Below the pieces are notes generated by a model. The model worked only from the letters and a program-made list of their open reading frames with translations. It ran no database searches and had not been told where the DNA came from. This document shows, in pieces, positions 1 to 64,000 of a DNA stretch of 64,000 bases. Source of the DNA: Chrysochromulina tobinii (taxonomy: Eukaryota). The stretch covers positions 1 through 64,000 of the forward strand of contig JWZX01003409.1 of the NCBI GenBank assembly GCA_001275005.1, written 5' to 3'. Positions within the stretch are counted from its first letter, which is position 1; every line of letters begins with the position of its first letter. The translations under genes were made by a program, and so were the position numbers.

Positions 1-111
1 GGCCACACCTCCGTCCATAGCGATAGAGGCCCTCGTGCTTGGGGGTCCGGAGGTTGTGCGCGTTGTGTTGAACAGCAGCAGCAGCAGCGGGCGGGCGCCC
101 GTCCGAGCCAC

Positions 112-633
112 ATGAGTGCCATGTACCTCATTTACCTCCTTGGCTCAGCTGCTGCGTTCTCGACAGCTCGAATGCCATCGCGTCCGCTCGCGTGTCCACG
201 CATATCAGTGAATGCACCTGCTATGAGCTATGACTATGAAGAATTTCGACCCGACCCTCCGTGGCAGCGTGACGGCATCTTGTTATTGGCTTATGTAGGC
301 GTCGAGACGCTACTGCGATCCGCAGCCACCGGATTCAAACCCAAGCTCGGCTTTGACTTGATGCAGCTCAATGCCGCCATGGGAGGCGCCTTCCTGATAG
401 CAATGGCGTGGGTGGCTGTAGCGTTGCTTACAGGTGTTGTTGGGAATCATCGATATGACCGTCAACGCGTGCTTTTGACATGGATGATTGCGGCTCCGCT
501 TGCTGCGGCCTTGCGTATCGTACTCTACGACGGGTTTCCATTCGTATCCGAGCTCTTTGTGCTTACTGACGCAGCCACATCACTCGCGCTGATGCTGGCC
601 TTGCGTGCTGCTGAAGAACAGGGTATCATTTAG
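112..633 (+). CDS. Small membrane protein, probably plastid-targeted
   Basis: 173-aa ORF; hydrophobic N-terminus ending AAA-FS (bipartite plastid-signal-like); about 4 hydrophobic helices. Confidence 0.6.
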   Translation: MSAMYLIYLLGSAAAFSTARMPSRPLACPRISVNAPAMSYDYEEFRPDPPWQRDGILLLAYVGVETLLRSAATGFKPKLGFDLMQLNAAMGGAFLIAMAWVAVALLTGVVGNHRYDRQRVLLTWMIAAPLAAALRIVLYDGFPFVSELFVLTDAATSLALMLALRAAEEQGII

Positions 634-849
634 TTTGATGAAAATCGCCCCTCAAGCAGTATAACCATTTAAAATAGAGCTCTATAGTTTCGCATCTACC
701 CACTTAACAAAGTCCATTTACGGGAAGTAGCGGCCGACGTGTACACGAGGTGGCCTCCACTCCCGCTGAAACACAGGGCCTCGAGAACCTCCACACGGAT
801 CTCGGTCTGGTTCTTCAACAGCGCTTTTCTGTTCTTCGTCGTGATCTCC

Positions 850-1320
850 TCAGCGTGCAGCGGAGCGAAAGGACAATGGCACGCAAAAGGCAAATGCGTC
901 GGAAATGCGCTTGAGCGCAAATTGCGGTAGGAAACGCCCAAAGATCTTGTACGCCATCATCGCAAAATAACGATGACGTCCTGCAACAGTTCCATACGCG
1001 ACCAGCATGCAGGCGTAGATGGGCGACACGGCAACAATACTCATGACCCGGTACGAATTGGGCCCGTGGATAAGCGAGCCTTCGATGCCAGTGGTCGCCT
1101 TGAGCGTCGGACGCACCACGGCGACTGACGAGGATCCTGTCACGCCGAACACGACAAAAGCGATCGCGGCCTCCTTGGGGCTCTCGCGCCAGCTCGGTCG
1201 TGGCTGAGTCGTCCACAGCCAGAATCTGTGCCAGGCTGTTGGTGGCGGTGGCGTAGAACTGGAGCACACACGCCGCGCGATCAGCAGGGTCGTCGGCGTT
1301 CGCAAGAGTCGGGCGAACAT
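850..1320 (-). CDS. Conserved small membrane protein (DUF6787-like) with mitochondrial-type presequence
   Basis: Arg/Thr/Leu-rich N-terminus; VFGVTGSSS and PIY..L...GT..GRH..F motifs. Confidence 0.6.
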   Translation of the reverse strand: MFARLLRTPTTLLIARRVCSSSTPPPPTAWHRFWLWTTQPRPSWRESPKEAAIAFVVFGVTGSSSVAVVRPTLKATTGIEGSLIHGPNSYRVMSIVAVSPIYACMLVAYGTVAGRHRYFAMMAYKIFGRFLPQFALKRISDAFAFCVPLSFRSAAR

Positions 1321-1509
1321 GAATTATTCTAGGTCCGCGGTCAGCACGAGAGGGTGCGTGCAAGGATAGGAATGTTCTCACGCCAGTTTTCCCGCAACGC
1401 AGGGGCGCGAAGGTTCTATTTCCCCAAAGCCCAACCGCCCGCCACACAGCGCGTGAACATGTTCACAGCTCGAGTTGTCCACCGCGAAGCCCTGCCTCTC
1501 CGCGGGGCC

Positions 1510-2748
1510 ATGTCGGATTTCCAAGAGGTGGTCGGCAAGACCCGCACCCCACGAGCTTCGCCGGCGCAAGCGTCACAGCCAGCACCCACTCGGCCACCAT
1601 GCCGCTTCTACCAGATCGGCCAATGCACCGCTGGCCGCAATTGTAAGTTCTCGCACGAGAGTACACCGAGCTCAGCACCAGCTGTGAAACTCTCCACGGT
1701 GTGCAAGTTCTGGTCACAAGGCAATTGTGCGCATGGGAACCGCTGCGCGTTCCGTCATGCACCCCAGCAACAGTCTGGACCGCCACCGCCACCGCGACCT
1801 CCACAGGCTTCAGGCGCCTCAGTCGTCCGGACGGCTGTGGCCATGAGCGGCCTGACTTTGACTTCGGCAGCGCAGCAAGTACGGCCGCATCTGCAGCAGG
1901 GGCCGTCGCCACCCGTGCATGCTGTGCCCATGACACCTGCTTGCACGCCCGTACAAATGGCCGGACAACGACCACCATTGCCGTTTGTATACGGGCCGCG
2001 ACTGCCGCCGCCGATGGCAGCAAATACTCCTCTCGGGATGCCCCGAGCGCCTCCTCCCGCGCTACCGCAGCCCACGCCGCCTGCGCCGCCTGCATCAGGT
2101 CCATGGGCCGCCACCGAGCCCAATATATCCAACTCGCTGCCGCCGACGCCGGCGGAGCTGGCGCACTCGGCGGACTTGGAGTGCGGCGTGTGCCTGGAGC
2201 CCGTACTTGCCAAACGAGGCCGGTTCGGGTTGCTCGAGGGGTGTGAACACGCCTTTTGCCTGCCGTGCCTCAAGGAGTGGCGCTCGACGCACGCTCTCCG
2301 GCCGGACGTTGCTCGATCTTGCCCCGAGTGCCGTGCCCCGTCGCATTTCGTGGTGCCCTCATTCGTTCATTTTGTGGCCGATCGCAAGGCGGCGCTCATC
2401 CACGTCTACTTGACAAGTCTCCGCTCGGTGCCGTGCCGCCACTTTGACTATGGGAACGGCACATGCCCGTTCGGCACGTCGTGCTTCTACGCGCACACCG
2501 ACCGGAGTGGCAGGCGCCTCGTCGTCGACCCGCGCAAGGCCTACGGCAAGGGGGGGGCGACGGTCTTGCACGATTACCGACTTTCCGACTTTCTCTTCCC
2601 GGATGAAGCACGCGGCACCGAGGCGGGGCGAGCGCTGCTCGACTCGATCCCGCTTGCGCCGCCGGCAGCCGCTGATGAGGCAGGCGAGGAGGCAGGCGAG
2701 GAGGCGCGCGCGGGTGCGAACGGTGCCGGCGATGGGAGCACCTTGTAG
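1510..2748 (+). CDS. MKRN: Makorin-family E3 ligase (CCCH fingers + RING + CCCH)
   Basis: CRFYQIGQC..C..H and CKFWSQGNC..C..H fingers; RING CGVCLE..FGLLEGCEHAFCLPCLKEWR..CPECR; terminal CRHF..GTCPFGTSCFYAH. Confidence 0.92.
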   Translation: MSDFQEVVGKTRTPRASPAQASQPAPTRPPCRFYQIGQCTAGRNCKFSHESTPSSAPAVKLSTVCKFWSQGNCAHGNRCAFRHAPQQQSGPPPPPRPPQASGASVVRTAVAMSGLTLTSAAQQVRPHLQQGPSPPVHAVPMTPACTPVQMAGQRPPLPFVYGPRLPPPMAANTPLGMPRAPPPALPQPTPPAPPASGPWAATEPNISNSLPPTPAELAHSADLECGVCLEPVLAKRGRFGLLEGCEHAFCLPCLKEWRSTHALRPDVARSCPECRAPSHFVVPSFVHFVADRKAALIHVYLTSLRSVPCRHFDYGNGTCPFGTSCFYAHTDRSGRRLVVDPRKAYGKGGATVLHDYRLSDFLFPDEARGTEAGRALLDSIPLAPPAAADEAGEEAGEEARAGANGAGDGSTL

Positions 2749-3050
2749 AGCGGACTACGCGGAGACAGAGCTCAACACTCATGTACTTTCATCTCTCATG
2801 AGACTCTGACCATGGACTATGACAGACTTCAGACTTGTGTGTTGACGCTCTCGGAGCCCGGCCCCGGGGCGCTGCCCATGGGCGGAATAAAACTGAGTTT
2901 CAAGTCGAGCGTGCATGCACACGCCCACCGTTTGTATTTAAAACGTATCGGGCGTCTCTCCGCTCAATAACTTACCGGACATGATTTGCACGTGCCGCAC
3001 AGGCTGCCGATATGATGCCACACATGAGAATCGGCGGGCTGGAGGCGAGA

Positions 3051-5484
3051 TCACTTGGCCCGGGCGCCAGCGCCCAGTAGCGGGAAGCCACCGGGTTGCA
3101 GCCCCACGTACCCGCCTGCGGGCGGGAATGCCTCGGCGCCAAAGCCCGGTGGCAGGAAGCCGTGCGGCGGCGGCTCCATGGGGTTGGGCTGCAACGCACC
3201 GTGCATGCTCACCATGCCGCCGAAAGAGTCCGGCAGCTGCGCCGCGCCGAGACCACTCTCCATTGGGGCGCCGCTGTCAAAGCCCATCGAGTGCGCACCG
3301 CCCATGCCCGCTGCGCCGCCAAAGCCCATGAGCGACGCGTCAAAGCCGCCAGGCAGACCGCCGGGCGGCGCGGGCGGAGCCATGCCAGGCAGGCCAGAGC
3401 AAGAGTACGGCCCGCCCATGCCGCCTTCGGCACTGCCGATTCCGGGCACGCCTCCGCTGGCCATCTGTGCGGCTATGCGCGCCTCCATCAGCTCCTGACG
3501 CTTGTCGTAGAAGGCGAAGTCGTCCAGGATGGAGGTGCGGCTTCGGTGCGTGTGGAAGATGTGCAGCATCTCGCGCCCTTGGTCCGGCAGGACCTCTTGC
3601 GTGTCGCGCGAGTTAGTCACTGGCTTGTTCTCATTGTTCGCGAGCACTATGTGTCGGAACTGGTTGTTCGGGATGTCCTTGACAAATGTCCACTTGATCC
3701 GGAAGGTGCCGTTCCACTTGTCCTGCCCCCACGAACCGAACCGTTGCGTGTAGTCGAGCGCCGACTCCATCTGGGCCATGCCGCTGAACTGGCCGCTTGC
3801 GTTCACTGAGAAGAAGAGAAAGATAGGTCCTTTGGCGCCCGTCTCGCGGTAGGCCGCGTCGAGGCGCCGGTTGCCCGTGTCCGTGCTGGCCCACACGCCG
3901 TATTTGATCGACTTGTGCACGTCGTCCTCAGAGTAGCTCTTGATGATGTAAAAGCGCGCAAACTTGGGGTTGGGGTCGAAGTGCACTGGATTGATCGTCT
4001 CTTTGAGGCGCATGATCTCGGGTGAGTGGTGGACCGCACCACCGCCTGCTTGGCTGCCGAAACCGAAGGTACCCGAGCGCAGCCCTCGCACGCCGTTGCG
4101 CGCGCGCTCGTGATCGCGTTCGTCGTCGCGCTGCCGCATGGGGCCGTCGAAGCCACCCATCATCATCGGGTCACCGCCACCGCCCTTGCCGTAGCCGCCG
4201 CCGCCCTTACCGTAGCCACCGCCGTAGCCGCCGCCCTTGCCGCCCTTGCCACCGCCGTAGCCGCGCCCTCTGCCAAAGCCGCGCCCGCCGCCGTCGCCGT
4301 AGCCGCCGCCGTAGCCGCCGCCGTAGCCGCCGCCGTAGCCGCCGCCGTAGCCGCCGCCGTAGCCCTCGCCGAAGCCGCCGTTGCCGCCGCCGTCGCGGAA
4401 GCCGCCACGCCCACCGCGCCCTCCATAGCCGCGTCCCTGGCCATGGCCCATGGGCGGCGCTGGCATCATCCCGTCAGCCATCCACCGGCCGTCCTCGCTC
4501 CCAAAGTCGCGCGAAGGGTCGCTGAAGCCGACGCCCCCAAACTGCTCTGCGAGGTCATCCTCGCCTCCGGGGCCGCCGTAGCCGCCCATCGGGCCGCCGT
4601 AACCGTACATGCCGCCGTCACCCATTGGGTACCTGCGCGAAGGCATCGTGGCGGTGCCGAGGCCGGTGAGCGCAGCGGGCGCACCAAGGGAGAGAGCGCG
4701 CGCGAGAGAGAGCGCATTGGCAGCGGCAGCGGCAGCAGCGGCGGCGGCAGCAGCGGCGGCAGCAGCGGCGGCAGCGGCGGCAGCAGCGACGACGAAAACC
4801 GCAGCAGCGAGCTGCTGCTGCCTGCTGCAAGCGCGCAGCATCGCAGGCAGGGGCGCTGGCATCTGCTACGGCTGCCAGCGTGCTATCTCCAGCAGGCGGC
4901 CAGCATCAGGCGGCGACTGCCGCAGTGGTCGGCGCAGCTGAGAGAGCAGCAGTAGCAGCAGCAGCCGAAGCGCCAGCCGCAGCTTCAGCAGCAGCCATAG
5001 CAGCGGCAGCAGCAGCAGCCGTAGCAGCAGCCACAGCCGCAGCAGCCGAAGCCGAAGCCGCAGTGGCAGCATCAGCATGCGCCGACGTGTGTTCGAATGC
5101 GCTGAGAGGGCGCGGCGGCGTTCGCGCACATTCCGTAGCGGGCGCCGTATATTTCCGGTCCGCCTGCGTAGCTCTCATGGCCTGCAGGCGGCGGGTAGTC
5201 TGGCGGTGGCGGTGCACCACCCGTGTCTGTCGGTGCCTGGCCATAGCTCAGCGATGCACCCGCAGCATTGAGCTCGCCGTCAGCTGCAAGGTGGCACACG
5301 CGAGCGCACGACGCGCGTCAGAATGGCAGGGGTTGTGCACACATTGCGCTGGGCTATGCGCTGCATCTTCAGCGCTGCCACGAGGATTTGACACAGGCAT
5401 CGCAACCGGTTCAGTCGCCAGCGTCGCACGCAGGTAGTCGGCAGGCAGCTCCGAGTGATGGGGCATACGCTCCTCGTCCCCCAT
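3051..5484 (-). CDS. YTH-domain m6A reader (YTHDF/ECT-like); predicted exons 5484-5343, 5283-5130, 4632-3051
   Basis: YTH core FYIIKSYSEDDVHKSIKYGVWAST...FFSVNASGQFSGMAQM...KPVTNSRDTQE; Gly/Tyr-rich low-complexity region; GT-AG introns 5342-5284 and 5129-4633 join in frame (GARYGM|YPMG). Confidence 0.9.
4716..5077. repeat. Degenerate (GCA/GCG/GCC)n arrays inside YTH intron 2
   Basis: Runs at about 4720-4790 and 4941-5077. Confidence 0.8.
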
Positions 5485-5683
5485 CACGGTGTTCTCAATC
5501 GCACGGGACGAAAGGCTGTCAGGGCGACGACGCGGGAGCAAAGTCGATTCGGGGCCGCTTCGGCAAGAAACTTACAGTCGACTGTACGCCTTAGCTGCCC
5601 AGCACCGGATCGTTCCACTGCACGAACAAAGCGATTTCCCTCTATTTATCTTTCTCATCGCCCCTTTTCGCGCTCCACAAGCC

Positions 5684-7563
5684 ATGGCTGCTACCGCCTC
5701 GACGGTTCACCTGTCCGGCGTCGACGCTCTATGCTGCGCCCTGCTGGAGACGGCGGCGGCGGTCGGCAACGGCAGCGGCGCGCACGCGCAGGGCGCCGCC
5801 TCTGTCTCGCGCAGCTTGTTACACGCAGCGCACCGAGAGGTGGGCAAGCTGCGGGTGCTCGCCGCTGCGCTGCAATCGGAGATGGTGCTGCTCGAGAGCG
5901 ACGCCGAACGCGCACGGGTAGCGGTGAGCAGCAGCCGCTTGCCCGCGGACGACGAGCCCCGCTTCTCTCTCATGCGCGATCAGCTCGAGCTCGTGACGAG
6001 CGCCTACGTCATGCAGGGCGGCGCCCTCAGTCGGGCACGCTCGCGGTTGCGCTCCCTGCTCGGTACTGACGCCGCCGCGCTGGCGGCCGTGGAGGCGGAG
6101 TGGAGGGAGGCGGACGCGGCCATCGTGCGCGCGGCTGCACAGCTCGGCGAGCAGCAGCGCGCGCGTCTCGAGGCCGTCCGCATGCTCGAAAAGGACCTCC
6201 GCGCGGAGCGCACGCGCATGTGTGAGCTCAAGGAGCAGCTCGGGCACGCTCTTGCCTTTTCGCAGGTGCAAGCGGCTGAGCTTGCTGAAGCGGCCGCGCT
6301 CGTCGCCCGTTGGCGCGCGCACACGTCGCAAAGCGAGCTCCAGTCGCAGCAGCCGCCGCTACAACCGCTCGCTCCGCCGCCCGTGCCAATCCGGAAAGGG
6401 GCTCGTGATGAGGCCGGCCATCACGAGCTCAAGCGACAGCTCGCCGAGGCTGCCCAGGGCCACCGGATGCTGCGCGCCGCGCCGCCACCACCGCCGCCGC
6501 CGCCGCCGCTGCCGCCCACCGCAGCCACGGCACCCTCGGAACCGCCACAGCTGACGGCCGCCATCACGGGCGCGGAAGGCGCGGCGGCGCCCCGTGTGCG
6601 TGCCTCCTCTCGTAAGGCCAGCCGTGCAGCCTCGCGCCCCTCGTCGCCGCGTGAAGCACGGCGCTCCAACTCGCCCCGTGCCGCGCGGCGCTCCCACTCC
6701 CGCCCCGCCTCACCCGCCACCTCGCTCGCCATCTCGGCCGACGTCTCGACCCACGGCAACGGCCATCCCGGCAGCAGCAGCGGCCATGGCGGCGCCAGTG
6801 CGCGTGCGGGTACGATGGCGACGAGCGCCGACGGCGCGGAGGCCGCGGCGCTGCGCGTGCAGCTCCACGGGCTCAAGGCGGCGCTTCAACGGCTCCGAAG
6901 TGAAGCGCCGCCGCCGCAGACGCCGCCGCCAGCCGCGGACGCACCTCAGGCAAAGGCCCTCCTCAAGCAGCTGCGTGTGCGGGAGGCCGAGGCGACGCAG
7001 CTGAGCCAGCGGCTCCACCTGTCCGAGACGCAGCGGCAGTGTGCGGTCGCGCAGGCGCACAAGGCGGAACAGCGCGCGGCGGCGACTGAGGCGGCGCTCG
7101 GCCGGGTGAAGGGGGAACGCGAGGCGGTGCGTGCCGAAGTGGAGGCGCTCGAGGCGGCGCTCGCCAGAGCCGCTTTCGAAGGCTCAGCCGCGCGGAGTGA
7201 GGACAGCAGGGCGGCCAGCAGAGCGGCCAGTCCATCGCTCGCTCGCGTCACGAATCCGCCGCCCCCGACCGTCTTTGCGCCTCTCGATCCGTCCGGCGTG
7301 GCGGGGGCGGAGGCGACTGACGTGGCAGGAGTAGTGGCAGCAGCGGCGACGGCCACGTGCCTGGCCGAGGGTGTAAGCTCGCGTGCGCTCCGAGTCAGTG
7401 TCCAGGAGGCCCTCCAACGAGAGCGCCGCCAGCTTCGCGCCGCGCTCGAGCTCCAGCAAGCCTTGACTGCCGAGCAGGAGGAGCGCATTCGGATACTCGA
7501 GGCGTCGGCTGCGGCCGTGCGGGATGACAAGGCCAGGGGCGTGGGGCCCACTCACGTGAGCAT

Positions 7564-7614
<51 letters not shown>

Positions 7615-10600
7615 CAGCAGGAGCAGCAGCTCGGGCCATGCTGTGGCGGAGAGGGCGATGGCCACGGCGGCGGCCGAGGAGGCGACGTTGCCCGCGGCAA
7701 TGCCTAGTGCCGTGACAGTCCACGAGGATTCGCCCCATGCTGCTGCCGTCGATGCTGTCGTGGCCGCAGTTGAGGATGGCAAGGCCGGTGTGGCGGCATC
7801 AGGAGCATCAGGAGCATCAGGAGCATCAGGAGCAGTGCCCAGGGGGCTGACGGCGGCGGCACAGTCGCCGCTGCCTGTGCCGCCCGCTGTGAATTGCAAG
7901 AGCTCGCTGTCGATCCCGGTTCCGCTGCAGCTGACGCCGGACTCGCAGCCTTCACACTCGCCGGCGCCACCGATCTCGTCTCGGTCTCCCGCCTCGCTGC
8001 CGGAGGCGATGCCGGCTGCGGCTCTGCCGATGGCCCCTGCAGTCGAGACGGCAGAGGCTGCGGGGGCTGCGGCAGTGGAGGCAGCCGAGGCGAGGGCGGC
8101 TGCGGCGGTGGAGGCAGCCGAGGCGAGGGCGGTTGCGGCGGTGGAGGCAGCAGAGGCGAGGGCGGCTGCGGCAGTGGAGGCAGCCGAGGCGAGGGCGGCT
8201 GCGGCGGTGGAGGCAGCCGAGGCGAGGGTGGCTGCGGCGGTGGAGGCAGCAGAGGCGAGGGCCCGCGCGGAGATGGCTGCTGTGGAAGCAACAGCAGCAG
8301 CAGCCGCTGCTGCGCACGTTGCGGCTGCAGCCGCCGAGGAGCGGAGGGCGGCGGATTGCAAGCTGATCAGCATGCAATCCGCCGAGGAGCGAAGGGTAGC
8401 GGAGGCGACGGCTCGCGCTGAAGCAGAGGTGACGGCACGTGCTGAGGCGGAAGCGCGGGCGGCGGCGGCTGAGTTGGCATTGACAGCAGCCGATGAGCAG
8501 CTCCAGAGACGCGAGGTGCACGCGGTTGAGGAGGTGCACGCGGCGGCCGAGGCGGCGAGGGCGGCCGCTGCAGCGAGGGAGGCCGCGGAGGCAGCGGCAG
8601 CGGCGGCGGCGGCGGCGGCGGCGGAAGCAGCGGAGGCGAGAGCGGTGGCCGAAGCGCGCGCGGCGCGCGCAGAGGCAGCCTTGGACCAAGCAAGGGCAGA
8701 GGCCGCGGCCGAGGCAGCTGAGGCGAAGTTGCTTCGACGGCAGAGCCTTCGGCGGCACTCGATGGGCAGTGCGACGCGCACGGCCGACGGGCAGGCAGGT
8801 GCGCCAGGTGCGGCGGACGCGGTGGCGGACGCGGTGGCGGACGTGGTGGCGGGTGCGGAGGACGAGGCCTCGCTGGCAGCGGAGGCGGCGGCAGCTGCGA
8901 ACGCTGAGGCCGAGGCGGCGCTCGAGGCATTCCAGGCTCGATTGGCGTCTGTGCTGGCCATGCGCCGGAGCGGTGAGTACCATAGCAACGTCCTCGACGC
9001 CTACCGGCTGGCCAGCGCCGATCTCGACGAAGCTTCCTTCGCCGCCGTCTACCGTGCCCTGGTGCAGTTGTACGTGGGAGAGGCAAGCGCGGAGGACGAG
9101 GCGATGCTAGGCCTCGCGCCATGCGGCGGCACGAGCGCCGTCGCTGGCGCCAAGCGTGGCGCCGAGAGCGAGAGAGAAAGCTGTGGCGAGGGCGCTGGGA
9201 AGGCGGATGGCGTGGACGACTCGGCGGCGGCGGCGGCGGCGGAGGCGGCGCGTGAGGCGGCGCTGCGGCGCGGCGTCGCTGAGATGGCGACTATCCAAAT
9301 GGGTGAGCTCATGGACCTGCCTGTCGAGAAACGGCGCGCGCACCTGCTTCATCACATCGCCAGGCGCCGAAGCAGCCTGGGCGAGGGGGTCGGCGTCGTG
9401 ACATTGCATGCCCCGGCTCACAAGTCATCGCCAGACATTGCCAAGCGTGAGCTCGCACCATCGACGCCTCGCGCCCGCATGCCCGAGGCTACTGTGGCAT
9501 CAGGTGGAGCGTCGTCGACGGGTGGAGCGGCCGGAGGCTCCTCTGGGTCGGCACCAAACCGACGGGCCTCAACCTCGTCTGCGTCCACCGCGAGCATCTC
9601 GAGCCCCGCCGTGGCACATTCGCCACTCGTGGAAGCCACGGCCACGTCGCCGCTCGCCGCGGAAAGGAGGTCGCCGCAGGCCGCGGAAAGGAGGTCGCCG
9701 CTCGCCGCGGAAAGGAGGTCGCCGCTGGCCGCGGAAGCGATGTCGCCGCTGGGCGACGTCAAATCGCCCAAGGCGGCGCCAGAAACCCTATCGCCGGTGG
9801 CGGAGATGCTCACTCCGGCATGGCTGCGTCAGGCCGCGGCCATCCAAGCTGCTCAAATGGGCCCGCTGCCTTGCCAGCTGGCGGGCGTGTCGGAGGAGGT
9901 GGCGGAGGAGGTGGCGGAGGTGGCGGAGGTGGTGGAGGTGGTGGAGGTGGCGGAGGTGGCGGAGGTGGCGGAGATGGAGGCGGAGGAGGTGCAGGCGGAG
10001 GAGGTGGCGGAGGTGGAGGCGACGGAGATGGACGCAGTGCAGATGACGGCGGCGGAGAAGGACGTGGCGACGGCAGAGGCGCCGACGACGATGGCTTTCG
10101 CACCACAGGCACCGGCACCGGCCTTCGACAAGGTAGCCAAGGTGACGGCTCATGCGCTAGCTGTGGCTGAGGCACCCAGGGTAGTGGCGTCAGAGGAGCG
10201 GACTGATCGACTCGAAGCCATCGCCGCCGCGGATGCTGCCGAGGCCGAGGCGGCGCAGGTCATCGACACGGCGCTCGACGCGGAGCGCGCGTCGCGTGAG
10301 GGGGAGCATCAGGCGTCGCGTGAGGGGGAGCATCAGGCGTCGTTTGAGGGGGAGCATCAGGCGTCGCGTGAGGGGGAGCATCAGGCGTCGCTTGAGGGGG
10401 AGCATCAGGCCCAGCTCGCGGGCCTGTGTGCCGCGCAGCAGCAACGGCTGCTCGATCTCGAGGCGCAGCAGCTGGCTCTGGGCGTCGTGCTCGAGGCGGA
10501 GCGCGCGGAGCATGATCGGCAATGCGCGGCGATGGAGGGCGAGCTGATCGCCCTCGCCAGCGCGGAGGCGAGCCAGAGCTCGGCGCTCGAGACGGCGCGT

Positions 10601-13600
10601 TTGGAGCTCGAGACGGCGCGTTTGGAGCTCGCGACGGCGCGATCAGCCCAGGTAGAGCTCGAGACGGCGCGTATCGAGCTCGAGGAAGCGGTTGTGCGAT
10701 GGCGCGACGAGGCGCACACAGCGCACGAGAAGGTGCTGGCAGCGGAGGGGCAAGCGCGGGTCGCGCAGGCGCAGGCGCAGGCGGCGGAGGCTCGGGCGAA
10801 CGCGATGGCGGCGCAGGCGCAGCAGGCGGAGGCGCAGGCGGCGTGGCTCGCGGCCGAGGGCGCCGCCGCGCTCGACGAGGGCAGGAGGCTTGGCGAGGCG
10901 GTACGCACCAACCTCGCCATGACGAGCGAGCAGTGCGCCGTGATGGGCCAATCGCTCGCCGTCGCGGAGGGGGCGCTCACGACGGCGCGTGTGGAGCTCG
11001 CGACGGCGCGATCCGCCCAGGTAGAGCTCGAGACGGCGCGTGTGGAGCTCGAGACGGCGCGTGTGGAGCTCGAGACGGCGCGTGTGGAGCTCGCCGGAGC
11101 GGAGGAGGCGCTCACGAGAACGCGGGCCGAGGTGCAGCTGGCGAGGGCGGACGCGGCCAGGGCGAAGGCTGCGTGCGTGCAGGCGGAGACGGAGGCGGCG
11201 CAGGCGGCAGCTGTTCGGGCGCAGGTGCAGGCGGCGGCGGCGCAGGCGGAGTTGGCCGAGCTGCAGTACGTGCACAGGGAGGCCGTGAGCCTGCACTCAG
11301 AAGAGCGATCCGCGCTGCGAAGGTCACACGAGAGCGCGCTTGCCCAAGCCGCGGAGGCGCTCGCGACGACGCGTCAAGAGCTCGCGACGGCGCGTACGGA
11401 GCTCGCTCAAGCCAAGGAGACCGTGGACCAACACGACGCGGCGGCGAAGGTGGCTCTGGCGCAGCTGAACACTGCGCTCACTGCGGCGCGGCGCGAGGCG
11501 GCGGAGGCACGCCAAGCGACCCGGCTCTTGTCTGCGCGGGAGGCGGCCGCACAGAGAAAGATTATCGAGCTGACGGCGGCTGAGGCGGCGGCGATGGCGA
11601 TGGCCGAGGCGGCGGAGGCGGCGGCGCTCGAAGCCCAAGCAAGAGCCGCAGCGGAGCAGCGAGTCAGAGAGGCGGCCGAGGCGACGGCCAGCGCTGCTAG
11701 CGCGGCCGAGGCGGCGCGGGAGGCTGCACGCGCGCAGAGTGGGGCGGCGGCGCGGGAGATGACGGAGATGGCGGAGATGGCGGGAGATGGCGGGAGATGG
11801 CAGAGTGTGGAGGCGGCGCGGGAGATGACGGAAGCTCGATACGGCGCCTCAGTCGCTCTCCGGGGAGAGGTCCAGCGAGAGGCGTGCGACGCTCAGCACG
11901 ACGCGACCTTGGCGCAGTGCACGGCGGCCGTCGCCATCTTGCGGGCTTTGGCAGCGGAGGCGGCAGAGGGCAGTGCTACCGGTAAGGGCAGTGCACCGAC
12001 CGCCGCCTCGCTGGAGGCGCTGGAGAGCGATGCCGGCGAGCTCGATACGGCGCGCGCTGTCTACATCGAGCTCGCCGCGGCTCGGGAGGCGCTGGCCTGC
12101 ACGAGGGAGGAGCTCGATACGGCGCGCGCGGAGGTGGAGGAGCGCGCGGCGCAGGTGGCGACGCTGTGCGCTCAGTACGACGCTGCGCGGGCGCGCCACC
12201 AGAGGCTCTGCGGCACGCTGCGGAACGAGCTGCGCGACGCTCGGGCCGAGCTGGACACGACGCTCGGCGAGCTGCGTGCGCTCCGGGCGACGGCGCACAC
12301 GCTGGCTGGCACGGAAGGCGAGCTAGGCCATGCTGGGGCGGCGCTCGGCGAGGTGCGCGCGGAGCTCGACACGACGCGTCGTGAGCTCGACACGACGCGC
12401 CATGAGCTCGACACGACGCGCCATGAGCTCGACACGACGCGTCAGGAGCTCGACACGACGCGTCAGGAGCTCACCCAGGCGCAGGCTCGCGTTCAGTCGG
12501 CTCAGCTGCTGGCGCAGGCGAGCCAGGCCGAGGCCGAGGCGGTGAGCACGGCGCTCGCGACGATGCAGTCGCAGCAGGCGGTGGCCACGGCCGCCCTCCA
12601 GCAGGCCGCAGCAAATCTCGAGGCGGAGCTCGAGGCGGCGATCGCCCAACACGACGCGGCCGCCGCGGCGGCGGAGCGCGCCGCGTGCTCGGCCTTGCTC
12701 AGCTCGGAGCTCTGCTCGGAAGAGCACGCGCATGCGGCAGCGCTCATCGAGCACGCCACGGCACTACGGGCGACGCAGGCGGAGCACGGCGAGGCGTTGC
12801 AGGCCTTGAAGGCCGATCACACCTTGGCCTTGCAGGCTTTGAAGGCGGAACACGATGCAGCCTTGCACGCCATGAAAGCCGAGCACGACGCGATGGAGGC
12901 AGGGCACGCGGCAACGCTGATTGAGCTCGCGGCGGCGCGTGAGGCGTTTGGGCCCGAGTTCGAGGCGGCGATGGCAGCGTACGAGGACATGAAGGTGGAG
13001 CTCGCCGAGCTGCACTGCGCGCACGGCGAGGCTCTCGCGGACAAGACCGCCGCCGAACGCGAGCTTGACGCGCTGCGCCAGGCGTACGACGAGGCGCTCG
13101 CCGACAAGGTGGCCACCGTCCGCGAGCTCTTTGTGCTGCGGGAGGCGTACGAGGTAGGGGCGGCCTCGCAGGCGCAGCGGGTGGCACGCGTTGGCGCGGG
13201 CGCGGCGTTGGCGCAGCGAGTCGCCAATGCGGCCCAGGCGCAGGCGCAGCGCGAGGCGGCCGAGGCGCAGCGGCTGGCAGCGGATGCCCGTGAAGTGGCG
13301 GCGAGGTGTGAACGTGAAGCGGCGGCGAGGTGTGAACGTGAAGCGGCGGCGGCAGCGATCGCGCAAGCCGGGGCGTTGGAACAAGCAGCCGAGGCGGCCA
13401 GCGCGGCCGAGGCGGCCGAGGCGAGACATGCGGCGGCGTTGGACTCGGAGCGTGCGGCCGCCGAGTCCAAGATGCAGGAGGCGATCGCCCAACACGACGC
13501 GGCCGCCGAGTCGAAGATGAAAGAGGCGATCGCCCAACACGACGCGGTCGCCGAGTCGAAGATGCAGGAGGCGTTGCAAAAGGCGGCCGAGACCGCGGAG

Positions 13601-14689
13601 GCGACGCTCCTGCAGATGCAGCAGGTGGTCGGTCAGCTGAGCGATGAGTTCGAAGCGCGGCTGGGCGCCGCTGGGGCGGAGGCGACGGCCGCAGCAGTGG
13701 TGGTCGAGGCGACGGCCGCTGGCTTGGCGTCGGTTGAGGGCGCAGCGGCCGCGGCTGCCGCGACGCTCGATGAGCTCGACACAGCGCTGAAGGCACGTGC
13801 CGCAGAGTTGGCGGCGGCGGAGGTGGCTGCGGCGGCGTTCTATGCAGCCGTAGCGGAGCATCAGGGCGAGATCGCCGCCGCCCGCGCCGCCGGTAAGTCG
13901 GCGGCCCGCAAGGCGGCGGCCAAGGAGCGCGCCTTCCTGGCGAGGCGCATTGCGACGCTCGAGGCGGCGCAAGCGGACGCTCGACGAGGCGGGCGCGTGA
14001 CAGCTGCCTCCACAGCTGCCGCCCGCGAAGCTGACTTCACCGACGATGCCAGTGACGACCTCAGCGCGGACGCAAGTGCCGACGCTGCTGCCGATGCTAC
14101 TGCCGCTGCTGGCGACGCAACTGCCGAGGCCGCCGCCGACCCATCCGCAACGGACGCAATGGCAGTTACAAATGCCGCCGTCACAGCAGCCGTTACTACA
14201 GCATCCGTTACAACCGCCGCCGACCCATCTGCATCCCTGGCGGTTCTACGCGGGCCATCTGCATCCCTGGCGGTTCTACGCGGGCCATCTGCATCCCTGG
14301 CGGTTCTACGCGGGGCATTCGCCGAGGGCGAGGCCGAGCATGAGGCACTTCCTAATATGGCAGTCGTGCAGGTGGGTGTGCGGACGGCGGCGGCGGCGAC
14401 TTCGGGCGCCGAGGTTTGCGCGGTGGCACGAGCTGAGCAAGGGGCAACGGCCTCCACCGCAGGGCCGATCGTGCACGAAGATGCGCTCGTGACGGCGCCT
14501 CGAGAGGGCGCGCCTGCAATGGCGCGCCGGAGCAGCAGTGGGGGACTGCGCCCACGGAGCGCGAACGTGGGAGCGGCCACTGCGGGCAGTTCGACGCCGC
14601 GAGCCAAGCGAGTGATGGCCGAGGGAGGGCCTGGCGTGCGCACGTTGAGCGCGGCATCCGGCGACGACATGGTCGACACGAGCGAATGA
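5684..14689 (+). CDS. Giant (~3000 aa) Ala/Glu-rich coiled-coil protein with many internal tandem repeats
   Basis: 9-kb open frame; heptad-like repeats ETARLEL/ETARVEL, DTTRHEL, AAVEAAEARA, ASREGEHQ; no recognisable catalytic domain; cryptic introns cannot be excluded. Confidence 0.7.
7565..7630. repeat. (AGC)n microsatellite encoding poly-Ser
   Basis: Direct read of sequence. Confidence 0.9.
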
Positions 14690-15261
14690 TCAGGTCGTCG
14701 AGCACGGACGTGCTGCTGTGCGTGATGAGTTTCGGCTGGCCACATCCAGCATCCAGATCGTAACGATGCAGTCGACGAGCGGTTGTACCACAGCTCGCGT
14801 ACCGTTTTGAAACGGTACTCCGTCGCGAGCGGGTAGCTCGCGCGCGCTTCGTTGCCCGGCGGGCTGCCCTGGAGTCTGTACTCTGTTCCTTGTGGATCTT
14901 GCATCTTCAGTGGTTCAGTGCCGCCAAGTCCACCTTCAGTGCCGCTATCGGATTCCCGTGACAAGTCCCGGACATCATCGAGATCGACGCGGTCGACACG
15001 CTCCACGAGGTCGAGAGTACCAGCAGTCTTACATCTTGTAAAGGCGCGCCCTAAGCATCCCCCCGGGGACACGCGCTTGCATGAGCGCCGCTGTACTGTG
15101 TGGTCCTGTTTTCATTCGCGCACACAGTACCGTAGCTCCGGTTGTCGCGTCAGTCGTGTTAACGTTCACACGTGCGTCCGTCGTGTTAACGTTCTCACGT
15201 GGCAAGCGAACGAAGGCGACCACTCTCAAAAACGCAAGCCTGGGGTCCCTGGTCTCACCAG

Positions 15262-15963
15262 GTCGTGCAGCCCCAAGAGCAAGAGCAGATGTACGGCCAG
15301 CCCCAGGTCGCTCAGGCCGTCGCGGTGGCGCAGCCCGTGCCCCAGCAGATGTACGGCCAGCCCCAGCAGATGTACTACGGCCAGCCCCAGCAGATGTACG
15401 GCCAGCCCCAGCCCATGGCGCCGGCCATTGCGGTGGCTCAGCCGGTGTATGCCAGCCCCCAGCCGGCGATGGGCGTTGCCGCGCCCCAAGGGAAGAAGCA
15501 CGAATCGGTGCACGCCTTCGGCTTCATGCCCGACTACGAGTGGAAGAACAGCGCCCGCAACCTCGACGGCTTCTACATTTCATGCACAGGCACGCCCATG
15601 TTCTGGTTTGACGCCGATATCAACCCCTGCCCGGCGTTGATCGTGTGCTGCGCTATGCCGTGCTACATTCCGTATCCGTGCCCCGCCGTTCGCTGCCTCA
15701 AGTTCTCGGCCGTCGACGAGGACACGCTCAACCTCTCTTGCGGGATGTGCTTGGGCTGCCCGCTGTCCCTGGTCGACCCCAAGAACGCGGGCAAGAACTT
15801 TGTGCGCGACAACGGCGAGAATGGGCGCGCGCTCGGCCCTCTGAACAGCTTCACGCGCGAAGACCTCATCAGCGGTCCCGAGAGGCTCGAGGGCCGCTTC
15901 GAGGTGAGCCAATATCGTCTCTGCGGTGCCACCAATGGTATCTGCTACTTGCGCGTGTGCTGA
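15262..15963 (+). CDS. Protein with QMYGQPQ repeats and a Cys-rich C-terminal region (last exon; 5' exons uncertain)
   Basis: Acceptor-like ctcaccag at 15261; coding-like codon usage; P/Q/Y repeats followed by CC/CxxC-rich region. Confidence 0.65.
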   Translation, partial: VVQPQEQEQMYGQPQVAQAVAVAQPVPQQMYGQPQQMYYGQPQQMYGQPQPMAPAIAVAQPVYASPQPAMGVAAPQGKKHESVHAFGFMPDYEWKNSARNLDGFYISCTGTPMFWFDADINPCPALIVCCAMPCYIPYPCPAVRCLKFSAVDEDTLNLSCGMCLGCPLSLVDPKNAGKNFVRDNGENGRALGPLNSFTREDLISGPERLEGRFEVSQYRLCGATNGICYLRVC

Positions 15964-16621
15964 TGGAGCGCCCCAATGGAGTGAAGCTGCCGATGCGAGA
16001 GAGGCCGGACGAGGCCGTGCGACCGCGTGGGTGCACTTACAGCGGCTGCGCTTGGTGCTGAGCCATACATGCTGGGGCCCTTCGTGCACCTGTGAATGCT
16101 GGGAGGCCACATGCTGTGAATGCTGGGCCCTTCTTGCACCCTTCCACACCACATGCTTGTGGGACCAGTGAGTAGGACCAGAGTGGGGCACGCACAACGC
16201 TGACACCCAGGGGCATGTGGACTCATGTGTGGGCGAGGCGCAACGAATGCCGCGTAGAGACCAGATCCGAGATGGCATCCAAGATCGCCAACGTGCTTCC
16301 AGGCTAGAGGGTTGACAGTGCAAGACAGTGGGCTGCGTGTGGCGCATGTGGTGTGGCGGCCGCATCGGCGCGGTTGCTCCTAGCTGCAGTCTGTCGTAGG
16401 CGGCGCCCGCCGGCGGCGCCGGTTACGGTTCTCGAAAACCCGGTTGTAGAGTGCTGGGCCCGCCCCGGCGGTTTAGAGGGGACGTGTGCCTAAATGCCTG
16501 TACGAAAATCTTTCTAATATCGAGTATGAAGTACAGTACTGTACTGTAGACACAGTACACAGTGCCCGCCGGTTGTGCGACTTTCGTTCACACTCACTGC
16601 ACGTCCTGGCTGGAAGGGCAC

Positions 16622-19335
16622 ATGTCGCTTCAGCCCGGCGATGATGTGACGCTCACCGGATTACGTGGCGACGCGTCCCTCAACGGCCAGAGTGGCGTCA
16701 TTCAGCCGAACACCGCCGAAGGGCCACCGCCCGGACGAATCGCAGTGCTCTTGCCAAACCTGCCCACGCCGCGCACGATCGCAGTGAAGCCAGAGAATCT
16801 GATCGCATCGACGCCGACATGCTACATTTGTTTGGAGCCATCGGCCGAGACGGAGCTGCTGTCGATGGGCTGCGGGTGCCGAGGCACATCTCATATGGTT
16901 CATTCGGCCTGCGCCGTGCGGGCAGCGGCCGCGCAGCAAGAGCGCACAAAGTCGTGGAGCTCTTGGCAGCTGTGCCTGACGTGCAAGTTGCCGTACACGG
17001 GGAGACACAAGCTCGTCATGGCGCGCGAGTGGTGCCGTCGCACGAATGAGTTTCCACTGGACGATACCCAGCGCTTCGCCGCTCGAGTGTCCCTGAGCGC
17101 CGCGCTTGCGGCGTGCAGCCTGTACGCGGAGGCGGAAACGGTGGTGCGGGCCAACCTCGAGGCCGCCGCCATGGTGCACGGGCCGGAGCACCGGCACACG
17201 CTTGGCGCGCGCATGAACCTTGGGGTGCTGCTGGAAGCCCAGGGACAAACGGCGACCGCCGAGACTCTGTACGTGGCACTCCTTGACGATCAGCGGCGCG
17301 TGCTCGGCCACGAACACCACGATACGCTCGCGACGGCTATGCAGCTCGCGGGTGCTGCGCTCACGCAGGGCCGCCACGCCGAGGCGGAGGCGCAGTATCG
17401 GCCCATCCTCGCGGCACGCACGAGGCTGTTGGGAGAGGCTCACCCATCTGTTCTCATCTGTGCCATGAACCTGGGCAGTGCGCTGCTGCACCAGGCCAAG
17501 CTGCGGGAGGCCGAAGCGCTGTACCGAGCGAATCTTGAGCACAAGCGCCGACGGCTCGGCCCCGAACACCCGGATACGCTTATGGCCGCGATGAACCTCG
17601 GCGTGACCCTCAAGGAGCGTGGCGACTACGCGAATGCCTGCCCCCTCTTGGCGGAGAATTACGGCGTGAAGGCACGTGTGCTAGGCACAGCGCACGTGGA
17701 CACGTGCTTCGCGGCCCTCAACCTGATCGCACTCTGGGTCGATGGTACGTACGTGGCGAGGTATGAGGAGGCCGAGGCGCTCGCGACACGCACTCGCGCC
17801 GCACTGGAGAGTAGCTTCGGTCCTGAGCACCCAAGCTGCCTGAGCGCACAGGTGATGACCACCCATTGCCGTGGATTGCCGTTCAGTGCCCCTTGAGTGC
17901 CACCAGCTCATCTGAGCTGCCCGAGCGCGCACAGGTGCACTTGGCCATGGCGCTCGAGGCGCGCGGTGATCACGCACGCGCGGCGGAGCTCTATGGGCTC
18001 GCACACGAGGTCCGCATTCGCGTGCAGGGGCCCGAACACCCAGACACGCTCGAGGTGGCATGGCGGCGCGCCGTGCTCATGGGGCGACGCGAGGAGCCTA
18101 CCTCGACCTCTGATTGCCATCTCAATCTCAATCTCAATCTCAATCAGAGGTGCGTGCTCATGGGGCGACACGAGGAGCCTGCCGTGGACCGTGTCGAAGA
18201 GTCACACGGACCAGTGGAGGACTCTGAAGCGCGAGTGGGCGAGTCGCCAGCGCTGCTGCTGCTCAGGGCCACGGCGACGGCGCAGACGAAGGCGCTCGGC
18301 GCGGAGCACCCGCGTACGCTACGGACGCTCGTCAGTTTGGGCGAGGTGCTCGTTGCGAATGGCGGGCCGAAACTTGCTGCCGAGGCGACGACGCTTTGGA
18401 CGCGCTGCGAGGCGGCTCAAAGCGCCGTGCTTGATCCGACGCACCCAGAGCTTATGTACACGCGAGAGCTCTTGGGACGCGTGGCTCGCAACCAGACCCT
18501 TGCGGGTCGGCAGGCCGGCGGCGGGATCGAGGGCCTCAAGGGGCTGGATGACCCGGCCACGTGCAAGGCCGCAGAGGCGATCTACGCGTTCGCGCACATG
18601 AATCAGTGCCTCGAGCGGCTGGACGGCCATCCATGGGATGGAGTGCTCTGCCTGTGCTCGTCGGACCTTCGAGTGGCACGCCACGCAGCCGAGCTCCACA
18701 AGAAGCTGGGTGGCTGGCTGTGCTTCACTGGCGGTATGGGCACTGGTCCACACTCCGGTGCGAATCTTCTTGGGTGGGCCGAGCCCGAGGCAGTCATCTT
18801 CGCGCGCGAGGCGGTCGAGAGGTGCGGCGTACCCAAAGACGAGGTGCTCGTCGAAGCCGACGCGAGGAACACGGGGGAGAACGTCTCGCTCTCCCGAGCT
18901 CTGCTGGCCTCGCACGGTCTCGCTTGCGAGCGCGTCGTCCTCGTGCAAAAGCCGTTCATGGAGCGTCGAACCTGGGCCACCGTGAAGCGTGTGTGGCCCG
19001 AGGTTGACGCGGTGATCTCCAGCCCCGCTCTGAGCCTCGACGCGTGCGTTGCTGGCAGTGGCGTGCCAGCCGACGTGCTCATCGCGATCATGGTGGGCGA
19101 TATGCAGCGGATTCGGCTGTACGCTCTGCCGCCACGTGAGTTTCAAATCGCCCAGCCGATCCCGCAAGACGTGTGGAAGGCCTATGAAACCCTCGTGGCC
19201 GCGGGCTTCACGATGAATGTGGTCCCGACCGAGGATCTCCTTGAGTGGACTCCGTCATGGAACCGGTACGACGAGCGAGATGGATCCGTACCATCCTATG
19301 GAGCCGGTGACGCCCAGCAGTCGCTCAGAGATTGA
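16622..19335 (+). CDS. RING-CH (RINGv) + kinesin-light-chain-type TPR repeats + DUF218/YdcF-like fusion; intron 17852-17934
   Basis: CYICLE..MGCGCRG..VHSAC..CLTC; repeated LGPEHPDTL TPR motifs; FTGG.G, EA.IFA, EADARNTGENV and LVQKPFMERR motifs; phase-0 GT-AG intron joins the two ORFs. Confidence 0.8.
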
Positions 19336-20140
19336 ACACGCCAAGAAGACCACGCCAGGTAGCCATCGGTACAGTTCCACGCCACGACGCCGGTCGGCGC
19401 GGTCGGCGCCGCGGGCGCGCCGGGGGACACACGGCCGAATCGGTCGTGCGCGAATGTCTTAGATCGGTCCATGCGGATACATTCGCGGACGATCGTGCTG
19501 TATCGCGGTCACACTTATTTTTGTTAGGAAAGGTAGCCTCTAGCGGTAGCGCGAGCGCGCGCAGGGCGGGACATCCTGCGTCATACTCATAGAATAAGTC
19601 GGTAACTCCGATTTCGTACGGAGACGATCCGTCAAGGGTAGAGTAACAGACCGCATACGCGCAGCGCGCTAAGCGTACCCTGCGGCTCCGCTCGAACGCC
19701 GTACGAGCACCTGTGGAATCTGCCTCGATACTGACCGCAAAACGAGTCCCGGCCGGCCGCTGACCATGATTGTCCGCGTCGCCGTCCTGCTACTTCCACA
19801 AATCCCCTTGTCCCTCAGACGTCTCAACGTGCCACAGAATCGCTCCCCCGATCGCTCCCCTCCGCGCAGCTCCGTATCGAGCGCACACCCTTTCGCATGC
19901 CTCGGCTCGAGTTTTCGGCAAGCCACTACTGCCTCTGGCCGCCCCCGCCGCTGCAGCCGCCCCGTCGGTCCGACGCTGCCGCCCCGTCGGTCCGACGCTG
20001 CCGCCACCGTCGCCATCTCATCCTCGCCGTCCCAAGCTGACGAAGCTGACGAAGCTGACGAAGCGCGGACGCCTCCTCGTCCTCATCCTCGCCGCCCCCA
20101 TCGGCGGCGCCGGCGCGAGCGGCGCTCACCGCTCACCTCC

Positions 20141-21652
20141 TCATTGCTGTGCGCACTGCACGCGCTGGCCGCCGCCGCCGCCGCCGCCCTCGTCCTCGTG
20201 CTCCTCCTCGGCCGGCTGGTACTCCTTGAACGAGGCGACCGGGTCCATCGAAGTCAGGTTGACGACCTCGACTTCGTCGTCACCTTCCTTGCTCTTCGCC
20301 ACGATCTTCGGGGGCCCGAGCAGCTTTTTGAGGGCGGGAAGGTCAGCGACGGAGATGGAGGTGGGGAACTCGATCGTGAACTTGATGAAGAGGTTGCCGC
20401 TCTCGAACGGTGCCTTGAGGCGCGGCAGGCCCTCGCCCTTGACCGCCATCATCATGCGCGTGTCCTTCGTCGCCTCCGGGTCCTGCAGCACGTAGAGTGT
20501 CGCGCCCGAAGAGGGCGCCTTTGCCTCCATCGCTTGCTCTGTCGTGCACTGCTTGAAAACGGTCTTGCCGTTCCGGCAGACAAAGCAGCCGATCCCCTTG
20601 CCCTTGAGCTGTCCTTTTGACACCGCCTTCTTGCACACGGCCAGGTCCTCCGTCTCCGCCACCGCCGCATTCTCGAGCGACGGGCAGTCCGAGTTCTCGA
20701 AGACCGACCACGTCGCGCTCTCCGGCGCCTCCCCGAGCGGGTCGTACGCGACGGGCTTGATGACCTCGCCCGGCTCCGTCTTGATGAGCAGCTTGCGCCC
20801 GTCGAGCGTCGTCAGGTCCATCGCGAAGCCGCACAGCGCCTCGGACAGCGAGATCTCGCGCTCGATGAAGAGGTCGTCGCCCTTGCGCTTGAACTCGGGG
20901 TGCGGCTGCTCCTGGAGCACAAAGACGACGTCGCCCGCCTCTCCATCAGGGATCTCGTCGGCCTTCTCGGAGAAGTGGACCTTGTGCCCGTCGGGCGCGC
21001 CCTTGGGGATGTGCACCTCGAGCGTCTCCTGCCTCTTCTCCTGCCGGTACATCATGCCCTGCCCGCCGCACGCGTCGCAGGTCTTCTGCACCTGCTGGAT
21101 CATCGGACCCATACGGATGGTCTGAATCTTCGCACCGCGCCCGCCGCACGAGGAGCACTGCTCGACCCCCTTCTGCTTGTCGATGACCTTGCGCGTTAGC
21201 CGCAGCGTGCGAGAGCTGCCTTTCATGATCTGGTCGAGCGTCACCTTGAGCGGGTGCACCATGTTCTCGCCCTTCTTGGCCCGGGACGCCCCAGCCCGGC
21301 CGCGCCCGCGCCCCATCATCTCCGCAAAGGGATCCATGCCGCCACCGCCGCCGCCGTCCACCGCCTCCTCGCCGCCCTGGTCGTAGCGCTCGCGCTTGGC
21401 GTCGTCGCCCAGGATATCGAAAGCCTTTTGGATCTCCTTGAACGCCTCGACGTCACCTCCCTTGTCCGGGTGGTTCTTGACAGCGAGCTTGCGATAGGCC
21501 TTCTTGATCTGGTCGGAAGATGCATTCTTCTCTACGCCGAGCACATCGTACAGCTTCGTCGTGTCTACCTGCTTGCGGGGCCCACGGCCACCCCCTGGCA
21601 TGCCGCCGCCGAATGCATCCTCGAAGCCGGGTGGGAGTCCACCAAAGAACAT
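20141..21652 (-). CDS. Type I DnaJ (DNAJA/YDJ1-like) co-chaperone with CAAX box
   Basis: J domain with HPD, G/F-rich region, CxxCxGxG motifs, C-terminal CAQQ. Confidence 0.95.
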
Positions 21653-21899
21653 GGTCGAAACCGGGTGGCGGGATAGAGGCCTGCGCGGTGCAGAGATGCC
21701 ACACACGCACCGCCGCCGTCAGTGAGAGCGCCTGCACGTAATGGAGGCAACGGCAGCAATGCTGCGCGCTCGAGAGGTTCCGCACCTTCGTCGATGCTCC
21801 GCCCGCGTGCTTTCTAGACGACGCGTCAGCTTCGACGACCGCCGTGTGAACAGGTTTTTCTTTGGAATTCAGAAAAAGAAAGTTGGTCCTCAGTGCGAC

Positions 21900-22962
21900 T
21901 CAATGACTGACGACGAAACGCTGCGCTCCTCGCCCGGCCGACTCGAGCGCCCCAGCCGCGAGCGGCAGCATCAGCAGCAGGACTGTCACGACGGCAGCGG
22001 CGCCAATCCAGGACCTCGAGCTGCCCACCCCAGGACCAAGCGCTCGCCTCTCGGGCAGCGATGGGAGCAGCAGGATGCGCGCGCAGTGGATACGCGTGCT
22101 ACTCGCCGCGGGACGGCCCCAGAGCAGCTTCCACTTATCTGTCTCTGGCTCGCCGCGTCCAAGCACCAGGTCCCTCAGCGTGCGTACGCCACGCGCACGC
22201 CAGCGGCGCGCGAATTGGATGGTGGTGAGTCCATTGGCGAGGAGCAGCGCGTGCACGAGGCCGAGCAGCCCGAGGCTGACGGAGAGCGCGAGAGCCGGCA
22301 GCAGCAGCAACGAGCGAGATCCCATCGCCATGCAAGCGGCCACGTCGGGCGGCGGCGTGCGTATGAGGCCGAGACGAGGGATGTTGCACTGGCGCAGCAC
22401 GCAGTCGGCAAAGGGCGGCCACGCGAGCGCGGACGCGTATGTGCACCCGAGCCAGCAGTGCAGAACAAAAAGCAAGAAGAAGCGCAAATTGTTCGCGCCG
22501 ATGCACCCCCCCAGTAAAGGGGCAGTGGTGGTCCAGGTGCATCACGTGGCGCTCGCAGATGCTGCAGCGGCGTATCGGCGTGTCGGAATGATGCGGCGGC
22601 GTGCCGGCCTCGCAGCTCTCGCCCTCGTCAATGCGCACAAAGCCAGGGTCGACGGCAGCACACATACCGTAGTTCCAGACCGAGTTGATCCAGAGCGCCG
22701 AAATGCCCACGATGTGTACGTACCAGGCTGGCGAGAAAGCCTCGGTCGAATATGGCAATACCGACGCCCAGAATGCGTAATACGCCCACACGCATAAGCA
22801 CGTAACCATGGCGAGTAATACCGGCCGCTGCCATGCCGCGAGGAGACGGCCGCAGCGATTTAGCACGGACGCCGGACAGAAGAGGCGCGCAAGGTCGATG
22901 GTCATGGGCAGCGCCGTGCATCCGACGAAAAGGCACATCCAGTAGACGAGGTCGATCGCCAT
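21900..22962 (-). CDS. DHHC palmitoyltransferase with a 1-nt frameshift in a G7 run (22506-22512)
   Basis: CSICERHVMHLDHHCPFTGG, then CIGANNLRFFLLF continues in another frame; TM helices on both sides. Confidence 0.85.
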
Positions 22963-23263
22963 GGATGCGACCCGGTGCTGTGCACCCCCTGCAGACGACC
23001 TAAATGCGGTTTGTGTTCACACCGTACACGGGAGTCTTTATTACTCATTCACAACCCACCAACACGCACGACACATAAACAGCCACGTTCACACACGCTG
23101 TGTGGGGGGACTTACCGGTACACAAATCGGCGAACGGCCGACCGCCGTCATGGGCTCCAACATTTCTGAATGTTGTGTATTTTGACTACGTGAGCTCGCC
23201 TCAATCGACGCTTGGGCCACTCACTGACAACTCACCTACACAGACATCGCGACGTCGATCCTA

Positions 23264-24034
23264 TTACGGTCCCTCGCCCGCGGACTGCAATGGAACGAGG
23301 GGTGGGCGCGGCACGTCGGACCGCGATTCCGTATACAAAGGGGCCCAAATTTCTTCAGCGACTGCCAGCCGACGGCCCGATGGACTTTGAACCACGCTGT
23401 GCTGCCTCTTGCGATCGGCGTGTGCCGTGTACGTCCACGTCATGTCGGGCAGCAAAACAGAGCACAGCCGGCGAAGGTGGCCCGCCACCTCATGCTGCGC
23501 GGCCGCATCCGCGGCGGTGCGCGTCCAAACGCCCAGGCGCGCACCCGTCTTGCGTATTGCGAGCTCGGCACCACAAATCTCGAGCACATCTGAAGCCAGC
23601 TGCTCGCCAATCAACGCAAGCACGAGTGCCTGCCATGTCGCATCGACAACTTCTCCACCAACGTGCGCACGCTCGAGAGTCAGTGACCACGCACCACCAC
23701 TCGGCCACGCCTCCCAGCTGGGCTGTAGGCCCTCGCGAAAAAAGTAGGTCGTCGTGCCGACGTGCCACCTGGATGGTGGAGCGAGCTGGGCCCACAGCGC
23801 CCAGAAATCCTCGACGAAGGCAAACGGCGGGAGCATGTGCCGCCCATTTTTCCAGCTCGCACTGGATGTCGAAACCTTGCATGGAGATGAGGACGAGGGC
23901 GTACACACAGATACTCCGCAGACGGAAAACTCCCACGGACGATGCAACAAGTGCTTCTTGGCATCATACATGAGCTGAGACGAAGGCCTTTCTGCAAAAT
24001 GTGCTCGACTTTCTTGTTGAAATACCCGCGTCAA
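23264..24034 (-). CDS. eIF4E-family cap-binding protein (divergent); 5' end uncertain
   Basis: H.L..PW, VEDFWALW, YFFREGLQPSWE, GGAW, W..LVLALIGE, ICGA, LGVWT motifs. Confidence 0.85.
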   Translation of the reverse strand: MTRVFQQESRAHFAERPSSQLMYDAKKHLLHRPWEFSVCGVSVCTPSSSSPCKVSTSSASWKNGRHMLPPFAFVEDFWALWAQLAPPSRWHVGTTTYFFREGLQPSWEAWPSGGAWSLTLERAHVGGEVVDATWQALVLALIGEQLASDVLEICGAELAIRKTGARLGVWTRTAADAAAQHEVAGHLRRLCSVLLPDMTWTYTAHADRKRQHSVVQSPSGRRLAVAEEIWAPLYTESRSDVPRPPLVPLQSAGEGP

Positions 24035-24136
24035 CCGAAATGAGAAGTGGCATGGGGCTGGGAGAATCGGCTGTTATACATGTGCATTGTACTCGGCCGA
24101 TTCCGGATCGCTCTGAAGTAAGATCGCCACAGGAGA

Positions 24137-25216
24137 TCATATCGGATCACCCCGTGCACTCGAAAGGTGCCGCACGTGCTCAAGAGCCACCTCGCTCAAC
24201 GGCTCGCGCGCAGCGCCCCGCGCCCCGCCGATAACCTCGGCATGGGCAAAGAGGGGCAGCTCGAGCACCTCTTCGAGCGTGCGCGGCGGCCGCTTCTCCT
24301 TGCGCGCAGGCGTACGCAGCATCTCGTCGAGAGTGTCGCGGACAGCACGCGGGCAGCTGGGCGGGAAGACGGCGGGAATTCCATCAAGCTCGAAGCCGCA
24401 GGCCACCTCGTACAGGCAGAGCGCGAGCGCGGCGGCCGCCGGCTCGAGCGCGCGCGCCAGATCGTTGGCGAACTCCGCCAGGTGCGACGGCAGTCCCAGC
24501 AGACCTTGTTCCCACTCAGCCAATAACGGCCGTTCGCCTCGCAAGAAGATGTTGCCGCAGTGCACGTGCAGGCACGCACGAGCACCGAGCGGCCGGAGCA
24601 CGAGCAGCCCGTCGATGAGCGCCCGCCCGATGGAAGCGCATTTGCTCTCCGAGAGCGGCGAACCCACGCGATCATACTTGGAGTGCACCAACGACTCCGG
24701 GCTCACACCGTGAATTACGTCGCGCAGCGAGCCCGCGGCGCACCACTCCCGCACGACTATGAGCCGATCATCGCGCGGGAGGTCGACAGTCAGAATGGGC
24801 AGCAGCAGGGGATTCGACGTGCTCAGCTCGAGAGCGCGCAGCAGGTGGTGGCGCTCGTGAATGGGCACCGAGCAAACCGTGACAGACGCGACTACAAGCT
24901 GAGGCTGCGAGCCAGCCAGCCATCTCCACCAGCTGCTACCTGGTGGACTGCCGCCGCTCGAGTCCGCGTAGTCGAGGCCACTCGCACTGGCGCTGCGCCT
25001 GCGCGTCAGCCAGCAAAATGACTTCTGCTGACGCAAGCCGACCTGCCCGATTGACTTGGAGAACTCAAACGAGCCAGAGGAGCGGCACCACATTGCCGCG
25101 TACAGGGTTGGTGAGAGCTCGCCGCTTGCGACCACGTCATCATCCGCAGCGCTCAGGCGCACGGACTCCTCGAGCGAGCCGCCTTTGGAGCCGCAGCAGC
25201 AGCAAAGTGAGGACAT
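24137..25216 (-). CDS. PXK/Slob-like pseudokinase with N-terminal Cys cluster
   Basis: MSSLCCCCG start; GLRQQK, VVRE...GSLRDVIH, HVHCGNIFL, E..LLGLP motifs; canonical HRD/DFG absent. Confidence 0.7.
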   Translation of the reverse strand: MSSLCCCCGSKGGSLEESVRLSAADDDVVASGELSPTLYAAMWCRSSGSFEFSKSIGQVGLRQQKSFCWLTRRRSASASGLDYADSSGGSPPGSSWWRWLAGSQPQLVVASVTVCSVPIHERHHLLRALELSTSNPLLLPILTVDLPRDDRLIVVREWCAAGSLRDVIHGVSPESLVHSKYDRVGSPLSESKCASIGRALIDGLLVLRPLGARACLHVHCGNIFLRGERPLLAEWEQGLLGLPSHLAEFANDLARALEPAAAALALCLYEVACGFELDGIPAVFPPSCPRAVRDTLDEMLRTPARKEKRPPRTLEEVLELPLFAHAEVIGGARGAAREPLSEVALEHVRHLSSARGDPI

Positions 25217-25518
25217 GTGATATCCCACGAACGGAGAGTGACTGCCGAAAGGAGATGCCGAATTTGGCACAAACTTGCATACGAGTCTGCGCAATTCGGG
25301 GGAGAGGGGGGCAGGGTGGGGGGCGTTGGGGCGTAGGATGTTCGGGAGAGGAAACCGATTAAAAGAACAATCTGGAAGTTCTGTGTGGTCCAAAAATCGA
25401 CTTTGCGTCCTCTTCTGGCTCCTTCGGGGAGCACTGGAGACGAACAGAAGGGGCGGGCGTCGACACGAGGTCGCGCCCTCATTGATTGGTGGATTTGGAG
25501 CGGCAGCCGCTGGGCGCG

Positions 25519-27270
25519 ATGCAGCTGGGACGCGTGGACACATACAAGAACCTTGCCCCGTACGGTGGCGATCGCCATGCCAAGGGGCCGACGTCTTTCC
25601 AAAAGGGGCCGACGTCTTCGCATCCTGATGATTCAACCACGGCCATGCGTGTGGCGCTGCAGAAAATGGATAAGCGGCTTGAGAAGATGAATGACGCGCT
25701 CGAGGCCAAGGCCGACTTTTACGAGGACATAAAGCATGGCATGCAGGAGATGAAGGAAGAGCTGCAGCAGATCGAGGTGCTTGCGGGGCAGAGGAAAGCG
25801 AAGGAGAACGTGGCGCGCATCTCCTCGGCTGTGCTAAACCTGACTGACACCTTCGATTCGCTCGACCGCAACGAGTCGGGCTCCATCGACGTCACCGAGC
25901 TAAGGCGAGGCTTGCACACCCTCGGGATGGATAGTCACTCTGCACAGGCGTCCGCTATCATCGAAAGGTACACGAGAGACCAGACGATCGACATCAAGGT
26001 GTTCACGACGCTGGTGAAAGACATCCACATGCTCCTCACCTTTGACCGCGACGGCTCGGGCACCCTCGATGTCGACGAGCTCAAGGAGGCGCTAGTGCAG
26101 CTCGGCATGAATGTGTCGGACCGCAACGTGGCCAAGATTGCGCGCGCGTGGGACGCAGACGGCTCGGGAAAGCTTGACCTGCTCGAGTTCACCGACCTGG
26201 TGCGCACGCTGCAAACCTTCATGAAGTACGATAAGGACGGCAGCGGAGATATCGATCTAGAAGAGATACGGCCAGCCCTCCGTAGGCTCGGGATCCCGGC
26301 GGAAACGAAGATGACCAACGCCATCCTGAATTGGTATGACAACGACGAGTCAGGCAAAATCGAGCTGCACGAGTTCGCGGTGCTCGTGCGCGACGCGAGC
26401 GTGTTTGCTTCGTACGATAAGGACCACTCTGGCGCGCTCGACATTCATGAGCTGCGTCCCGCGCTCGCGAAGCTCGGGCTGGCGGCCAGCGAAGACGAAG
26501 TTCGTCAGATCATCAAAGCGTGGGACGACAACGGCAATGGCACCATCAACCTGCTCGAGTTCGCGGAGATCGTCCGCGACCTGCAGGTCTTCGAGCAGTT
26601 CGATCTCGACCGGAGCGGCTCCATCACTGCCGCCGAGCTACGCGTCGCCCTAGGCAAGCTCGGCAAGAATGTGTCGCACCATGGCGCGCAGGATCTGCTC
26701 AATCAGTATGACCTGGACTCGAGCGGCACGATCGAATTCTCTGAGTTCCGAAAGCTGGCCGAGGACCTGCCCTCGCTCGTCGAGCGCAAGCCCGACTCGT
26801 TCTTCCGCGAGCACGGGCAGGAGCGCGCGTACGTACACTGGGAGGATGTGCTCGACGAGGACATGCACATCGACCTCGATCAGAGTTTCGTTAAGGGCGC
26901 CAAGAGCATGAAGAAGAGGAGCGGGCAGAGTGTCGGCGCGTTGAAGATGCAATCCGGCTCCGTGCTCGGCGCCGCCAGCACAGCGCCCACGTCCGTGCTC
27001 GGCGGGGCCAGCATTCTCAGCGGCGCCAGCGTGCTAGGCGGCGGGGGGGTTGCAGGCCCGGAGGTGGGGTCCGCCGTGAAACGTGATGCCGTCGCCGCAG
27101 CGTTGCGAACGGCGACGTCGCCAAGCAACGCCTTCGACAGCCGCTTGTTCAGCGCCCGCCCTGGATCGCTTGCCAAGCGAGATTCGCTTCGTGACGTGCG
27201 ACCGACGCGATTGCTCAACAGCACGGCCGAGCCGACGCTACACATAAGCAAGAAGATTATGATGGATTGA
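25519..27270 (+). CDS. Multi-EF-hand calcium-binding protein (about 10 EF loops)
   Basis: Repeated DxDxSGxIDxxE loops. Confidence 0.9.
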   Translation: MQLGRVDTYKNLAPYGGDRHAKGPTSFQKGPTSSHPDDSTTAMRVALQKMDKRLEKMNDALEAKADFYEDIKHGMQEMKEELQQIEVLAGQRKAKENVARISSAVLNLTDTFDSLDRNESGSIDVTELRRGLHTLGMDSHSAQASAIIERYTRDQTIDIKVFTTLVKDIHMLLTFDRDGSGTLDVDELKEALVQLGMNVSDRNVAKIARAWDADGSGKLDLLEFTDLVRTLQTFMKYDKDGSGDIDLEEIRPALRRLGIPAETKMTNAILNWYDNDESGKIELHEFAVLVRDASVFASYDKDHSGALDIHELRPALAKLGLAASEDEVRQIIKAWDDNGNGTINLLEFAEIVRDLQVFEQFDLDRSGSITAAELRVALGKLGKNVSHHGAQDLLNQYDLDSSGTIEFSEFRKLAEDLPSLVERKPDSFFREHGQERAYVHWEDVLDEDMHIDLDQSFVKGAKSMKKRSGQSVGALKMQSGSVLGAASTAPTSVLGGASILSGASVLGGGGVAGPEVGSAVKRDAVAAALRTATSPSNAFDSRLFSARPGSLAKRDSLRDVRPTRLLNSTAEPTLHISKKIMMD

Positions 27271-27611
27271 GGTGATCTGGAGGTGCATGCGGCTCACAAT
27301 ATGATGGCTCGTTCTCACGCTCAACGTTATGGCTGGCCTCATCATGATACTATTTATGTCAGCGTTGCTGTACGCGTTCTGCGGCGGTCCGGTGACACGC
27401 GCCTTGGTGTACATGTATACGGAATACGAATCGTGAATACCGCGGAGGGTCGCACTCGAGACACGAGTCTCTCGAGGCCGAAAGTCAACAGCCAGTTCAC
27501 ACACCCTTGCAAATTTTTTCCGCATAGATGCCTGATCGGAGAGGTGAAGGCCCATCACCTCTCGCGCCGAAGTCCCGGCGGACCGAGGTCCCAACACCCA
27601 ACTTGCCCGCC

Positions 27612-28397
27612 ATGATGCTTGAGAGCGCCCAGCGCTTCACCGAAGATCTTGTGAAATCGGTTCGCTCCCTCGTGCGCCAAGACGGTGAGGCCTCATCGCC
27701 TCCCACGGTTCCGAGCGGCAGCACTTCTAGTATTGCAGCGTGGGAGGACACAGAGAATGAGGCGTTCGACACAACAGGCGCATCGGGACCGGCAGTGACT
27801 GGTGACGATGGTGAAAGTGCAGCAGAGCGCGCTGCCGCCGCCGTGGTCGAGGAGGAGCCACCCGCGTTGCCCTCTGCCTCGTGGACCCTCTTTGGCGATG
27901 GGCTGCAGAGCGCGGTGGTAGGGCAGTTGTCCAGCTTCGTCATCGAGAGCTTCGACGCGACGGGCGCTCGCCGGCAGCAGGGCGGCGACAAATTCAAGGT
28001 CTCGCTCACCGGTGCAGCCGAAGTACGGACACGCGTCTTCGATGAGGGTGACGGTCGGTATACGTGCGAGTTCCGGTGCCCGTCATCAGGCAAGTACTGG
28101 CTCGCGGTGAAAGCGCACAGCACACACCTGCCAGGTAGCCCCTTCTTGCTGGACGTCAAGGCCCTCTCGCTCAAGGAGTACAAGGAGCACCGCGCCAAGG
28201 AGGTTGTCGTCCTCAAAGAGAAGCGGAAGCAAAAGGAGCGCGAACGGGGAGCGAGGAGGGACGACAAGGAACGTCCGCCGTCGCCACGGATCAACGCGGC
28301 CGAGCAGCTCGCAAAGGCGTATGAGCTCGCATTGCAGATAGCCCGGGGCGGCGCGAAGAGTCGCCCTCAGGATCAGCTCGAGTGCGCCCCGGATTGA
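27612..28397 (+). CDS. Filamin-repeat (Ig-like) protein
   Basis: GDGL..AVVGQ.SSFVIE.FD..G.R...GGDKFKV..G...D.GDGRY..GSPF. Confidence 0.85.
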   Translation: MMLESAQRFTEDLVKSVRSLVRQDGEASSPPTVPSGSTSSIAAWEDTENEAFDTTGASGPAVTGDDGESAAERAAAAVVEEEPPALPSASWTLFGDGLQSAVVGQLSSFVIESFDATGARRQQGGDKFKVSLTGAAEVRTRVFDEGDGRYTCEFRCPSSGKYWLAVKAHSTHLPGSPFLLDVKALSLKEYKEHRAKEVVVLKEKRKQKERERGARRDDKERPPSPRINAAEQLAKAYELALQIARGGAKSRPQDQLECAPD

Positions 28398-28776
28398 TCG
28401 AGCTCGAGGGCCAGCAACGAAGATCGCGCAGGGACGCGTTTCCGGCGCACTGAGAAAGTGCAGACCTGAGCAGACCCGACTCATGACATCTACATGTTAG
28501 GATACAACCCTTCAGATATCAACCCTTCAGATATAGATATAACCGACAGTACCGCGGGTACCGTACGGTCGGTTATAATCAATTGAGTTTGAGATAAAAT
28601 ATGTGCACCGTAAGGTACCCCACCACGTCGATATGTATGAGGAAACGTAACCAGCGTGTAGCTGTGTGTGTTGACGTTGTAAGCGGACCAACTTTCGGGA
28701 TACGTGGTCAACGAGTCAGTCGCGTCAGATTGCATGGTGTTTCACAACTTGACTTGGGAGCTGCGGCGATCAACGT

Positions 28777-29475
28777 ATGGCAACGCGGTGGGTGTCCATG
28801 GCTCAGCTCATAGCGTGTACGGACGTTTGCGCATTGACTTTGGCGACTGAGAACAAGCTCAAGGTTCTGTGCCTACATGGGTACGCTCAGAACGCTGAAA
28901 TCTTTCGTGACCGGAGCGGAGGATTCCGGAAGCCACTCAAAAAGAGCATGTATGAGATGCACTACGTCGATGGCCTCTTTGGATGCACAAAGGATGGCGA
29001 GGACGAGGCAGAGGCCGACGCCGATCCGATGCGCCGCGCGTGGTGGCGAGGAAGCTCGGCGGAGCTGAGTTACAAGGGATGGGACGAGACACATCAACTA
29101 CTCACGCAGATGTGGCTCCGCGAAGACTTTGATGGCGTCATCGGTTTCTCGCAGGGGGCGGCCGCCGCCGCCATGCTCTGTGCCGAGAGGAAGCCCATGT
29201 TTGGAATGTTTGTGTCGGGCTTCGTGCCACGTGATCGCCACGCTGCAGCTGCGTTGTTGGCGGGGGTGCGCGATGTGCCCACGCTGCACGTCTTCGGCGA
29301 GAGCGACGAGCTAGTGACGCCCGAAAGGTCGCGGGCGCTCGCGGATCTCTTTGATGGCGCGAGTGTCATCGTGCACGAAGGCGGGCACATGATTCCGTCG
29401 AGTGCGCATGTGCGCACGCAGGTGCTCAGCTTTTTGGATTCGGTAACGCCGTCCCTGTTGGATCCCCTGAAGTGA
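28777..29475 (+). CDS. FSH1/OVCA2-like serine hydrolase
   Basis: LCLHGYAQNA, GFSQGA nucleophile, GESD, HEGGH. Confidence 0.92.
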   Translation: MATRWVSMAQLIACTDVCALTLATENKLKVLCLHGYAQNAEIFRDRSGGFRKPLKKSMYEMHYVDGLFGCTKDGEDEAEADADPMRRAWWRGSSAELSYKGWDETHQLLTQMWLREDFDGVIGFSQGAAAAAMLCAERKPMFGMFVSGFVPRDRHAAAALLAGVRDVPTLHVFGESDELVTPERSRALADLFDGASVIVHEGGHMIPSSAHVRTQVLSFLDSVTPSLLDPLK

Positions 29476-29645
29476 CTAGCACAAAGATCGATCTGCGCAC
29501 AACAGACAGCGCAGAAAAAATGAGGAGGAGGCAGCCTCCCTGGCTATAACGGTGAAGCATAAGTGCAGGAGCGTAAAACAGAAACTGCTGTGCTCGGAAT
29601 TTGACAATGGAAATTGGAATTTGAAATACCCGATTTGGAATCTGT

Positions 29646-29725
29646 AAAAAGACACCGGGGGGAGCCGGGACACACACGAGCGACGAGGAATCTGTACGCT
29701 TAGGTATGAGGTACAGTGTATCCCG
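29646..29725. mobile_element. Degenerate second copy of the TIR element at 33164-33320
   Basis: aaaaagacaccggggggagccgggacacacac arm plus remnant opposite arm gtgtatcccg at 29716-29725. Confidence 0.6.
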
Positions 29726-29850
29726 ATCAACAATCACGACGACACACATTACCGAGGACGCGGTTGGAGCTTAGCCATCATGCGGCCTTGACGCTCGGAG
29801 AAAGGCTTTCACGCTCACACCCAAAAGGTGTGGTCGCCTCTTGCCTTCTC

Positions 29851-30513
29851 ATGTTCATCTTGGCGTTTGTGGCAGCGGCGGCGTCCGTACCGGAATACTC
29901 TTTGCAAACAGGAGACCTCCTTTTCGTCCAACCTCCACTTGATGCAACGCTGCCGCTCGATTCCGCGATTCTCGCCACCGGGGCGGCGACCATAGCCTGG
30001 CTGCGCTCGCAAGGCGTCCCAGTTGCGTCGAATGAGACGGTGGTGCACGTTGCCCTAGTTTATCGCGACACGCAGTCTGACCGGGTGACGCTCGTGGAGG
30101 CCACTCCGCCTGTCGTCACGCAGACACCGGCACGCTCCTTTTTCGAGTCGTGGATCAATGCTTCCACATTCTTCCTTGGTCGCCTCAAAGATCCAGACGT
30201 GCGTGCCCATGGCGCTGAAGCGGTAGGCGCTGCGCTTCAGCAGCTTGGTAAGCCATATGCCGACGACTTTGGCACACCACCACAGGAATTTTACTGCAGC
30301 AGCCTTGTCACCTGGGCGTATGGGAAGGCGACTGGCAAAGACGTGAATGTATTCGTGGATCAGCCCTTTACACTCATCTTTGAACCGCTCGAGTTTTGGG
30401 AGCAATACTACTCGGACATGAATATGACTTTGCCGCTCAACGTCACGGGTTCCAACCCGACACTGCTCCTCCACTCTCCGCGCGTCGAATTTTCACGGCT
30501 GGGCTATACATAG
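29851..30513 (+). CDS. Permuted papain-like amidase (YiiX/YebB, NlpC/P60 superfamily), secreted
   Basis: Signal peptide; LQTGDLLF, HVALV (His) preceding FYCSSLV (Cys); GKPY. Confidence 0.85.
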   Translation: MFILAFVAAAASVPEYSLQTGDLLFVQPPLDATLPLDSAILATGAATIAWLRSQGVPVASNETVVHVALVYRDTQSDRVTLVEATPPVVTQTPARSFFESWINASTFFLGRLKDPDVRAHGAEAVGAALQQLGKPYADDFGTPPQEFYCSSLVTWAYGKATGKDVNVFVDQPFTLIFEPLEFWEQYYSDMNMTLPLNVTGSNPTLLLHSPRVEFSRLGYT

Positions 30514-30811
30514 TCATTACGTTACACGAGTCACGACAGCGGTGCCCGGGTGGGCCGGCTTAGTAAAAAGAAATTGATCCGCGGACTGAACACCGATTTG
30601 AACAACGAGCGTGCGCTCGGCTCGAAAACGCTGCTCCGTCTCTCGGTAAGCTCTCCAGCCCCATCCTCGCACGGGCACACGACCGAGATACGAAACACGC
30701 ACCAATCGAAATACAGTCCGCCGAGAGCCACCGAGACCGGGCACACGTTTACGGCGCGGTACCGAAAAAAGAGCATACGAGACGCGCTCTCTAAGCGACG
30801 TAGTACGCTGT

Positions 30812-33052
30812 CTAAGCACGCCCCCTCCGCTTTGAGCTGCCCTCACTGCATGTGAGCTGCTTGAAGAGCACCTCCTTCGCCTCGGAGCATTCTCGCATCT
30901 TACGCTCCGCGCGCGCCTTGAGGCCCTTGTACCGGTCAGGATGCCACTGCTTCGCAAGCTTCCGATACTGCTTGATGACCCAGGAGCATTGGTCTTCGGG
31001 CTTGAGGTCTCCGAGGTTCGCAGGCAGCTCGAGGACTGAACGGTGGTTGCGCCCGCTGTTCGGGTCGCCCGCGTGCCCGCACCGATTGTCATGCCATGCC
31101 TTTTGATCCGAAGGGTCGATGCACCGCCATTTTCTCTGCAGCTCCAGCACACGGCGCAAGTTGCCTTCAAGCGCCTGCGCGGCCTCCTTAGGGGCGCCGG
31201 GACCGCTCGAGAGTTCAGAGGCAGCGCGCAGGTCCGCAACAGCCTCGTCGAAGTTCTGGTCGGCTTCGTGGGCGACTGCACGCGCCTCGAGAGCCTCACG
31301 CACGCGTGCGGGGTGCACTTGCACTCCGGGCCCAGGCGTCGACAGCGCGCTGTAGGCAGTCTGGCAGTCCTCCATCGCCTCCACGTGCTTCTTCATCGCG
31401 GACCGTGCGCGGCATAGCTTGAGCAGCACCTGGGCTCGAAGGAGCGTGTTGCCCACGTCCATGCCCCTCAACTTAGCAAGCACCGTGTCCAGCTCGGCGA
31501 CGGCACGGTGGTTGTAGCCCTTGACCACCTGCTCCTCGGCAGAGGCCATGAGCTGCAACACCGCCTTGAGCTGCTTGTATTGGGTGCGCACCTCTTCTTG
31601 ATCAGGGTCGTACTTGAGCACACTCGCGAGGAAGCTGAGGGCCTTCTTGCCATCTCCCTGCTCGAGCGCGGCGGCGGACCCAAGGGCGACAGCGAGCATC
31701 CGCGGCTGGCCTCGTAGCCACGGGCTGTACGTCGCCGTCGCCTCCACCACGCGGGCGGCCGCTCGCTGTGCACTGCCCCATCGGCCAAGCATCTGGTGGC
31801 AGCGCGCTTCGAGAAGCTGGAGACGTGCCGACGAGCGAAGATCGCGCGGCAGCCGCTCGAGCGCGTCGAGTGCCGCCTGCCACTGCTCCGTGCGCACCGA
31901 CGTGAAGAAGGGTAGCAGGGCCCGCTCAGCCACCATCATCTGGACCACGCCCTCGCGTGCCGCATTGACTTCCTCCGCGCTCAGAGTCGCACCGTCGGGA
32001 TGAGCGAGGAGACGCGTGTACAGGACGCCGGCCTCACGGAATGAGGCCGCGCTTCGGTGCTCCCCGGCGCGTCGCAGTAACTCGGGCGGACTCGTGCTGG
32101 GGCGCGCTGCCAACCACTCCGCCAACCACACAGGCGAGCCAGTCATCCGCGCCTGTACAATCTCGCTCAGCTTTCGCACCTCGTCGGCGGAGTGCAGCCC
32201 ATGCGCAGAGCAGAACTCGTACACCGCATGCGGCCCGTCCTCGTGGCTGTTGCGCACCACAAGCTTCTTTGTGAGCACTCCGCTGCCATCGTTGGCCGGT
32301 CCACGCAGCTGAAGCTCTAGCTCGAACAGCGCCGGTGACGGCTTCGCTTCCACGAGCAGTCTGTCGTCATCCATGCTGGCTTGCAGGTAGGCCGACCAGT
32401 CTGCTTCGTCCCGAGCCGCGCGCGCCCTCGCCTCCTGCAGCGCGAGAGCCTCCTCGACTCGCCGAGCCTCAGCGGCCGCCGCCTCCCGCGCCTCCTGCGC
32501 CTCGAGCATCCTTTGCTGCTTGAGCTTCTGCATGGCCGTGGCAAGGAGCTGCTTCAGGTCCGCCACGGTGGTCTCATCCAAGCCTTCACGCAGCACGAGG
32601 GCTCCTGATGCAGGTGAGGGCATCACGCGAGCGGCGGGAGGCAGGAGCGCGCGGATCAAGTGGGCCGCGGCCTGGTCGTGCTCGCCGTCTTTCGCAAGCT
32701 CGGCGGCCTTCTTCTTGTACGCTCCAGCAGTACGCAGCAGCAGACTAGCCGGCGCCTCGTGCGAAATCGCTGCAGCATCCTGCGCGAACATGTTCGCGAG
32801 ACTAAGCACCGAGTCAACATCCTCAATCCCATGGCGCTCTGCGAAAATCACGCTCGCTATTGCCGGATCTTGCGAACGAAGCATCACCGCCGCGGCCTCC
32901 TGCCCTGAGGTGAACTTTATACTCCGAGACAGTACGACAGTATCGTCAGCGATCTGCTCTGCTGATTGCAAGCTTTCCTCGTCAGCAGATGCGAGAGCGA
33001 GAAGAAGTACGGCGAGCGTGGGGAGAAAGAGCGGTGCGCTGCCACGTCGCAT
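30812..33052 (-). CDS. DNAJC3/P58IPK-like ER TPR + J-domain protein
   Basis: Signal peptide, TPR helices, C-terminal J domain YRKLAKQWHPD. Confidence 0.85.
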   Translation of the reverse strand: MRRGSAPLFLPTLAVLLLALASADEESLQSAEQIADDTVVLSRSIKFTSGQEAAAVMLRSQDPAIASVIFAERHGIEDVDSVLSLANMFAQDAAAISHEAPASLLLRTAGAYKKKAAELAKDGEHDQAAAHLIRALLPPAARVMPSPASGALVLREGLDETTVADLKQLLATAMQKLKQQRMLEAQEAREAAAAEARRVEEALALQEARARAARDEADWSAYLQASMDDDRLLVEAKPSPALFELELQLRGPANDGSGVLTKKLVVRNSHEDGPHAVYEFCSAHGLHSADEVRKLSEIVQARMTGSPVWLAEWLAARPSTSPPELLRRAGEHRSAASFREAGVLYTRLLAHPDGATLSAEEVNAAREGVVQMMVAERALLPFFTSVRTEQWQAALDALERLPRDLRSSARLQLLEARCHQMLGRWGSAQRAAARVVEATATYSPWLRGQPRMLAVALGSAAALEQGDGKKALSFLASVLKYDPDQEEVRTQYKQLKAVLQLMASAEEQVVKGYNHRAVAELDTVLAKLRGMDVGNTLLRAQVLLKLCRARSAMKKHVEAMEDCQTAYSALSTPGPGVQVHPARVREALEARAVAHEADQNFDEAVADLRAASELSSGPGAPKEAAQALEGNLRRVLELQRKWRCIDPSDQKAWHDNRCGHAGDPNSGRNHRSVLELPANLGDLKPEDQCSWVIKQYRKLAKQWHPDRYKGLKARAERKMRECSEAKEVLFKQLTCSEGSSKRRGRA

Positions 33053-33163
33053 GGATGTTCAGAAATCGACCTTTTGCTCATTTTCGGCGCGAGCGACAAA
33101 TTTGGAAGGCGTTCACACTGTCGCAGTTAGCCAAGATTTTTCAAAGTGGCTTCTACAGCGATG

Positions 33164-33320
33164 TACCGGTACTGTACCGGTTCAAAAACACCGGGGGGAG
33201 CCGGGATACACGCGGGTCATCGCGTGGTCGTGCGCGCGTCGGTGAGTCGGTTCGATTCTGAGGTTCGTCTGTGTGTGTCCCGGCTCCCCCCGGTATTTTT
33301 GAACTGTACGAGTACCGGTA
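33164..33320. mobile_element. MITE-like element with ~48-bp terminal inverted repeats and TA at both ends
   Basis: taccggtactgtaccggttcaaaaacaccggggggagccgggatacac (33164-33211) is a near-perfect reverse complement of 33273-33320. Confidence 0.75.
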
Positions 33321-33400
33321 TATGCCTGCCGCTCGCGATTGTACCCGGTAGCGTGATTTCACGCGCGTGGACGTCATCACTCGAGGAAAGAGGGCCGTCG

Positions 33401-34645
33401 ATGGCGTTGGTGTCGTCGCCGTCTGCCACGGCGCCTCTGGCAATTGTACAGTGGACGCACACGCTCGTGATGAAGCCCATGCTGCTGCGTGCGCGTGAAC
33501 AAATTTTACGTTCTTCGTTTGCAGAGCACCACGTCGTCTTGTCCTCGTGTGGCAACTCGGAGCCGTGTTCAACACTGTTGCAGAAAGCCAAGCCACTTGT
33601 TGAGAACGTGACGTGCACCAACGCAGCCGATGTGGCAAACGCTTTGCAGGCATTTTCGACCGTTCGAAGAGTATTCAAAGGCCGCTACAATGGTTTAGAC
33701 ATGGATGGCCCCGAGAATGGACCAGCACCGCCTTCGTCAGCGTCGCCTCCATCCCGAGCGCCGCCTGCCCCAGGTGTGCACCCACTGGATGTCGGGCAGC
33801 GAGGATGGTGTTGGCACAGCTGTGACGCGCCGTACCTCCTCTGGTATAGTCGGACTGGCCGTACACTACAGCATGTCCGATTCTTCTGGTTCCTGGAGTG
33901 GGATGTCGTGTGGACGGGCGACGTGACAACAGTCCTGTCAGCGTGGAGCGCTCTGTACGAGCCCTTTGACAACAAGACCAGGGTGGACGTGGTTAACCCG
34001 TCCCGATTCGTGAGCCAGGCCAACATGACAGACGTCTACTATGGCCGCCGGCTCCACAGCCATGATTTGCTATGTCCCGCCCCAGCGTGGGCTCCGCGCA
34101 ACTGGGTGCATCGGCACAAACGCAACGAGACCCTCGTCCCGCACACCCATGTGCATCGTTGCGTGACAGAAGTGTATAGAGTCACGCATCGCCTGCTCGG
34201 TGCCATGCTCAACTTCTCGCAAGAGCCGGAGGCGGCCATGTTCTGCGAGATGCGTGCAAGCTCTGTATGTGCTATGCACTCCTGGTGCACCATGAGATCG
34301 CTCTTTGATCGCGGCCGCCTGCATCTTTTTCACACCGCTAAGCGACAGAACCAACTGATTGCAGATCTTGGCGCATCGGCCGCAGCTCCGTCGCTCAAGG
34401 AGATACACTGGGCGCGAAGTCGATGGGTATCCTCGTACGATAGATACAAAGGCAGCGTGCCAGATGACGCACTGCAAAGGCTCGATCGTCCGATGCTCTT
34501 CCATGCATACAAGTGGTTGCAGCCCAAGAACCTGCCCGCTTCACCTCAGGTGCCATCGTTTGCGCATCGGCTGCTCGAGCTGACCAGACCATTTGCGGAG
34601 CGGCTCTCCAACGGGACGTTACAACAAAGACACAACACACGATGA
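33401..34645 (+). CDS. Hypothetical protein, DUF3405-like / glycosyltransferase-like
   Basis: FFWFLEWDVVWTG resembles the W..E.D...TG motif; C-terminal FHAYK. Confidence 0.55.
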   Translation: MALVSSPSATAPLAIVQWTHTLVMKPMLLRAREQILRSSFAEHHVVLSSCGNSEPCSTLLQKAKPLVENVTCTNAADVANALQAFSTVRRVFKGRYNGLDMDGPENGPAPPSSASPPSRAPPAPGVHPLDVGQRGWCWHSCDAPYLLWYSRTGRTLQHVRFFWFLEWDVVWTGDVTTVLSAWSALYEPFDNKTRVDVVNPSRFVSQANMTDVYYGRRLHSHDLLCPAPAWAPRNWVHRHKRNETLVPHTHVHRCVTEVYRVTHRLLGAMLNFSQEPEAAMFCEMRASSVCAMHSWCTMRSLFDRGRLHLFHTAKRQNQLIADLGASAAAPSLKEIHWARSRWVSSYDRYKGSVPDDALQRLDRPMLFHAYKWLQPKNLPASPQVPSFAHRLLELTRPFAERLSNGTLQQRHNTR

Positions 34646-34989
34646 CAGACGGACGCGTTGGGGTTGGGTAGGCCAAGCCACGCCCAATTTGATGTCGATG
34701 CAAAAAAGCTTCATGAAGCTTTTTGCGGGTAACGGCTGACGCGCGGGTACTACTGTAACCTTACTCGGTTACTGCGGCAACGCGTAGATTGGGAATGGCA
34801 CGGCACAACATTTTTGCAGTGTGATGCGAACTGGTGCGTGATTGCGGCGTGTACAGCACGGTAGAGATACCCGGCGTACAGTAGTACGCAGTCAGAAGTT
34901 TGAAATCAGGGTATGAGGATTGTGTGCAAATCCAGATATGAATCCCTCCCCTACCCCCTTGGGTAAATTCTCACTGAAACTCGAAACTG

Positions 34990-37900
34990 TCAACGCACGG
35001 CCCGCGCCTGAGCTACGCTCGCGACCACTATCGAGCCCACGGAAAAGGCGACGCTGCCCAGCACGAGCAGCGCGCCGCTCGACGTCCACCCATCGCCGTA
35101 CGGACCGGTGGCAACGCGAGTAACGAGATCGGCTGCGAGGTCGGCGGCCCACGTCGTCGGGCTCGTCGTCGTCGTCGTCGCTGCTGTCGGCCTCGTCGTT
35201 GTCTGCGCCATTGTCACCGTCATCGTCATCTCGGCAGACACCGCGCTCGGCGCGGCTTCCAGCGCCCCCCCTTCGCCCGTCAGCGCTGACGCCGCGGCCT
35301 CGGGCGCTCCTGTGCCCTTGCTCTTCTTACCATCCTTGGTGCCCTTGAATCCCTTCTTACCCTCGTTAGGGCTCTTAAACCCCTTGCCACCGTGCGCATG
35401 CGTCTTGCCGCCGACGCCCTCGCCGCTCACGAAGTTGCCGTCCGCGTCTAGCGAGCCGCTAAACCACTGGAGTGCCTTGAGGTCATCCGCAGCCGCATAC
35501 GCGGCCTCAGCGGCCGCCGAGAGCTGCTGCTGCTGCTGCTGCGAGCAGCCGCGCCCGCCGCCCGCGAGGCGCCGGCGCGAGAGCGCGAGCGAGGCCGACC
35601 AGACGGCGCGCGCGTCGTACTGCCCGTGCGTCGCCTGCGCGCGGCGCGCGGCTGCCTCGTCCTCGATGCTCGGTGGCGAGATCGGCGGCGGCACGTGCGG
35701 GGGGCCAGCGATGCGCCCGTACGCCTCGCGGCGCAGGCGCATCAGGTCTTCGAACTCAGGCTCGAGCAGCGGGAGCATCGTGCGCAGCAACGACTGGAAG
35801 AGCGTCGGGAAGAGCGCCTCCTGCGTGGCGAGCAGGCACTTGATGCGGTAGCGCTCCTTGGGGGCTTCAAAACATGCTGGGCACGTCTCCGAGACGATCG
35901 GCAGCCGGACCGACTCCGAAAAGGCCTCGGCCTCGTGCTCGCGCACGTACGCGAGCGGCCGGATGACCCGCAGGTCCTGTGCGTCGATCGTATAGTGTGC
36001 CTTCATCGAGCGGAGCGCGCCGTTGTGCATGGCCGACATGAGGAAGGACTCGGCGAGATCGTCGAGATGCTGCGCCATGGCGAGCACATTGTACCCCTCG
36101 CGCCGCGCGGTCGCGTAGAGGACGCCGCGCTTCATGCGCGAGCAGAACGAGCAGATGGACACGCGGTTGCCTTCTTTGGCCATGCACGGCTCGGCAATCT
36201 CGAGCAGCGGGTGCTTCTCGTAAAAATAGGGCAGCCCGAGCTTGGCGCAGTAGGGGATGAGGGGCGACGGGTCGAAACCGTCAGCGCCAGGGTCCACGGT
36301 GCAGGCGCCCAGCTCCCACTGGAATGGAGTGCGCTTCTGGAGCGCATGCAGGATGTGCAGCATGGCGAGCGAGTCCTTGCCGCCGCTCAGCCCGACGAGC
36401 ACGCGGTCGCCGGGTCGAAGCATCCCGTACTGGAGGATGGCGCGAAGCACCCTGTTGGACAGCTTCGTGTCCGGGGTGGCCCAGCCCGAGCCTCCAGCGC
36501 CACCGCTGCTGCTCGCGCTGCCGACACCCTCGGCCACTGCTGCTGCCGCCGCGTCGGCAGCGTAGGCGGCTTCGGGATCCAAAAATGGATCGAAGCCCTC
36601 GCCGAGACTCGCGCCCACCGGGTCCGCGCCGCTGCCCTCGCCGCCGCCCTCGCCGCTGCCCTCCCGGGCGCCGTCTCGAGCACCAACGGCGCTCGGCACT
36701 GGAGCCGGTGGGCACGCGAGCTGCGCATCTGCCCGCGCAAAGGCGGGTGGCTCGAAGGGGGCGCGCGCGACGGGGATCACCCCGCGGTGCATCGCGGCCG
36801 CCTCACCTGGAAGGAGAAACCAACGGAGACGGGCGCCCTCGGGAGATAGCATCTCCGCGAGGGTCTGGCCAGCAAGGGGTGCCCCCGTGTTTCGTCGCAT
36901 CTCCGAGGACGCAATCTTGGCAAGCGCGTGCGCCTCGGCCAGGGCAGCCTCGAAGCGGGCGGCCTGCGCGGCGGCCGCGCCCCCCTCGCCGCCCGTCCCG
37001 GCGCGCGGCATCGAAGGCTGCCCCTCTGCCCTCTTCCAGCTCAGCGCTCCTCCAGCGTACGAGATGCCACCGAGCCAAGCGCGCGGCGGGCGGCGCTGGT
37101 GCACGTGGCGCCACTCGGCGGTGCGTGCGTCGCACAAGTACTGCGGCAGCAGCTTCCACCCGTGCTCCGCGACAAAGTGGACGGCGTCGAGCACGTAACG
37201 TACTTGCTGCGCGTCGGCAAAGTAAGGAAGGGAGAGGCGCACGTAGCCGGGGCGCAGCAGCTCGTTGTCCTCCTTCTTGACCAGCTGTGCCTCGAAGGCG
37301 TCCGAGAGCGTGCCGTCGATGCCGAGCAACTGCTGCGAGTACGGCCCAGCGCACATGCAGCCGCCGCGCGCCTGGATCCCGAAGAGGTCATTGAGCAGCG
37401 CGACCACATAGTTGTGGTGCAGAAGCAGCGGGCCGCCGCCGCCGCTCATGCCGCCGGCCGTGCCGTCCGTGACGCGGAAGGCGAGGGCGAAGATGGGCAG
37501 CCGCTTTGCCGTCGGGTGGCCGAGGATGGCGATGCGCGGATGGCGACCCCACGCGGCACGGCACGCGCCCAGGAGCGCGCCATCGGCACGTGCGATCGCG
37601 GGCGCGCCAACGGCCTTCTGAAGCTGCAGCACGAGGCCGGCGCGGATGGCGCCCACGATGCTCGGAGTACCACCCTCCTCGCGCTCTTCGTCGTTCTTGA
37701 GGTACACGTGCCGCTCCCGCGACACGTAGAAGACGGTGCCCCCGCCCGGGCACGTCGAGATGCCGCGCGTCGCGAGCGCCTTCTTGTACACGAGGACGCC
37801 TGCCGCCTGTGGCCCGCCCGCGAACTTGTGCGGCGAGAAGAAGAGGGCGTCCTTGGCGATCAGGCTCGCGCGCTCCGCGTCCTCGTGCGGTGGGTTCATC

Positions 37901-38670
37901 GCCAGCCCGATCGCGTACGGCGCCGCCGACGCGTAATCCCAGACGGCGAGGGCACCATGCGTGTGCAGCAACGCAGTGATCGCATCCACGTCAGAGAGGA
38001 TGCCGGTGACGTTGGAGGCGGCTGAGAAGGCGCCGACGCGCAGTGGCCGGTGCGCGTGCGCGCGCAGCGCCGCCTCGAGCGCGTGCAGGTCCACGCCGCC
38101 CGCCGCCGCCTCGCCGATGCTCACGACGTCCGCGACGCTCTCACGCCACGGCAGCAGGTTGGAGTGGTGCTCATAGGGGCCGACGAAGACGACAGGCCGC
38201 TGCGCCTCGGGCAGCGCGTGCGCGGCAGCGCGCGCCTCGGGCGTGGGCGCGAGCAGCCCGAGCATCGCCACCAGCCGGTTGGCACCCGCCGTCGCGCCCG
38301 AGCCCGCGAAGAGCACCCTGTCGGCATTCTTGCCGCGGTCGTTGCACCGCAGGTAGTTTTTGATCATGACGCGCGCCTCGGCGACAAAGTCGCTCGACTG
38401 GCGGCCCGTCTTGGTTGTTGACGTGTGCGTGTTGCCGTACGTGGGCAGGATCGCCTCGCGCACGTAGTCCTCGATGAAGGCGAGCGCCCGGCCCGAGGCG
38501 GTGTAGTCTGCGTAGACGAGCGGCCGCAGCCCAAAGGCCGTCTGCGACTGCAGATCGCGCCCGAGCTCGTTGGCGCGGATGTAGCCGAAGAGTGGCGCGT
38601 CCGACGGGTGGTGGTGCGTCTCGGCCGTCTCGTCCTCGGTGGCCGACGGGTTTCCTTCGATGGTGCTCAT
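34990..38670 (-). CDS. Cysteine desulfurase (aminotransferase class V) fused to TtcA-type tRNA 2-thiocytidine synthetase
   Basis: YADYTASGR, EHHSN, SPHKF (PLP Lys), GGTP, RGGCMCAGPY; then SGGKDS PP-loop, CSFCSRMKRG, QHLDDLAES, VIRPL, CPAC. Confidence 0.9.
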   Translation of the reverse strand: MSTIEGNPSATEDETAETHHHPSDAPLFGYIRANELGRDLQSQTAFGLRPLVYADYTASGRALAFIEDYVREAILPTYGNTHTSTTKTGRQSSDFVAEARVMIKNYLRCNDRGKNADRVLFAGSGATAGANRLVAMLGLLAPTPEARAAAHALPEAQRPVVFVGPYEHHSNLLPWRESVADVVSIGEAAAGGVDLHALEAALRAHAHRPLRVGAFSAASNVTGILSDVDAITALLHTHGALAVWDYASAAPYAIGLAMNPPHEDAERASLIAKDALFFSPHKFAGGPQAAGVLVYKKALATRGISTCPGGGTVFYVSRERHVYLKNDEEREEGGTPSIVGAIRAGLVLQLQKAVGAPAIARADGALLGACRAAWGRHPRIAILGHPTAKRLPIFALAFRVTDGTAGGMSGGGGPLLLHHNYVVALLNDLFGIQARGGCMCAGPYSQQLLGIDGTLSDAFEAQLVKKEDNELLRPGYVRLSLPYFADAQQVRYVLDAVHFVAEHGWKLLPQYLCDARTAEWRHVHQRRPPRAWLGGISYAGGALSWKRAEGQPSMPRAGTGGEGGAAAAQAARFEAALAEAHALAKIASSEMRRNTGAPLAGQTLAEMLSPEGARLRWFLLPGEAAAMHRGVIPVARAPFEPPAFARADAQLACPPAPVPSAVGARDGAREGSGEGGGEGSGADPVGASLGEGFDPFLDPEAAYAADAAAAAVAEGVGSASSSGGAGGSGWATPDTKLSNRVLRAILQYGMLRPGDRVLVGLSGGKDSLAMLHILHALQKRTPFQWELGACTVDPGADGFDPSPLIPYCAKLGLPYFYEKHPLLEIAEPCMAKEGNRVSICSFCSRMKRGVLYATARREGYNVLAMAQHLDDLAESFLMSAMHNGALRSMKAHYTIDAQDLRVIRPLAYVREHEAEAFSESVRLPIVSETCPACFEAPKERYRIKCLLATQEALFPTLFQSLLRTMLPLLEPEFEDLMRLRREAYGRIAGPPHVPPPISPPSIEDEAAARRAQATHGQYDARAVWSASLALSRRRLAGGGRGCSQQQQQQLSAAAEAAYAAADDLKALQWFSGSLDADGNFVSGEGVGGKTHAHGGKGFKSPNEGKKGFKGTKDGKKSKGTGAPEAAASALTGEGGALEAAPSAVSAEMTMTVTMAQTTTRPTAATTTTTSPTTWAADLAADLVTRVATGPYGDGWTSSGALLVLGSVAFSVGSIVVASVAQARAVR

Positions 38671-38902
38671 AATGGAGGCACGCGACAGCGTGGGCTTCGG
38701 TACAGTTCAGTTTCGTCGCATTCAGTTTCGTCGCGGTGCCCCGCGCTCAAACAAAGGGGGGGAGTGGGGGAGGGGAATTGGTTGGAAGGTCCAGGCCCTT
38801 GGCGCGGAGCGCCGCCGGCGCCACTGCCCACTGACGCACTGTGTGTTGAGCCGGGTCCGGGACCTCCAGTTCGGGGATCGGGCAGTTCATTCACTTCATC
38901 TC

Positions 38903-39057
38903 ACCATTCAGTTCCCAAACAGGTGTGGGGTTAGGGCCTTATAAACATGAAAAATAGTAGACCACTCCCCCTTGGGTCAACCATTCAGTTCCCAAACAGG
39001 TGTGGGGTTAGGGCCTTATAAACATGAAAAATAGTAGACCACTCCCCCTTGGGTCAA
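38903..39057. repeat. Exact tandem duplication, 77-bp unit x2
   Basis: accattcagttcccaaacaggtg...cttgggtca repeated at 38903 and 38980. Confidence 0.95.
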
Positions 39058-39484
39058 GGCGGGGGCCGACCGCGACGAAACCTCAAACCTGACCGCTCTG
39101 ACTGTGACACTGACTGACTGACTGTCACTGTGACGGGGTACACACGGGTCTACACTGCGACTGCCTGCGCGTACACGCATGTGTTTGGCTGCGATTCGCT
39201 GGTAAAGTGCTCTCGGCGAATGCCCTCACCGCGCTCCGTCCCAGCTCTCTACTCTCCCACTTCCTGTCCCACGCTGCGACGCAATTGGTCCCACGGGCTT
39301 CTTACGGGTTTCGGCCTTGTTCGCGCGCCCGCTCTCAAGCATCTTTACTCTCACGCCCTCACATGTGCTCCAGGCACGAGCTCGGCACACGTTGCACTCC
39401 CTGCGGCTGCCCCAAGGTGCCGCGTCCCGCGTGAGAGCGGTCCTTAGTATCTGGCGCCGTCGAACCGAGTATCCCATCTTCCAC

Positions 39485-40354
39485 TTACTTTGGGATCGGT
39501 GCGCGGCACTGGGGGCACGCATTCTTCCGGTTCAGCCATTCAGTGACACATGGCTCACAGAACTCGTGGCGGCAAGGCAGGCGGACAAGGGTGAGGCCCG
39601 TCGTAGGCTCGTCAAGGCAGATGGCGCATGGCGCAGCCTGCCGGAAGAAACGCACGAATGTGCGCCGTGGGAGCGCCTCGATCACATCCGTGGGCACGCT
39701 GTCCTCCTCTTCCTCCCCTAAGTCCTCCTCATCATTATCGTCTGCCACATCGGAGTCGCCGTCGTAGTCACCTCGTTCTAGCGCAGCATTGAGGACCGAA
39801 GAGGAGGAGACCAAGGAGTAGCGCAGCAACGCAGCCTCATTGTTCAGCATGTCCTTGTAGTACGCCGCGCAGTGGCAGCAAAGGTTACCGAACTGTGTGG
39901 CTGTGAACCAGAGGGCGTTGATGCGATAGAGAATTTCACCCGTCTGAGTGTGCATGCGGGGATCACCAGGACGAGCAGGATCATCACGGCATCCATGGCC
40001 GTATCGATAACACCCGTTTGCGAATGAAGGCGGTGAAGAGGGATCAGTCTGCTCTCCATGATTGTCGAAACCTACGCACTGCAGCTCCGGGCCCATGAGC
40101 TCCTTGGCATGTAACGTCTCATCTAGGACTAGCCCTCGCCGAGAATGGTAGAAGCCGACGAGGATGCCCTGCTTCGTACGTGCACCATGGGGAATCGCCC
40201 ACGGCACTCGCCCCACGACCTCATCTGGGAACGTGAAGTGCCAGTGACCATTCTCGTGCAGTGTGAGACTCTCTCCAGCGAACGGGCCGTCGGGAATAGC
40301 CACCATGTCGCCGACGGCGTCAACCGTGGCGAATCGGGGCGATCTTCTCGGCAT
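39485..40354 (-). CDS. Protein with C-terminal RING finger
   Basis: CAICLDE..LPCRHEFCEPCVTEWLNRKNACPQCR after an acidic linker. Confidence 0.85.
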   Translation of the reverse strand: MPRRSPRFATVDAVGDMVAIPDGPFAGESLTLHENGHWHFTFPDEVVGRVPWAIPHGARTKQGILVGFYHSRRGLVLDETLHAKELMGPELQCVGFDNHGEQTDPSSPPSFANGCYRYGHGCRDDPARPGDPRMHTQTGEILYRINALWFTATQFGNLCCHCAAYYKDMLNNEAALLRYSLVSSSSVLNAALERGDYDGDSDVADDNDEEDLGEEEEDSVPTDVIEALPRRTFVRFFRQAAPCAICLDEPTTGLTLVRLPCRHEFCEPCVTEWLNRKNACPQCRAPIPK

Positions 40355-41319
40355 GATGTTGTGGGGCGAGCGCACCGTCAAGCGTCAACGACGCAGCGTG
40401 CTCGAGCGAGCGGGAAGAGGAGGGACTTGAGTGGGTCTCGCGCGTTCTGCCGCCCGCGCGCGAGTTTGCCACCGAACCGCGCTTCTGTTTGTGCTCACTT
40501 GTGCAGTTTTTTCTTTTTCTGTTTCCGTGCATGCATGCAATGCAGAGAGCAGCGAACCAGCGATGCGTCCTTCACAACTAGGATCTGATCTTTTATTAAA
40601 AACGCATGAAAACACGTAAGAAGCTAAATAAGGCGCTGTCCACCGCAGGTCAGCGCACCCGGTAGTCGGTGCAAAACATACATCAGTTCGGGTTCTTTCG
40701 AGGTACAATTTACGACCTATCGTACGCGTAACTTTTATGAAAGGAGGAGACGCTCACGGTCACTCTCTAGTCGAGCGACTCGTCGAGTCGTTTTCACACT
40801 TCCGGTACGTGTCTCGTGTCACTTCCGTGTTCCGCGGACACACCCAGCCACTCAGCCAGGAGCATGGCCACAGGACGCAGGAGCAGGACGCAGGAGCCGA
40901 GCGTGAAGTGTGCGAGTTCAAAACGCGGAACGTAACATTCGTGACCGCCAGGGACCGGGTCCCGGGCCTCGCTGCTCGCATCGGCACCACACCAGGAGGG
41001 TGCAATCCCTCTCCCCCTTCCGTCCCGCAGCCGCACCGGGGCGCTGCGTGGGTGCGCGTCCGCGACCGTGTACCATACACCCCCGCAGGTGGCCACGCTC
41101 GGCGCCACGGCCGGCGCGCACGCGACGTGCGATACTGCGCGACACGACGGACCACGCAGACCCGAACATCCAGCGTCACGCTCGACCCAGATCTCAACGC
41201 AGTGCTGCCAGCTCTCTGCAACCCTCCCTGCCCCCCCCACACCTACCGGTCCTACCCCATTCTGCAATCACTGATTTCGCAGCAGAGATTCGCTCGAGCC
41301 CCGTGCTCCACCGCAAGGG

Positions 41320-41403
41320 CTCATCGGTATCCAAGTTGATGAGAGGACTCATCGGTATCCAGGCTGATGAGAGGACTCATCGGTATCCAGGCTGATGAGA
41401 GGT
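41320..41403. repeat. 28-bp tandem repeat x3 with internal inverted repeat (ctcatc...gatgag)
   Basis: ctcatcggtatccaggctgatgagagga units. Confidence 0.9.
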
Positions 41404-41449
41404 CGCCTCAAGAAATGCATTGTGCGTCTCGGGGCGTAGCCTCCCATCG

Positions 41450-42955
41450 TTACAATGGCAGGAAGAGCGGCGCAACGACGGCTGAGCTTGACGCCCAGTG
41501 GCGAAAGTTCTCGGCAGGCTGTTGCGTGCCCCCTCCAAAGTGGTCCGCGACGGCACGATCGATGGCCTCGGGCGTTGGCACTTGCATGGTATTCGCGTGC
41601 TGCAAGAGTGCCGTCGTCTTCGGCGCGGCGAGCTTGCGCACGCGCGCGCACAGCTGTAGCTGCATCAGGGCTGCTGAGCGGGTCAGGTGCGAGCCCGCGC
41701 CCGGCGCGCCCGGCGCGTCGCACGCAGCATCGACACGGTCACGCAACGTGCCTGCGGTGAGGAGGCCAAGCAGGTAGCCAGCGTCCGCCGTGCTCACATC
41801 ACCGTCAGCGTCCCCGTCGAAGGCTTCGAAGAGTTTCGTCGCGAGGTCGGTCTGTTTGAGAGCTGCGAAGGAGATGAGAGGATCGATCACAGGCAGGTCG
41901 TGGAGGTGAGTAGGTGAACAGGCAGCACGTCGGAGACGGGTCAAGACGGGTCAAGGCAGGCTTCGTGCGCAGGGCGTGAGGTCGAGGTCGAGACGCGGCT
42001 CCGTACGCGGCGTAAGTCCTTCACATTCCAGAGTATGTAGCAGCTTCCACCAAGAACGATCCTTCAAGCGCAGCGGCCCACCGACGACGCCCACTGCGTA
42101 GCGCAAGGCCGGCGCGACCTGCTGCGCGCCGACGAGCGTCAGTGAGCGCACGGAGGGCGTCGTGGACATGCGCAGCTTGTCGAGCTCCGCCTTGAGTCGC
42201 GCCTCCTCAGCCTGCTCTGCTGTCCGAATAGCTCGCTCCACCTCCAGATCTGCGTTGCGGGCGGCCTCGGCGCTCGCACGTGCCACGTCCTCCTTGAGGC
42301 GCTGCGCCTCGAGCGCCTTGTGCGCCTCGTATGAGGCGACCGCCTCCTTGAGTGAGGCCTGCAGCTCGCCGGACTTGCTCTTCCAGCGAGAGATGAGCTG
42401 CGTCTCTTGCGCCTCGCGTTCCTTTTCAAAGGTCCCTGCCTTCCGTCGTTCCAAGTCAGCGCGTTGGCGGCGGGCGGCAAGCGCTCCGTCCTCCTCGGCA
42501 CGCCTCCGCGCGATCGCGGCGTCCTCAGCCGCACGCTCGGTCGCCACCTGTGCGTCCTCTTTTGCTCGCTGCTCCAGCCACGTGAGCCCGGTCAGTGAGA
42601 ACGCGGAGAACTCTCGGTGCATCTCCTGCACGAACATCTCGCTGCGCCGGCGGAATTCGGCATCGACAATCGACACCCCGGTCAGAGGCAGCGGCTGAAA
42701 CCTCGGAAGCGGAACCTCCACACGCTGCTCGTGCACGAACATGGAGCCGGCCTGCAGGCTCACATTCCCCGCACCCGACGACGACGAAGGCGACGACGAT
42801 GACCACGGCATGTGGATTGAGCTCGTGCCGGCGTCCATGATGGTCCCAGTGTCGGCGGTCGCGGAACCGAGCCGACGCTCAAAGAACGACACATCCTTGA
42901 GGGTACTCGGGCGATTGTCGCCTCCATCGAAGGCGTGCGCCAGCGAGGACAGCAT
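41450..42955 (-). CDS. Coiled-coil + EF-hand-like protein; intron 42006-41863
   Basis: Phase-1 GT-AG intron restores frame (LTPP|LKQTD); FDGDADGDVS loop. Confidence 0.7.
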
Positions 42956-43026
42956 TGTAGGGGCCGAAACTCAATCCGGAGCGACACAAAACCAGCATCC
43001 AACCGCGCGCTGTACCAGGCGTTTGA

Positions 43027-43250
43027 AAATTGCAATGCAATACAGACCCCAAGAGCATGAGCCGACACGTGTCTATTGCGCCAACGAATGACGTGCGAGA
43101 CCCGGAAGCAACTCTCAGAGTAAACGAATGATTTGTTTCCTTTTTTATCGACTGACAACACGAACACTCTGGAATTTGGTCACATACTAGCTAGCAGCTG
43201 TAAATTGCAATGCAATACAGACCCCAAGAGCATGAGCCGACACGTGTCTA
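43027..43250. repeat. 49-bp perfect direct repeat (43027-43075 and 43202-43250)
   Basis: aaattgcaatgcaatacagaccccaagagcatgagccgacacgtgtcta twice, 126 bp apart. Confidence 0.95.
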
Positions 43251-43252
43251 GC

Positions 43253-45817
43253 CTATACACCTTCCACTTCGCCCGGGCCAACGCCCCCCACGCCCTCCCG
43301 CGCCGATGCCGTGGGCTGCGTGTTGAAGACGCTCGCAAGCTGCCCGTCCGTGGTCGCCTGCACAGGGCCTTTGTCCGGGCGCTCGCGCACAAAGCGCGGG
43401 AAGCGCAGGGCGAGTCCCTTGTCCTCCGCGACGAGCCCAAAGGCGGCCCGGTACATTGGCGAGATCGATACCTCCGCGGCACTCACCTCCCATACGACCC
43501 GCGGGCGCAGCCACACGTGCGGCGCCATCAAGGGCGGCAGCGTGCCGGGCAGGTCGTACAGCTCGCGCGCCTCCTCCTCCGTGCACGCGTGCGCCTCCGC
43601 CTGCTCAGACCAGCGCGCCAACTCCACGTCACTCAGGCCGGAGCCCAGCTTGCAAATGGGCTGGTAGAGTTTCGTCTCGGGCGAGTACACGGCGAGCAAA
43701 TACGCGCCGTACGCTCCCGCACGCTTGCCGCGCCCCATGTAGGCGCCGATGGGCACCAGGTCGAAGCTGTCGCCCATGCCGTCCAGATAGTCGCGCTTGA
43801 GCTTGAGCCACTGGAGGGAGCGCTTGCCCGCCTCGTAGCCCGCGCCCGCCGCGACGCCCTGCTCCGCCGCGCCCTCGGCAGCCTGCGGTAGCGCCGCGCC
43901 GCCCGGGACGAGGCACTTGAGCATCAGCCCCTCGGCCTGCGCCTCAAAGGCGCGCTCGAGCTCGTCGCGTAGCTCTTGCTCGTTGGAGACCTCGACGCCT
44001 TGCGCGAGCTGCACGCGATGGGGGATCGGACGCAGCAGCGCGCGCAGCTTTTGACGGCGCTCGCGCAACGGCTCGTTCAGCAGTGACACGCCATTGAGCT
44101 CGAGCAGATCGAACGCGAAGACGCACACGCGCGGTCCGGCCGCGAGCTGCGCGTCCGTCGGCGCCTTGCGCGGGCGGGCGGCCAGGCTCTGGAATGGGAG
44201 CACCTCGCCCGTCGCCTCGTCGATGGCGCACAACTCCGCGTCGACCACGGCAGAGCTCGTGGGCACGTGGGTGCCGTCCGCGCCCATTACGGCGCCGAGT
44301 GCCGCCGGCAGCGCGTCGACGATCTCCGGGAATCTCGCCGAGACCTCATCGAGTGAGCGGCTGTACAGGCGCACGCGCGAGCGCTCCGCCACCTCTGCCT
44401 CCGAGGGCGGCAACAGGTGCGCTTGGCAGCGCTCCCCATCGTACTTCCACTCGCACAGGAACGGACGCCCGACGAGACGCGCGAGGGCAGCCTCGATCGA
44501 AGGGGACGCGGAGGCGGCCATGGGCTGCACGGGTACGCCCGCGCGCACACCCGTCGCTTCGAGTAGCCGCCACACACCGCGCTCGAGCAGCGCGCTCACG
44601 AGGGTGTGATAGCACGGCGCCACGCTGAAGGCCTCGCTCACGAGCGCGGCCGCACGCCGCCGGCTCGCTGCACGCAGCTTGTCGACACTCTTGTGTGCCC
44701 GGGCGGCGGCACGCTGCGCCGCGCGCGTCGCCTTCGCTCGCTCCTCGAGCCTCTTGCGCTCCTTTGGAGCGAGGCTCGCCTTCGCGAGACTGGACCAGTC
44801 TCCGCGCAGCTTGTCGATCTGAGCGATGCTCGCCTTCGCATCCGACATATCTCCCGACATATCTCCCGACATATCTCCCGACATATCTCCGGCCGCTGCG
44901 GCCGCCTCGCCCAGCTCCGTGCGGACCGCCTCCAGCTCGAGCGCCGCGGCCCGCGCCACCTCCGCGTCCGCCTCGGCCGCGAGCGCCTCCGCCGCCGCCA
45001 CCTCGGGCGGCGGCCGCGCCACCGCGCTCACCGCAGCCGCGAGCGCGTCACGAATGCCCTTGTCGCCGATGCCCGAGCGGAGCTGACTGCGCACGGCGCG
45101 CACGAGCAACAAAGCCTCCTTGGGCGACGCGCGGCCGAGGAGCGCCGCGAGCAGCTCAGCCTTGCGCCCATTGGCGCCTTTGCCCGAGGTGGTGCCCATC
45201 TCGAGAAGGCACGCGTGCACCTCCTGCACGCGCAGCCGCGCAGCAGGAGCCGCAGCTGCCGCAGCAGCCGCAACGGCCTTGTTTGGGCAGGAGTCGGTCG
45301 CAGGCCACGCAGCAGAGTCGCGAGCGACCACGCGCGCAGCCAGCGCGCCAAGGTCGCCGCTCCTGCGCAGCTCCGCCTTCAGCTCATCAATGGGCCGATT
45401 GCACGCCTGCGCCAGCGCTTGCACCACGAGACTCTCCCCCACGCCCAGCTTGAGTGGCCGCGTTGAAGGCGTCAGCTGCATCGTCGCAATGGCCAGGCAG
45501 GGTAGTAACTCGTCGGGAGCCTCGAGGAGCGCAAACGAAAGCAGGTCGGTCATGAGCGCAACGCCCTTGAGCCGAGCAGGCTCGGCCTCTATGGCCTCGA
45601 TTGTGGACGCCAGCCGTGCGAAAGGCATGCCATCGAGATCATCCTCGGCGCTCACAGGAGAGGCGCTGCACATGCGCAGTGCGCCGAGAATTCGACGCCG
45701 CCCGCCAGCCGGCGGACCATGGAGCAGCAGCCCGCGTCGCGACATCAGCAGCGGACGCCTCAGCGCGCGACTCGACACGGGCAACAGTGCGAGAGCCAGC
45801 ACAATCTGCATTTTCAT
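43253..45817 (-). CDS. LIG1: ATP-dependent DNA ligase I family, with N-terminal signal/transit-like peptide
   Basis: CEWKYDGER, VDAE, FDLL, EGLMLK, WLKLKRDY, LRFPRFVRERPDK motifs. Confidence 0.93.
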   Translation of the reverse strand: MKMQIVLALALLPVSSRALRRPLLMSRRGLLLHGPPAGGRRRILGALRMCSASPVSAEDDLDGMPFARLASTIEAIEAEPARLKGVALMTDLLSFALLEAPDELLPCLAIATMQLTPSTRPLKLGVGESLVVQALAQACNRPIDELKAELRRSGDLGALAARVVARDSAAWPATDSCPNKAVAAAAAAAAPAARLRVQEVHACLLEMGTTSGKGANGRKAELLAALLGRASPKEALLLVRAVRSQLRSGIGDKGIRDALAAAVSAVARPPPEVAAAEALAAEADAEVARAAALELEAVRTELGEAAAAAGDMSGDMSGDMSGDMSDAKASIAQIDKLRGDWSSLAKASLAPKERKRLEERAKATRAAQRAAARAHKSVDKLRAASRRRAAALVSEAFSVAPCYHTLVSALLERGVWRLLEATGVRAGVPVQPMAASASPSIEAALARLVGRPFLCEWKYDGERCQAHLLPPSEAEVAERSRVRLYSRSLDEVSARFPEIVDALPAALGAVMGADGTHVPTSSAVVDAELCAIDEATGEVLPFQSLAARPRKAPTDAQLAAGPRVCVFAFDLLELNGVSLLNEPLRERRQKLRALLRPIPHRVQLAQGVEVSNEQELRDELERAFEAQAEGLMLKCLVPGGAALPQAAEGAAEQGVAAGAGYEAGKRSLQWLKLKRDYLDGMGDSFDLVPIGAYMGRGKRAGAYGAYLLAVYSPETKLYQPICKLGSGLSDVELARWSEQAEAHACTEEEARELYDLPGTLPPLMAPHVWLRPRVVWEVSAAEVSISPMYRAAFGLVAEDKGLALRFPRFVRERPDKGPVQATTDGQLASVFNTQPTASAREGVGGVGPGEVEGV

Positions 45818-45984
45818 GCGCTCTCTTTCATCAACACGAAGTTGCAAGACTTTGACAAACATTTGAACGGTCGACACTCAGTCTTCCTACCGCCCCTTAG
45901 ATCAAAGCACAGAACTTGGAGTGCATCATTCAAGCGTGCGTGAAGAGACGAAGTCCGACGGTTTGGACCCCGAACCCCACGGCG

Positions 45985-47937
45985 ATGATCGCCTCGTCTC
46001 TGCTCAAGGTCGAGGTGCGGGACCCGGATGCGCCAACGCCGCCGGTCCCGGCCGGTGCTGTACTCCTCACCATCGAAGAGGCTGCAGACGGCAAGGCGCG
46101 GCTCACCATCCGCCCTCGAGAGATCATCCATGGAAATGATCTATGCTCGAACGTCACAGCTCTGCTCTACGACGACCGGATGCTGGCGCACTGCTGTCCC
46201 TATGGTGAGCATCCGGAGCGGCCCGAACGCATCTCTGCAGTGCGCGACGAGCTCCTGCGCACGGGCCTCGCTGTGCACTGCCAGTCGGTGCCTGCACGGC
46301 TGGTGACGCGTGCGGAGGTGGAGTTGGTGCACGAGCGGCACCACTGGGACAAAATCGAGTGGGCCATCGGCGCGGAGCTCGCGGCGCGTGACGCATTCAT
46401 CGGCCAGCACGAGTCGCTCTACATCAACTCGCACTCGATGGACGCAGCGCGCTGCGCGGCAGGCGCTGTCATCGAGGTGACCAAGGCAGTCGTTTCTGGG
46501 CGCGCGCGCAACGGCATGGCGCTCGTGCGGCCGCCGGGCCACCACGCGGAGGCGCACATGGCTATGGGCTTCTGCGTCTTAAATACGGTGGCCATCGCGG
46601 CCGCGCACGCGCGCGAGCACCTCGGCTGCCGTCGCGTGCTCGTGGTCGATTGGGACATTCATCACGGCAACGGCATCCAGCGCATCTTCGAGAGCGACCC
46701 GAGTGTGCTCTACTTCTCGGTGCATCGGTACGAGCGCGGCGCCTACTTCCCGAGCTCGGTGGCGGACGCGGCGCCGCAGGCCGCCGGCGTGGGCGCGGGG
46801 CGCGGCACCTCCGTCAACGTCGGGTGGAACACGAAGGGCCACGCGCGGCCAGGCGACGCTGAGTACCTTGCCTGCTGGTCGGAGGTTCTCATGCCGATCG
46901 CGCGCGAGTTCGAGCCCGACCTGGTGCTCGTGGCGGCGGGATTCGACGCGGCCGAGGGCGACCCTCTCGGTATGTGCCACGTGTCGCCTGCCGGCTACGC
47001 ACAGCTCACGCGCCAGCTGATGTCGCTCGCCAACGGCAAGATCGTGCTCGCGCTAGAGGGCGGCTACTCACTCTCAGCGACAGCCGTCTCGGCGGCTGCA
47101 TGCATGGAGTCGCTGCTGGGCGTGCCGCCCGAGCGCTCGGCTGCAGCGGCCGCGCTCGCGCCACCCACACCCAAGAAGGACGCGTATGGCAAGTCCAAGA
47201 TGCCGGCGCGATTCAAACTCGCTCAGGCGGCCCTCTCGCGCGTCAACGCCGATCGACTTGCGAGAGAAGGAGCCGGAGGCGTTTGCGACGCGCCGACGGC
47301 GGCGGACAGCAAGGAGAATGCGCCGCCCGTGTCGCCTTGTGACAAGGGCGCTCGCAAGGCGCTCGAGGAGACGAAGGCGGTGCACTCCTCCTACTGGCGT
47401 TGCATGAAGGTGTTCACACCGCCGCCGCAGGCCGTGTCGACTGTAGGAGCGACCGAGCTCGAGCTGCCGGACCTGTCGCGGCTGAGTCTCAAGACGGAGG
47501 CAGAGCCTGCCGCATCTGCCGATGTCGCCCCCAGCATGATGCCATCGCCGCCGGAGGCCCCTGTTCCCAATATGGAAGGCGTGGGGCCCTCTGAGGGGGG
47601 GGCAGGTCCCCCTGCGGCTGTGGGCTCTGTGTGCGAGACGCCGAGTCGCCGGACGCGGAGCAAGCTCGCGGCTGCAAAGATCGATTTGGTAGCGACGGAG
47701 GTGACGGCGGTGACGGCGGCCTTGGCGGCGACCTCCCTCTCAGCGGTAGAGCCGCCTACTCCCACGCCGGCACAGGCGGCTGCCATGCCGAAGATGACAG
47801 CAGTACCCTTGCAGGGTGCTGCGAACGTCGCCGTCGCACACGCGATGCCCATCGAGCCGGGGGAGGAAGGTCAGTTCGCTCACGTGCCGCTGGCAGCGGC
47901 ACCCACGATGATCCCTGTTCTCCATCGCATTGACTGA
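45985..47937 (+). CDS. Class II histone deacetylase (HDA1/HDAC6-like)
   Basis: [44 protein letters not shown]. Confidence 0.95.
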
Positions 47938-48013
47938 GGATGGGGGGAGTACTGGGTCGCGTGGACGGTGCGCTGTCATCGCTGCTGGTGGACAGCCGCG
48001 GGCGAGCGCACGG

Positions 48014-48083
48014 TCACGTGTTCACAGATGCACGGCCACGTATTCACAGATGCGCGGCCACGCGTTCACAGATGCACGGCCAC
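48014..48083. repeat. ~22-bp tandem repeat x3 downstream of the HDAC gene
   Basis: cacgtgttcacagatgcacggc-type units. Confidence 0.8.
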
Positions 48084-48577
48084 AGAAGCAGAGAGAGAAC
48101 ACGCCACGGGCAGGCGGGGTCGAATGATGCGAGCCACATCATATCAAAATCATGTGCGAACAATGTGTGGCCGACAAGCGGGGATCGTCGTTCGAGGGAG
48201 ACGAGTCTCGAGAGCGACGTGCGCGCCTTCGAGTAGCGCGTGTGCGTGTTCTTGGCATGGTTCTGGGTGGTCGGCGCGGTACTAGCGTTCATATCCGCTC
48301 ACGCGCCACGACCGTAAAAGCGCGGGCTCATCTAGCCGCCTGTTTTATTCGCCAATTCGCGCCATCGCATATCCGATCATATGCTACGTCCGGTCCATGG
48401 TCCGGTCCCGATACAGAGCGGAGCGTATCGATGTACACACTTGAGTCTTGACTGTCACGCGCTGGTATTTTTGTAAAAACCCTACGATTCACGACTGTGT
48501 ACCCACCTCGCACCTGGGCACCCCTGAGTGTATTTGTGACCTGCTTGCTGTGTTTTGTGCTCGGCGTTGGCGACTTA

Positions 48578-51500
48578 CTACGACTCATAGAGCGGCGCGG
48601 GCGCAATCATGCTCTGCAATGCCTCCACAGAAGGCAAAGCACTCCTAAGAACATCGTCTCGAATCGGAACTGCCCATCCAGATGCAAACAAGCTGGGCTC
48701 GGTCTCGTCTAAGCTCGGCCTCGTCGCTTGCTCGGCCTCGCTGCTTGACTTCGTCGGCCGGCGTTTGATGGCGATGACCGAGCGGCTCGCAGCCCCCTCC
48801 AGCAAGGCCACGAGCTCCTTTTCTCCCTTCTTCTCCGCGAGCATCTTGGGGGTGTTGTTATGCTTGTCGAGCGCCGCCGCGTTGGCGCCGTGGCTGAGGA
48901 GCAGCTCGACCATGTGCAGGTGCCCCTTGTGCGCTGCCCAGTGGAGCGGCGTGTAGCCCGAGTTGCCCTTATCCTGAATGGGCTCGCGCGTGTTGACGCT
49001 ATGGCCCTTTGCGATGAGCATCTCCGCGACGATCAAGTTGTTATCCTTTGCCGCCCAAAGGAGCGGCTGCCAGCTGTCACTTGCGGAGCCGCCACGCCGA
49101 TTGAGGGTGGCGGTGCCTTTTTTAGAGCTCTCCCCCATGCCAGCGCTGACGCCCTCGGAAAACACGTTCGCCTCAAGCTCCGCGCACAGCAGTCGGCACT
49201 CGACGAGGGAGAGCTGTTTAGGGATCTGCAGCTGTGAACGCGAGTGCGTCACGCCGTTGATCGAGCGGGGCACGGAGTTGCAAGTGCGCACCTTGCCTTG
49301 CGCCATAAAGTCGACAAACGCATTCGCGCCACGTTCGCCCATGCTGTCGTTCCCGCGCACGTCGATCGAGGTCAGTTTGGGGCTCGTCGTCATAAGGTGG
49401 GCTAGCTGCACGGCATCATCCGGCGTGAGCTCGGCATCTCGCAGGTCGATGAAGACGTTTTCGAGCGAGCTGCGAGCATGCATCCAGCCACTGAGCAGCA
49501 TCACCCGCGCTGGCCCACGGGCCTTCCAGCCGCGCAGGTTGAGCTCCGCCCTATCGAACGCGTTCCTGAGCTGGCTGATCTCGTTGGTGAGGGTCCGCTG
49601 TAAATAGAGCGTCTCCTGCATCACCTTCGAAAAGTTGTCGTCGTTATTGAACCACTCGGGTGGGTACATGTACGCGCCGAACTCGAGAGCCTTGCGCAGG
49701 ATCTTACGCGCCAGTGGGTAGTTTGCCTCGCCGAGAGAGTCGCGCAGCTCGAGCTCGATGCCTGCCGCCATGTCCATGAGCATCTTGCGCCGGCGCGAGA
49801 GCACCTGCTCGAGCGTCATCAGAGGTCATCAAGAGGTCATCAGAGGTCATCAGAGGGGAGCACCTGCTCGAGCGTCATCAGAGGTCATCAGAGGTCATCA
49901 GAGGTCATCAGAGGGGAGCACCTGCTCGAGCGTCTGTGCCGACAAGTTGAGCGAGAGGCGCGCAGAGATCAAGAGCATCGATCCCTCGACGTCGGAGGTG
50001 AGTGCCTCGATGCCCGTGAGGGGCGGGAGCAGCACCTCGCGCTCGTGCGGGTACTGCGAGAGCCACGTCAGATCGGCGCCGCGGTCGACCATGCCCATCT
50101 GCATCTCGAAGATGGTCATCGCGTCGCCGTCCTTGCACCCGTGTGAGGCGTACTGAAGAGCTTGCTTCTTGTCGGTCGTTGTCGAGCTGAAGCCGTACTC
50201 GATGCCGCCGCGCACGCCCATCTCATTGGGCACCCAAAACTCCTTTGGCAGCGTGCCATCCTTGATGCCGCGCCACACCTTGCCCGCCTTGGTGAGCTTC
50301 GAGAGCTTGAGCACGCAGCTGTTGGTCGCGTGGATCGAGGTCGGGTAGTCGTTTTCCTTGCACAGGATGCGGCACTGCTGCTGCAAGTACGGGTTGCCGC
50401 TCTTAGCACGCAGGACCGCGTTGTACTTCATGTACATCGGCCCCGTGTACAAACGGCCCGCGATCAACTCTTCGACAATCATCTCGGCATGGTTGGCCTT
50501 CCGAAGGTGCACATTGGCGTTCGACTCCATCTCGCGGCACATGTAGTCGAGGGTGCGGGGCACGCGGCAGCACTCCGGCTGGTGCTCACGGAGGCCCTTA
50601 CGCTCTGGGTAGACGCCCTCGGGCGTCTCGGGCTTCTTCTTCGGGCACACGACAATCTCCCACTCGAGCCACGACTGTGTGGTCACACCGTTGGTCGAGG
50701 TGAACTCGTCGATTGCGTCCGGCCCTGCGCAGTGCTCATTCTCCATGGCTTTCAGGAGGGTAGCTGGAGCGCCCTCGCGCTCCGGGTCCTTGTGCATCTG
50801 GGGCGGCCCGAGGAGCGACTCGAGGCCATCAAGTGGTGATCAAGGGCAATCCGAAGGCAATCGGAGGCATTTGAGAGCACTCACCTGGGGAGGTCCGATG
50901 AGCGACTCGAGGCCGCCGTAGAAGAGGCTGAGCGAGCCATAGCTCATCTGGAACTTGCCGCTCGCCTGGAACTTGTCGTTGAGCGCGGCGGACGAGGCCA
51001 CCTTTTGCTTTCCGAGCGCCTCGACACCGTCCCATAGCATCTCAACTAGCCCGCCAAGATTCGCATCGTTCAGCAGCCGCTCGATCTCGGAGCGCCCGAG
51101 ACGGCGCACAAACTCGAACGCAGGCATCACGTCCCGTGGAGGCACCTGCGTCATCAGAGGTCACCAGAGGGTCATCAGAGGTCATCAGAGGGTCATCAGA
51201 GGGTCATCAGAGGGTTATCAGAGGGTCATCAGAGGGTCATCAGATGGTCATCATGTCCCGGCGCGGAGGCACCTGGAGCGCGCGGCTGATGAGCTTCGAT
51301 ACTCCGAGGCTTGCGAGCCATTTCGCTGTCGACCACTCCCCCTCCGCCTCGACCTCAGGCTCGCCAGAAGGCACCGACGCTGACTCGGGCGCGGACGATG
51401 GCTCGGCGATGCGTACCGGTACGCGGCGATTCCCATTCGACGACCCCAACCGATCAGGACCTGACGCGACCCCCCGTTCGTCCACGCGCTCGCTTGGTCG

Positions 51501-52463
51501 CTCACCCGCGCCTGCTGTGAGCACGCTCGCGCCTGCTCGGCTGAGCACGCTCGCGCCCGTGGCGCTCTGCTGCGGAGCCCGAGCCGCCGACCGATCCCCA
51601 GGCCGACGATGGTGTTTGAGTTCCTCACTGCTCACCTGACGAGCGCTGTCACGAGCGCTGGGGGGACTTGGATCCTGACGGCGCGGGCTGGGCAAAGCCC
51701 CAGCCCCAGTAGCCCTGGGCTCCGGTTTGCCACTCGGCTTACTCCTCCTTGCCGGTGCCCGCTGGCCGGTGCCCCCCGTGCCCCCTGAGGGACCAGCTCC
51801 AGCCCCAAAGAGCTTCCACATCTGTTCAAACTCGTCGAACTCGAGTGTGCCATTGCCGTTCACGTCCACCTCGGCGATGATGGCCTCGACTTCCTCGTCC
51901 GAGAGCACACTGCCCGTCCCCATGTTGAGCAGCTCCTTGAGCTCGTCGATGCTGATTTTTCCATCGCCGTCGGAGTCGAAAATGGCAAAGGCATCTTGCG
52001 CAGACATACTCGCTTGCAAAGGTGTGGCTCGCTTGGCGAACAAGCGGGAGAAGATGGATCGTCCTTTCTCCCTTGCGGCCTTCGAGGACTCTTCGGCTGC
52101 GCGAGTGAAGTGGCGCCAGAGCTTTGCAAACTCGTCGCGCTGGAGCTTGCCGTCTTTATTCGCGTCGACGCCACCTCGAGCCACATCAAACACACGTTCC
52201 ATATCGTCGTCGGACAGCTCGATTGTGACAGCTCTGTTTCGATTGGCCCTATCATCCTTGACCAACGCGAGCTGTAGCGCCCGAGCGGAGATCGTGCCGA
52301 TCCCGTCCGTGTCGAGAGTCGCAAAGGCCTTGTCGGCGCTCATGTCTGTGTTCAGCTTGCTCTTGCTCGAGATGCGCATCGTCGAGAAGAAGCCCGAGCT
52401 TTTCTTGAACGAGTGCGACTGCTCGGGATTCGTATCGAGCTTCGGTCTACGGCGGAATGACAT
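48578..52463 (-). CDS. EF-hand + mono-ADP-ribosyltransferase (R-S-E) + LRR-like + ankyrin protein, ~1184 aa; exons 52463-51273, 51145-50885, 50797-49922, 49804-48578
   Basis: Four EF loops; RLYTGPMY.KYN..LR, KVWRG, GFSSTT, QYPHEREVLLPP; LTSIDVRGN LRR; GYTPLHWAA ankyrins; three phase-0 GT-AG introns join four ORFs. Confidence 0.85.
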
Positions 52464-53254
52464 GCTTGCCGATCGTGCGAGTCGAGAAAGTAGCAGCGCC
52501 CCCCTGCTTGCACAGGAACGCCCTGGCGTGCGTCCATAGAGTCGGCTGTCTGCCCCCCCAATAATAGATCAAGGGCGCCTGTGGGGAATTTTGACAACTT
52601 TAACTTTTACATGCATCCGCGGAAAGGACCGGACCGAAACCGGAGGGTCCAAAACACACACATCTCTCGGAGCTATGGATGGGATGTATCCCTGCGTCAC
52701 CTTATTTGTTTCAAATCGTCATTGCAAATCGTCCTATATGGAACATTTAATTCCCCTATTTGTGTGTGAGTGTGTGACGCACGCGGCCCTAGACCCAAAC
52801 GCCAAAGGGGAGTTTGGTCTTCTATTTTTCATGTTCAGTCAAGTTCGTCGCGCCCCCCCCCGCACTCACCACACGGTCTCTAAAGACGGCTCCGCACCCC
52901 GTCCGGTCGGTACAACGCACAAGTCGGCTGAGTACTCGCTCTCTCGGGTCGCTCCATGATTATGCTAGTGATTCTGGTTATAGGTTAAATTGAATGGGCC
53001 CCGACTTTCAGCGCGCGGGGGCGCCTCGGCGCTGCTGGGACGCTGTTACTTTTTCTGGAATGTGGACAACGTTCGGTTCGCACACACAGCCTCCCCTCTA
53101 CGGAACGCCTGATCTTTCATTCCAGTGACGCGGCCAACTCAGCCCTCAGAGGGTCCTTGGTAGGCAACTTTCAAATCCAGTAAGTTGTGCCTGTGTCCTG
53201 GGGGCGTCAGCAATTCCAAATTCGCGCCGAGTTGGGCATCAGCAGTTCGCGGGA

Positions 53255-54088
53255 TCATGTCGAATCCGCGCAACGGTCGAGTTCAGCTTCATGCGGCTCC
53301 GCATCAGGTTCCTCTGGAGGCTCGTCGCCCTGCCAGCGTAGCTCGTACAGGACGTTGCGGCCGTTGCCTGCATAGTGCACGTGCAGCGCGCTGTCTGGCA
53401 GCGCGACCACAGTGAACCTGCGCCGCCGTGCCGCCTTGAAAAAGTGGAACTCCTCGCGTGCGTAGCGTCGCGTGTGTGAGAGCAGGATGAGCGGATCTCC
53501 CGGCGCAGAGGCCGTGCCGTCGTGGCGGGCGAGCGACCTGCGCGGCGACGAGTCCTGAGCGGCGCGGCGCCGTCTGCAAAGGCTCGTGAGCAGACTAAGC
53601 AGGTCGCCCCATGACTTCATCGACCCGAGATAGATGACATCGGCAGCCATCACGACGTCGGGCAAGGCGCGACCGGGCGGATGCAGGCGCAGAAGGGCCG
53701 CGTCATCCGCCCAGTCGAGAAGCGCCACTTCAGTGGACGACGAGGCAAGGTTGTCGGCCACGTTCTCGCGCGCCATCTTCACAACTGCAGGGTCGCCGTC
53801 CGTGGCGATCACGTCGGAGAAGCCAACGCGGCTGGCAACAATCGATGCGAGGCCCAGGCCCGATCCAAGCTCCAGGATCGACGAGCCACTCAACCACCGT
53901 TCGTGATTTCGATCGAGGTAGTGTGCGAGGACCAGGGATGCGTCCCAGACGGCTCCGCCAGTCCTGCTGCCGTCCTCACCCCAATGCTGGCTAATGGTCA
54001 CGGTGCCAGAATACGGGAAGCCAAAGACGCGCAGTTTTGCGGTCAGCGGTGTGACCGCCGGCGGCTCGTACAGCACGAGTGCGGTCAT
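53255..54088 (-). CDS. METTL21/Methyltransf_16 protein-lysine methyltransferase
   Basis: TGGAVWDAS..L, ILELGSGLG, ATD, LDW, AADVIY. Confidence 0.92.
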   Translation of the reverse strand: MTALVLYEPPAVTPLTAKLRVFGFPYSGTVTISQHWGEDGSRTGGAVWDASLVLAHYLDRNHERWLSGSSILELGSGLGLASIVASRVGFSDVIATDGDPAVVKMARENVADNLASSSTEVALLDWADDAALLRLHPPGRALPDVVMAADVIYLGSMKSWGDLLSLLTSLCRRRRAAQDSSPRRSLARHDGTASAPGDPLILLSHTRRYAREEFHFFKAARRRRFTVVALPDSALHVHYAGNGRNVLYELRWQGDEPPEEPDAEPHEAELDRCADST

Positions 54089-54305
54089 GAGCTATGGGCA
54101 CACGTCGCGCTGCGCGGCTTTCCGGCTTCCTGGCGTCGCACTTCATTAGGCGTCGCTCCGCAAAACTCGCGTCGAAACCGGCGTGTGAACGTTAACACGA
54201 CAGGCGCGACAACCTGTGTGCTGGCTGTTAATTCTTTCTCGGCGAACGTTCCTATTCACAAGCAACTTCACTAAATTTGTGGAGCAGACGGCCCGGTCGG
54301 GACCG

Positions 54306-57071
54306 ATGGTGCAATCGCCTCTGTGCGGCGCATCGTCTCAGCTTTCATGTCTCACCACGGTCGCACCACCTCTCATCCTTTGTGCAACTCTACTCCTCCG
54401 TTGCGTACTCTGGTCGCTCTTTGAGCACGACAACGTGCTCCTCTCTGCTCGGCCGCCGTGGCACCCTCTGCTGCTTTTCTTCCTGTCAATTATGATGTGC
54501 GGCGGACTTGGTGCGGCCGCATTATTGGTGGAGCCGTGGCTCGCCGATGCCGATCAGATTGGTAGCTGGCCGCCGCCACGGCATGGCATGTTTGCGGCGG
54601 GCCTGTGGGTTTGCTATGCCCTCCTCGTGCCGTGGGTCGCACGTGCTGAGCTACAAACGGGCCGTGCGCGTGTGGGCGCATACTCGCTCCTACTTGCATG
54701 CGTCTTGCGCCTGGCACCTCTCATTGTTGGCCTGGGCGATGCGGAAGTGCGCTCCGACACGTCCTTTTTACTCGCAGAGCCTCTGGCGCTCGCCACCGCC
54801 GTCGTAGCTGCTGCCATCGCCGTGTGCTGCTGCCTGCAGGCGCGGCGTGAGCCGCAGTTGCTTACGGATGGGCTGCAGCCGCTGCATCATCTCAATGCGC
54901 TCTCAGCCGAGCAGCTTCGCGTGCACATAAACGCAGGCGGCACACGCACAACGCGCGTCGTCGACGCCGACGCCGACGACGCTGCATCCGAGCGGGTGGT
55001 GCCCGCGGGTGTAGGCTGCCTGGAGGCGATACGGGCCTTCTATGCTTCACACAAGCAGATGATGGAGGAGGCCTCTGCGATCCAGAAAGGCGAGCCCTAC
55101 CCGCCCAAGAAGCCGACGCCGCGCAAGCCGCACGCAGATGGCTACGGCGGCAGCGCCAGCAACGGCAGCACTGGCAACGGCGAGGGCGGCAGCGGCGCGG
55201 CTGGTGAGCCACCGAATCCAGCAAAGCCAGCAGAGCCAGCGGAGCCAGCGGAGCCGAGCCCGATGTCGGTCCTGCGCCGGCACCTGTGGAAGCTCTGCCC
55301 CAAGGCGCCGCTCAGCTGTGGGATGGTCTGCTCCGTCGTCCTCACCTCAACCTCGTTTGCTGCGCCCTATGTGCAAGGCAAGCTCTTCGACGCAGCGGTG
55401 GATGCGTATCATGCGAAGAAGCGTGTGGACGAGGCGTTCGCACAGGACGTGGCGCCGCTCCTCGCGATCCTTGGCGGGCTGTACGGCCTGAGCTGGGTGA
55501 TGGAGATCTTCGTGGGCATCCTCTTCGCGGTCGCCGCGCACACCGCCCTCACGCGCCTGCGCTGCGCGATGTTTGCTAACCTCGTGCAGCAGGATGTCGC
55601 CTTCTATGACGCACACGTCTCCGGTGAGCTCTCGTCGCGGCTCATCAACGACTCAGTCCAGCTGCAGACGCTCGTGCAGTTCGTCACCCAGGACGTGCTC
55701 AAAGCGGCCGTACGCATCATAGGCGGTGTGCTCGCCATGTATCTGACACACCCGCTCCTCGGACTGCTCGCCACCGCCATCACGCCAATTAACTGGCTCA
55801 TCATCCGCAAGGCGGGCACCGTGCAGGGCCTCTACGGCGCCGTCCAGAACGCGTCGATTGCCAAGGCGAACTCGGCTGCCATTGAGGCGCTCGGCTGCAT
55901 GCGCACGGTCCATGCCAACACGGGCGAGCTGCGAGAGGCTCGACGGTTCGCGTCGCACATTCGGCGCTTCTTGCGCGTGGTACTGGTGACCGTCCATTCT
56001 CAGACGGTGGTCATCTTCACACAGCTACTGCTCTCCCAGCTGCGCGACGTGCTCGTACTCGGCGTGGGCATGCATCAGGTGATTGCGGGCGAGATCACCA
56101 TCGGCAACTTCACCGCCTTCACCCAGTACGTCGGCCTCTTCGAGCAGGGCTTCTCCTCCGGGGCGAGTATCTGGCTCTCGGTGCGCCAAACGCTCGTATC
56201 CGCCGGCCGCTTCGTGCAGCTGCTCGAACGGCGGCCCCATGTGCGCCCAGACGAGGGGCGCCAGCCCTTCGCGCGCTGTAGGGGGCACCTTGCGCTGCAG
56301 AACGTGAGCTTCCACTACCCTGCCTCACGCGAGGCACTCGTGCTCGACAGTGTGAGCCTCGAAGCGCCTCCGGGGAGCATCGTGGCGCTCGTGGGCGCCA
56401 GCGGAGCGGGTAAGTCGACCATCGCGCGCCTGATCGAACGCTTCTACGACCCAACGAGCGGAGCGCTGCTGCTCGACGGGGTTGACTTCCGCGAGCTCGA
56501 GCTCAGATGGCTCCGCCGTCAGATTGGCTTCGTCGAACAAGAGCCCACGCTCTTTGACAGGAGCATCGCTGAGAATGTGCGCTACGGGGCGCCGGAGGCA
56601 GACGACGCGCAGGTGCAGCGGGCCATCGAGCTCGCAAACGCGGCCGAGTTCATCAGCGAGCTGCCGGAGGGGTTAGAGACGAATCCGGGCGAGAGGGGTG
56701 TGCGCCTCTCTGGCGGCCAGAAGCAGCGCATCGCGATCGCACGCGCAGTTCTCAAGCAGCCCGCATTGCTGTTGCTCGACGAGGCGACGTCAGCACTCGA
56801 CTCGGCGAATGAGGCGGCCGTGACGCTCGCACTCGATCAACTCATGCTGGAGCGCACCACCGTTGTCATCGCGCACCGCCTCTCCACAGTCGTACGCGCC
56901 ACCCAGATCCTCGTGCTCAGCCGGGGCGTCGTCGTCGAGCGCGGCACCCACACCCAGCTGGTGGCTGATGAGCGCTCGCACTACGCCACCTTTATGAAGG
57001 CGCAGCTCGTCTCACCCGACGCCCCGATGAGCGCGCCGGGCACGAGACTCGTCAGCCTTGCGGCGGCGTGA
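54306..57071 (+). CDS. Half-size ABCB (TAP/MDL-like) transporter with extra N-terminal TM segment
   Basis: TMD, GASGAGKST, LSGGQKQRIAIARA, LLLDEATSALD, IAHRLST. Confidence 0.95.
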   Translation: MVQSPLCGASSQLSCLTTVAPPLILCATLLLRCVLWSLFEHDNVLLSARPPWHPLLLFFLSIMMCGGLGAAALLVEPWLADADQIGSWPPPRHGMFAAGLWVCYALLVPWVARAELQTGRARVGAYSLLLACVLRLAPLIVGLGDAEVRSDTSFLLAEPLALATAVVAAAIAVCCCLQARREPQLLTDGLQPLHHLNALSAEQLRVHINAGGTRTTRVVDADADDAASERVVPAGVGCLEAIRAFYASHKQMMEEASAIQKGEPYPPKKPTPRKPHADGYGGSASNGSTGNGEGGSGAAGEPPNPAKPAEPAEPAEPSPMSVLRRHLWKLCPKAPLSCGMVCSVVLTSTSFAAPYVQGKLFDAAVDAYHAKKRVDEAFAQDVAPLLAILGGLYGLSWVMEIFVGILFAVAAHTALTRLRCAMFANLVQQDVAFYDAHVSGELSSRLINDSVQLQTLVQFVTQDVLKAAVRIIGGVLAMYLTHPLLGLLATAITPINWLIIRKAGTVQGLYGAVQNASIAKANSAAIEALGCMRTVHANTGELREARRFASHIRRFLRVVLVTVHSQTVVIFTQLLLSQLRDVLVLGVGMHQVIAGEITIGNFTAFTQYVGLFEQGFSSGASIWLSVRQTLVSAGRFVQLLERRPHVRPDEGRQPFARCRGHLALQNVSFHYPASREALVLDSVSLEAPPGSIVALVGASGAGKSTIARLIERFYDPTSGALLLDGVDFRELELRWLRRQIGFVEQEPTLFDRSIAENVRYGAPEADDAQVQRAIELANAAEFISELPEGLETNPGERGVRLSGGQKQRIAIARAVLKQPALLLLDEATSALDSANEAAVTLALDQLMLERTTVVIAHRLSTVVRATQILVLSRGVVVERGTHTQLVADERSHYATFMKAQLVSPDAPMSAPGTRLVSLAAA

Positions 57072-57143
57072 GAGACTTATCGCTCGAATGTAAATGACAA
57101 TTCACAGTCACGTTCACACGCATCGAAAAACCGTCCTAAAAAG

Positions 57144-58562
57144 ATGCTGGACCTCGATGAAGTGCGGAAGCGCAAGAAGAAGAAGAAGAAGAATCTCAAG
57201 CCAACCGAGCTCCTCGTCCTCGTCATTGGCACTCCGGCACGGCATGAGCGTCTTCATCTGTTGCGCGCAACGTGGCTTCGGGATGTGCCGCACATCTTCT
57301 ATTCTGATGCCGCTGCGTCGCCACAGCACGTCAAGTCGAAGGGCTCTCGCGCGCCGCCAAACACGCGTTTTGTGCCAAACTTCCAACATGGATTGAGTGG
57401 AGACGGCTGGATGGGGCGCACAGCCGGAGACTACAAACCATTGCATGCGCTCTTGGATGCGAACTCGACCCGCGCTGGCTCCTTCAAGTGGATTGCCATC
57501 ATCGATGACGACACCACGATCCGTCTGCCCAGGCTGCTCAAAGTGCTCAGCCGGGTCGATCACACGCAGCCGTTGCTCCTAGGCACCGCCGTCATCGACC
57601 GGGGCACTCGCTTTGTCGACTCGTGCACACGGGGGCGCGCCTGGACCAAGCCATGCCGCGTGCCGAATCTGCCGGCGTGCACCCAGAGTCGTGGCGGCAG
57701 ACGGCTCAACGCGTCCGAAGTGCCACAGAGTTGCCGCGTGCAGGGCAAGCCCGGGCACGACGGCCGGCCAGCCAATGCGTGCGCGGACACGTGCTTTTGC
57801 CCCGTGAGCCTTGTACCTGGCAGTGGCGGCGAGGGGCCTGTCTTCCGATTGGATGAGGAGAATGGCACTTCGAGCGTCGCTCCGATGGACACGTTCCCGT
57901 ACGGCGGCTACGGCGTCTTTGTGAGCGCCAGCATGCTGCGTGCTCTAGATCCGGGCGAGTTCCGGCGCTGCGGCCGGCAGCTTGTCTGCGGGCCGAGTGA
58001 CTTTCGACTCGCCTCGTGCATTAAGTCGGTGAGTGGCTTTGGCAGCGGCCTGTTCCACGATCGCACTGATGTGCCGAGGGAGCTGCCAGCTCTGATCGCG
58101 CACGCGTGCGAAAAGCACGAGGAGAACCGAAGGCGCTTGCTTGCACCAGGCGGCAGCACCGGCGGCGGCAACGACGATGACTTGCGGGCCGCCGCAGTGA
58201 GCGGCGCGTCGCCACGGCAAACGTGTTCTGCAGCTGACGTGGCCTTCGTGGCCTCGGAGGAACGGCTATGGCTTTCGGAGGAAGGCGCTGTGAGGCGACG
58301 GCGCGTGGTGGAGGCGCTGCGCGACGCGCACGCCGCCGAGGGCCGGTACACGTGGCACCCAACGCTCCACCGCGGCACCGACAGCGAGCTCTGTTTGCTC
58401 TTCGAGGCGCTCATGCCAGTCGACAGTGCATCGTGGACAGCAGGGGTTGATCGGCTCCCGGCGCGAAGCATGCACAACGAGTCATGTGCGACAATGCTCG
58501 CCGCGATCGTGTCGGCGCGGCGGGAGCGCGCAGCAGCGGGCAGCGGCACACAGCAGATTTGA
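57144..58562 (+). CDS. GT31/Fringe-like glycosyltransferase
   Basis: LRATW, KWIAIIDDDT, FPYGGYGVFVS, SDFRLASC. Confidence 0.8.
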   Translation: MLDLDEVRKRKKKKKKNLKPTELLVLVIGTPARHERLHLLRATWLRDVPHIFYSDAAASPQHVKSKGSRAPPNTRFVPNFQHGLSGDGWMGRTAGDYKPLHALLDANSTRAGSFKWIAIIDDDTTIRLPRLLKVLSRVDHTQPLLLGTAVIDRGTRFVDSCTRGRAWTKPCRVPNLPACTQSRGGRRLNASEVPQSCRVQGKPGHDGRPANACADTCFCPVSLVPGSGGEGPVFRLDEENGTSSVAPMDTFPYGGYGVFVSASMLRALDPGEFRRCGRQLVCGPSDFRLASCIKSVSGFGSGLFHDRTDVPRELPALIAHACEKHEENRRRLLAPGGSTGGGNDDDLRAAAVSGASPRQTCSAADVAFVASEERLWLSEEGAVRRRRVVEALRDAHAAEGRYTWHPTLHRGTDSELCLLFEALMPVDSASWTAGVDRLPARSMHNESCATMLAAIVSARRERAAAGSGTQQI

Positions 58563-58936
58563 GATGAACCCATTGACAGCTGTCCGCGGCGCCTACCACG
58601 GGCGCGCTTGTACATGCTCCCATCACTCGAAGGAGTGGCACTTGACGCGCGGGAATGCATGCGATGATTTATCAGTTATGAGTCGAAGTTGTGAGTTGAG
58701 GTCCTCGCCGTTACTTTATTGAATACGCCCTGGCGGTCCCGTCGGCGCGAGGCCGCGAGGCCGCGACAAAACGAGAAAACGTGAGCGGTGAGCACTGAGC
58801 GGCAGCTCGCCGCGCCAGCCCGCGCGGCTGATGGGAGCTCGAACCTCGTGAACTCACACAAACCTTCCCGTGCCGTTCCCGGTGGCGGTGCCGTCTGCCG
58901 TGCGGTGCACCACTGGACCACGCCAGCTACACGGCT

Positions 58937-61632
58937 TTACCGCCCATCTCCATATAATCGACCCCATGAAAGGCGAGCCATGGTCGTGCGGTGCGGGCGT
59001 GTTTGTGCGGCAGCGGGTTCGTAAGTGTTCGAGCGTAGCATCCGCGACGCCGGCAGGGCGCTTGGAGCGGCCCTCATGCCCGCAGATGGCTGCACAGCCG
59101 TGATCATGGCTCGAACTCCCGCTGAGTAGCGCGGCTGGGCGGCATGCTGGGCGCTCGAGACGGTGACCAGGCCCAAACTGAGCGCACTCTGCGGTCGAAG
59201 CAGGGGTGTGGACCGTTGCGAAGGCAAGATGCCGGCGCTCTGGGGCCTGTTTGCGAGGAGTGAGCTCGTTGACGAGGAATGACCTGTGGCGCTGGTAGCC
59301 TTGCCTCCGGCACTGTGCGGGCGCGTCGGTCGGGTGGAGGCTTGCGTGCTCGTCTGGGCTACGGAAGCATCCACAGAATCAGCTATCAAAGAGAGTGTCT
59401 GTGAGCTCCCACTGAGTCTGCCCTCGTTAGCGCCCACGTGAGCGCCCTCCTGAGCGCCGTCGTGAGCGCCGTCGTGAGCGCCCTCGTGAGCGCCTTCGGA
59501 GTGCGCCCTCGTCAAATCGGGCTCCGGCACTGGCGATGGCGTGTTCGATGTCGTGTTCGATATTGTGTACGATGGCGTGTACGATGGCATCAACCAACCA
59601 CGCACACTTGTGAACAAGTCGCCTCCGGGTGCTCCCAGGATGGCTGGCTTATGAGCCGCCGTGGCGAGCGTCGGACCGGAGGGTCGTGCCTTTGCACGCC
59701 TCAGCTCAGCCAGCGAATGGTGCAGGCCCTGTTGTCGGCCAGCAAATCGTATACGAGATCGGTCGAGATTGTGCTGAGCGATCGCACGCTTCTGACTAAG
59801 GGCGAGGGTGTGGCTGTGCCGTTCGCGCCGCAGCAATTCGTTCATCTTGCCCTCGGCAGTACGTCGCGCCTCTCGCCACGCCTGGTACTCGCCTTCTGCG
59901 TCGCCCTCCATCTCACCCACTGGGAAGTAGGTGAGTATGGGTGCGGATCTCACATGCTTCTTACCCTGCTGCAGCCGAGCATGCTGCAGCCGAGCATGCA
60001 AAGTCTTGGCTTCCACTGTTGCATGCAAAGTCTTGGCTTCCACTGTTGCATGCAAAGCCTCTTCCACTGTTCTCTTGGCCGAGGGATCCTGCTCGTTCAT
60101 GCAGCCCACGAGGGGATCGTAGTTGGGCTCGTGGACCGGTAAGTGGACCGGATCAGCCTCGCTAGCTTTTGCGGCCATCTGGAGCACTTGGTTCACAAGC
60201 AGATCGTTCTCAACGGGCCTTCGAGCCCCAGCGCTCAGCTCCCCCCGCTGATCCGCCTCGATCTCGGTAGATCTCGGTCCTGAGCTCAGCTCCCCCCGCT
60301 GATCCGCCTCGATCTCGGCCCTGAGCTCGGCCTCGATCTCGGCCCTGAGCTCAGCCTCGTCGTCCTCAATGACCGGCTGATCATCCCAACCAGGCGCGAA
60401 GGCCGGCTGGCCTCCCGGCAGCGAAAACTTGCGACTCCGCTCAGGCACGGAGCCCTCCTCACTTGAACGAATCGTAAAGCTTGCCTTGCGCGTGCTGCTC
60501 TTTATGCTGCTCTTGCCGACAGGGCTGCTGGATCCGGCACTGATGCTGGATCCGGCACTAGCCCCGACTTCTTCCTTGCATGATCCATCAGTGTTGAGCT
60601 GGGAATGGGGGGGCGCCAACAGAGCCTCGTGCGCCCAGTGACGTGCTCGCCGAGCTTCGCGCGCTTGGTCCAGAGAGTCTGCCGAGAATGCGTACGGTAC
60701 CAGCAGCACTCGCAGACGCGGCGGCGATGGCTTCCGCTGCGTCGCTACCGGTACTGCTGGCGTGGAGAGCGGCAGCACCGCCTCCTCCCTAGCCGCATTC
60801 ACCGGCGCTGCTCTCTGGATCTCCGCTGACTTCTGCCTTCTCTGCCTGGACTCTTCTGTTGCAGCCTTTGTTACTTTCTCCTCCGCCTCCGCTGCGGCCC
60901 TCACCTCCGCCGCTAACGCCTTCGCAATCGCGATGGCCGTGTCGGCCGCCCTCTTTGCAACCCGATTCCCTGCTGCCTTGGCCGCTCCTGCCTTCGCCTG
61001 CTCCGTCTTCTTCTCTGCACGCCGAAGAATCTGCGCATTCCTGGCCTCCATGGCCGTCTCCCTCTTGATGGTCATCAGCTCAGTCTTGCTCGGAGAGCGC
61101 TCAAGACGGCGCTGGGTCGTCAAGTTGAGGGCCGCGGCTGCCTCTGCGCCCTTGGCATTGGCATCCTTTCGGAGCGCTGCCGTCTTCTGCGCGTCCGCAC
61201 GGGCTGCCTCCACCTCCTGAGCCGCAGCCATCACCGCAGCAGCTAGGGAGGTGGAGGCAGCGGCCATCAGCGCAGCGTCGACTGTGGCGTCCGATGCTCG
61301 TTCAAGCTCATCGGCTCGAGTCATCGCTTGGCTCTCTGCTGTCGCTTGAAGCTGTGCCCACATCCCTACGGTAGTAGCTTGTTGTGGCACCGCCGCTCGA
61401 CGACGCGTAGCCCGACCGCGCGCATGTGCCTGCATCTTCCTCGCCGCCGCCGCCATCGCCGCCACCCTCTTCACCTTCTCGGCCGCCTTCGCCTCCTCTG
61501 TGAGACGAAGTGTCTCCTCCGCTGCTCTCGCCGCCTCCGCGGCTCGCTCGGCCGCCCGTCGGCGCTCTCGGCTTCCGCGTAAGCGCTCGCGAGCCTCGAG
61601 TGCCTGCTGATTATTCGAGGTCACGCCTGCTG

Positions 61633-61687
<55 letters not shown>

Positions 61688-62305
61688 CACGCTGCCCCCA
61701 GCCACGGGTGCGGCTACTGCAGCCGCCTCGGTCGCTGCCATCAATGCTAGCGCCGCCTCGGCCTCTCGGAACGCCTCGACGTTATGCAGCGCGGCGCTCG
61801 CGGACGCTACGATGGCCGGCGCGTCACATGTGACCAGCTCTCGCAGACGACCGACTCCGCCGCCCTCGTGCAGCAACTCCACAACCGCGGCATCCGAGGA
61901 GAGGTTTTGGACGCAGGCACAGGCATACGCGACGTTCAGCGCCGTGGAGGAGCAGAGATGAATCATAATTGTCGATATCGCGCCGCTCGCCTTGATGATC
62001 TCGGTCGTGGCCGCTGCGTGCTCGCGATCGTCGTCTGAGCTGGTCACCGTCGCCAGGAGCATGAGCGATACCTGATAAATGACTGGTGTGGAGTGCGCGG
62101 CTAGCTGGCAAATTCGTTCCATGGCACCACTATTACGCATGGTACTGCAAAGTGAAATGAGCTCAGAGCGTTCCTCCGTCGAATCAACCACTTGTGCGAG
62201 TTGGATCAGGGCCTCCAAGGCCGCCTCGTCGGTTGTTGCGACAGTCAGCGCATTACAGAAGGCGTCAAAGGATGCTCCGAGCGACGCGCCAAAAGATTCT
62301 GACAT
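58937..62305 (-). CDS. ARM-repeat + IQ motif + coiled-coil low-complexity protein
   Basis: ARM-like helices (GGVGRLRELV..ASAALHN); MQAHARGRATRR IQ motif; poly-Ala. Confidence 0.65.
61629..61686. repeat. (GCT)n microsatellite encoding poly-Ala
   Basis: Direct read of sequence. Confidence 0.9.
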
Positions 62306-62735
62306 CGAAAGAGGGCGAGGCGCCAGGCTCCAGCTGAGATCAGCTGGTGCGTTGTGCAGTGGGCCTTCGTTGGTACTTGTCGTGAACTGCTTTTCCTGTT
62401 CCGGGTGCCTACGGGTGCATGCATTCGCCCCAAAAGTACGGACCACCTTGGCCCTTGCACGGGGCACCTCTCCATAAGTTCGCCATCACACGCCATTTCA
62501 TGTATGAACCATGGGCGTTGGGCAATTGACCATTGTTAGAGACATGACACATGTAAGTGACTGATTTGATACGATAGAGAATATGCGCTCACTGGACACA
62601 GACCAGCATAATTATCCGAAGCATGCTCAGTATACAGATGCGCGCGTCCACCGAGCACTTTCTCGAGTGTCGTCACTGCACTCTGTGCAAGGCGCGCCTG
62701 GGCGCGCCACTCGTGACCGCCTCTGGCGAGCCCCC

Positions 62736-64000
62736 TCACTCGAGGTGAACAGGCGTGCTGAACGTGCGGCCGGCGACGCGATCGGCGAGGCCCTCGCCCT
62801 GGTAGCTCGCCATGGGGGAGAGCTCCACGATTGCATCGCCGCGGATCGCGCCGCCCGCCGCGAGGATCCGGCGCTTGCTCAGCGCCGAGACGAGCGCGCG
62901 CGCCGTGTCGGGCGAGTCGCTCTTGGCGCCGGGCTCGTTTTTGACGGGCGCGAACTCTTCGTCACGCGCCACCTGCAGCGCGGCCATCTGCTTGGCAAAG
63001 GGGAACGTGTCGAAGATGAAGAGCTCGAGCTTGATGCCGTTGTTGCTCGTGGGCGTGCGCCGCGTGCCGCTCGCGTCCGTGTACGGGATCTTCTTGTGCG
63101 CGACGTGCAACGGCAGCTGGATCCCAAACGGGCCCAGACGCGCGCAGAACGACTTGAGGAAGGGCACCGAGAAGAAGTTGACGCAGATGTGCGCGTCGCC
63201 GAAGAGCAGCCGGCCGTGCGCGTCCTTCGCCTCGGCCATCTCCCTGGAGATCTCGCTGTACTCGACGACGGCGGGCCGGCCGCCCGCGAGCGCGACGACA
63301 CCTACAGGCTCGTGCGCGTCGCGCTTGGGCACCGTCTTCGAGGCACAGTCCGCGTGGCGCGCAGAGCAGAAGCCCACAAAGGTTGGGTCCGCCACGTGGC
63401 ATAGGACGTTGTCGACGCCGAATTGGAAGATCGAGGTGACGCCGCTCGCGTCGAGCTGCTCGAGGAGCCGAGCATGCATTGGGATCAGGGTCAGGGACAG
63501 GGTGCAATCAGAGGTCATTAGCATGCGAGCATGCATTGGGATCAGGGTCAGGGACGGGGTGCAATCAGAGCTCATCAGCATGCGAGCATGCATTGGGATC
63601 AGGGTCAGGGACGGGGTGCAATCAGAGCTCATCAGCATGCGAGCATGCATTGGGATCAGGGTCAGGGACGGGGTGCAATCAGAGCTCATCAGCATGCAAT
63701 CCACACCTGCTCAAGGAGCCCGGAGTCGCGCAGCGAGACGTAGCAGCCGCCATTGCCGTTGGGCGCCATCGCGAGCAGCCCCGGCGCGTCCAAGATCAGC
63801 TTGCCTTCTGGTGTCAGGCATGGCAGCGCGCCCTGAGCGAAGAAGTGCACTTGATCCTCGGGCAGCCCGAAGAAGGCATGCTGGCGGAAGAAGGCGCGCG
63901 TATCGCTGTCGGTCGCGTCCGAGGTCATGATCAAAAAGGGCAGGCGCACGTCCGCCTCCCTCTTACCGGCGTGCGCGGCCGCGAGCTGCTTCACCTTGCG
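62736..64000 (-). CDS. UAP1: UDP-N-acetylglucosamine pyrophosphorylase, 5'-partial; intron 63706-63456
   Basis: IMTS, FFGL..QV.FF.QG.LPC, APNGNGG, GVDN.L..VADPTFVG, EPVGV, VVEYSEI, KLELFIFD, EEFAPVKN. Confidence 0.95.
63470..63697. repeat. 57-bp minisatellite x4 filling the UAP1 intron
   Basis: gagcatgcattgggatcagggtcagggacggggtgcaatcagagctcatcagcatgc units. Confidence 0.95.

What the first reader, a model, noticed from the sequence alone, without database searches (positions are those of the whole stretch)
17852..63706. Family of 'duplicate-and-fill' introns: exon-junction duplication plus a shared, strand-polarised CTCTGATGAC/GATTGCC filler
Seen: five predicted introns in three unrelated genes (17852-17934, 49805-49921, 50798-50884, 51146-51272, 63456-63706) each carry a 12-30 nt copy of the adjacent exon at the junction CAG. 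The interior uses the same vocabulary (CTCTGATGAC, CTCTGATTGC, GATTGCC), always in the transcript-sense orientation, in both + and - strand genes. The other predicted introns (two in YTH; 41863-42006) lack this. Known: intron gain by tandem duplication of an AG|GT site, by double-strand-break repair and by introner transposons; CTGAY matches the branch-point consensus. Inference: an active intron-generating process in which a long target-site duplication supplies the splice sites and a templated repeat supplies branch points. It lacks the TIRs and fixed length of typical introners.
Basis: partly seen in the sequence, partly recalled or inferred. Interest (0 to 1): 0.88.

Follow-up and report, generated by a model that had tools for sequence, protein, structure and literature searches.

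The report
Repeat-filled new introns in an alga
Several introns of the freshwater alga Chrysochromulina tobinii consist of a short copy of the neighbouring gene sequence plus a one-way run of a shared 10-base repeat, likely scars of DNA-break repair that create new introns, and a related alga shows the same layout with chromosome-end (telomere-type) repeats as the filling.

Summary
Real and beyond chance. The window is Chrysochromulina tobinii (haptophyte). Two of the five introns are spliced in RNA contigs; the other three are supported by homologues that read exactly across the junctions. Each carries a 14-30-nt junction duplication (at most 2 of 200 shuffles as good) and a sense-only array of CTCTGATKRC-like 10/11-mers. 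The family reaches beyond the window: 10 of 28 testable unrelated loci with this repeat show a flanking duplication. Most homologues lack these introns, a 50%-identical paralogue has the same intron start at the same site, and near-identical ORFs without them exist (DNA or RNA origin unresolved). A different haptophyte has four introns in the orthologous gene, three with long duplications, all filled with (CCCTAA)n. Best reading (0.5): staggered-break repair that copies repeat from other such introns and leaves a variable target duplication; selection for splicing explains the polarity. Telomerase-like, retrotransposon-tail and later-microsatellite origins remain open. This scan noted telomere-filled versions on other DNA and a repeat-flanked intron family in this genome before; ten literature searches found no description for haptophytes. 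New variant of a known kind.

The parts
17852..17934 (+). Intron in RING/TPR/DUF218 gene, 83 nt; 60-nt degenerate 10-mer filler
   Evidence: RNA contig skips it; Pfam
17834..17854 (+). First copy of the duplication (18 nt exon end + GTG)
17915..17937 (+). Second copy of the duplication (intron end + GTG of next exon)
18073..18180 (+). Sixth duplicate-and-fill unit: 27-nt copies 81 nt apart around CTCTGATTGC and (ATCTCA)4.5; in frame, splicing not shown
   Evidence: region masked as repeat
49805..49921 (-). Intron 3 of EF-hand/ART-domain/ankyrin gene, 117 nt = two tandem units (58+59 nt) with an internal CAG|GT
49916..49934 (-). First copy of the perfect 19-nt duplication
49858..49876 (-). Internal third copy of the 19-nt duplication
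   Evidence: sequence
49799..49817 (-). Last copy of the 19-nt duplication
50798..50884 (-). Intron 2 of the same gene, 87 nt; donor supplied by the filler; last 30 nt copy the upstream exon end (50885-50914)
51146..51272 (-). Intron 1 of the same gene, 127 nt; first 24 nt copy the downstream exon start (51125-51145); 10/11-mer array
63456..63706 (-). Intron in UDP-GlcNAc pyrophosphorylase gene, 251 nt; about 4 copies of a 57-nt unit; last 14 nt copy the upstream exon end (63707-63720); donor supplied by the filler
   Evidence: RNA contigs of two studies skip it

Best explanation
These are spliced or homology-supported introns made of a 14-30-base duplication of the gene around a splice junction plus a sense-strand array of a shared 10/11-base repeat, and they likely arise when a staggered DNA break in an exon is repaired by copying repeat sequence from another intron of the same family. 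Shown: the anatomy, the splicing of two, the absence from most homologues, the recurrence at unrelated loci. Inferred: (1) the stagger is filled in on both sides, which gives the variable-length duplication; (2) the broken end primes on a dispersed copy of the repeat (DNA or RNA of existing family introns) and brings along stereotyped intron ends such as GTGATGAC, GTGCTCCCCTCTGATGAC or CTCCCTCATCAG; (3) only events survive in which duplication plus insert give AG|GT in the same register and the array faces the sense way (few AGs, CTGAT words, stops), which yields the polarity without a strand-aware enzyme; (4) the flanking repeats then let the unit double (49805) or collapse, so gains are reversible.
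For: Duplications beyond shuffles. Sense-only filler in 5 of 5, also in the sixth unit and in an unrelated haptophyte-like contig L182 whose intron starts with the same GTGATGAC as 17852. The donor comes from the filler at 50798 and 63456, so filler and duplication must have worked together. 10 of 28 testable antisense ORFs with this repeat share sequence across the array (6 in frame, 0 of 1500 mismatched pairs; 4 frame-shifted, 0.4% null); 22 of 90 carry the same acceptor-end module (0 in reversed controls). At the 49805 site 49 of 51 aligned homologues read through; P0178 (50% identical) enters an intron with the same start, P0162 an unrelated one, and the tree forces at least 3 changes. No UAP homologue examined has an intron at the 63456 site. 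The same anatomy with (CCCTAA)n occurs in haptophyte locus L041. Repeat insertion with occasional duplication at repaired breaks is documented for telomeric repeats (PMC2246262, passages).
Against: No donor or enzyme was found; no genome was held. In-register microhomology is weak and inconsistent (0-5 nt, either end). 18 of 28 testable loci show no long duplication. Duplications in 4 of 5 introns have diverged (1-3 substitutions, 2 indels), so they are not brand new. Intron-less near-identical ORFs (P0281, P0283, P0285) could come from transcript assemblies. The shared intron start in P0178 could also be transfer between paralogues or one old gain with several losses. In mammals only 5-16% of telomeric insertions have a duplication.
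Confidence: 0.5

Rival explanations
1. Telomerase-type synthesis: a reverse transcriptase with an internal RNA template adds repeats to a broken end before rejoining. In other haptophytes the template gives CCCTAA; in C. tobinii a changed or second template would give the 10-mer.
For: L041 fillers are (CCCTAA)n, the haptophyte telomere repeat (PMC3622300; PMC11347835), in the same anatomy and always C-rich on the sense strand. The UAP filler holds CCCTGA-type words. Earlier notes of this scan report telomere-filled duplicated introns elsewhere (unchecked).
Against: The C. tobinii telomere repeat is unknown (no such statement in the search listing or in the genome paper). Units vary (GAC, TGC, GTGC endings; 10, 11, 57 nt). 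Microhomology is not confined to the priming side. Inserts carry non-repeat end modules.
Confidence: 0.17
2. Tail-only insertions of a non-LTR retrotransposon or SINE-like element by target-primed reverse transcription: variable long target duplication, repeat tail, 5' truncation; in effect an introner without fixed ends.
For: Variable duplications of 14-30 nt and simple-repeat bodies fit this chemistry (own knowledge). A recurrent acceptor-end module is in 22 of 90 loci; L041 introns end in similar ..CCAG/CAG/AAG ends with the donor taken from the duplication, as in dinoflagellate introner classes (10.1101/2020.10.14.339549).
Against: The five introns share no common end and only 31-78% global identity; in 4 of 5 the acceptor comes from the duplication; no longer parent element was seen.
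Confidence: 0.18
3. Two separate steps: introns arise by plain tandem duplication of an AG|GT site or are older, and the array is a genome-wide intronic minisatellite that spreads later by slippage and gene conversion because it is harmless or helpful on the sense strand.
For: Three of five sites have CAG|GT in the spliced exon. Tandem duplication can make an intron (PMC3265369, abstract). Emiliania introns are repeat-rich (10.1101/283549, passage; 10-11-bp repeats in its introns are recalled from Read et al. 2013, not held). The control intron and L022 introns also hold tandem repeats without long duplications. P0162 has another intron at the 49805 site.
Against: At 50798 and 63456 a duplication alone gives no donor, and a 14-nt duplication would shift the frame. 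The perfect 19-nt duplication at 49805 already has a full array. Duplicated-only introns without filler were not seen in genes of the window.
Confidence: 0.15

Closest known systems
Introners / introner-like elements (Gozashti et al. 2022, PMC9860276; Roy et al., 10.1101/2020.10.14.339549)
   Same: New spliceosomal introns whose splice sites are partly recruited from a target duplication; one-orientation bias; GC and GA donors; haptophyte families exist, including a Chrysochromulina MAG family with 4-bp duplications and no inverted repeats.
   Different: Described duplications are 3-9 nt and fixed per family, members are alike end to end. Here they are 14-30 nt and variable, lengths 83-251 nt, body a low-complexity array. 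That survey included C. tobinii and filtered low-complexity families out.
Intron gain by tandem duplication of an AG|GT site (Rogers model; Hellsten et al. 2011, PMC3265369)
   Same: Donor in the first copy and acceptor in the second copy of a duplicated exon stretch restore the message exactly.
   Different: There the intron is only duplicated exon. Here foreign repeat lies between the copies and in 2 of 5 cases supplies the donor.
Short interstitial telomeric sequences inserted at double-strand breaks (Nergadze et al. 2007, PMC2246262)
   Same: Tandem repeat inserted at a break, sometimes with a duplication and 1-5-nt microhomology; matches the (CCCTAA)n introns of locus L041.
   Different: Not described as making introns in the passages read; duplication is the minority outcome; the C. 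tobinii 10-mer is not a known telomere repeat.
Break-repair intron gains flanked by short direct repeats in Daphnia (Li et al. 2009; recalled, not read)
   Same: Recent, partly parallel gains with flanking direct repeats.
   Different: As recalled, the inserted sequences share no common repeat vocabulary and the repeats are shorter.

Membership tests
Introner (transposon-derived intron family) | Members alike over nearly the whole intron, up to both splice sites | tested here: not met
   Pairwise global identity 31-78%, lengths 83-251 nt, different ends
Introner (transposon-derived intron family) | Fixed short target duplication (3-9 nt) and/or terminal inverted repeats | tested here: not met
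   Duplications 14-30 nt; first 15 nt match the reverse complement of the end at 3-8 positions only
Introner (transposon-derived intron family) | Recent gain: empty orthologous sites | tested here: inconclusive
   Empty in more distant homologues; near-identical empty ORFs exist but DNA versus RNA origin is unresolved
Introner (transposon-derived intron family) | Autonomous partner transposon | not testable with these tools
   No whole genome held
Tandem-duplication intron | Duplicated stretch contains AG|GT and supplies both splice sites | tested here: not met
   True for 3 of 5; at 50798 and 63456 the next exon starts ATG and CTC
Tandem-duplication intron | Intron consists only of duplicated exon | tested here: not met
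   57-237 nt of non-exonic filler
Telomerase-made interstitial repeat insertion | Insert equals the organism's telomere repeat | not testable with these tools
   C. tobinii telomere not available; met for L041 if its telomere is the haptophyte CCCTAA
Telomerase-made interstitial repeat insertion | In-register microhomology at the primed end | tested here: inconclusive
   0-5 nt at either end in 8 introns
Non-LTR retrotransposon tail insertion | Variable long target duplication | tested here: met
Non-LTR retrotransposon tail insertion | Constant 3' end shared with a longer parent element | tested here: inconclusive
   Recurrent end module in 22 of 90 loci but not in the five introns; no parent seen

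The most novel reading that the evidence does not exclude
Haptophytes run a telomerase-like intron factory: a template-carrying reverse transcriptase heals staggered breaks inside exons with repeats whose complement reads as a branch site, leaving a long duplication that supplies the junction; C. tobinii has swapped the template from the 6-base telomere repeat to a 10-base one, and the same exon site is hit repeatedly and reversibly.
Probability: 0.17. Interest if true: 0.92.

Novelty: new variant of a known kind. Interest (0 to 1): 0.7.

Why it matters
Where new introns come from is an open question, and current surveys credit transposons while discarding low-complexity intron families as microsatellite noise. 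This case suggests that the discarded class holds a large route of intron gain that needs no autonomous element, with a lineage-specific repeat (a 10-mer here, the telomere repeat in a relative). C. tobinii is cultured, sequenced and has close wild relatives, so empty and filled alleles, parallel gains at one site and precise loss through the flanking repeats can be counted directly.

Tried and rejected
No whole genome was held and the contig behind L001 could not be searched, so no genome-wide intron scan was possible; L001 is identical to the window over 11,262 nt. Four scans of viral contigs gave no haptophyte arrays: 0 hits for three patterns and single chance matches for a 14-mer. The prokaryote-genome scan gave 4 loci, two of them apparent algal contaminants, each the only array-bearing contig of its bin; L180 begins with the array at a contig end, which I do not take as evidence of a telomere. 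The homologue search for the TPR gene gave only distant TPR proteins. The DNA run X21 covered too little to show empty alleles; one 151-nt piece spans the 50798 boundary with no difference. The sixth unit fell in a masked repeat. Rfam found nothing in the window, so the resemblance of TGATGA/CTGA to snoRNA boxes is set aside. Assembly artefact rejected: the same intron start is in many independent assemblies. Classical introner and pure tandem duplication rejected as membership (see table). Differences between duplicate copies fall mostly at third codon positions, but the numbers are too small to use. Three papers were not held.
Full report
Organism and genes. The middle exon of the gene at 48578-52568 is 100% identical to an annotated protein of Chrysochromulina tobinii CCMP291, so the window is from this freshwater haptophyte. 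The five introns lie in a RING/TPR/DUF218 gene (+), an EF-hand/ART-domain/ankyrin gene (-; three introns, here ART1 51146, ART2 50798, ART3 49805) and the UDP-GlcNAc pyrophosphorylase gene (-; UAP). No whole genome was held.

Are they introns? RNA contigs skip 63456-63706 in two studies and 17852-17934 in one. For the three ART introns no joint row was visible (15 of 49 joints listed), but one RNA contig of 857 nt fits 50264-50797 and leaves exactly at the ART2 boundary, and homologues from 98% down to about 60% identity read across the junctions with no indel (20 proteins examined; 52 of the 120 listed hits).

Is the duplication more than chance? Anchored at the junction, the copies are 21, 19, 30, 24-27 and 14 nt long; 2, 0, 0, 0 and 0 of 200 dinucleotide shuffles of each intron score as high. 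Among all 495 CAG|GT..CAG pairs 60-260 nt apart in the window, the five rank in the top 10, beside tandem and domain repeats. The control intron 41863 scores 0. The structure is always A-D-filler-D-B with the junction inside D. In four introns the junction sits near the end of D (exon end copied to the intron end), in ART1 near its start. At ART2 and UAP the next exon starts ATG and CTC, so the donor is in the filler. ART3 is a doubled unit (58+59 nt) with a third copy of D and an internal CAG|GT.

The filler. A loose motif occurs 28 times on the sense strand and never antisense in 665 nt, 42 per kb against 0.5 elsewhere (motif taken from these introns). All five fillers align to a cyclic CTCTGATTGC array better than shuffles (1, 0, 0, 0, 1 of 500) and not in antisense. 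The exact 10-mers are in only three introns; TPR and ART2 hold degenerate units and no CTRAY word, which weakens the branch-point argument. The antisense strand carries more AGs than the sense strand in all five (4-26 against 0-3), a simple reason for selection on orientation. There are no terminal inverted repeats and the introns are only 31-78% alike. A sixth, in-frame unit at 18073-18180 has the same make-up; its splicing is untested.

Beyond the window. Of these, 28 had usable flanks on both sides: 6 share an identical peptide of 4-9 residues across the array (0 of 1500 mismatched pairs) and 4 more are compatible with a frame-shifted copy (0.4% of the null); 18 show nothing; one positive is a tandem unit and one is borderline. 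22 of 90 hold a peptide that corresponds to one recurrent acceptor end, against 0 in reversed controls. Contig L182, an algal-looking contaminant of a bacterial bin, has a sense-strand array that starts with the same GTGATGAC as the TPR intron; its 3' end is not established.

Are they recent? No UAP relative examined at DNA level (L004, L005, L022, L035, L041) has an intron at the UAP site. At ART3, 49 of 51 aligned homologues read through (some are spliced models or transcripts); P0152, P0161 and P0182 appear to run into other introns, so they look like unspliced DNA that lacks ART3. Two break at the site: P0162 into unrelated sequence and P0178, a 50%-identical paralogue matching another C. 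tobinii gene, into the same VLPSDDL start as the window. On a 43-row tree the intron-bearing rows need at least 3 changes: three gains, transfer between paralogues, or one gain with many losses. Within the 90% cluster, 10 of the 15 members listed (of 36) end inside ART3, while full 1174-residue ORFs lie on contigs of up to 12.7 and 14.8 kb, and P0285 starts inside ART1 yet reads through ART2 and ART3. This fits presence/absence variation but transcript assemblies could give the same picture. At ART2 the intronic copy keeps the Leu codon found in most relatives while the exon has Ile, consistent with duplication before the change. Four of five duplications have diverged, so only ART3 looks very young.

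The telomere-filled relative. Loci L035/L041 encode the UAP orthologue of another haptophyte (tree support 100 for the haptophyte clade). It has four introns at other positions, all filled with sense-strand (CCCTAA)n; three start with a 15-18-nt copy of the next exon (0 of 200 shuffles) and use GC or GA donors; the fourth has no long copy (26 of 200). Removing them gives a stop-free protein colinear with an 87%-identical relative at all four junctions; there is no RNA check. CCCTAA is the haptophyte telomere repeat (PMC3622300, passages; PMC11347835, passages). So the anatomy is shared across haptophytes and the filler is lineage-specific.

Mechanism. Variable long duplications point to a staggered break filled on both sides; a shared filler with stereotyped ends points to copying from a dispersed template, most simply other introns of the family. 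In-register microhomology is 0-5 nt at either end, which does not favour telomerase specifically. I put templated break repair at 0.5, retrotransposon-tail insertion at 0.18, telomerase-type synthesis at 0.17, later microsatellite spread at 0.15. The chemistry of these routes is from my own knowledge except where cited.

Literature. Read: passages and supplement rows of PMC9860276 (file cut when stored, so unseen rows could bear on C. tobinii), which screened C. tobinii, lists other haptophyte introners and removed low-complexity families; parts 1-2 of 4 of 10.1101/2020.10.14.339549 (duplications 3-8 nt); passages of PMC2246262, PMC11282704, PMC4580454, PMC12480563, PMC8287931, 10.1101/283549 (89); abstract and opening of PMC3265369; a term search of PMC12130899 with no haptophyte mention (58). 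Recalled only: Read et al. 2013, Li et al. 2009. Ten searches found no description of duplicate-and-fill repeat introns in haptophytes; subscription journals are largely outside the library. Earlier notes of this scan describe telomere-filled duplicated introns in other microbes and a 66-nt repeat-flanked family in this genome; I did not check them.

Verdict. Observation confirmed, interpretation partly supported. A new variant of known intron-gain routes; interest 0.7.

Noticed in passing
window 38903-39057: Perfect 77-bp tandem duplication spanning a CAG|GT and a telomere-like word, with no filler, apparently between genes.
   Followed up: no
window 41863-42006 (-): The control intron has a 10-nt tandem repeat and borderline likeness to the filler (25 of 500 shuffles); may be an old member without a surviving duplication.
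   Followed up: partly
window 49858-49876 (-): Internal CAG|GT makes ART3 two back-to-back introns of 58 and 59 nt with no exon between; recursive splicing is possible.
   Followed up: no
window 63456-63460: The public gene model P0005 has an extra Gln at this junction and is fused to an upstream WD40 gene, whereas RNA contigs skip 251 nt.
   Followed up: partly
L001 about 1400-1700 (beyond the window end): Two near-identical short intron-like inserts in a WD40-repeat gene, a different family without junction duplication.
   Followed up: no
L041 928-1070: Telomere-filled intron with a predicted GA donor; two neighbours use GC donors.
   Followed up: partly
L022 275-410 and 768-945: Another haptophyte UAP gene with GC-donor introns filled by other tandem repeats, one sharing GATTGCACCCC with the window's UAP filler.
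   Followed up: no
window 48578-52568 (-): EF-hand/ART-domain/ankyrin protein belongs to a large family (416 hits), with named members in haptophytes; function unknown.
   Followed up: partly
window 16550-19335 (+): Unusual RING-variant + TPR + DUF218 fusion; only distant TPR proteins found among longer proteins.
   Followed up: partly
window 5459-14689 (+): 3076-codon stop-free frame rich in tandem repeats with only one weak Pfam match.
   Followed up: no
window 41316-41402: Three copies of a 28-bp repeat containing CTGATGAG just past the end of the gene with the control intron.
   Followed up: no

What the first reader, a model, noticed from the sequence alone, without database searches (positions are those of the whole stretch)
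34990..38670. Cysteine desulfurase-TtcA fusion: a self-contained tRNA thiolation enzyme in a eukaryote
Seen: one intron-less ORF with a PLP desulfurase domain (SPHKF; RGGCMCA resembling the SufS-type RxGHHCA catalytic loop) linked to a PP-loop domain with SGGKDS, CSFC and CPAC. It lacks the flanking Zn fingers of TtuA/Ncs6, so it is TtcA-type. Known: bacterial TtcA makes s2C32 using an Fe-S cluster and sulfur from IscS in trans; s2C32 is not an established eukaryotic tRNA modification. Inference: a channelled sulfur relay, or a new RNA/small-molecule substrate. Similar fusions may already be in databases, but I know of no characterisation.
Basis: partly seen in the sequence, partly recalled or inferred. 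Interest (0 to 1): 0.78.

Follow-up and report, generated by a model that had tools for sequence, protein, structure and literature searches.

The report
Haptophyte desulfurase-TtcA fusion with membrane tail
This algal gene joins a sulfur-releasing-type enzyme to a tRNA-thiolating-type enzyme in one protein that likely puts sulfur on tRNA cytidine 32 and is predicted to hang from a membrane by its tail, but the same fusion is widespread in eukaryotes and was described in a sea slug in 2026, so it is a new member of a known, still untested family.

Summary
Observation confirmed: one 1226-codon ORF (34990-38670, minus strand) with a SufS-fold PLP domain and a TtcA-type PP-loop domain, all named motifs in place, no zinc fingers. 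It matches a Chrysochromulina tobinii database protein. The fusion is not new: 863 relatives across eukaryotes, a September 2026 preprint describes the Aplysia orthologue and found s2C32 on a eukaryotic tRNA, and this scan noted it before on other DNA (8 notes listed). No activity has been shown for any member. Added here: (1) Cys440 aligns with the catalytic Cys361 of B. subtilis SufS, the residue the preprint could not assign; the domain is class II-like, not IscS. (2) All fusion TtcA domains form one clade whose closest relatives are a 'CPAC' TtcA subfamily, many from sulfur-oxidising Proteobacteria. That subfamily never co-occurred with canonical TtcA (0 of 151 genomes), which suggests the same job. 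(3) This protein ends in a predicted tail anchor (14 of 118 fusions), and 8 of 117 relatives carry a thioredoxin instead. Channelling is not shown. Verdict: new member of a recently described family; interest 0.42.

The parts
34990..38670 (-). Whole ORF, 1226 aa (P0001): desulfurase-type domain, extension, linker, TtcA-type domain, tail, predicted tail anchor
37141..38598 (-). SufS-fold (class II-like) PLP domain, aa 25-510
   Evidence: Pfam Aminotran_5; best fold match Synechocystis SufS 1t3i, Z 32.3, rmsd 2.3, 396 aligned; Foldseek list is SufS-type enzymes
37822..37836 (-). SPHKF, PLP-binding Lys282
   Evidence: Lys in 110 of 117 relatives, the other 7 gaps; aligns with SufS HK motif
37348..37368 (-). 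RGGCMCA loop: Cys440 = predicted persulfide Cys (B. subtilis SufS Cys361); Cys438 replaces the first His of RXGHHCA
   Evidence: profile alignment to 5j8q/7e6d/8d8s; both Cys in 115 of 117, other 2 gaps
36751..37140 (-). Family-specific folded extension, aa 511-640, with the RWF motif; also in stand-alone bacterial relatives
   Evidence: RWF in 106 of 117 fusions and 108 of 113 stand-alone desulfurases; mostly high pLDDT
36484..36750 (-). Low-complexity linker, aa 641-729
   Evidence: pLDDT under 50 over aa 655-726; not conserved
35746..36483 (-). TtcA-type PP-loop domain ('CPAC' subfamily), aa 730-975
   Evidence: fold matches TtuA/NcsA/TilS, TMq 0.72-0.78
36370..36387 (-). SGGKDS PP-loop (ATP binding)
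   Evidence: 116 of 117 relatives
36142..36153 (-). CSFC: Cys840, Cys843 = E. coli TtcA Cys122, Cys125 (cluster ligands)
   Evidence: 117 of 117; alignment; mutants in PMC4081106
35872..35883 (-). CPAC: Cys930, Cys933 = second CxxC of E. coli TtcA; Cys933 is the predicted third ligand
   Evidence: 117 of 117; alignment
35086..35745 (-). Poorly conserved tail, aa 976-1195
34993..35085 (-). Hydrophobic C-terminal segment followed by a short basic end: predicted tail anchor, aa 1196-1226
   Evidence: mean hydropathy 2.33 over 18 aa; same kind of end in the two nearest non-identical relatives and in 14 of 118 fusions; read through in RNA-library contigs

Best explanation
The gene encodes one protein with a SufS-fold domain and a TtcA-type domain, which likely makes 2-thiocytidine at position 32 of cytosolic tRNAs using sulfur that it is predicted to release from cysteine itself. 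Shown by sequence: single ORF, both active sites intact and near-invariant across the family, same architecture as the Aplysia protein. Inferred steps: (1) PLP on Lys282 breaks down L-cysteine to alanine and a persulfide on Cys440. (2) A reductant frees the sulfur as HS- next to the second domain. The neighbouring invariant Cys438 may resolve the persulfide, and thioredoxin, fused in some relatives, would recycle it. (3) The TtcA domain binds a [4Fe-4S] cluster through Cys840, Cys843 and Cys933, adenylates C32 with ATP at SGGKDS, and the cluster-bound sulfur displaces AMP. Tethering would give a high local sulfur supply; a closed channel is not required. (4) There is no N-terminal targeting peptide (acidic 24-residue start), so the catalytic domains would face the cytosol, probably anchored by the C-terminal helix in this lineage.
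For: Both domains and motifs. Cys440 aligns with SufS Cys361; PLP His168, Asp245, Lys282 and Arg435/Arg478 are kept. The three Cys essential in E. coli TtcA are kept in 117 of 117. All 121 long homologue TtcA domains form one group that includes three mollusc proteins. Aplysia has this fusion and s2C32 on tRNA-Lys(UUU). The closest bacterial subfamily is the only TtcA-like gene in 50 of 50 genomes that carry it. In a class-wide sample of 151 genomes, 46 had only it, 74 only the canonical-like type, 0 both, 31 neither; 22.5 would be expected to have both, Fisher p 2e-18. Domain order is fixed, 107 of 107 and 77 of 77. E. coli TtcA needs DTT with IscS/cysteine and also accepts inorganic sulfide; WCxxC thioredoxin domains are fused in 8 of 117 relatives.
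Against: No member has been assayed or knocked out in anything I read; the Aplysia link is co-occurrence in one species and one tRNA. The domain falls below NCBI's TtcA cut-off (184.9 of 272), is 33% identical to E. coli TtcA and sits in a separate clade with no tested member. The desulfurase falls far below the SufS cut-off (79.5 of 475) and departs from RXGHHCA; position 248, a Gln in the aligned SufS sequences, varies T/A/C/S. Bacterial CPAC carriers lack this desulfurase type (0 of 50; the 3 of 151 that have it are not CPAC carriers), so the two halves are not obligate partners. Thioredoxin fusions were 0 of 138 in a second set. The exclusion counts come from related, often incomplete genomes, so the p value overstates the evidence. 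Aplysia's substrate (tRNA-Lys) differs from E. coli's (Arg, Ser).
Confidence: 0.7

Rival explanations
1. The TtcA half makes s2C32, but the desulfurase half only builds or repairs its oxygen-sensitive [4Fe-4S] cluster, or serves other sulfur acceptors; the substrate sulfur comes from the general cytosolic pool.
For: TtcA's cluster is oxygen-labile. The linker is long, disordered and variable. Bacterial CPAC enzymes manage without this desulfurase.
Against: Fixed order and joint retention of both active sites across amoebae, alveolates, stramenopiles, haptophytes and animals suit a dedicated donor. Class II desulfurases depend on a specific partner (PMC8300815).
Confidence: 0.13
2. The CPAC subfamily has another target: a different tRNA position, another RNA, organellar tRNA, or a small molecule adenylated and thiolated in the same way.
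For: Separate, untested clade below the TtcA cut-off. The PP-loop fold serves many substrates. Membrane anchors and thioredoxin add-ons are not TtcA features.
Against: Mutual exclusion with canonical TtcA. s2C32 found in a eukaryote whose E. coli-TtcA search returned this fusion. TtcA profile score is more than three times that of the TilS, TtuA or NcsA profiles.
Confidence: 0.11
3. The N-terminal half is not a cysteine desulfurase but another PLP lyase (selenocysteine, cystine or C-S lyase), so the donor or the element transferred differs.
For: CxC in place of HHC, unconserved Gln position, low profile scores. Selenocysteine lyase and C-S lyases are on the fold list at Z 25-27.
Against: Best sequence and fold matches are SufS enzymes, Z 32.3. 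The catalytic Cys position is kept in every ungapped row.
Confidence: 0.05
4. Two separate genes read as one, or a bacterial contaminant.
For: No single RNA contig spans both domains; the TtcA half is 55-63% identical to stand-alone bacterial proteins.
Against: One frame without stops; same fusion in hundreds of proteins including transcriptome-derived ones; neighbours are eukaryotic genes (RING, histone deacetylase, YTH, EF-hand); fusion domains form one eukaryotic group.
Confidence: 0.01

Closest known systems
Aplysia californica 'IscS-TtcA' fusion LOC101861551, 1177 aa (bioRxiv 10.64898/2026.09.27.754811)
   Same: Domain order, PLP lysine, CxC loop, SGGKDS, CSFC, CPAC, unconserved linker; mollusc orthologues fall in the same group as the window protein.
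   Different: Haptophyte, intron-less, ends in a predicted tail anchor that none of the named animal members in the tree has. It lacks the equivalent of the preprint's third candidate Cys588 (Cys in only 24 of 117). The desulfurase is class II-like, not IscS.
E. coli TtcA (tRNA C32 2-sulfurtransferase; PMC4081106)
   Same: PP-loop, two CxxC motifs with all three essential cysteines, no zinc fingers, 33% identity over 231 aa.
   Different: Fused donor domain; CPAC instead of CNLC; separate clade; below the equivalog cut-off.
Stand-alone 'CPAC' TtcA-family proteins of Thermithiobacillus, Thiothrix, Halothiobacillus, Thiobacillus and relatives (database annotation only)
   Same: 55-63% identity, CPAC motif, nearest relatives in every tree.
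   Different: About 250 aa, no desulfurase within 6 kb in 80 of 80 loci; no paper found on them.
Class II cysteine desulfurases SufS/CsdA
   Same: Fold (Z 32.3, rmsd 2.3), PLP residues, catalytic Cys position.
   Different: RGGCxCA instead of RXGHHCA, a 130-residue RWF extension, about 20% identity in structure alignments, no SufE/SufU domain fused.
Moco sulfurase ABA3/MOCOS and bacterial desulfurase-rhodanese fusions (PMC8931425)
   Same: Works like: a cytosolic desulfurase fused to the domain that uses its sulfur.
   Different: Partner is a PP-loop Fe-S thiolase; no MOSC or rhodanese domain found.
Toxoplasma Elp3 and RlmN (cited second-hand in PMC9433433)
   Same: Precedent for Fe-S RNA-modifying enzymes tail-anchored at mitochondria in a protist.
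   Different: Radical SAM enzymes, unrelated; location of the present protein is only predicted.

Membership tests
Eukaryotic desulfurase-TtcA fusion (Aplysia type) | CsdA/SufS-like domain N-terminal to a TtcA-like domain in one ORF | tested here: met
Eukaryotic desulfurase-TtcA fusion (Aplysia type) | PLP lysine, CxC loop, SGGKDS, CSFC, CPAC | tested here: met
   against the preprint's list
Eukaryotic desulfurase-TtcA fusion (Aplysia type) | Same clade as mollusc fusion proteins | tested here: met
   groups with Mya, Babylonia, Gigantopelta proteins; support 100, 96, 97, 91 in four trees. The Aplysia sequence itself was not retrieved.
Eukaryotic desulfurase-TtcA fusion (Aplysia type) | Makes s2C32 on tRNA | not testable with these tools
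   untested for every member; no tRNA gene in the window, no genome held
Canonical TtcA (NF007972 equivalog) | Score over curated cut-off 272 | tested here: not met
   184.9 bits; E. coli TtcA scores 513.8
Canonical TtcA (NF007972 equivalog) | PP-loop plus three essential cluster cysteines, no zinc fingers | tested here: met
   C840, C843, C933; the paper's C219/C222 are read as C210/C213 of NP_415860.1, a 9-residue numbering offset that I infer
Canonical TtcA (NF007972 equivalog) | Falls in the clade of E. coli TtcA | tested here: not met
   separate CPAC-plus-eukaryote side, support 99-100
Canonical TtcA (NF007972 equivalog) | [4Fe-4S] cluster and C32 thiolation | not testable with these tools
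   needs protein
   no Cys at 654-789, only unconserved C945 and C1042 after CPAC; profile scores 48.9 and 30.9. No Ncs6/Ctu1 sequence was in my trees.
TilS | TilS_N score over 93.6 and TilS C-terminal domains | tested here: not met
   54 bits; no TilS C-terminal Pfam; three TilS-like sequences form their own long branch
Class II cysteine desulfurase (SufS/CsdA) | Fold, PLP lysine and catalytic Cys in a short loop | tested here: met
Class II cysteine desulfurase (SufS/CsdA) | RXGHHCA consensus and SufS cut-off | tested here: not met
   RGGCMCA; 79.5 of 475 bits
Class I cysteine desulfurase (IscS/NifS) | SSGSACTS consensus with long loop | tested here: not met
   motif absent; consensus from PMC8300815
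Moco sulfurase (ABA3/MOCOS) | C-terminal MOSC domain | tested here: not met
   no MOSC Pfam match
Tail-anchored membrane protein | Single hydrophobic helix at the C-terminus with a short basic end, no signal peptide | tested here: inconclusive
   sequence pattern met by my own hydropathy rule; no dedicated predictor or localisation

The most novel reading that the evidence does not exclude
This lineage's enzyme is a membrane-tethered sulfide generator and tRNA thiolase in one: anchored on the mitochondrial outer membrane, where sulfur for cytosolic Fe-S clusters leaves the organelle, it uses the Cys438-x-Cys440 pair as a thioredoxin-recycled switch to release HS- onto its own [4Fe-4S] cluster. 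It would rebuild, inside an oxygenated eukaryotic cell, the sulfide-rich setting in which the bacterial CPAC TtcA subfamily works, and s2C32 would be an old, pan-eukaryotic tRNA mark missed because the usual model organisms were not reported to have it.
Probability: 0.15. Interest if true: 0.75.

Novelty: new member of a known kind. Interest (0 to 1): 0.42.

Why it matters
If right, the gene predicts 2-thiocytidine in haptophyte tRNA and, with its relatives, across several eukaryotic supergroups, where only one report exists (Aplysia, 2026 preprint). It also names the residues to mutate (Cys440, Cys438, Cys840/843/933) in a family no one has assayed. An intron-less single ORF is a convenient clone for that first test. 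The bacterial CPAC subfamily, which seems to replace TtcA in about a third of the sampled genomes yet falls below NCBI's TtcA cut-off, and the recurring tail anchors and thioredoxin add-ons were not found in my literature searches. The fusion itself is no longer a surprise.

Tried and rejected
Complex prediction of the two halves (aa 25-646 with aa 728-987): no verdict, score 0.00, alignments not used; it bears neither way on docking. 'Eukaryotes got the domain from a Thermithiobacillus-like donor': free trees nest the eukaryotes among CPAC bacteria, but a tree with the bacteria held together was not rejected and scored 14 log-likelihood units higher (p-AU 0.76), so donor and direction are not shown; the careful tree did not finish. 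Bacterial operon or fusion as precursor: no desulfurase match in 80 of 80 loci; these are the best 80 of 446 confirmed among an estimated 1800 stretches, so a bacterial fusion elsewhere is not excluded. A GGRGCS motif in the tail as a mobile sulfur carrier: only 6 of 117 relatives have it; dropped. Preprint's Cys588 as catalytic: Cys in 24 of 117, Ala here; dropped. RNA contig ends near 34930 as a transcript end: a high-copy repeat also breaks the DNA contigs there; dropped. Three joints listed have 21-base sides and no GT-AG ends; ignored. Uncovered stretch 39318-40519 in four RNA runs is not used as evidence. Viral collection: 11 loci, best 35% identity, none of the CPAC type among the 4 treed. 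No tRNA genes in the window; no whole genome held, so the alga's tRNAs, Ncs6/Ctu1 and other desulfurases could not be checked. Look-up of earlier findings by sequence gave nothing. Literature searches without a hit on CPAC TtcA or on an assay of the fusion: (0 papers).
Full report
Observation. The window holds one stop-free ORF on the minus strand, 38670 to 34990, 1226 aa. Pfam finds Aminotran_5 at aa 52-485 and ATP_bind_3 at aa 757-924. NCBIfam ranks TtcA first (184.9 bits, under its cut-off of 272), far above TilS (54), TtuA (48.9) and NcsA (30.9); the N-terminal half scores best, but weakly, as SufS (79.5 of 475). Neighbours are ordinary eukaryotic genes: DnaJ-domain, RING, DNA ligase, histone deacetylase, YTH, EF-hand.

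Source and gene model. The top hit is a Chrysochromulina tobinii protein, 100% identical over the TtcA part, so the window is from this haptophyte or a very close relative. That database model (982 aa) cuts out aa 535-622 and about 1023-1068 and ends differently. The first cut removes R616, W617, F618 and P621, each kept in at least 90% of 117 relatives. Contigs of RNA libraries cross both ends of that predicted intron (X17 36894-37492, X14 36681-36970), the acceptor of the second, and the tail (X14 34961-35532) without a joint. The intron-less reading is therefore the better one. Limits: contigs only, none spans both domains, DNA carry-over is not excluded, and no true splice was seen nearby as a control.

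The fusion is common and published. A search with the TtcA part among proteins of 674-2146 aa gave 863 hits; the 120 listed include heteroloboseans, choanoflagellates, ciliates, Triparma, sponges, corals, flatworms, molluscs, arthropods, echinoderms and lancelets, plus dinoflagellates, a rhizarian and an amoebozoan. In a second set of 138 cluster representatives, 77 of 83 proteins of 800 aa or more carry the RxGCxCA loop, always before the PP-loop. [quoted passage not shown] This scan noted the same fusion in other genomes; 8 notes were listed, 6 holding all search words. I had found the preprint before reading them.

Desulfurase half. A profile of this domain aligns RGGCxCA with RAGHHCA of SufS, placing Cys440 on B. 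subtilis Cys361 and Cys438 on the first His (that Cys361 is catalytic follows from the class II consensus in PMC8300815, passages, and the C361A structures listed). Both Cys are present in 115 of 117 relatives, the rest being gaps; His168, Asp245, Lys282, Arg435 and Arg478 are kept. The AlphaFold model (pLDDT 85.7) matches SufS best (Z 32.3, rmsd 2.3, 396 aligned). The preprint searched for the IscS cysteine and offered Cys448, Cys450 and Cys588. By spacing from the PLP lysine in two mollusc relatives (146/148/286 against 147/149/287), Cys450 is the equivalent of Cys440, and Cys588 is not conserved (24 of 117). Stand-alone bacterial relatives are about 50% identical, 550-600 aa, with RGGCSCA in 110 of 113 and the RWF extension in 108 of 113.

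TtcA half. E. coli TtcA aligns at 33% identity, with Cys122, Cys125, Cys210 and Cys213 on Cys840, 843, 930 and 933. PMC4081106 (passages) finds the first pair and the last Cys of the second pair essential and requires ATP, DTT and a [4Fe-4S] cluster; its numbers 219/222 are 9 higher than my count, which I take as an offset. No TtcA structure came up; the model matches TtuA, NcsA and TilS folds. The nearest stand-alone proteins are 55-63% identical, about 250 aa, end in CPAC, and come, where named, largely from genera known as sulfur oxidisers (Thiothrix, Thiomargarita, Halothiobacillus, Thiobacillus, Thermithiobacillus; lifestyle recalled). They too fall under the TtcA cut-off. All 121 long homologues form one group apart from these bacteria and from canonical TtcA. 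Whether eukaryotes nest inside the bacteria or are their sister is open.

What the CPAC subfamily does. Of the first 50 of my 80 loci, all 50 genomes had exactly one TtcA-like match at E 1e-20 and none over the canonical cut-off. In 151 genomes drawn from the class, matches split into 45 at 50-60% identity, one at 45% and 74 genomes at 31-38%; none had both types, 31 had neither. Expected overlap is 22.5, Fisher p 2e-18, inflated by kinship and incomplete genomes. I checked 19 genes from 18 of the 74: all have the PCxLCG motif and group with E. coli TtcA. Mutual exclusion is what two versions of one enzyme would show. The RGGCxCA desulfurase was not found in the 50 CPAC genomes and in only 3 of the 151, none a CPAC carrier, and no desulfurase lies within the 80 loci. 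The pairing therefore looks eukaryotic, within what was searched.

The tail. The last 31 residues are a hydrophobic stretch with a short basic end. By a simple rule (18 residues, mean hydropathy 1.4 or more, at most one charge, basic end of 12 or fewer), 14 of 118 fusions pass (three near-identical copies of the query left out), against 1 of 115 short TtcA-like proteins, 0 of 113 stand-alone desulfurases and 24 of 5900 shuffles; in the second set 6 of 138 pass, against 12 of 6900 shuffles. Anchors lie in several places on the tree (at least 4 changes forced), and are absent from the named animal members there. Eight of 117 relatives (Triparma, two dinoflagellates, unnamed ones) instead end in a WCxxC thioredoxin domain; none did in the second set. 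A tail-anchored Fe-S RNA-modifying enzyme has precedent in Toxoplasma Elp3 (PMC9433433, passages, second-hand). Which membrane is meant here is a guess from the basic end.

Mechanism. Shown: one protein, two intact active sites, fixed order, membership of the Aplysia-type family. Inferred: cysteine to Cys440 persulfide; reductive release of HS-, possibly through Cys438 and thioredoxin; capture on a three-cysteine [4Fe-4S] cluster; ATP-dependent thiolation of tRNA C32. E. coli TtcA works with inorganic sulfide (PMC12084879, passages), so tethering alone could do the job. Channelling is neither shown nor needed, and the linker varies from 236 to 755 aa between motifs in 107 proteins. I put 0.70 on this, 0.13 on a cluster-service role for the desulfurase, 0.11 on another substrate, 0.05 on another lyase activity and 0.01 on artefact.

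Verdict. Real, well supported as an observation, and a new member of a family first described in 2026 and still unassayed. It is not a canonical TtcA, SufS or IscS by their defining tests, but very likely works like TtcA fed by a SufS-type donor. The catalytic-cysteine assignment, the CPAC subfamily and the tail anchor were not found in my searches and make the family easier to test. Interest 0.42.

Noticed in passing
window 38903-39056: Two perfect head-to-tail copies of a 77-nt unit just upstream of the gene; summed contig depth in DNA run X1 is 26,000-33,000 against about 45, so a high-copy genomic repeat. A second high-depth repeat lies near 34900-34970, just past the stop.
   Followed up: partly
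window 33156-33328: Inverted repeat, 56-nt arms, 82% complementary, 61 nt apart; resembles a small non-autonomous element.
   Followed up: no
P0002 (NCBI model of this gene): The database model has in-frame predicted introns that remove a conserved motif and the hydrophobic tail; probably mis-annotated.
   Followed up: yes
P0250-P0362; L164-L166: A large bacterial family of stand-alone SufS-like proteins with RGGCSCA and an RWF extension, below all desulfurase cut-offs in the 4 scanned; partner and function unknown to me.
   Followed up: partly
P0008, P0009, P0016, P0026, P0064 with P0001, P0005, P0006: Triparma (stramenopile) and dinoflagellate fusions group with the haptophyte-type ones (support 99) and carry thioredoxin where these carry a tail anchor; possible transfer between algae.
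   Followed up: partly
L145 (G057:C7:56629-57333): A CPAC-clade gene that has lost the CPAC cysteines and sits on a long branch.
   Followed up: no
L081-L084: Viral-collection contigs with TtcA-family genes of Firmicutes/Bacteroidetes type; may be host DNA.
   Followed up: no
L159 (Haliovirga abyssi plasmid record): TtcA-like gene between a 7-cyano-7-deazaguanine synthase gene and a second ATP-binding protein.
   Followed up: no
window 5459-14689 (+) and 58937-62485 (-): Open frames of 3076 and 1182 codons with no Pfam match over cut-off.
   Followed up: no
window 54189-57071 (+): ABC half-transporter (ABC_membrane plus ABC_tran); not checked whether it is of the Atm1 type.
   Followed up: no
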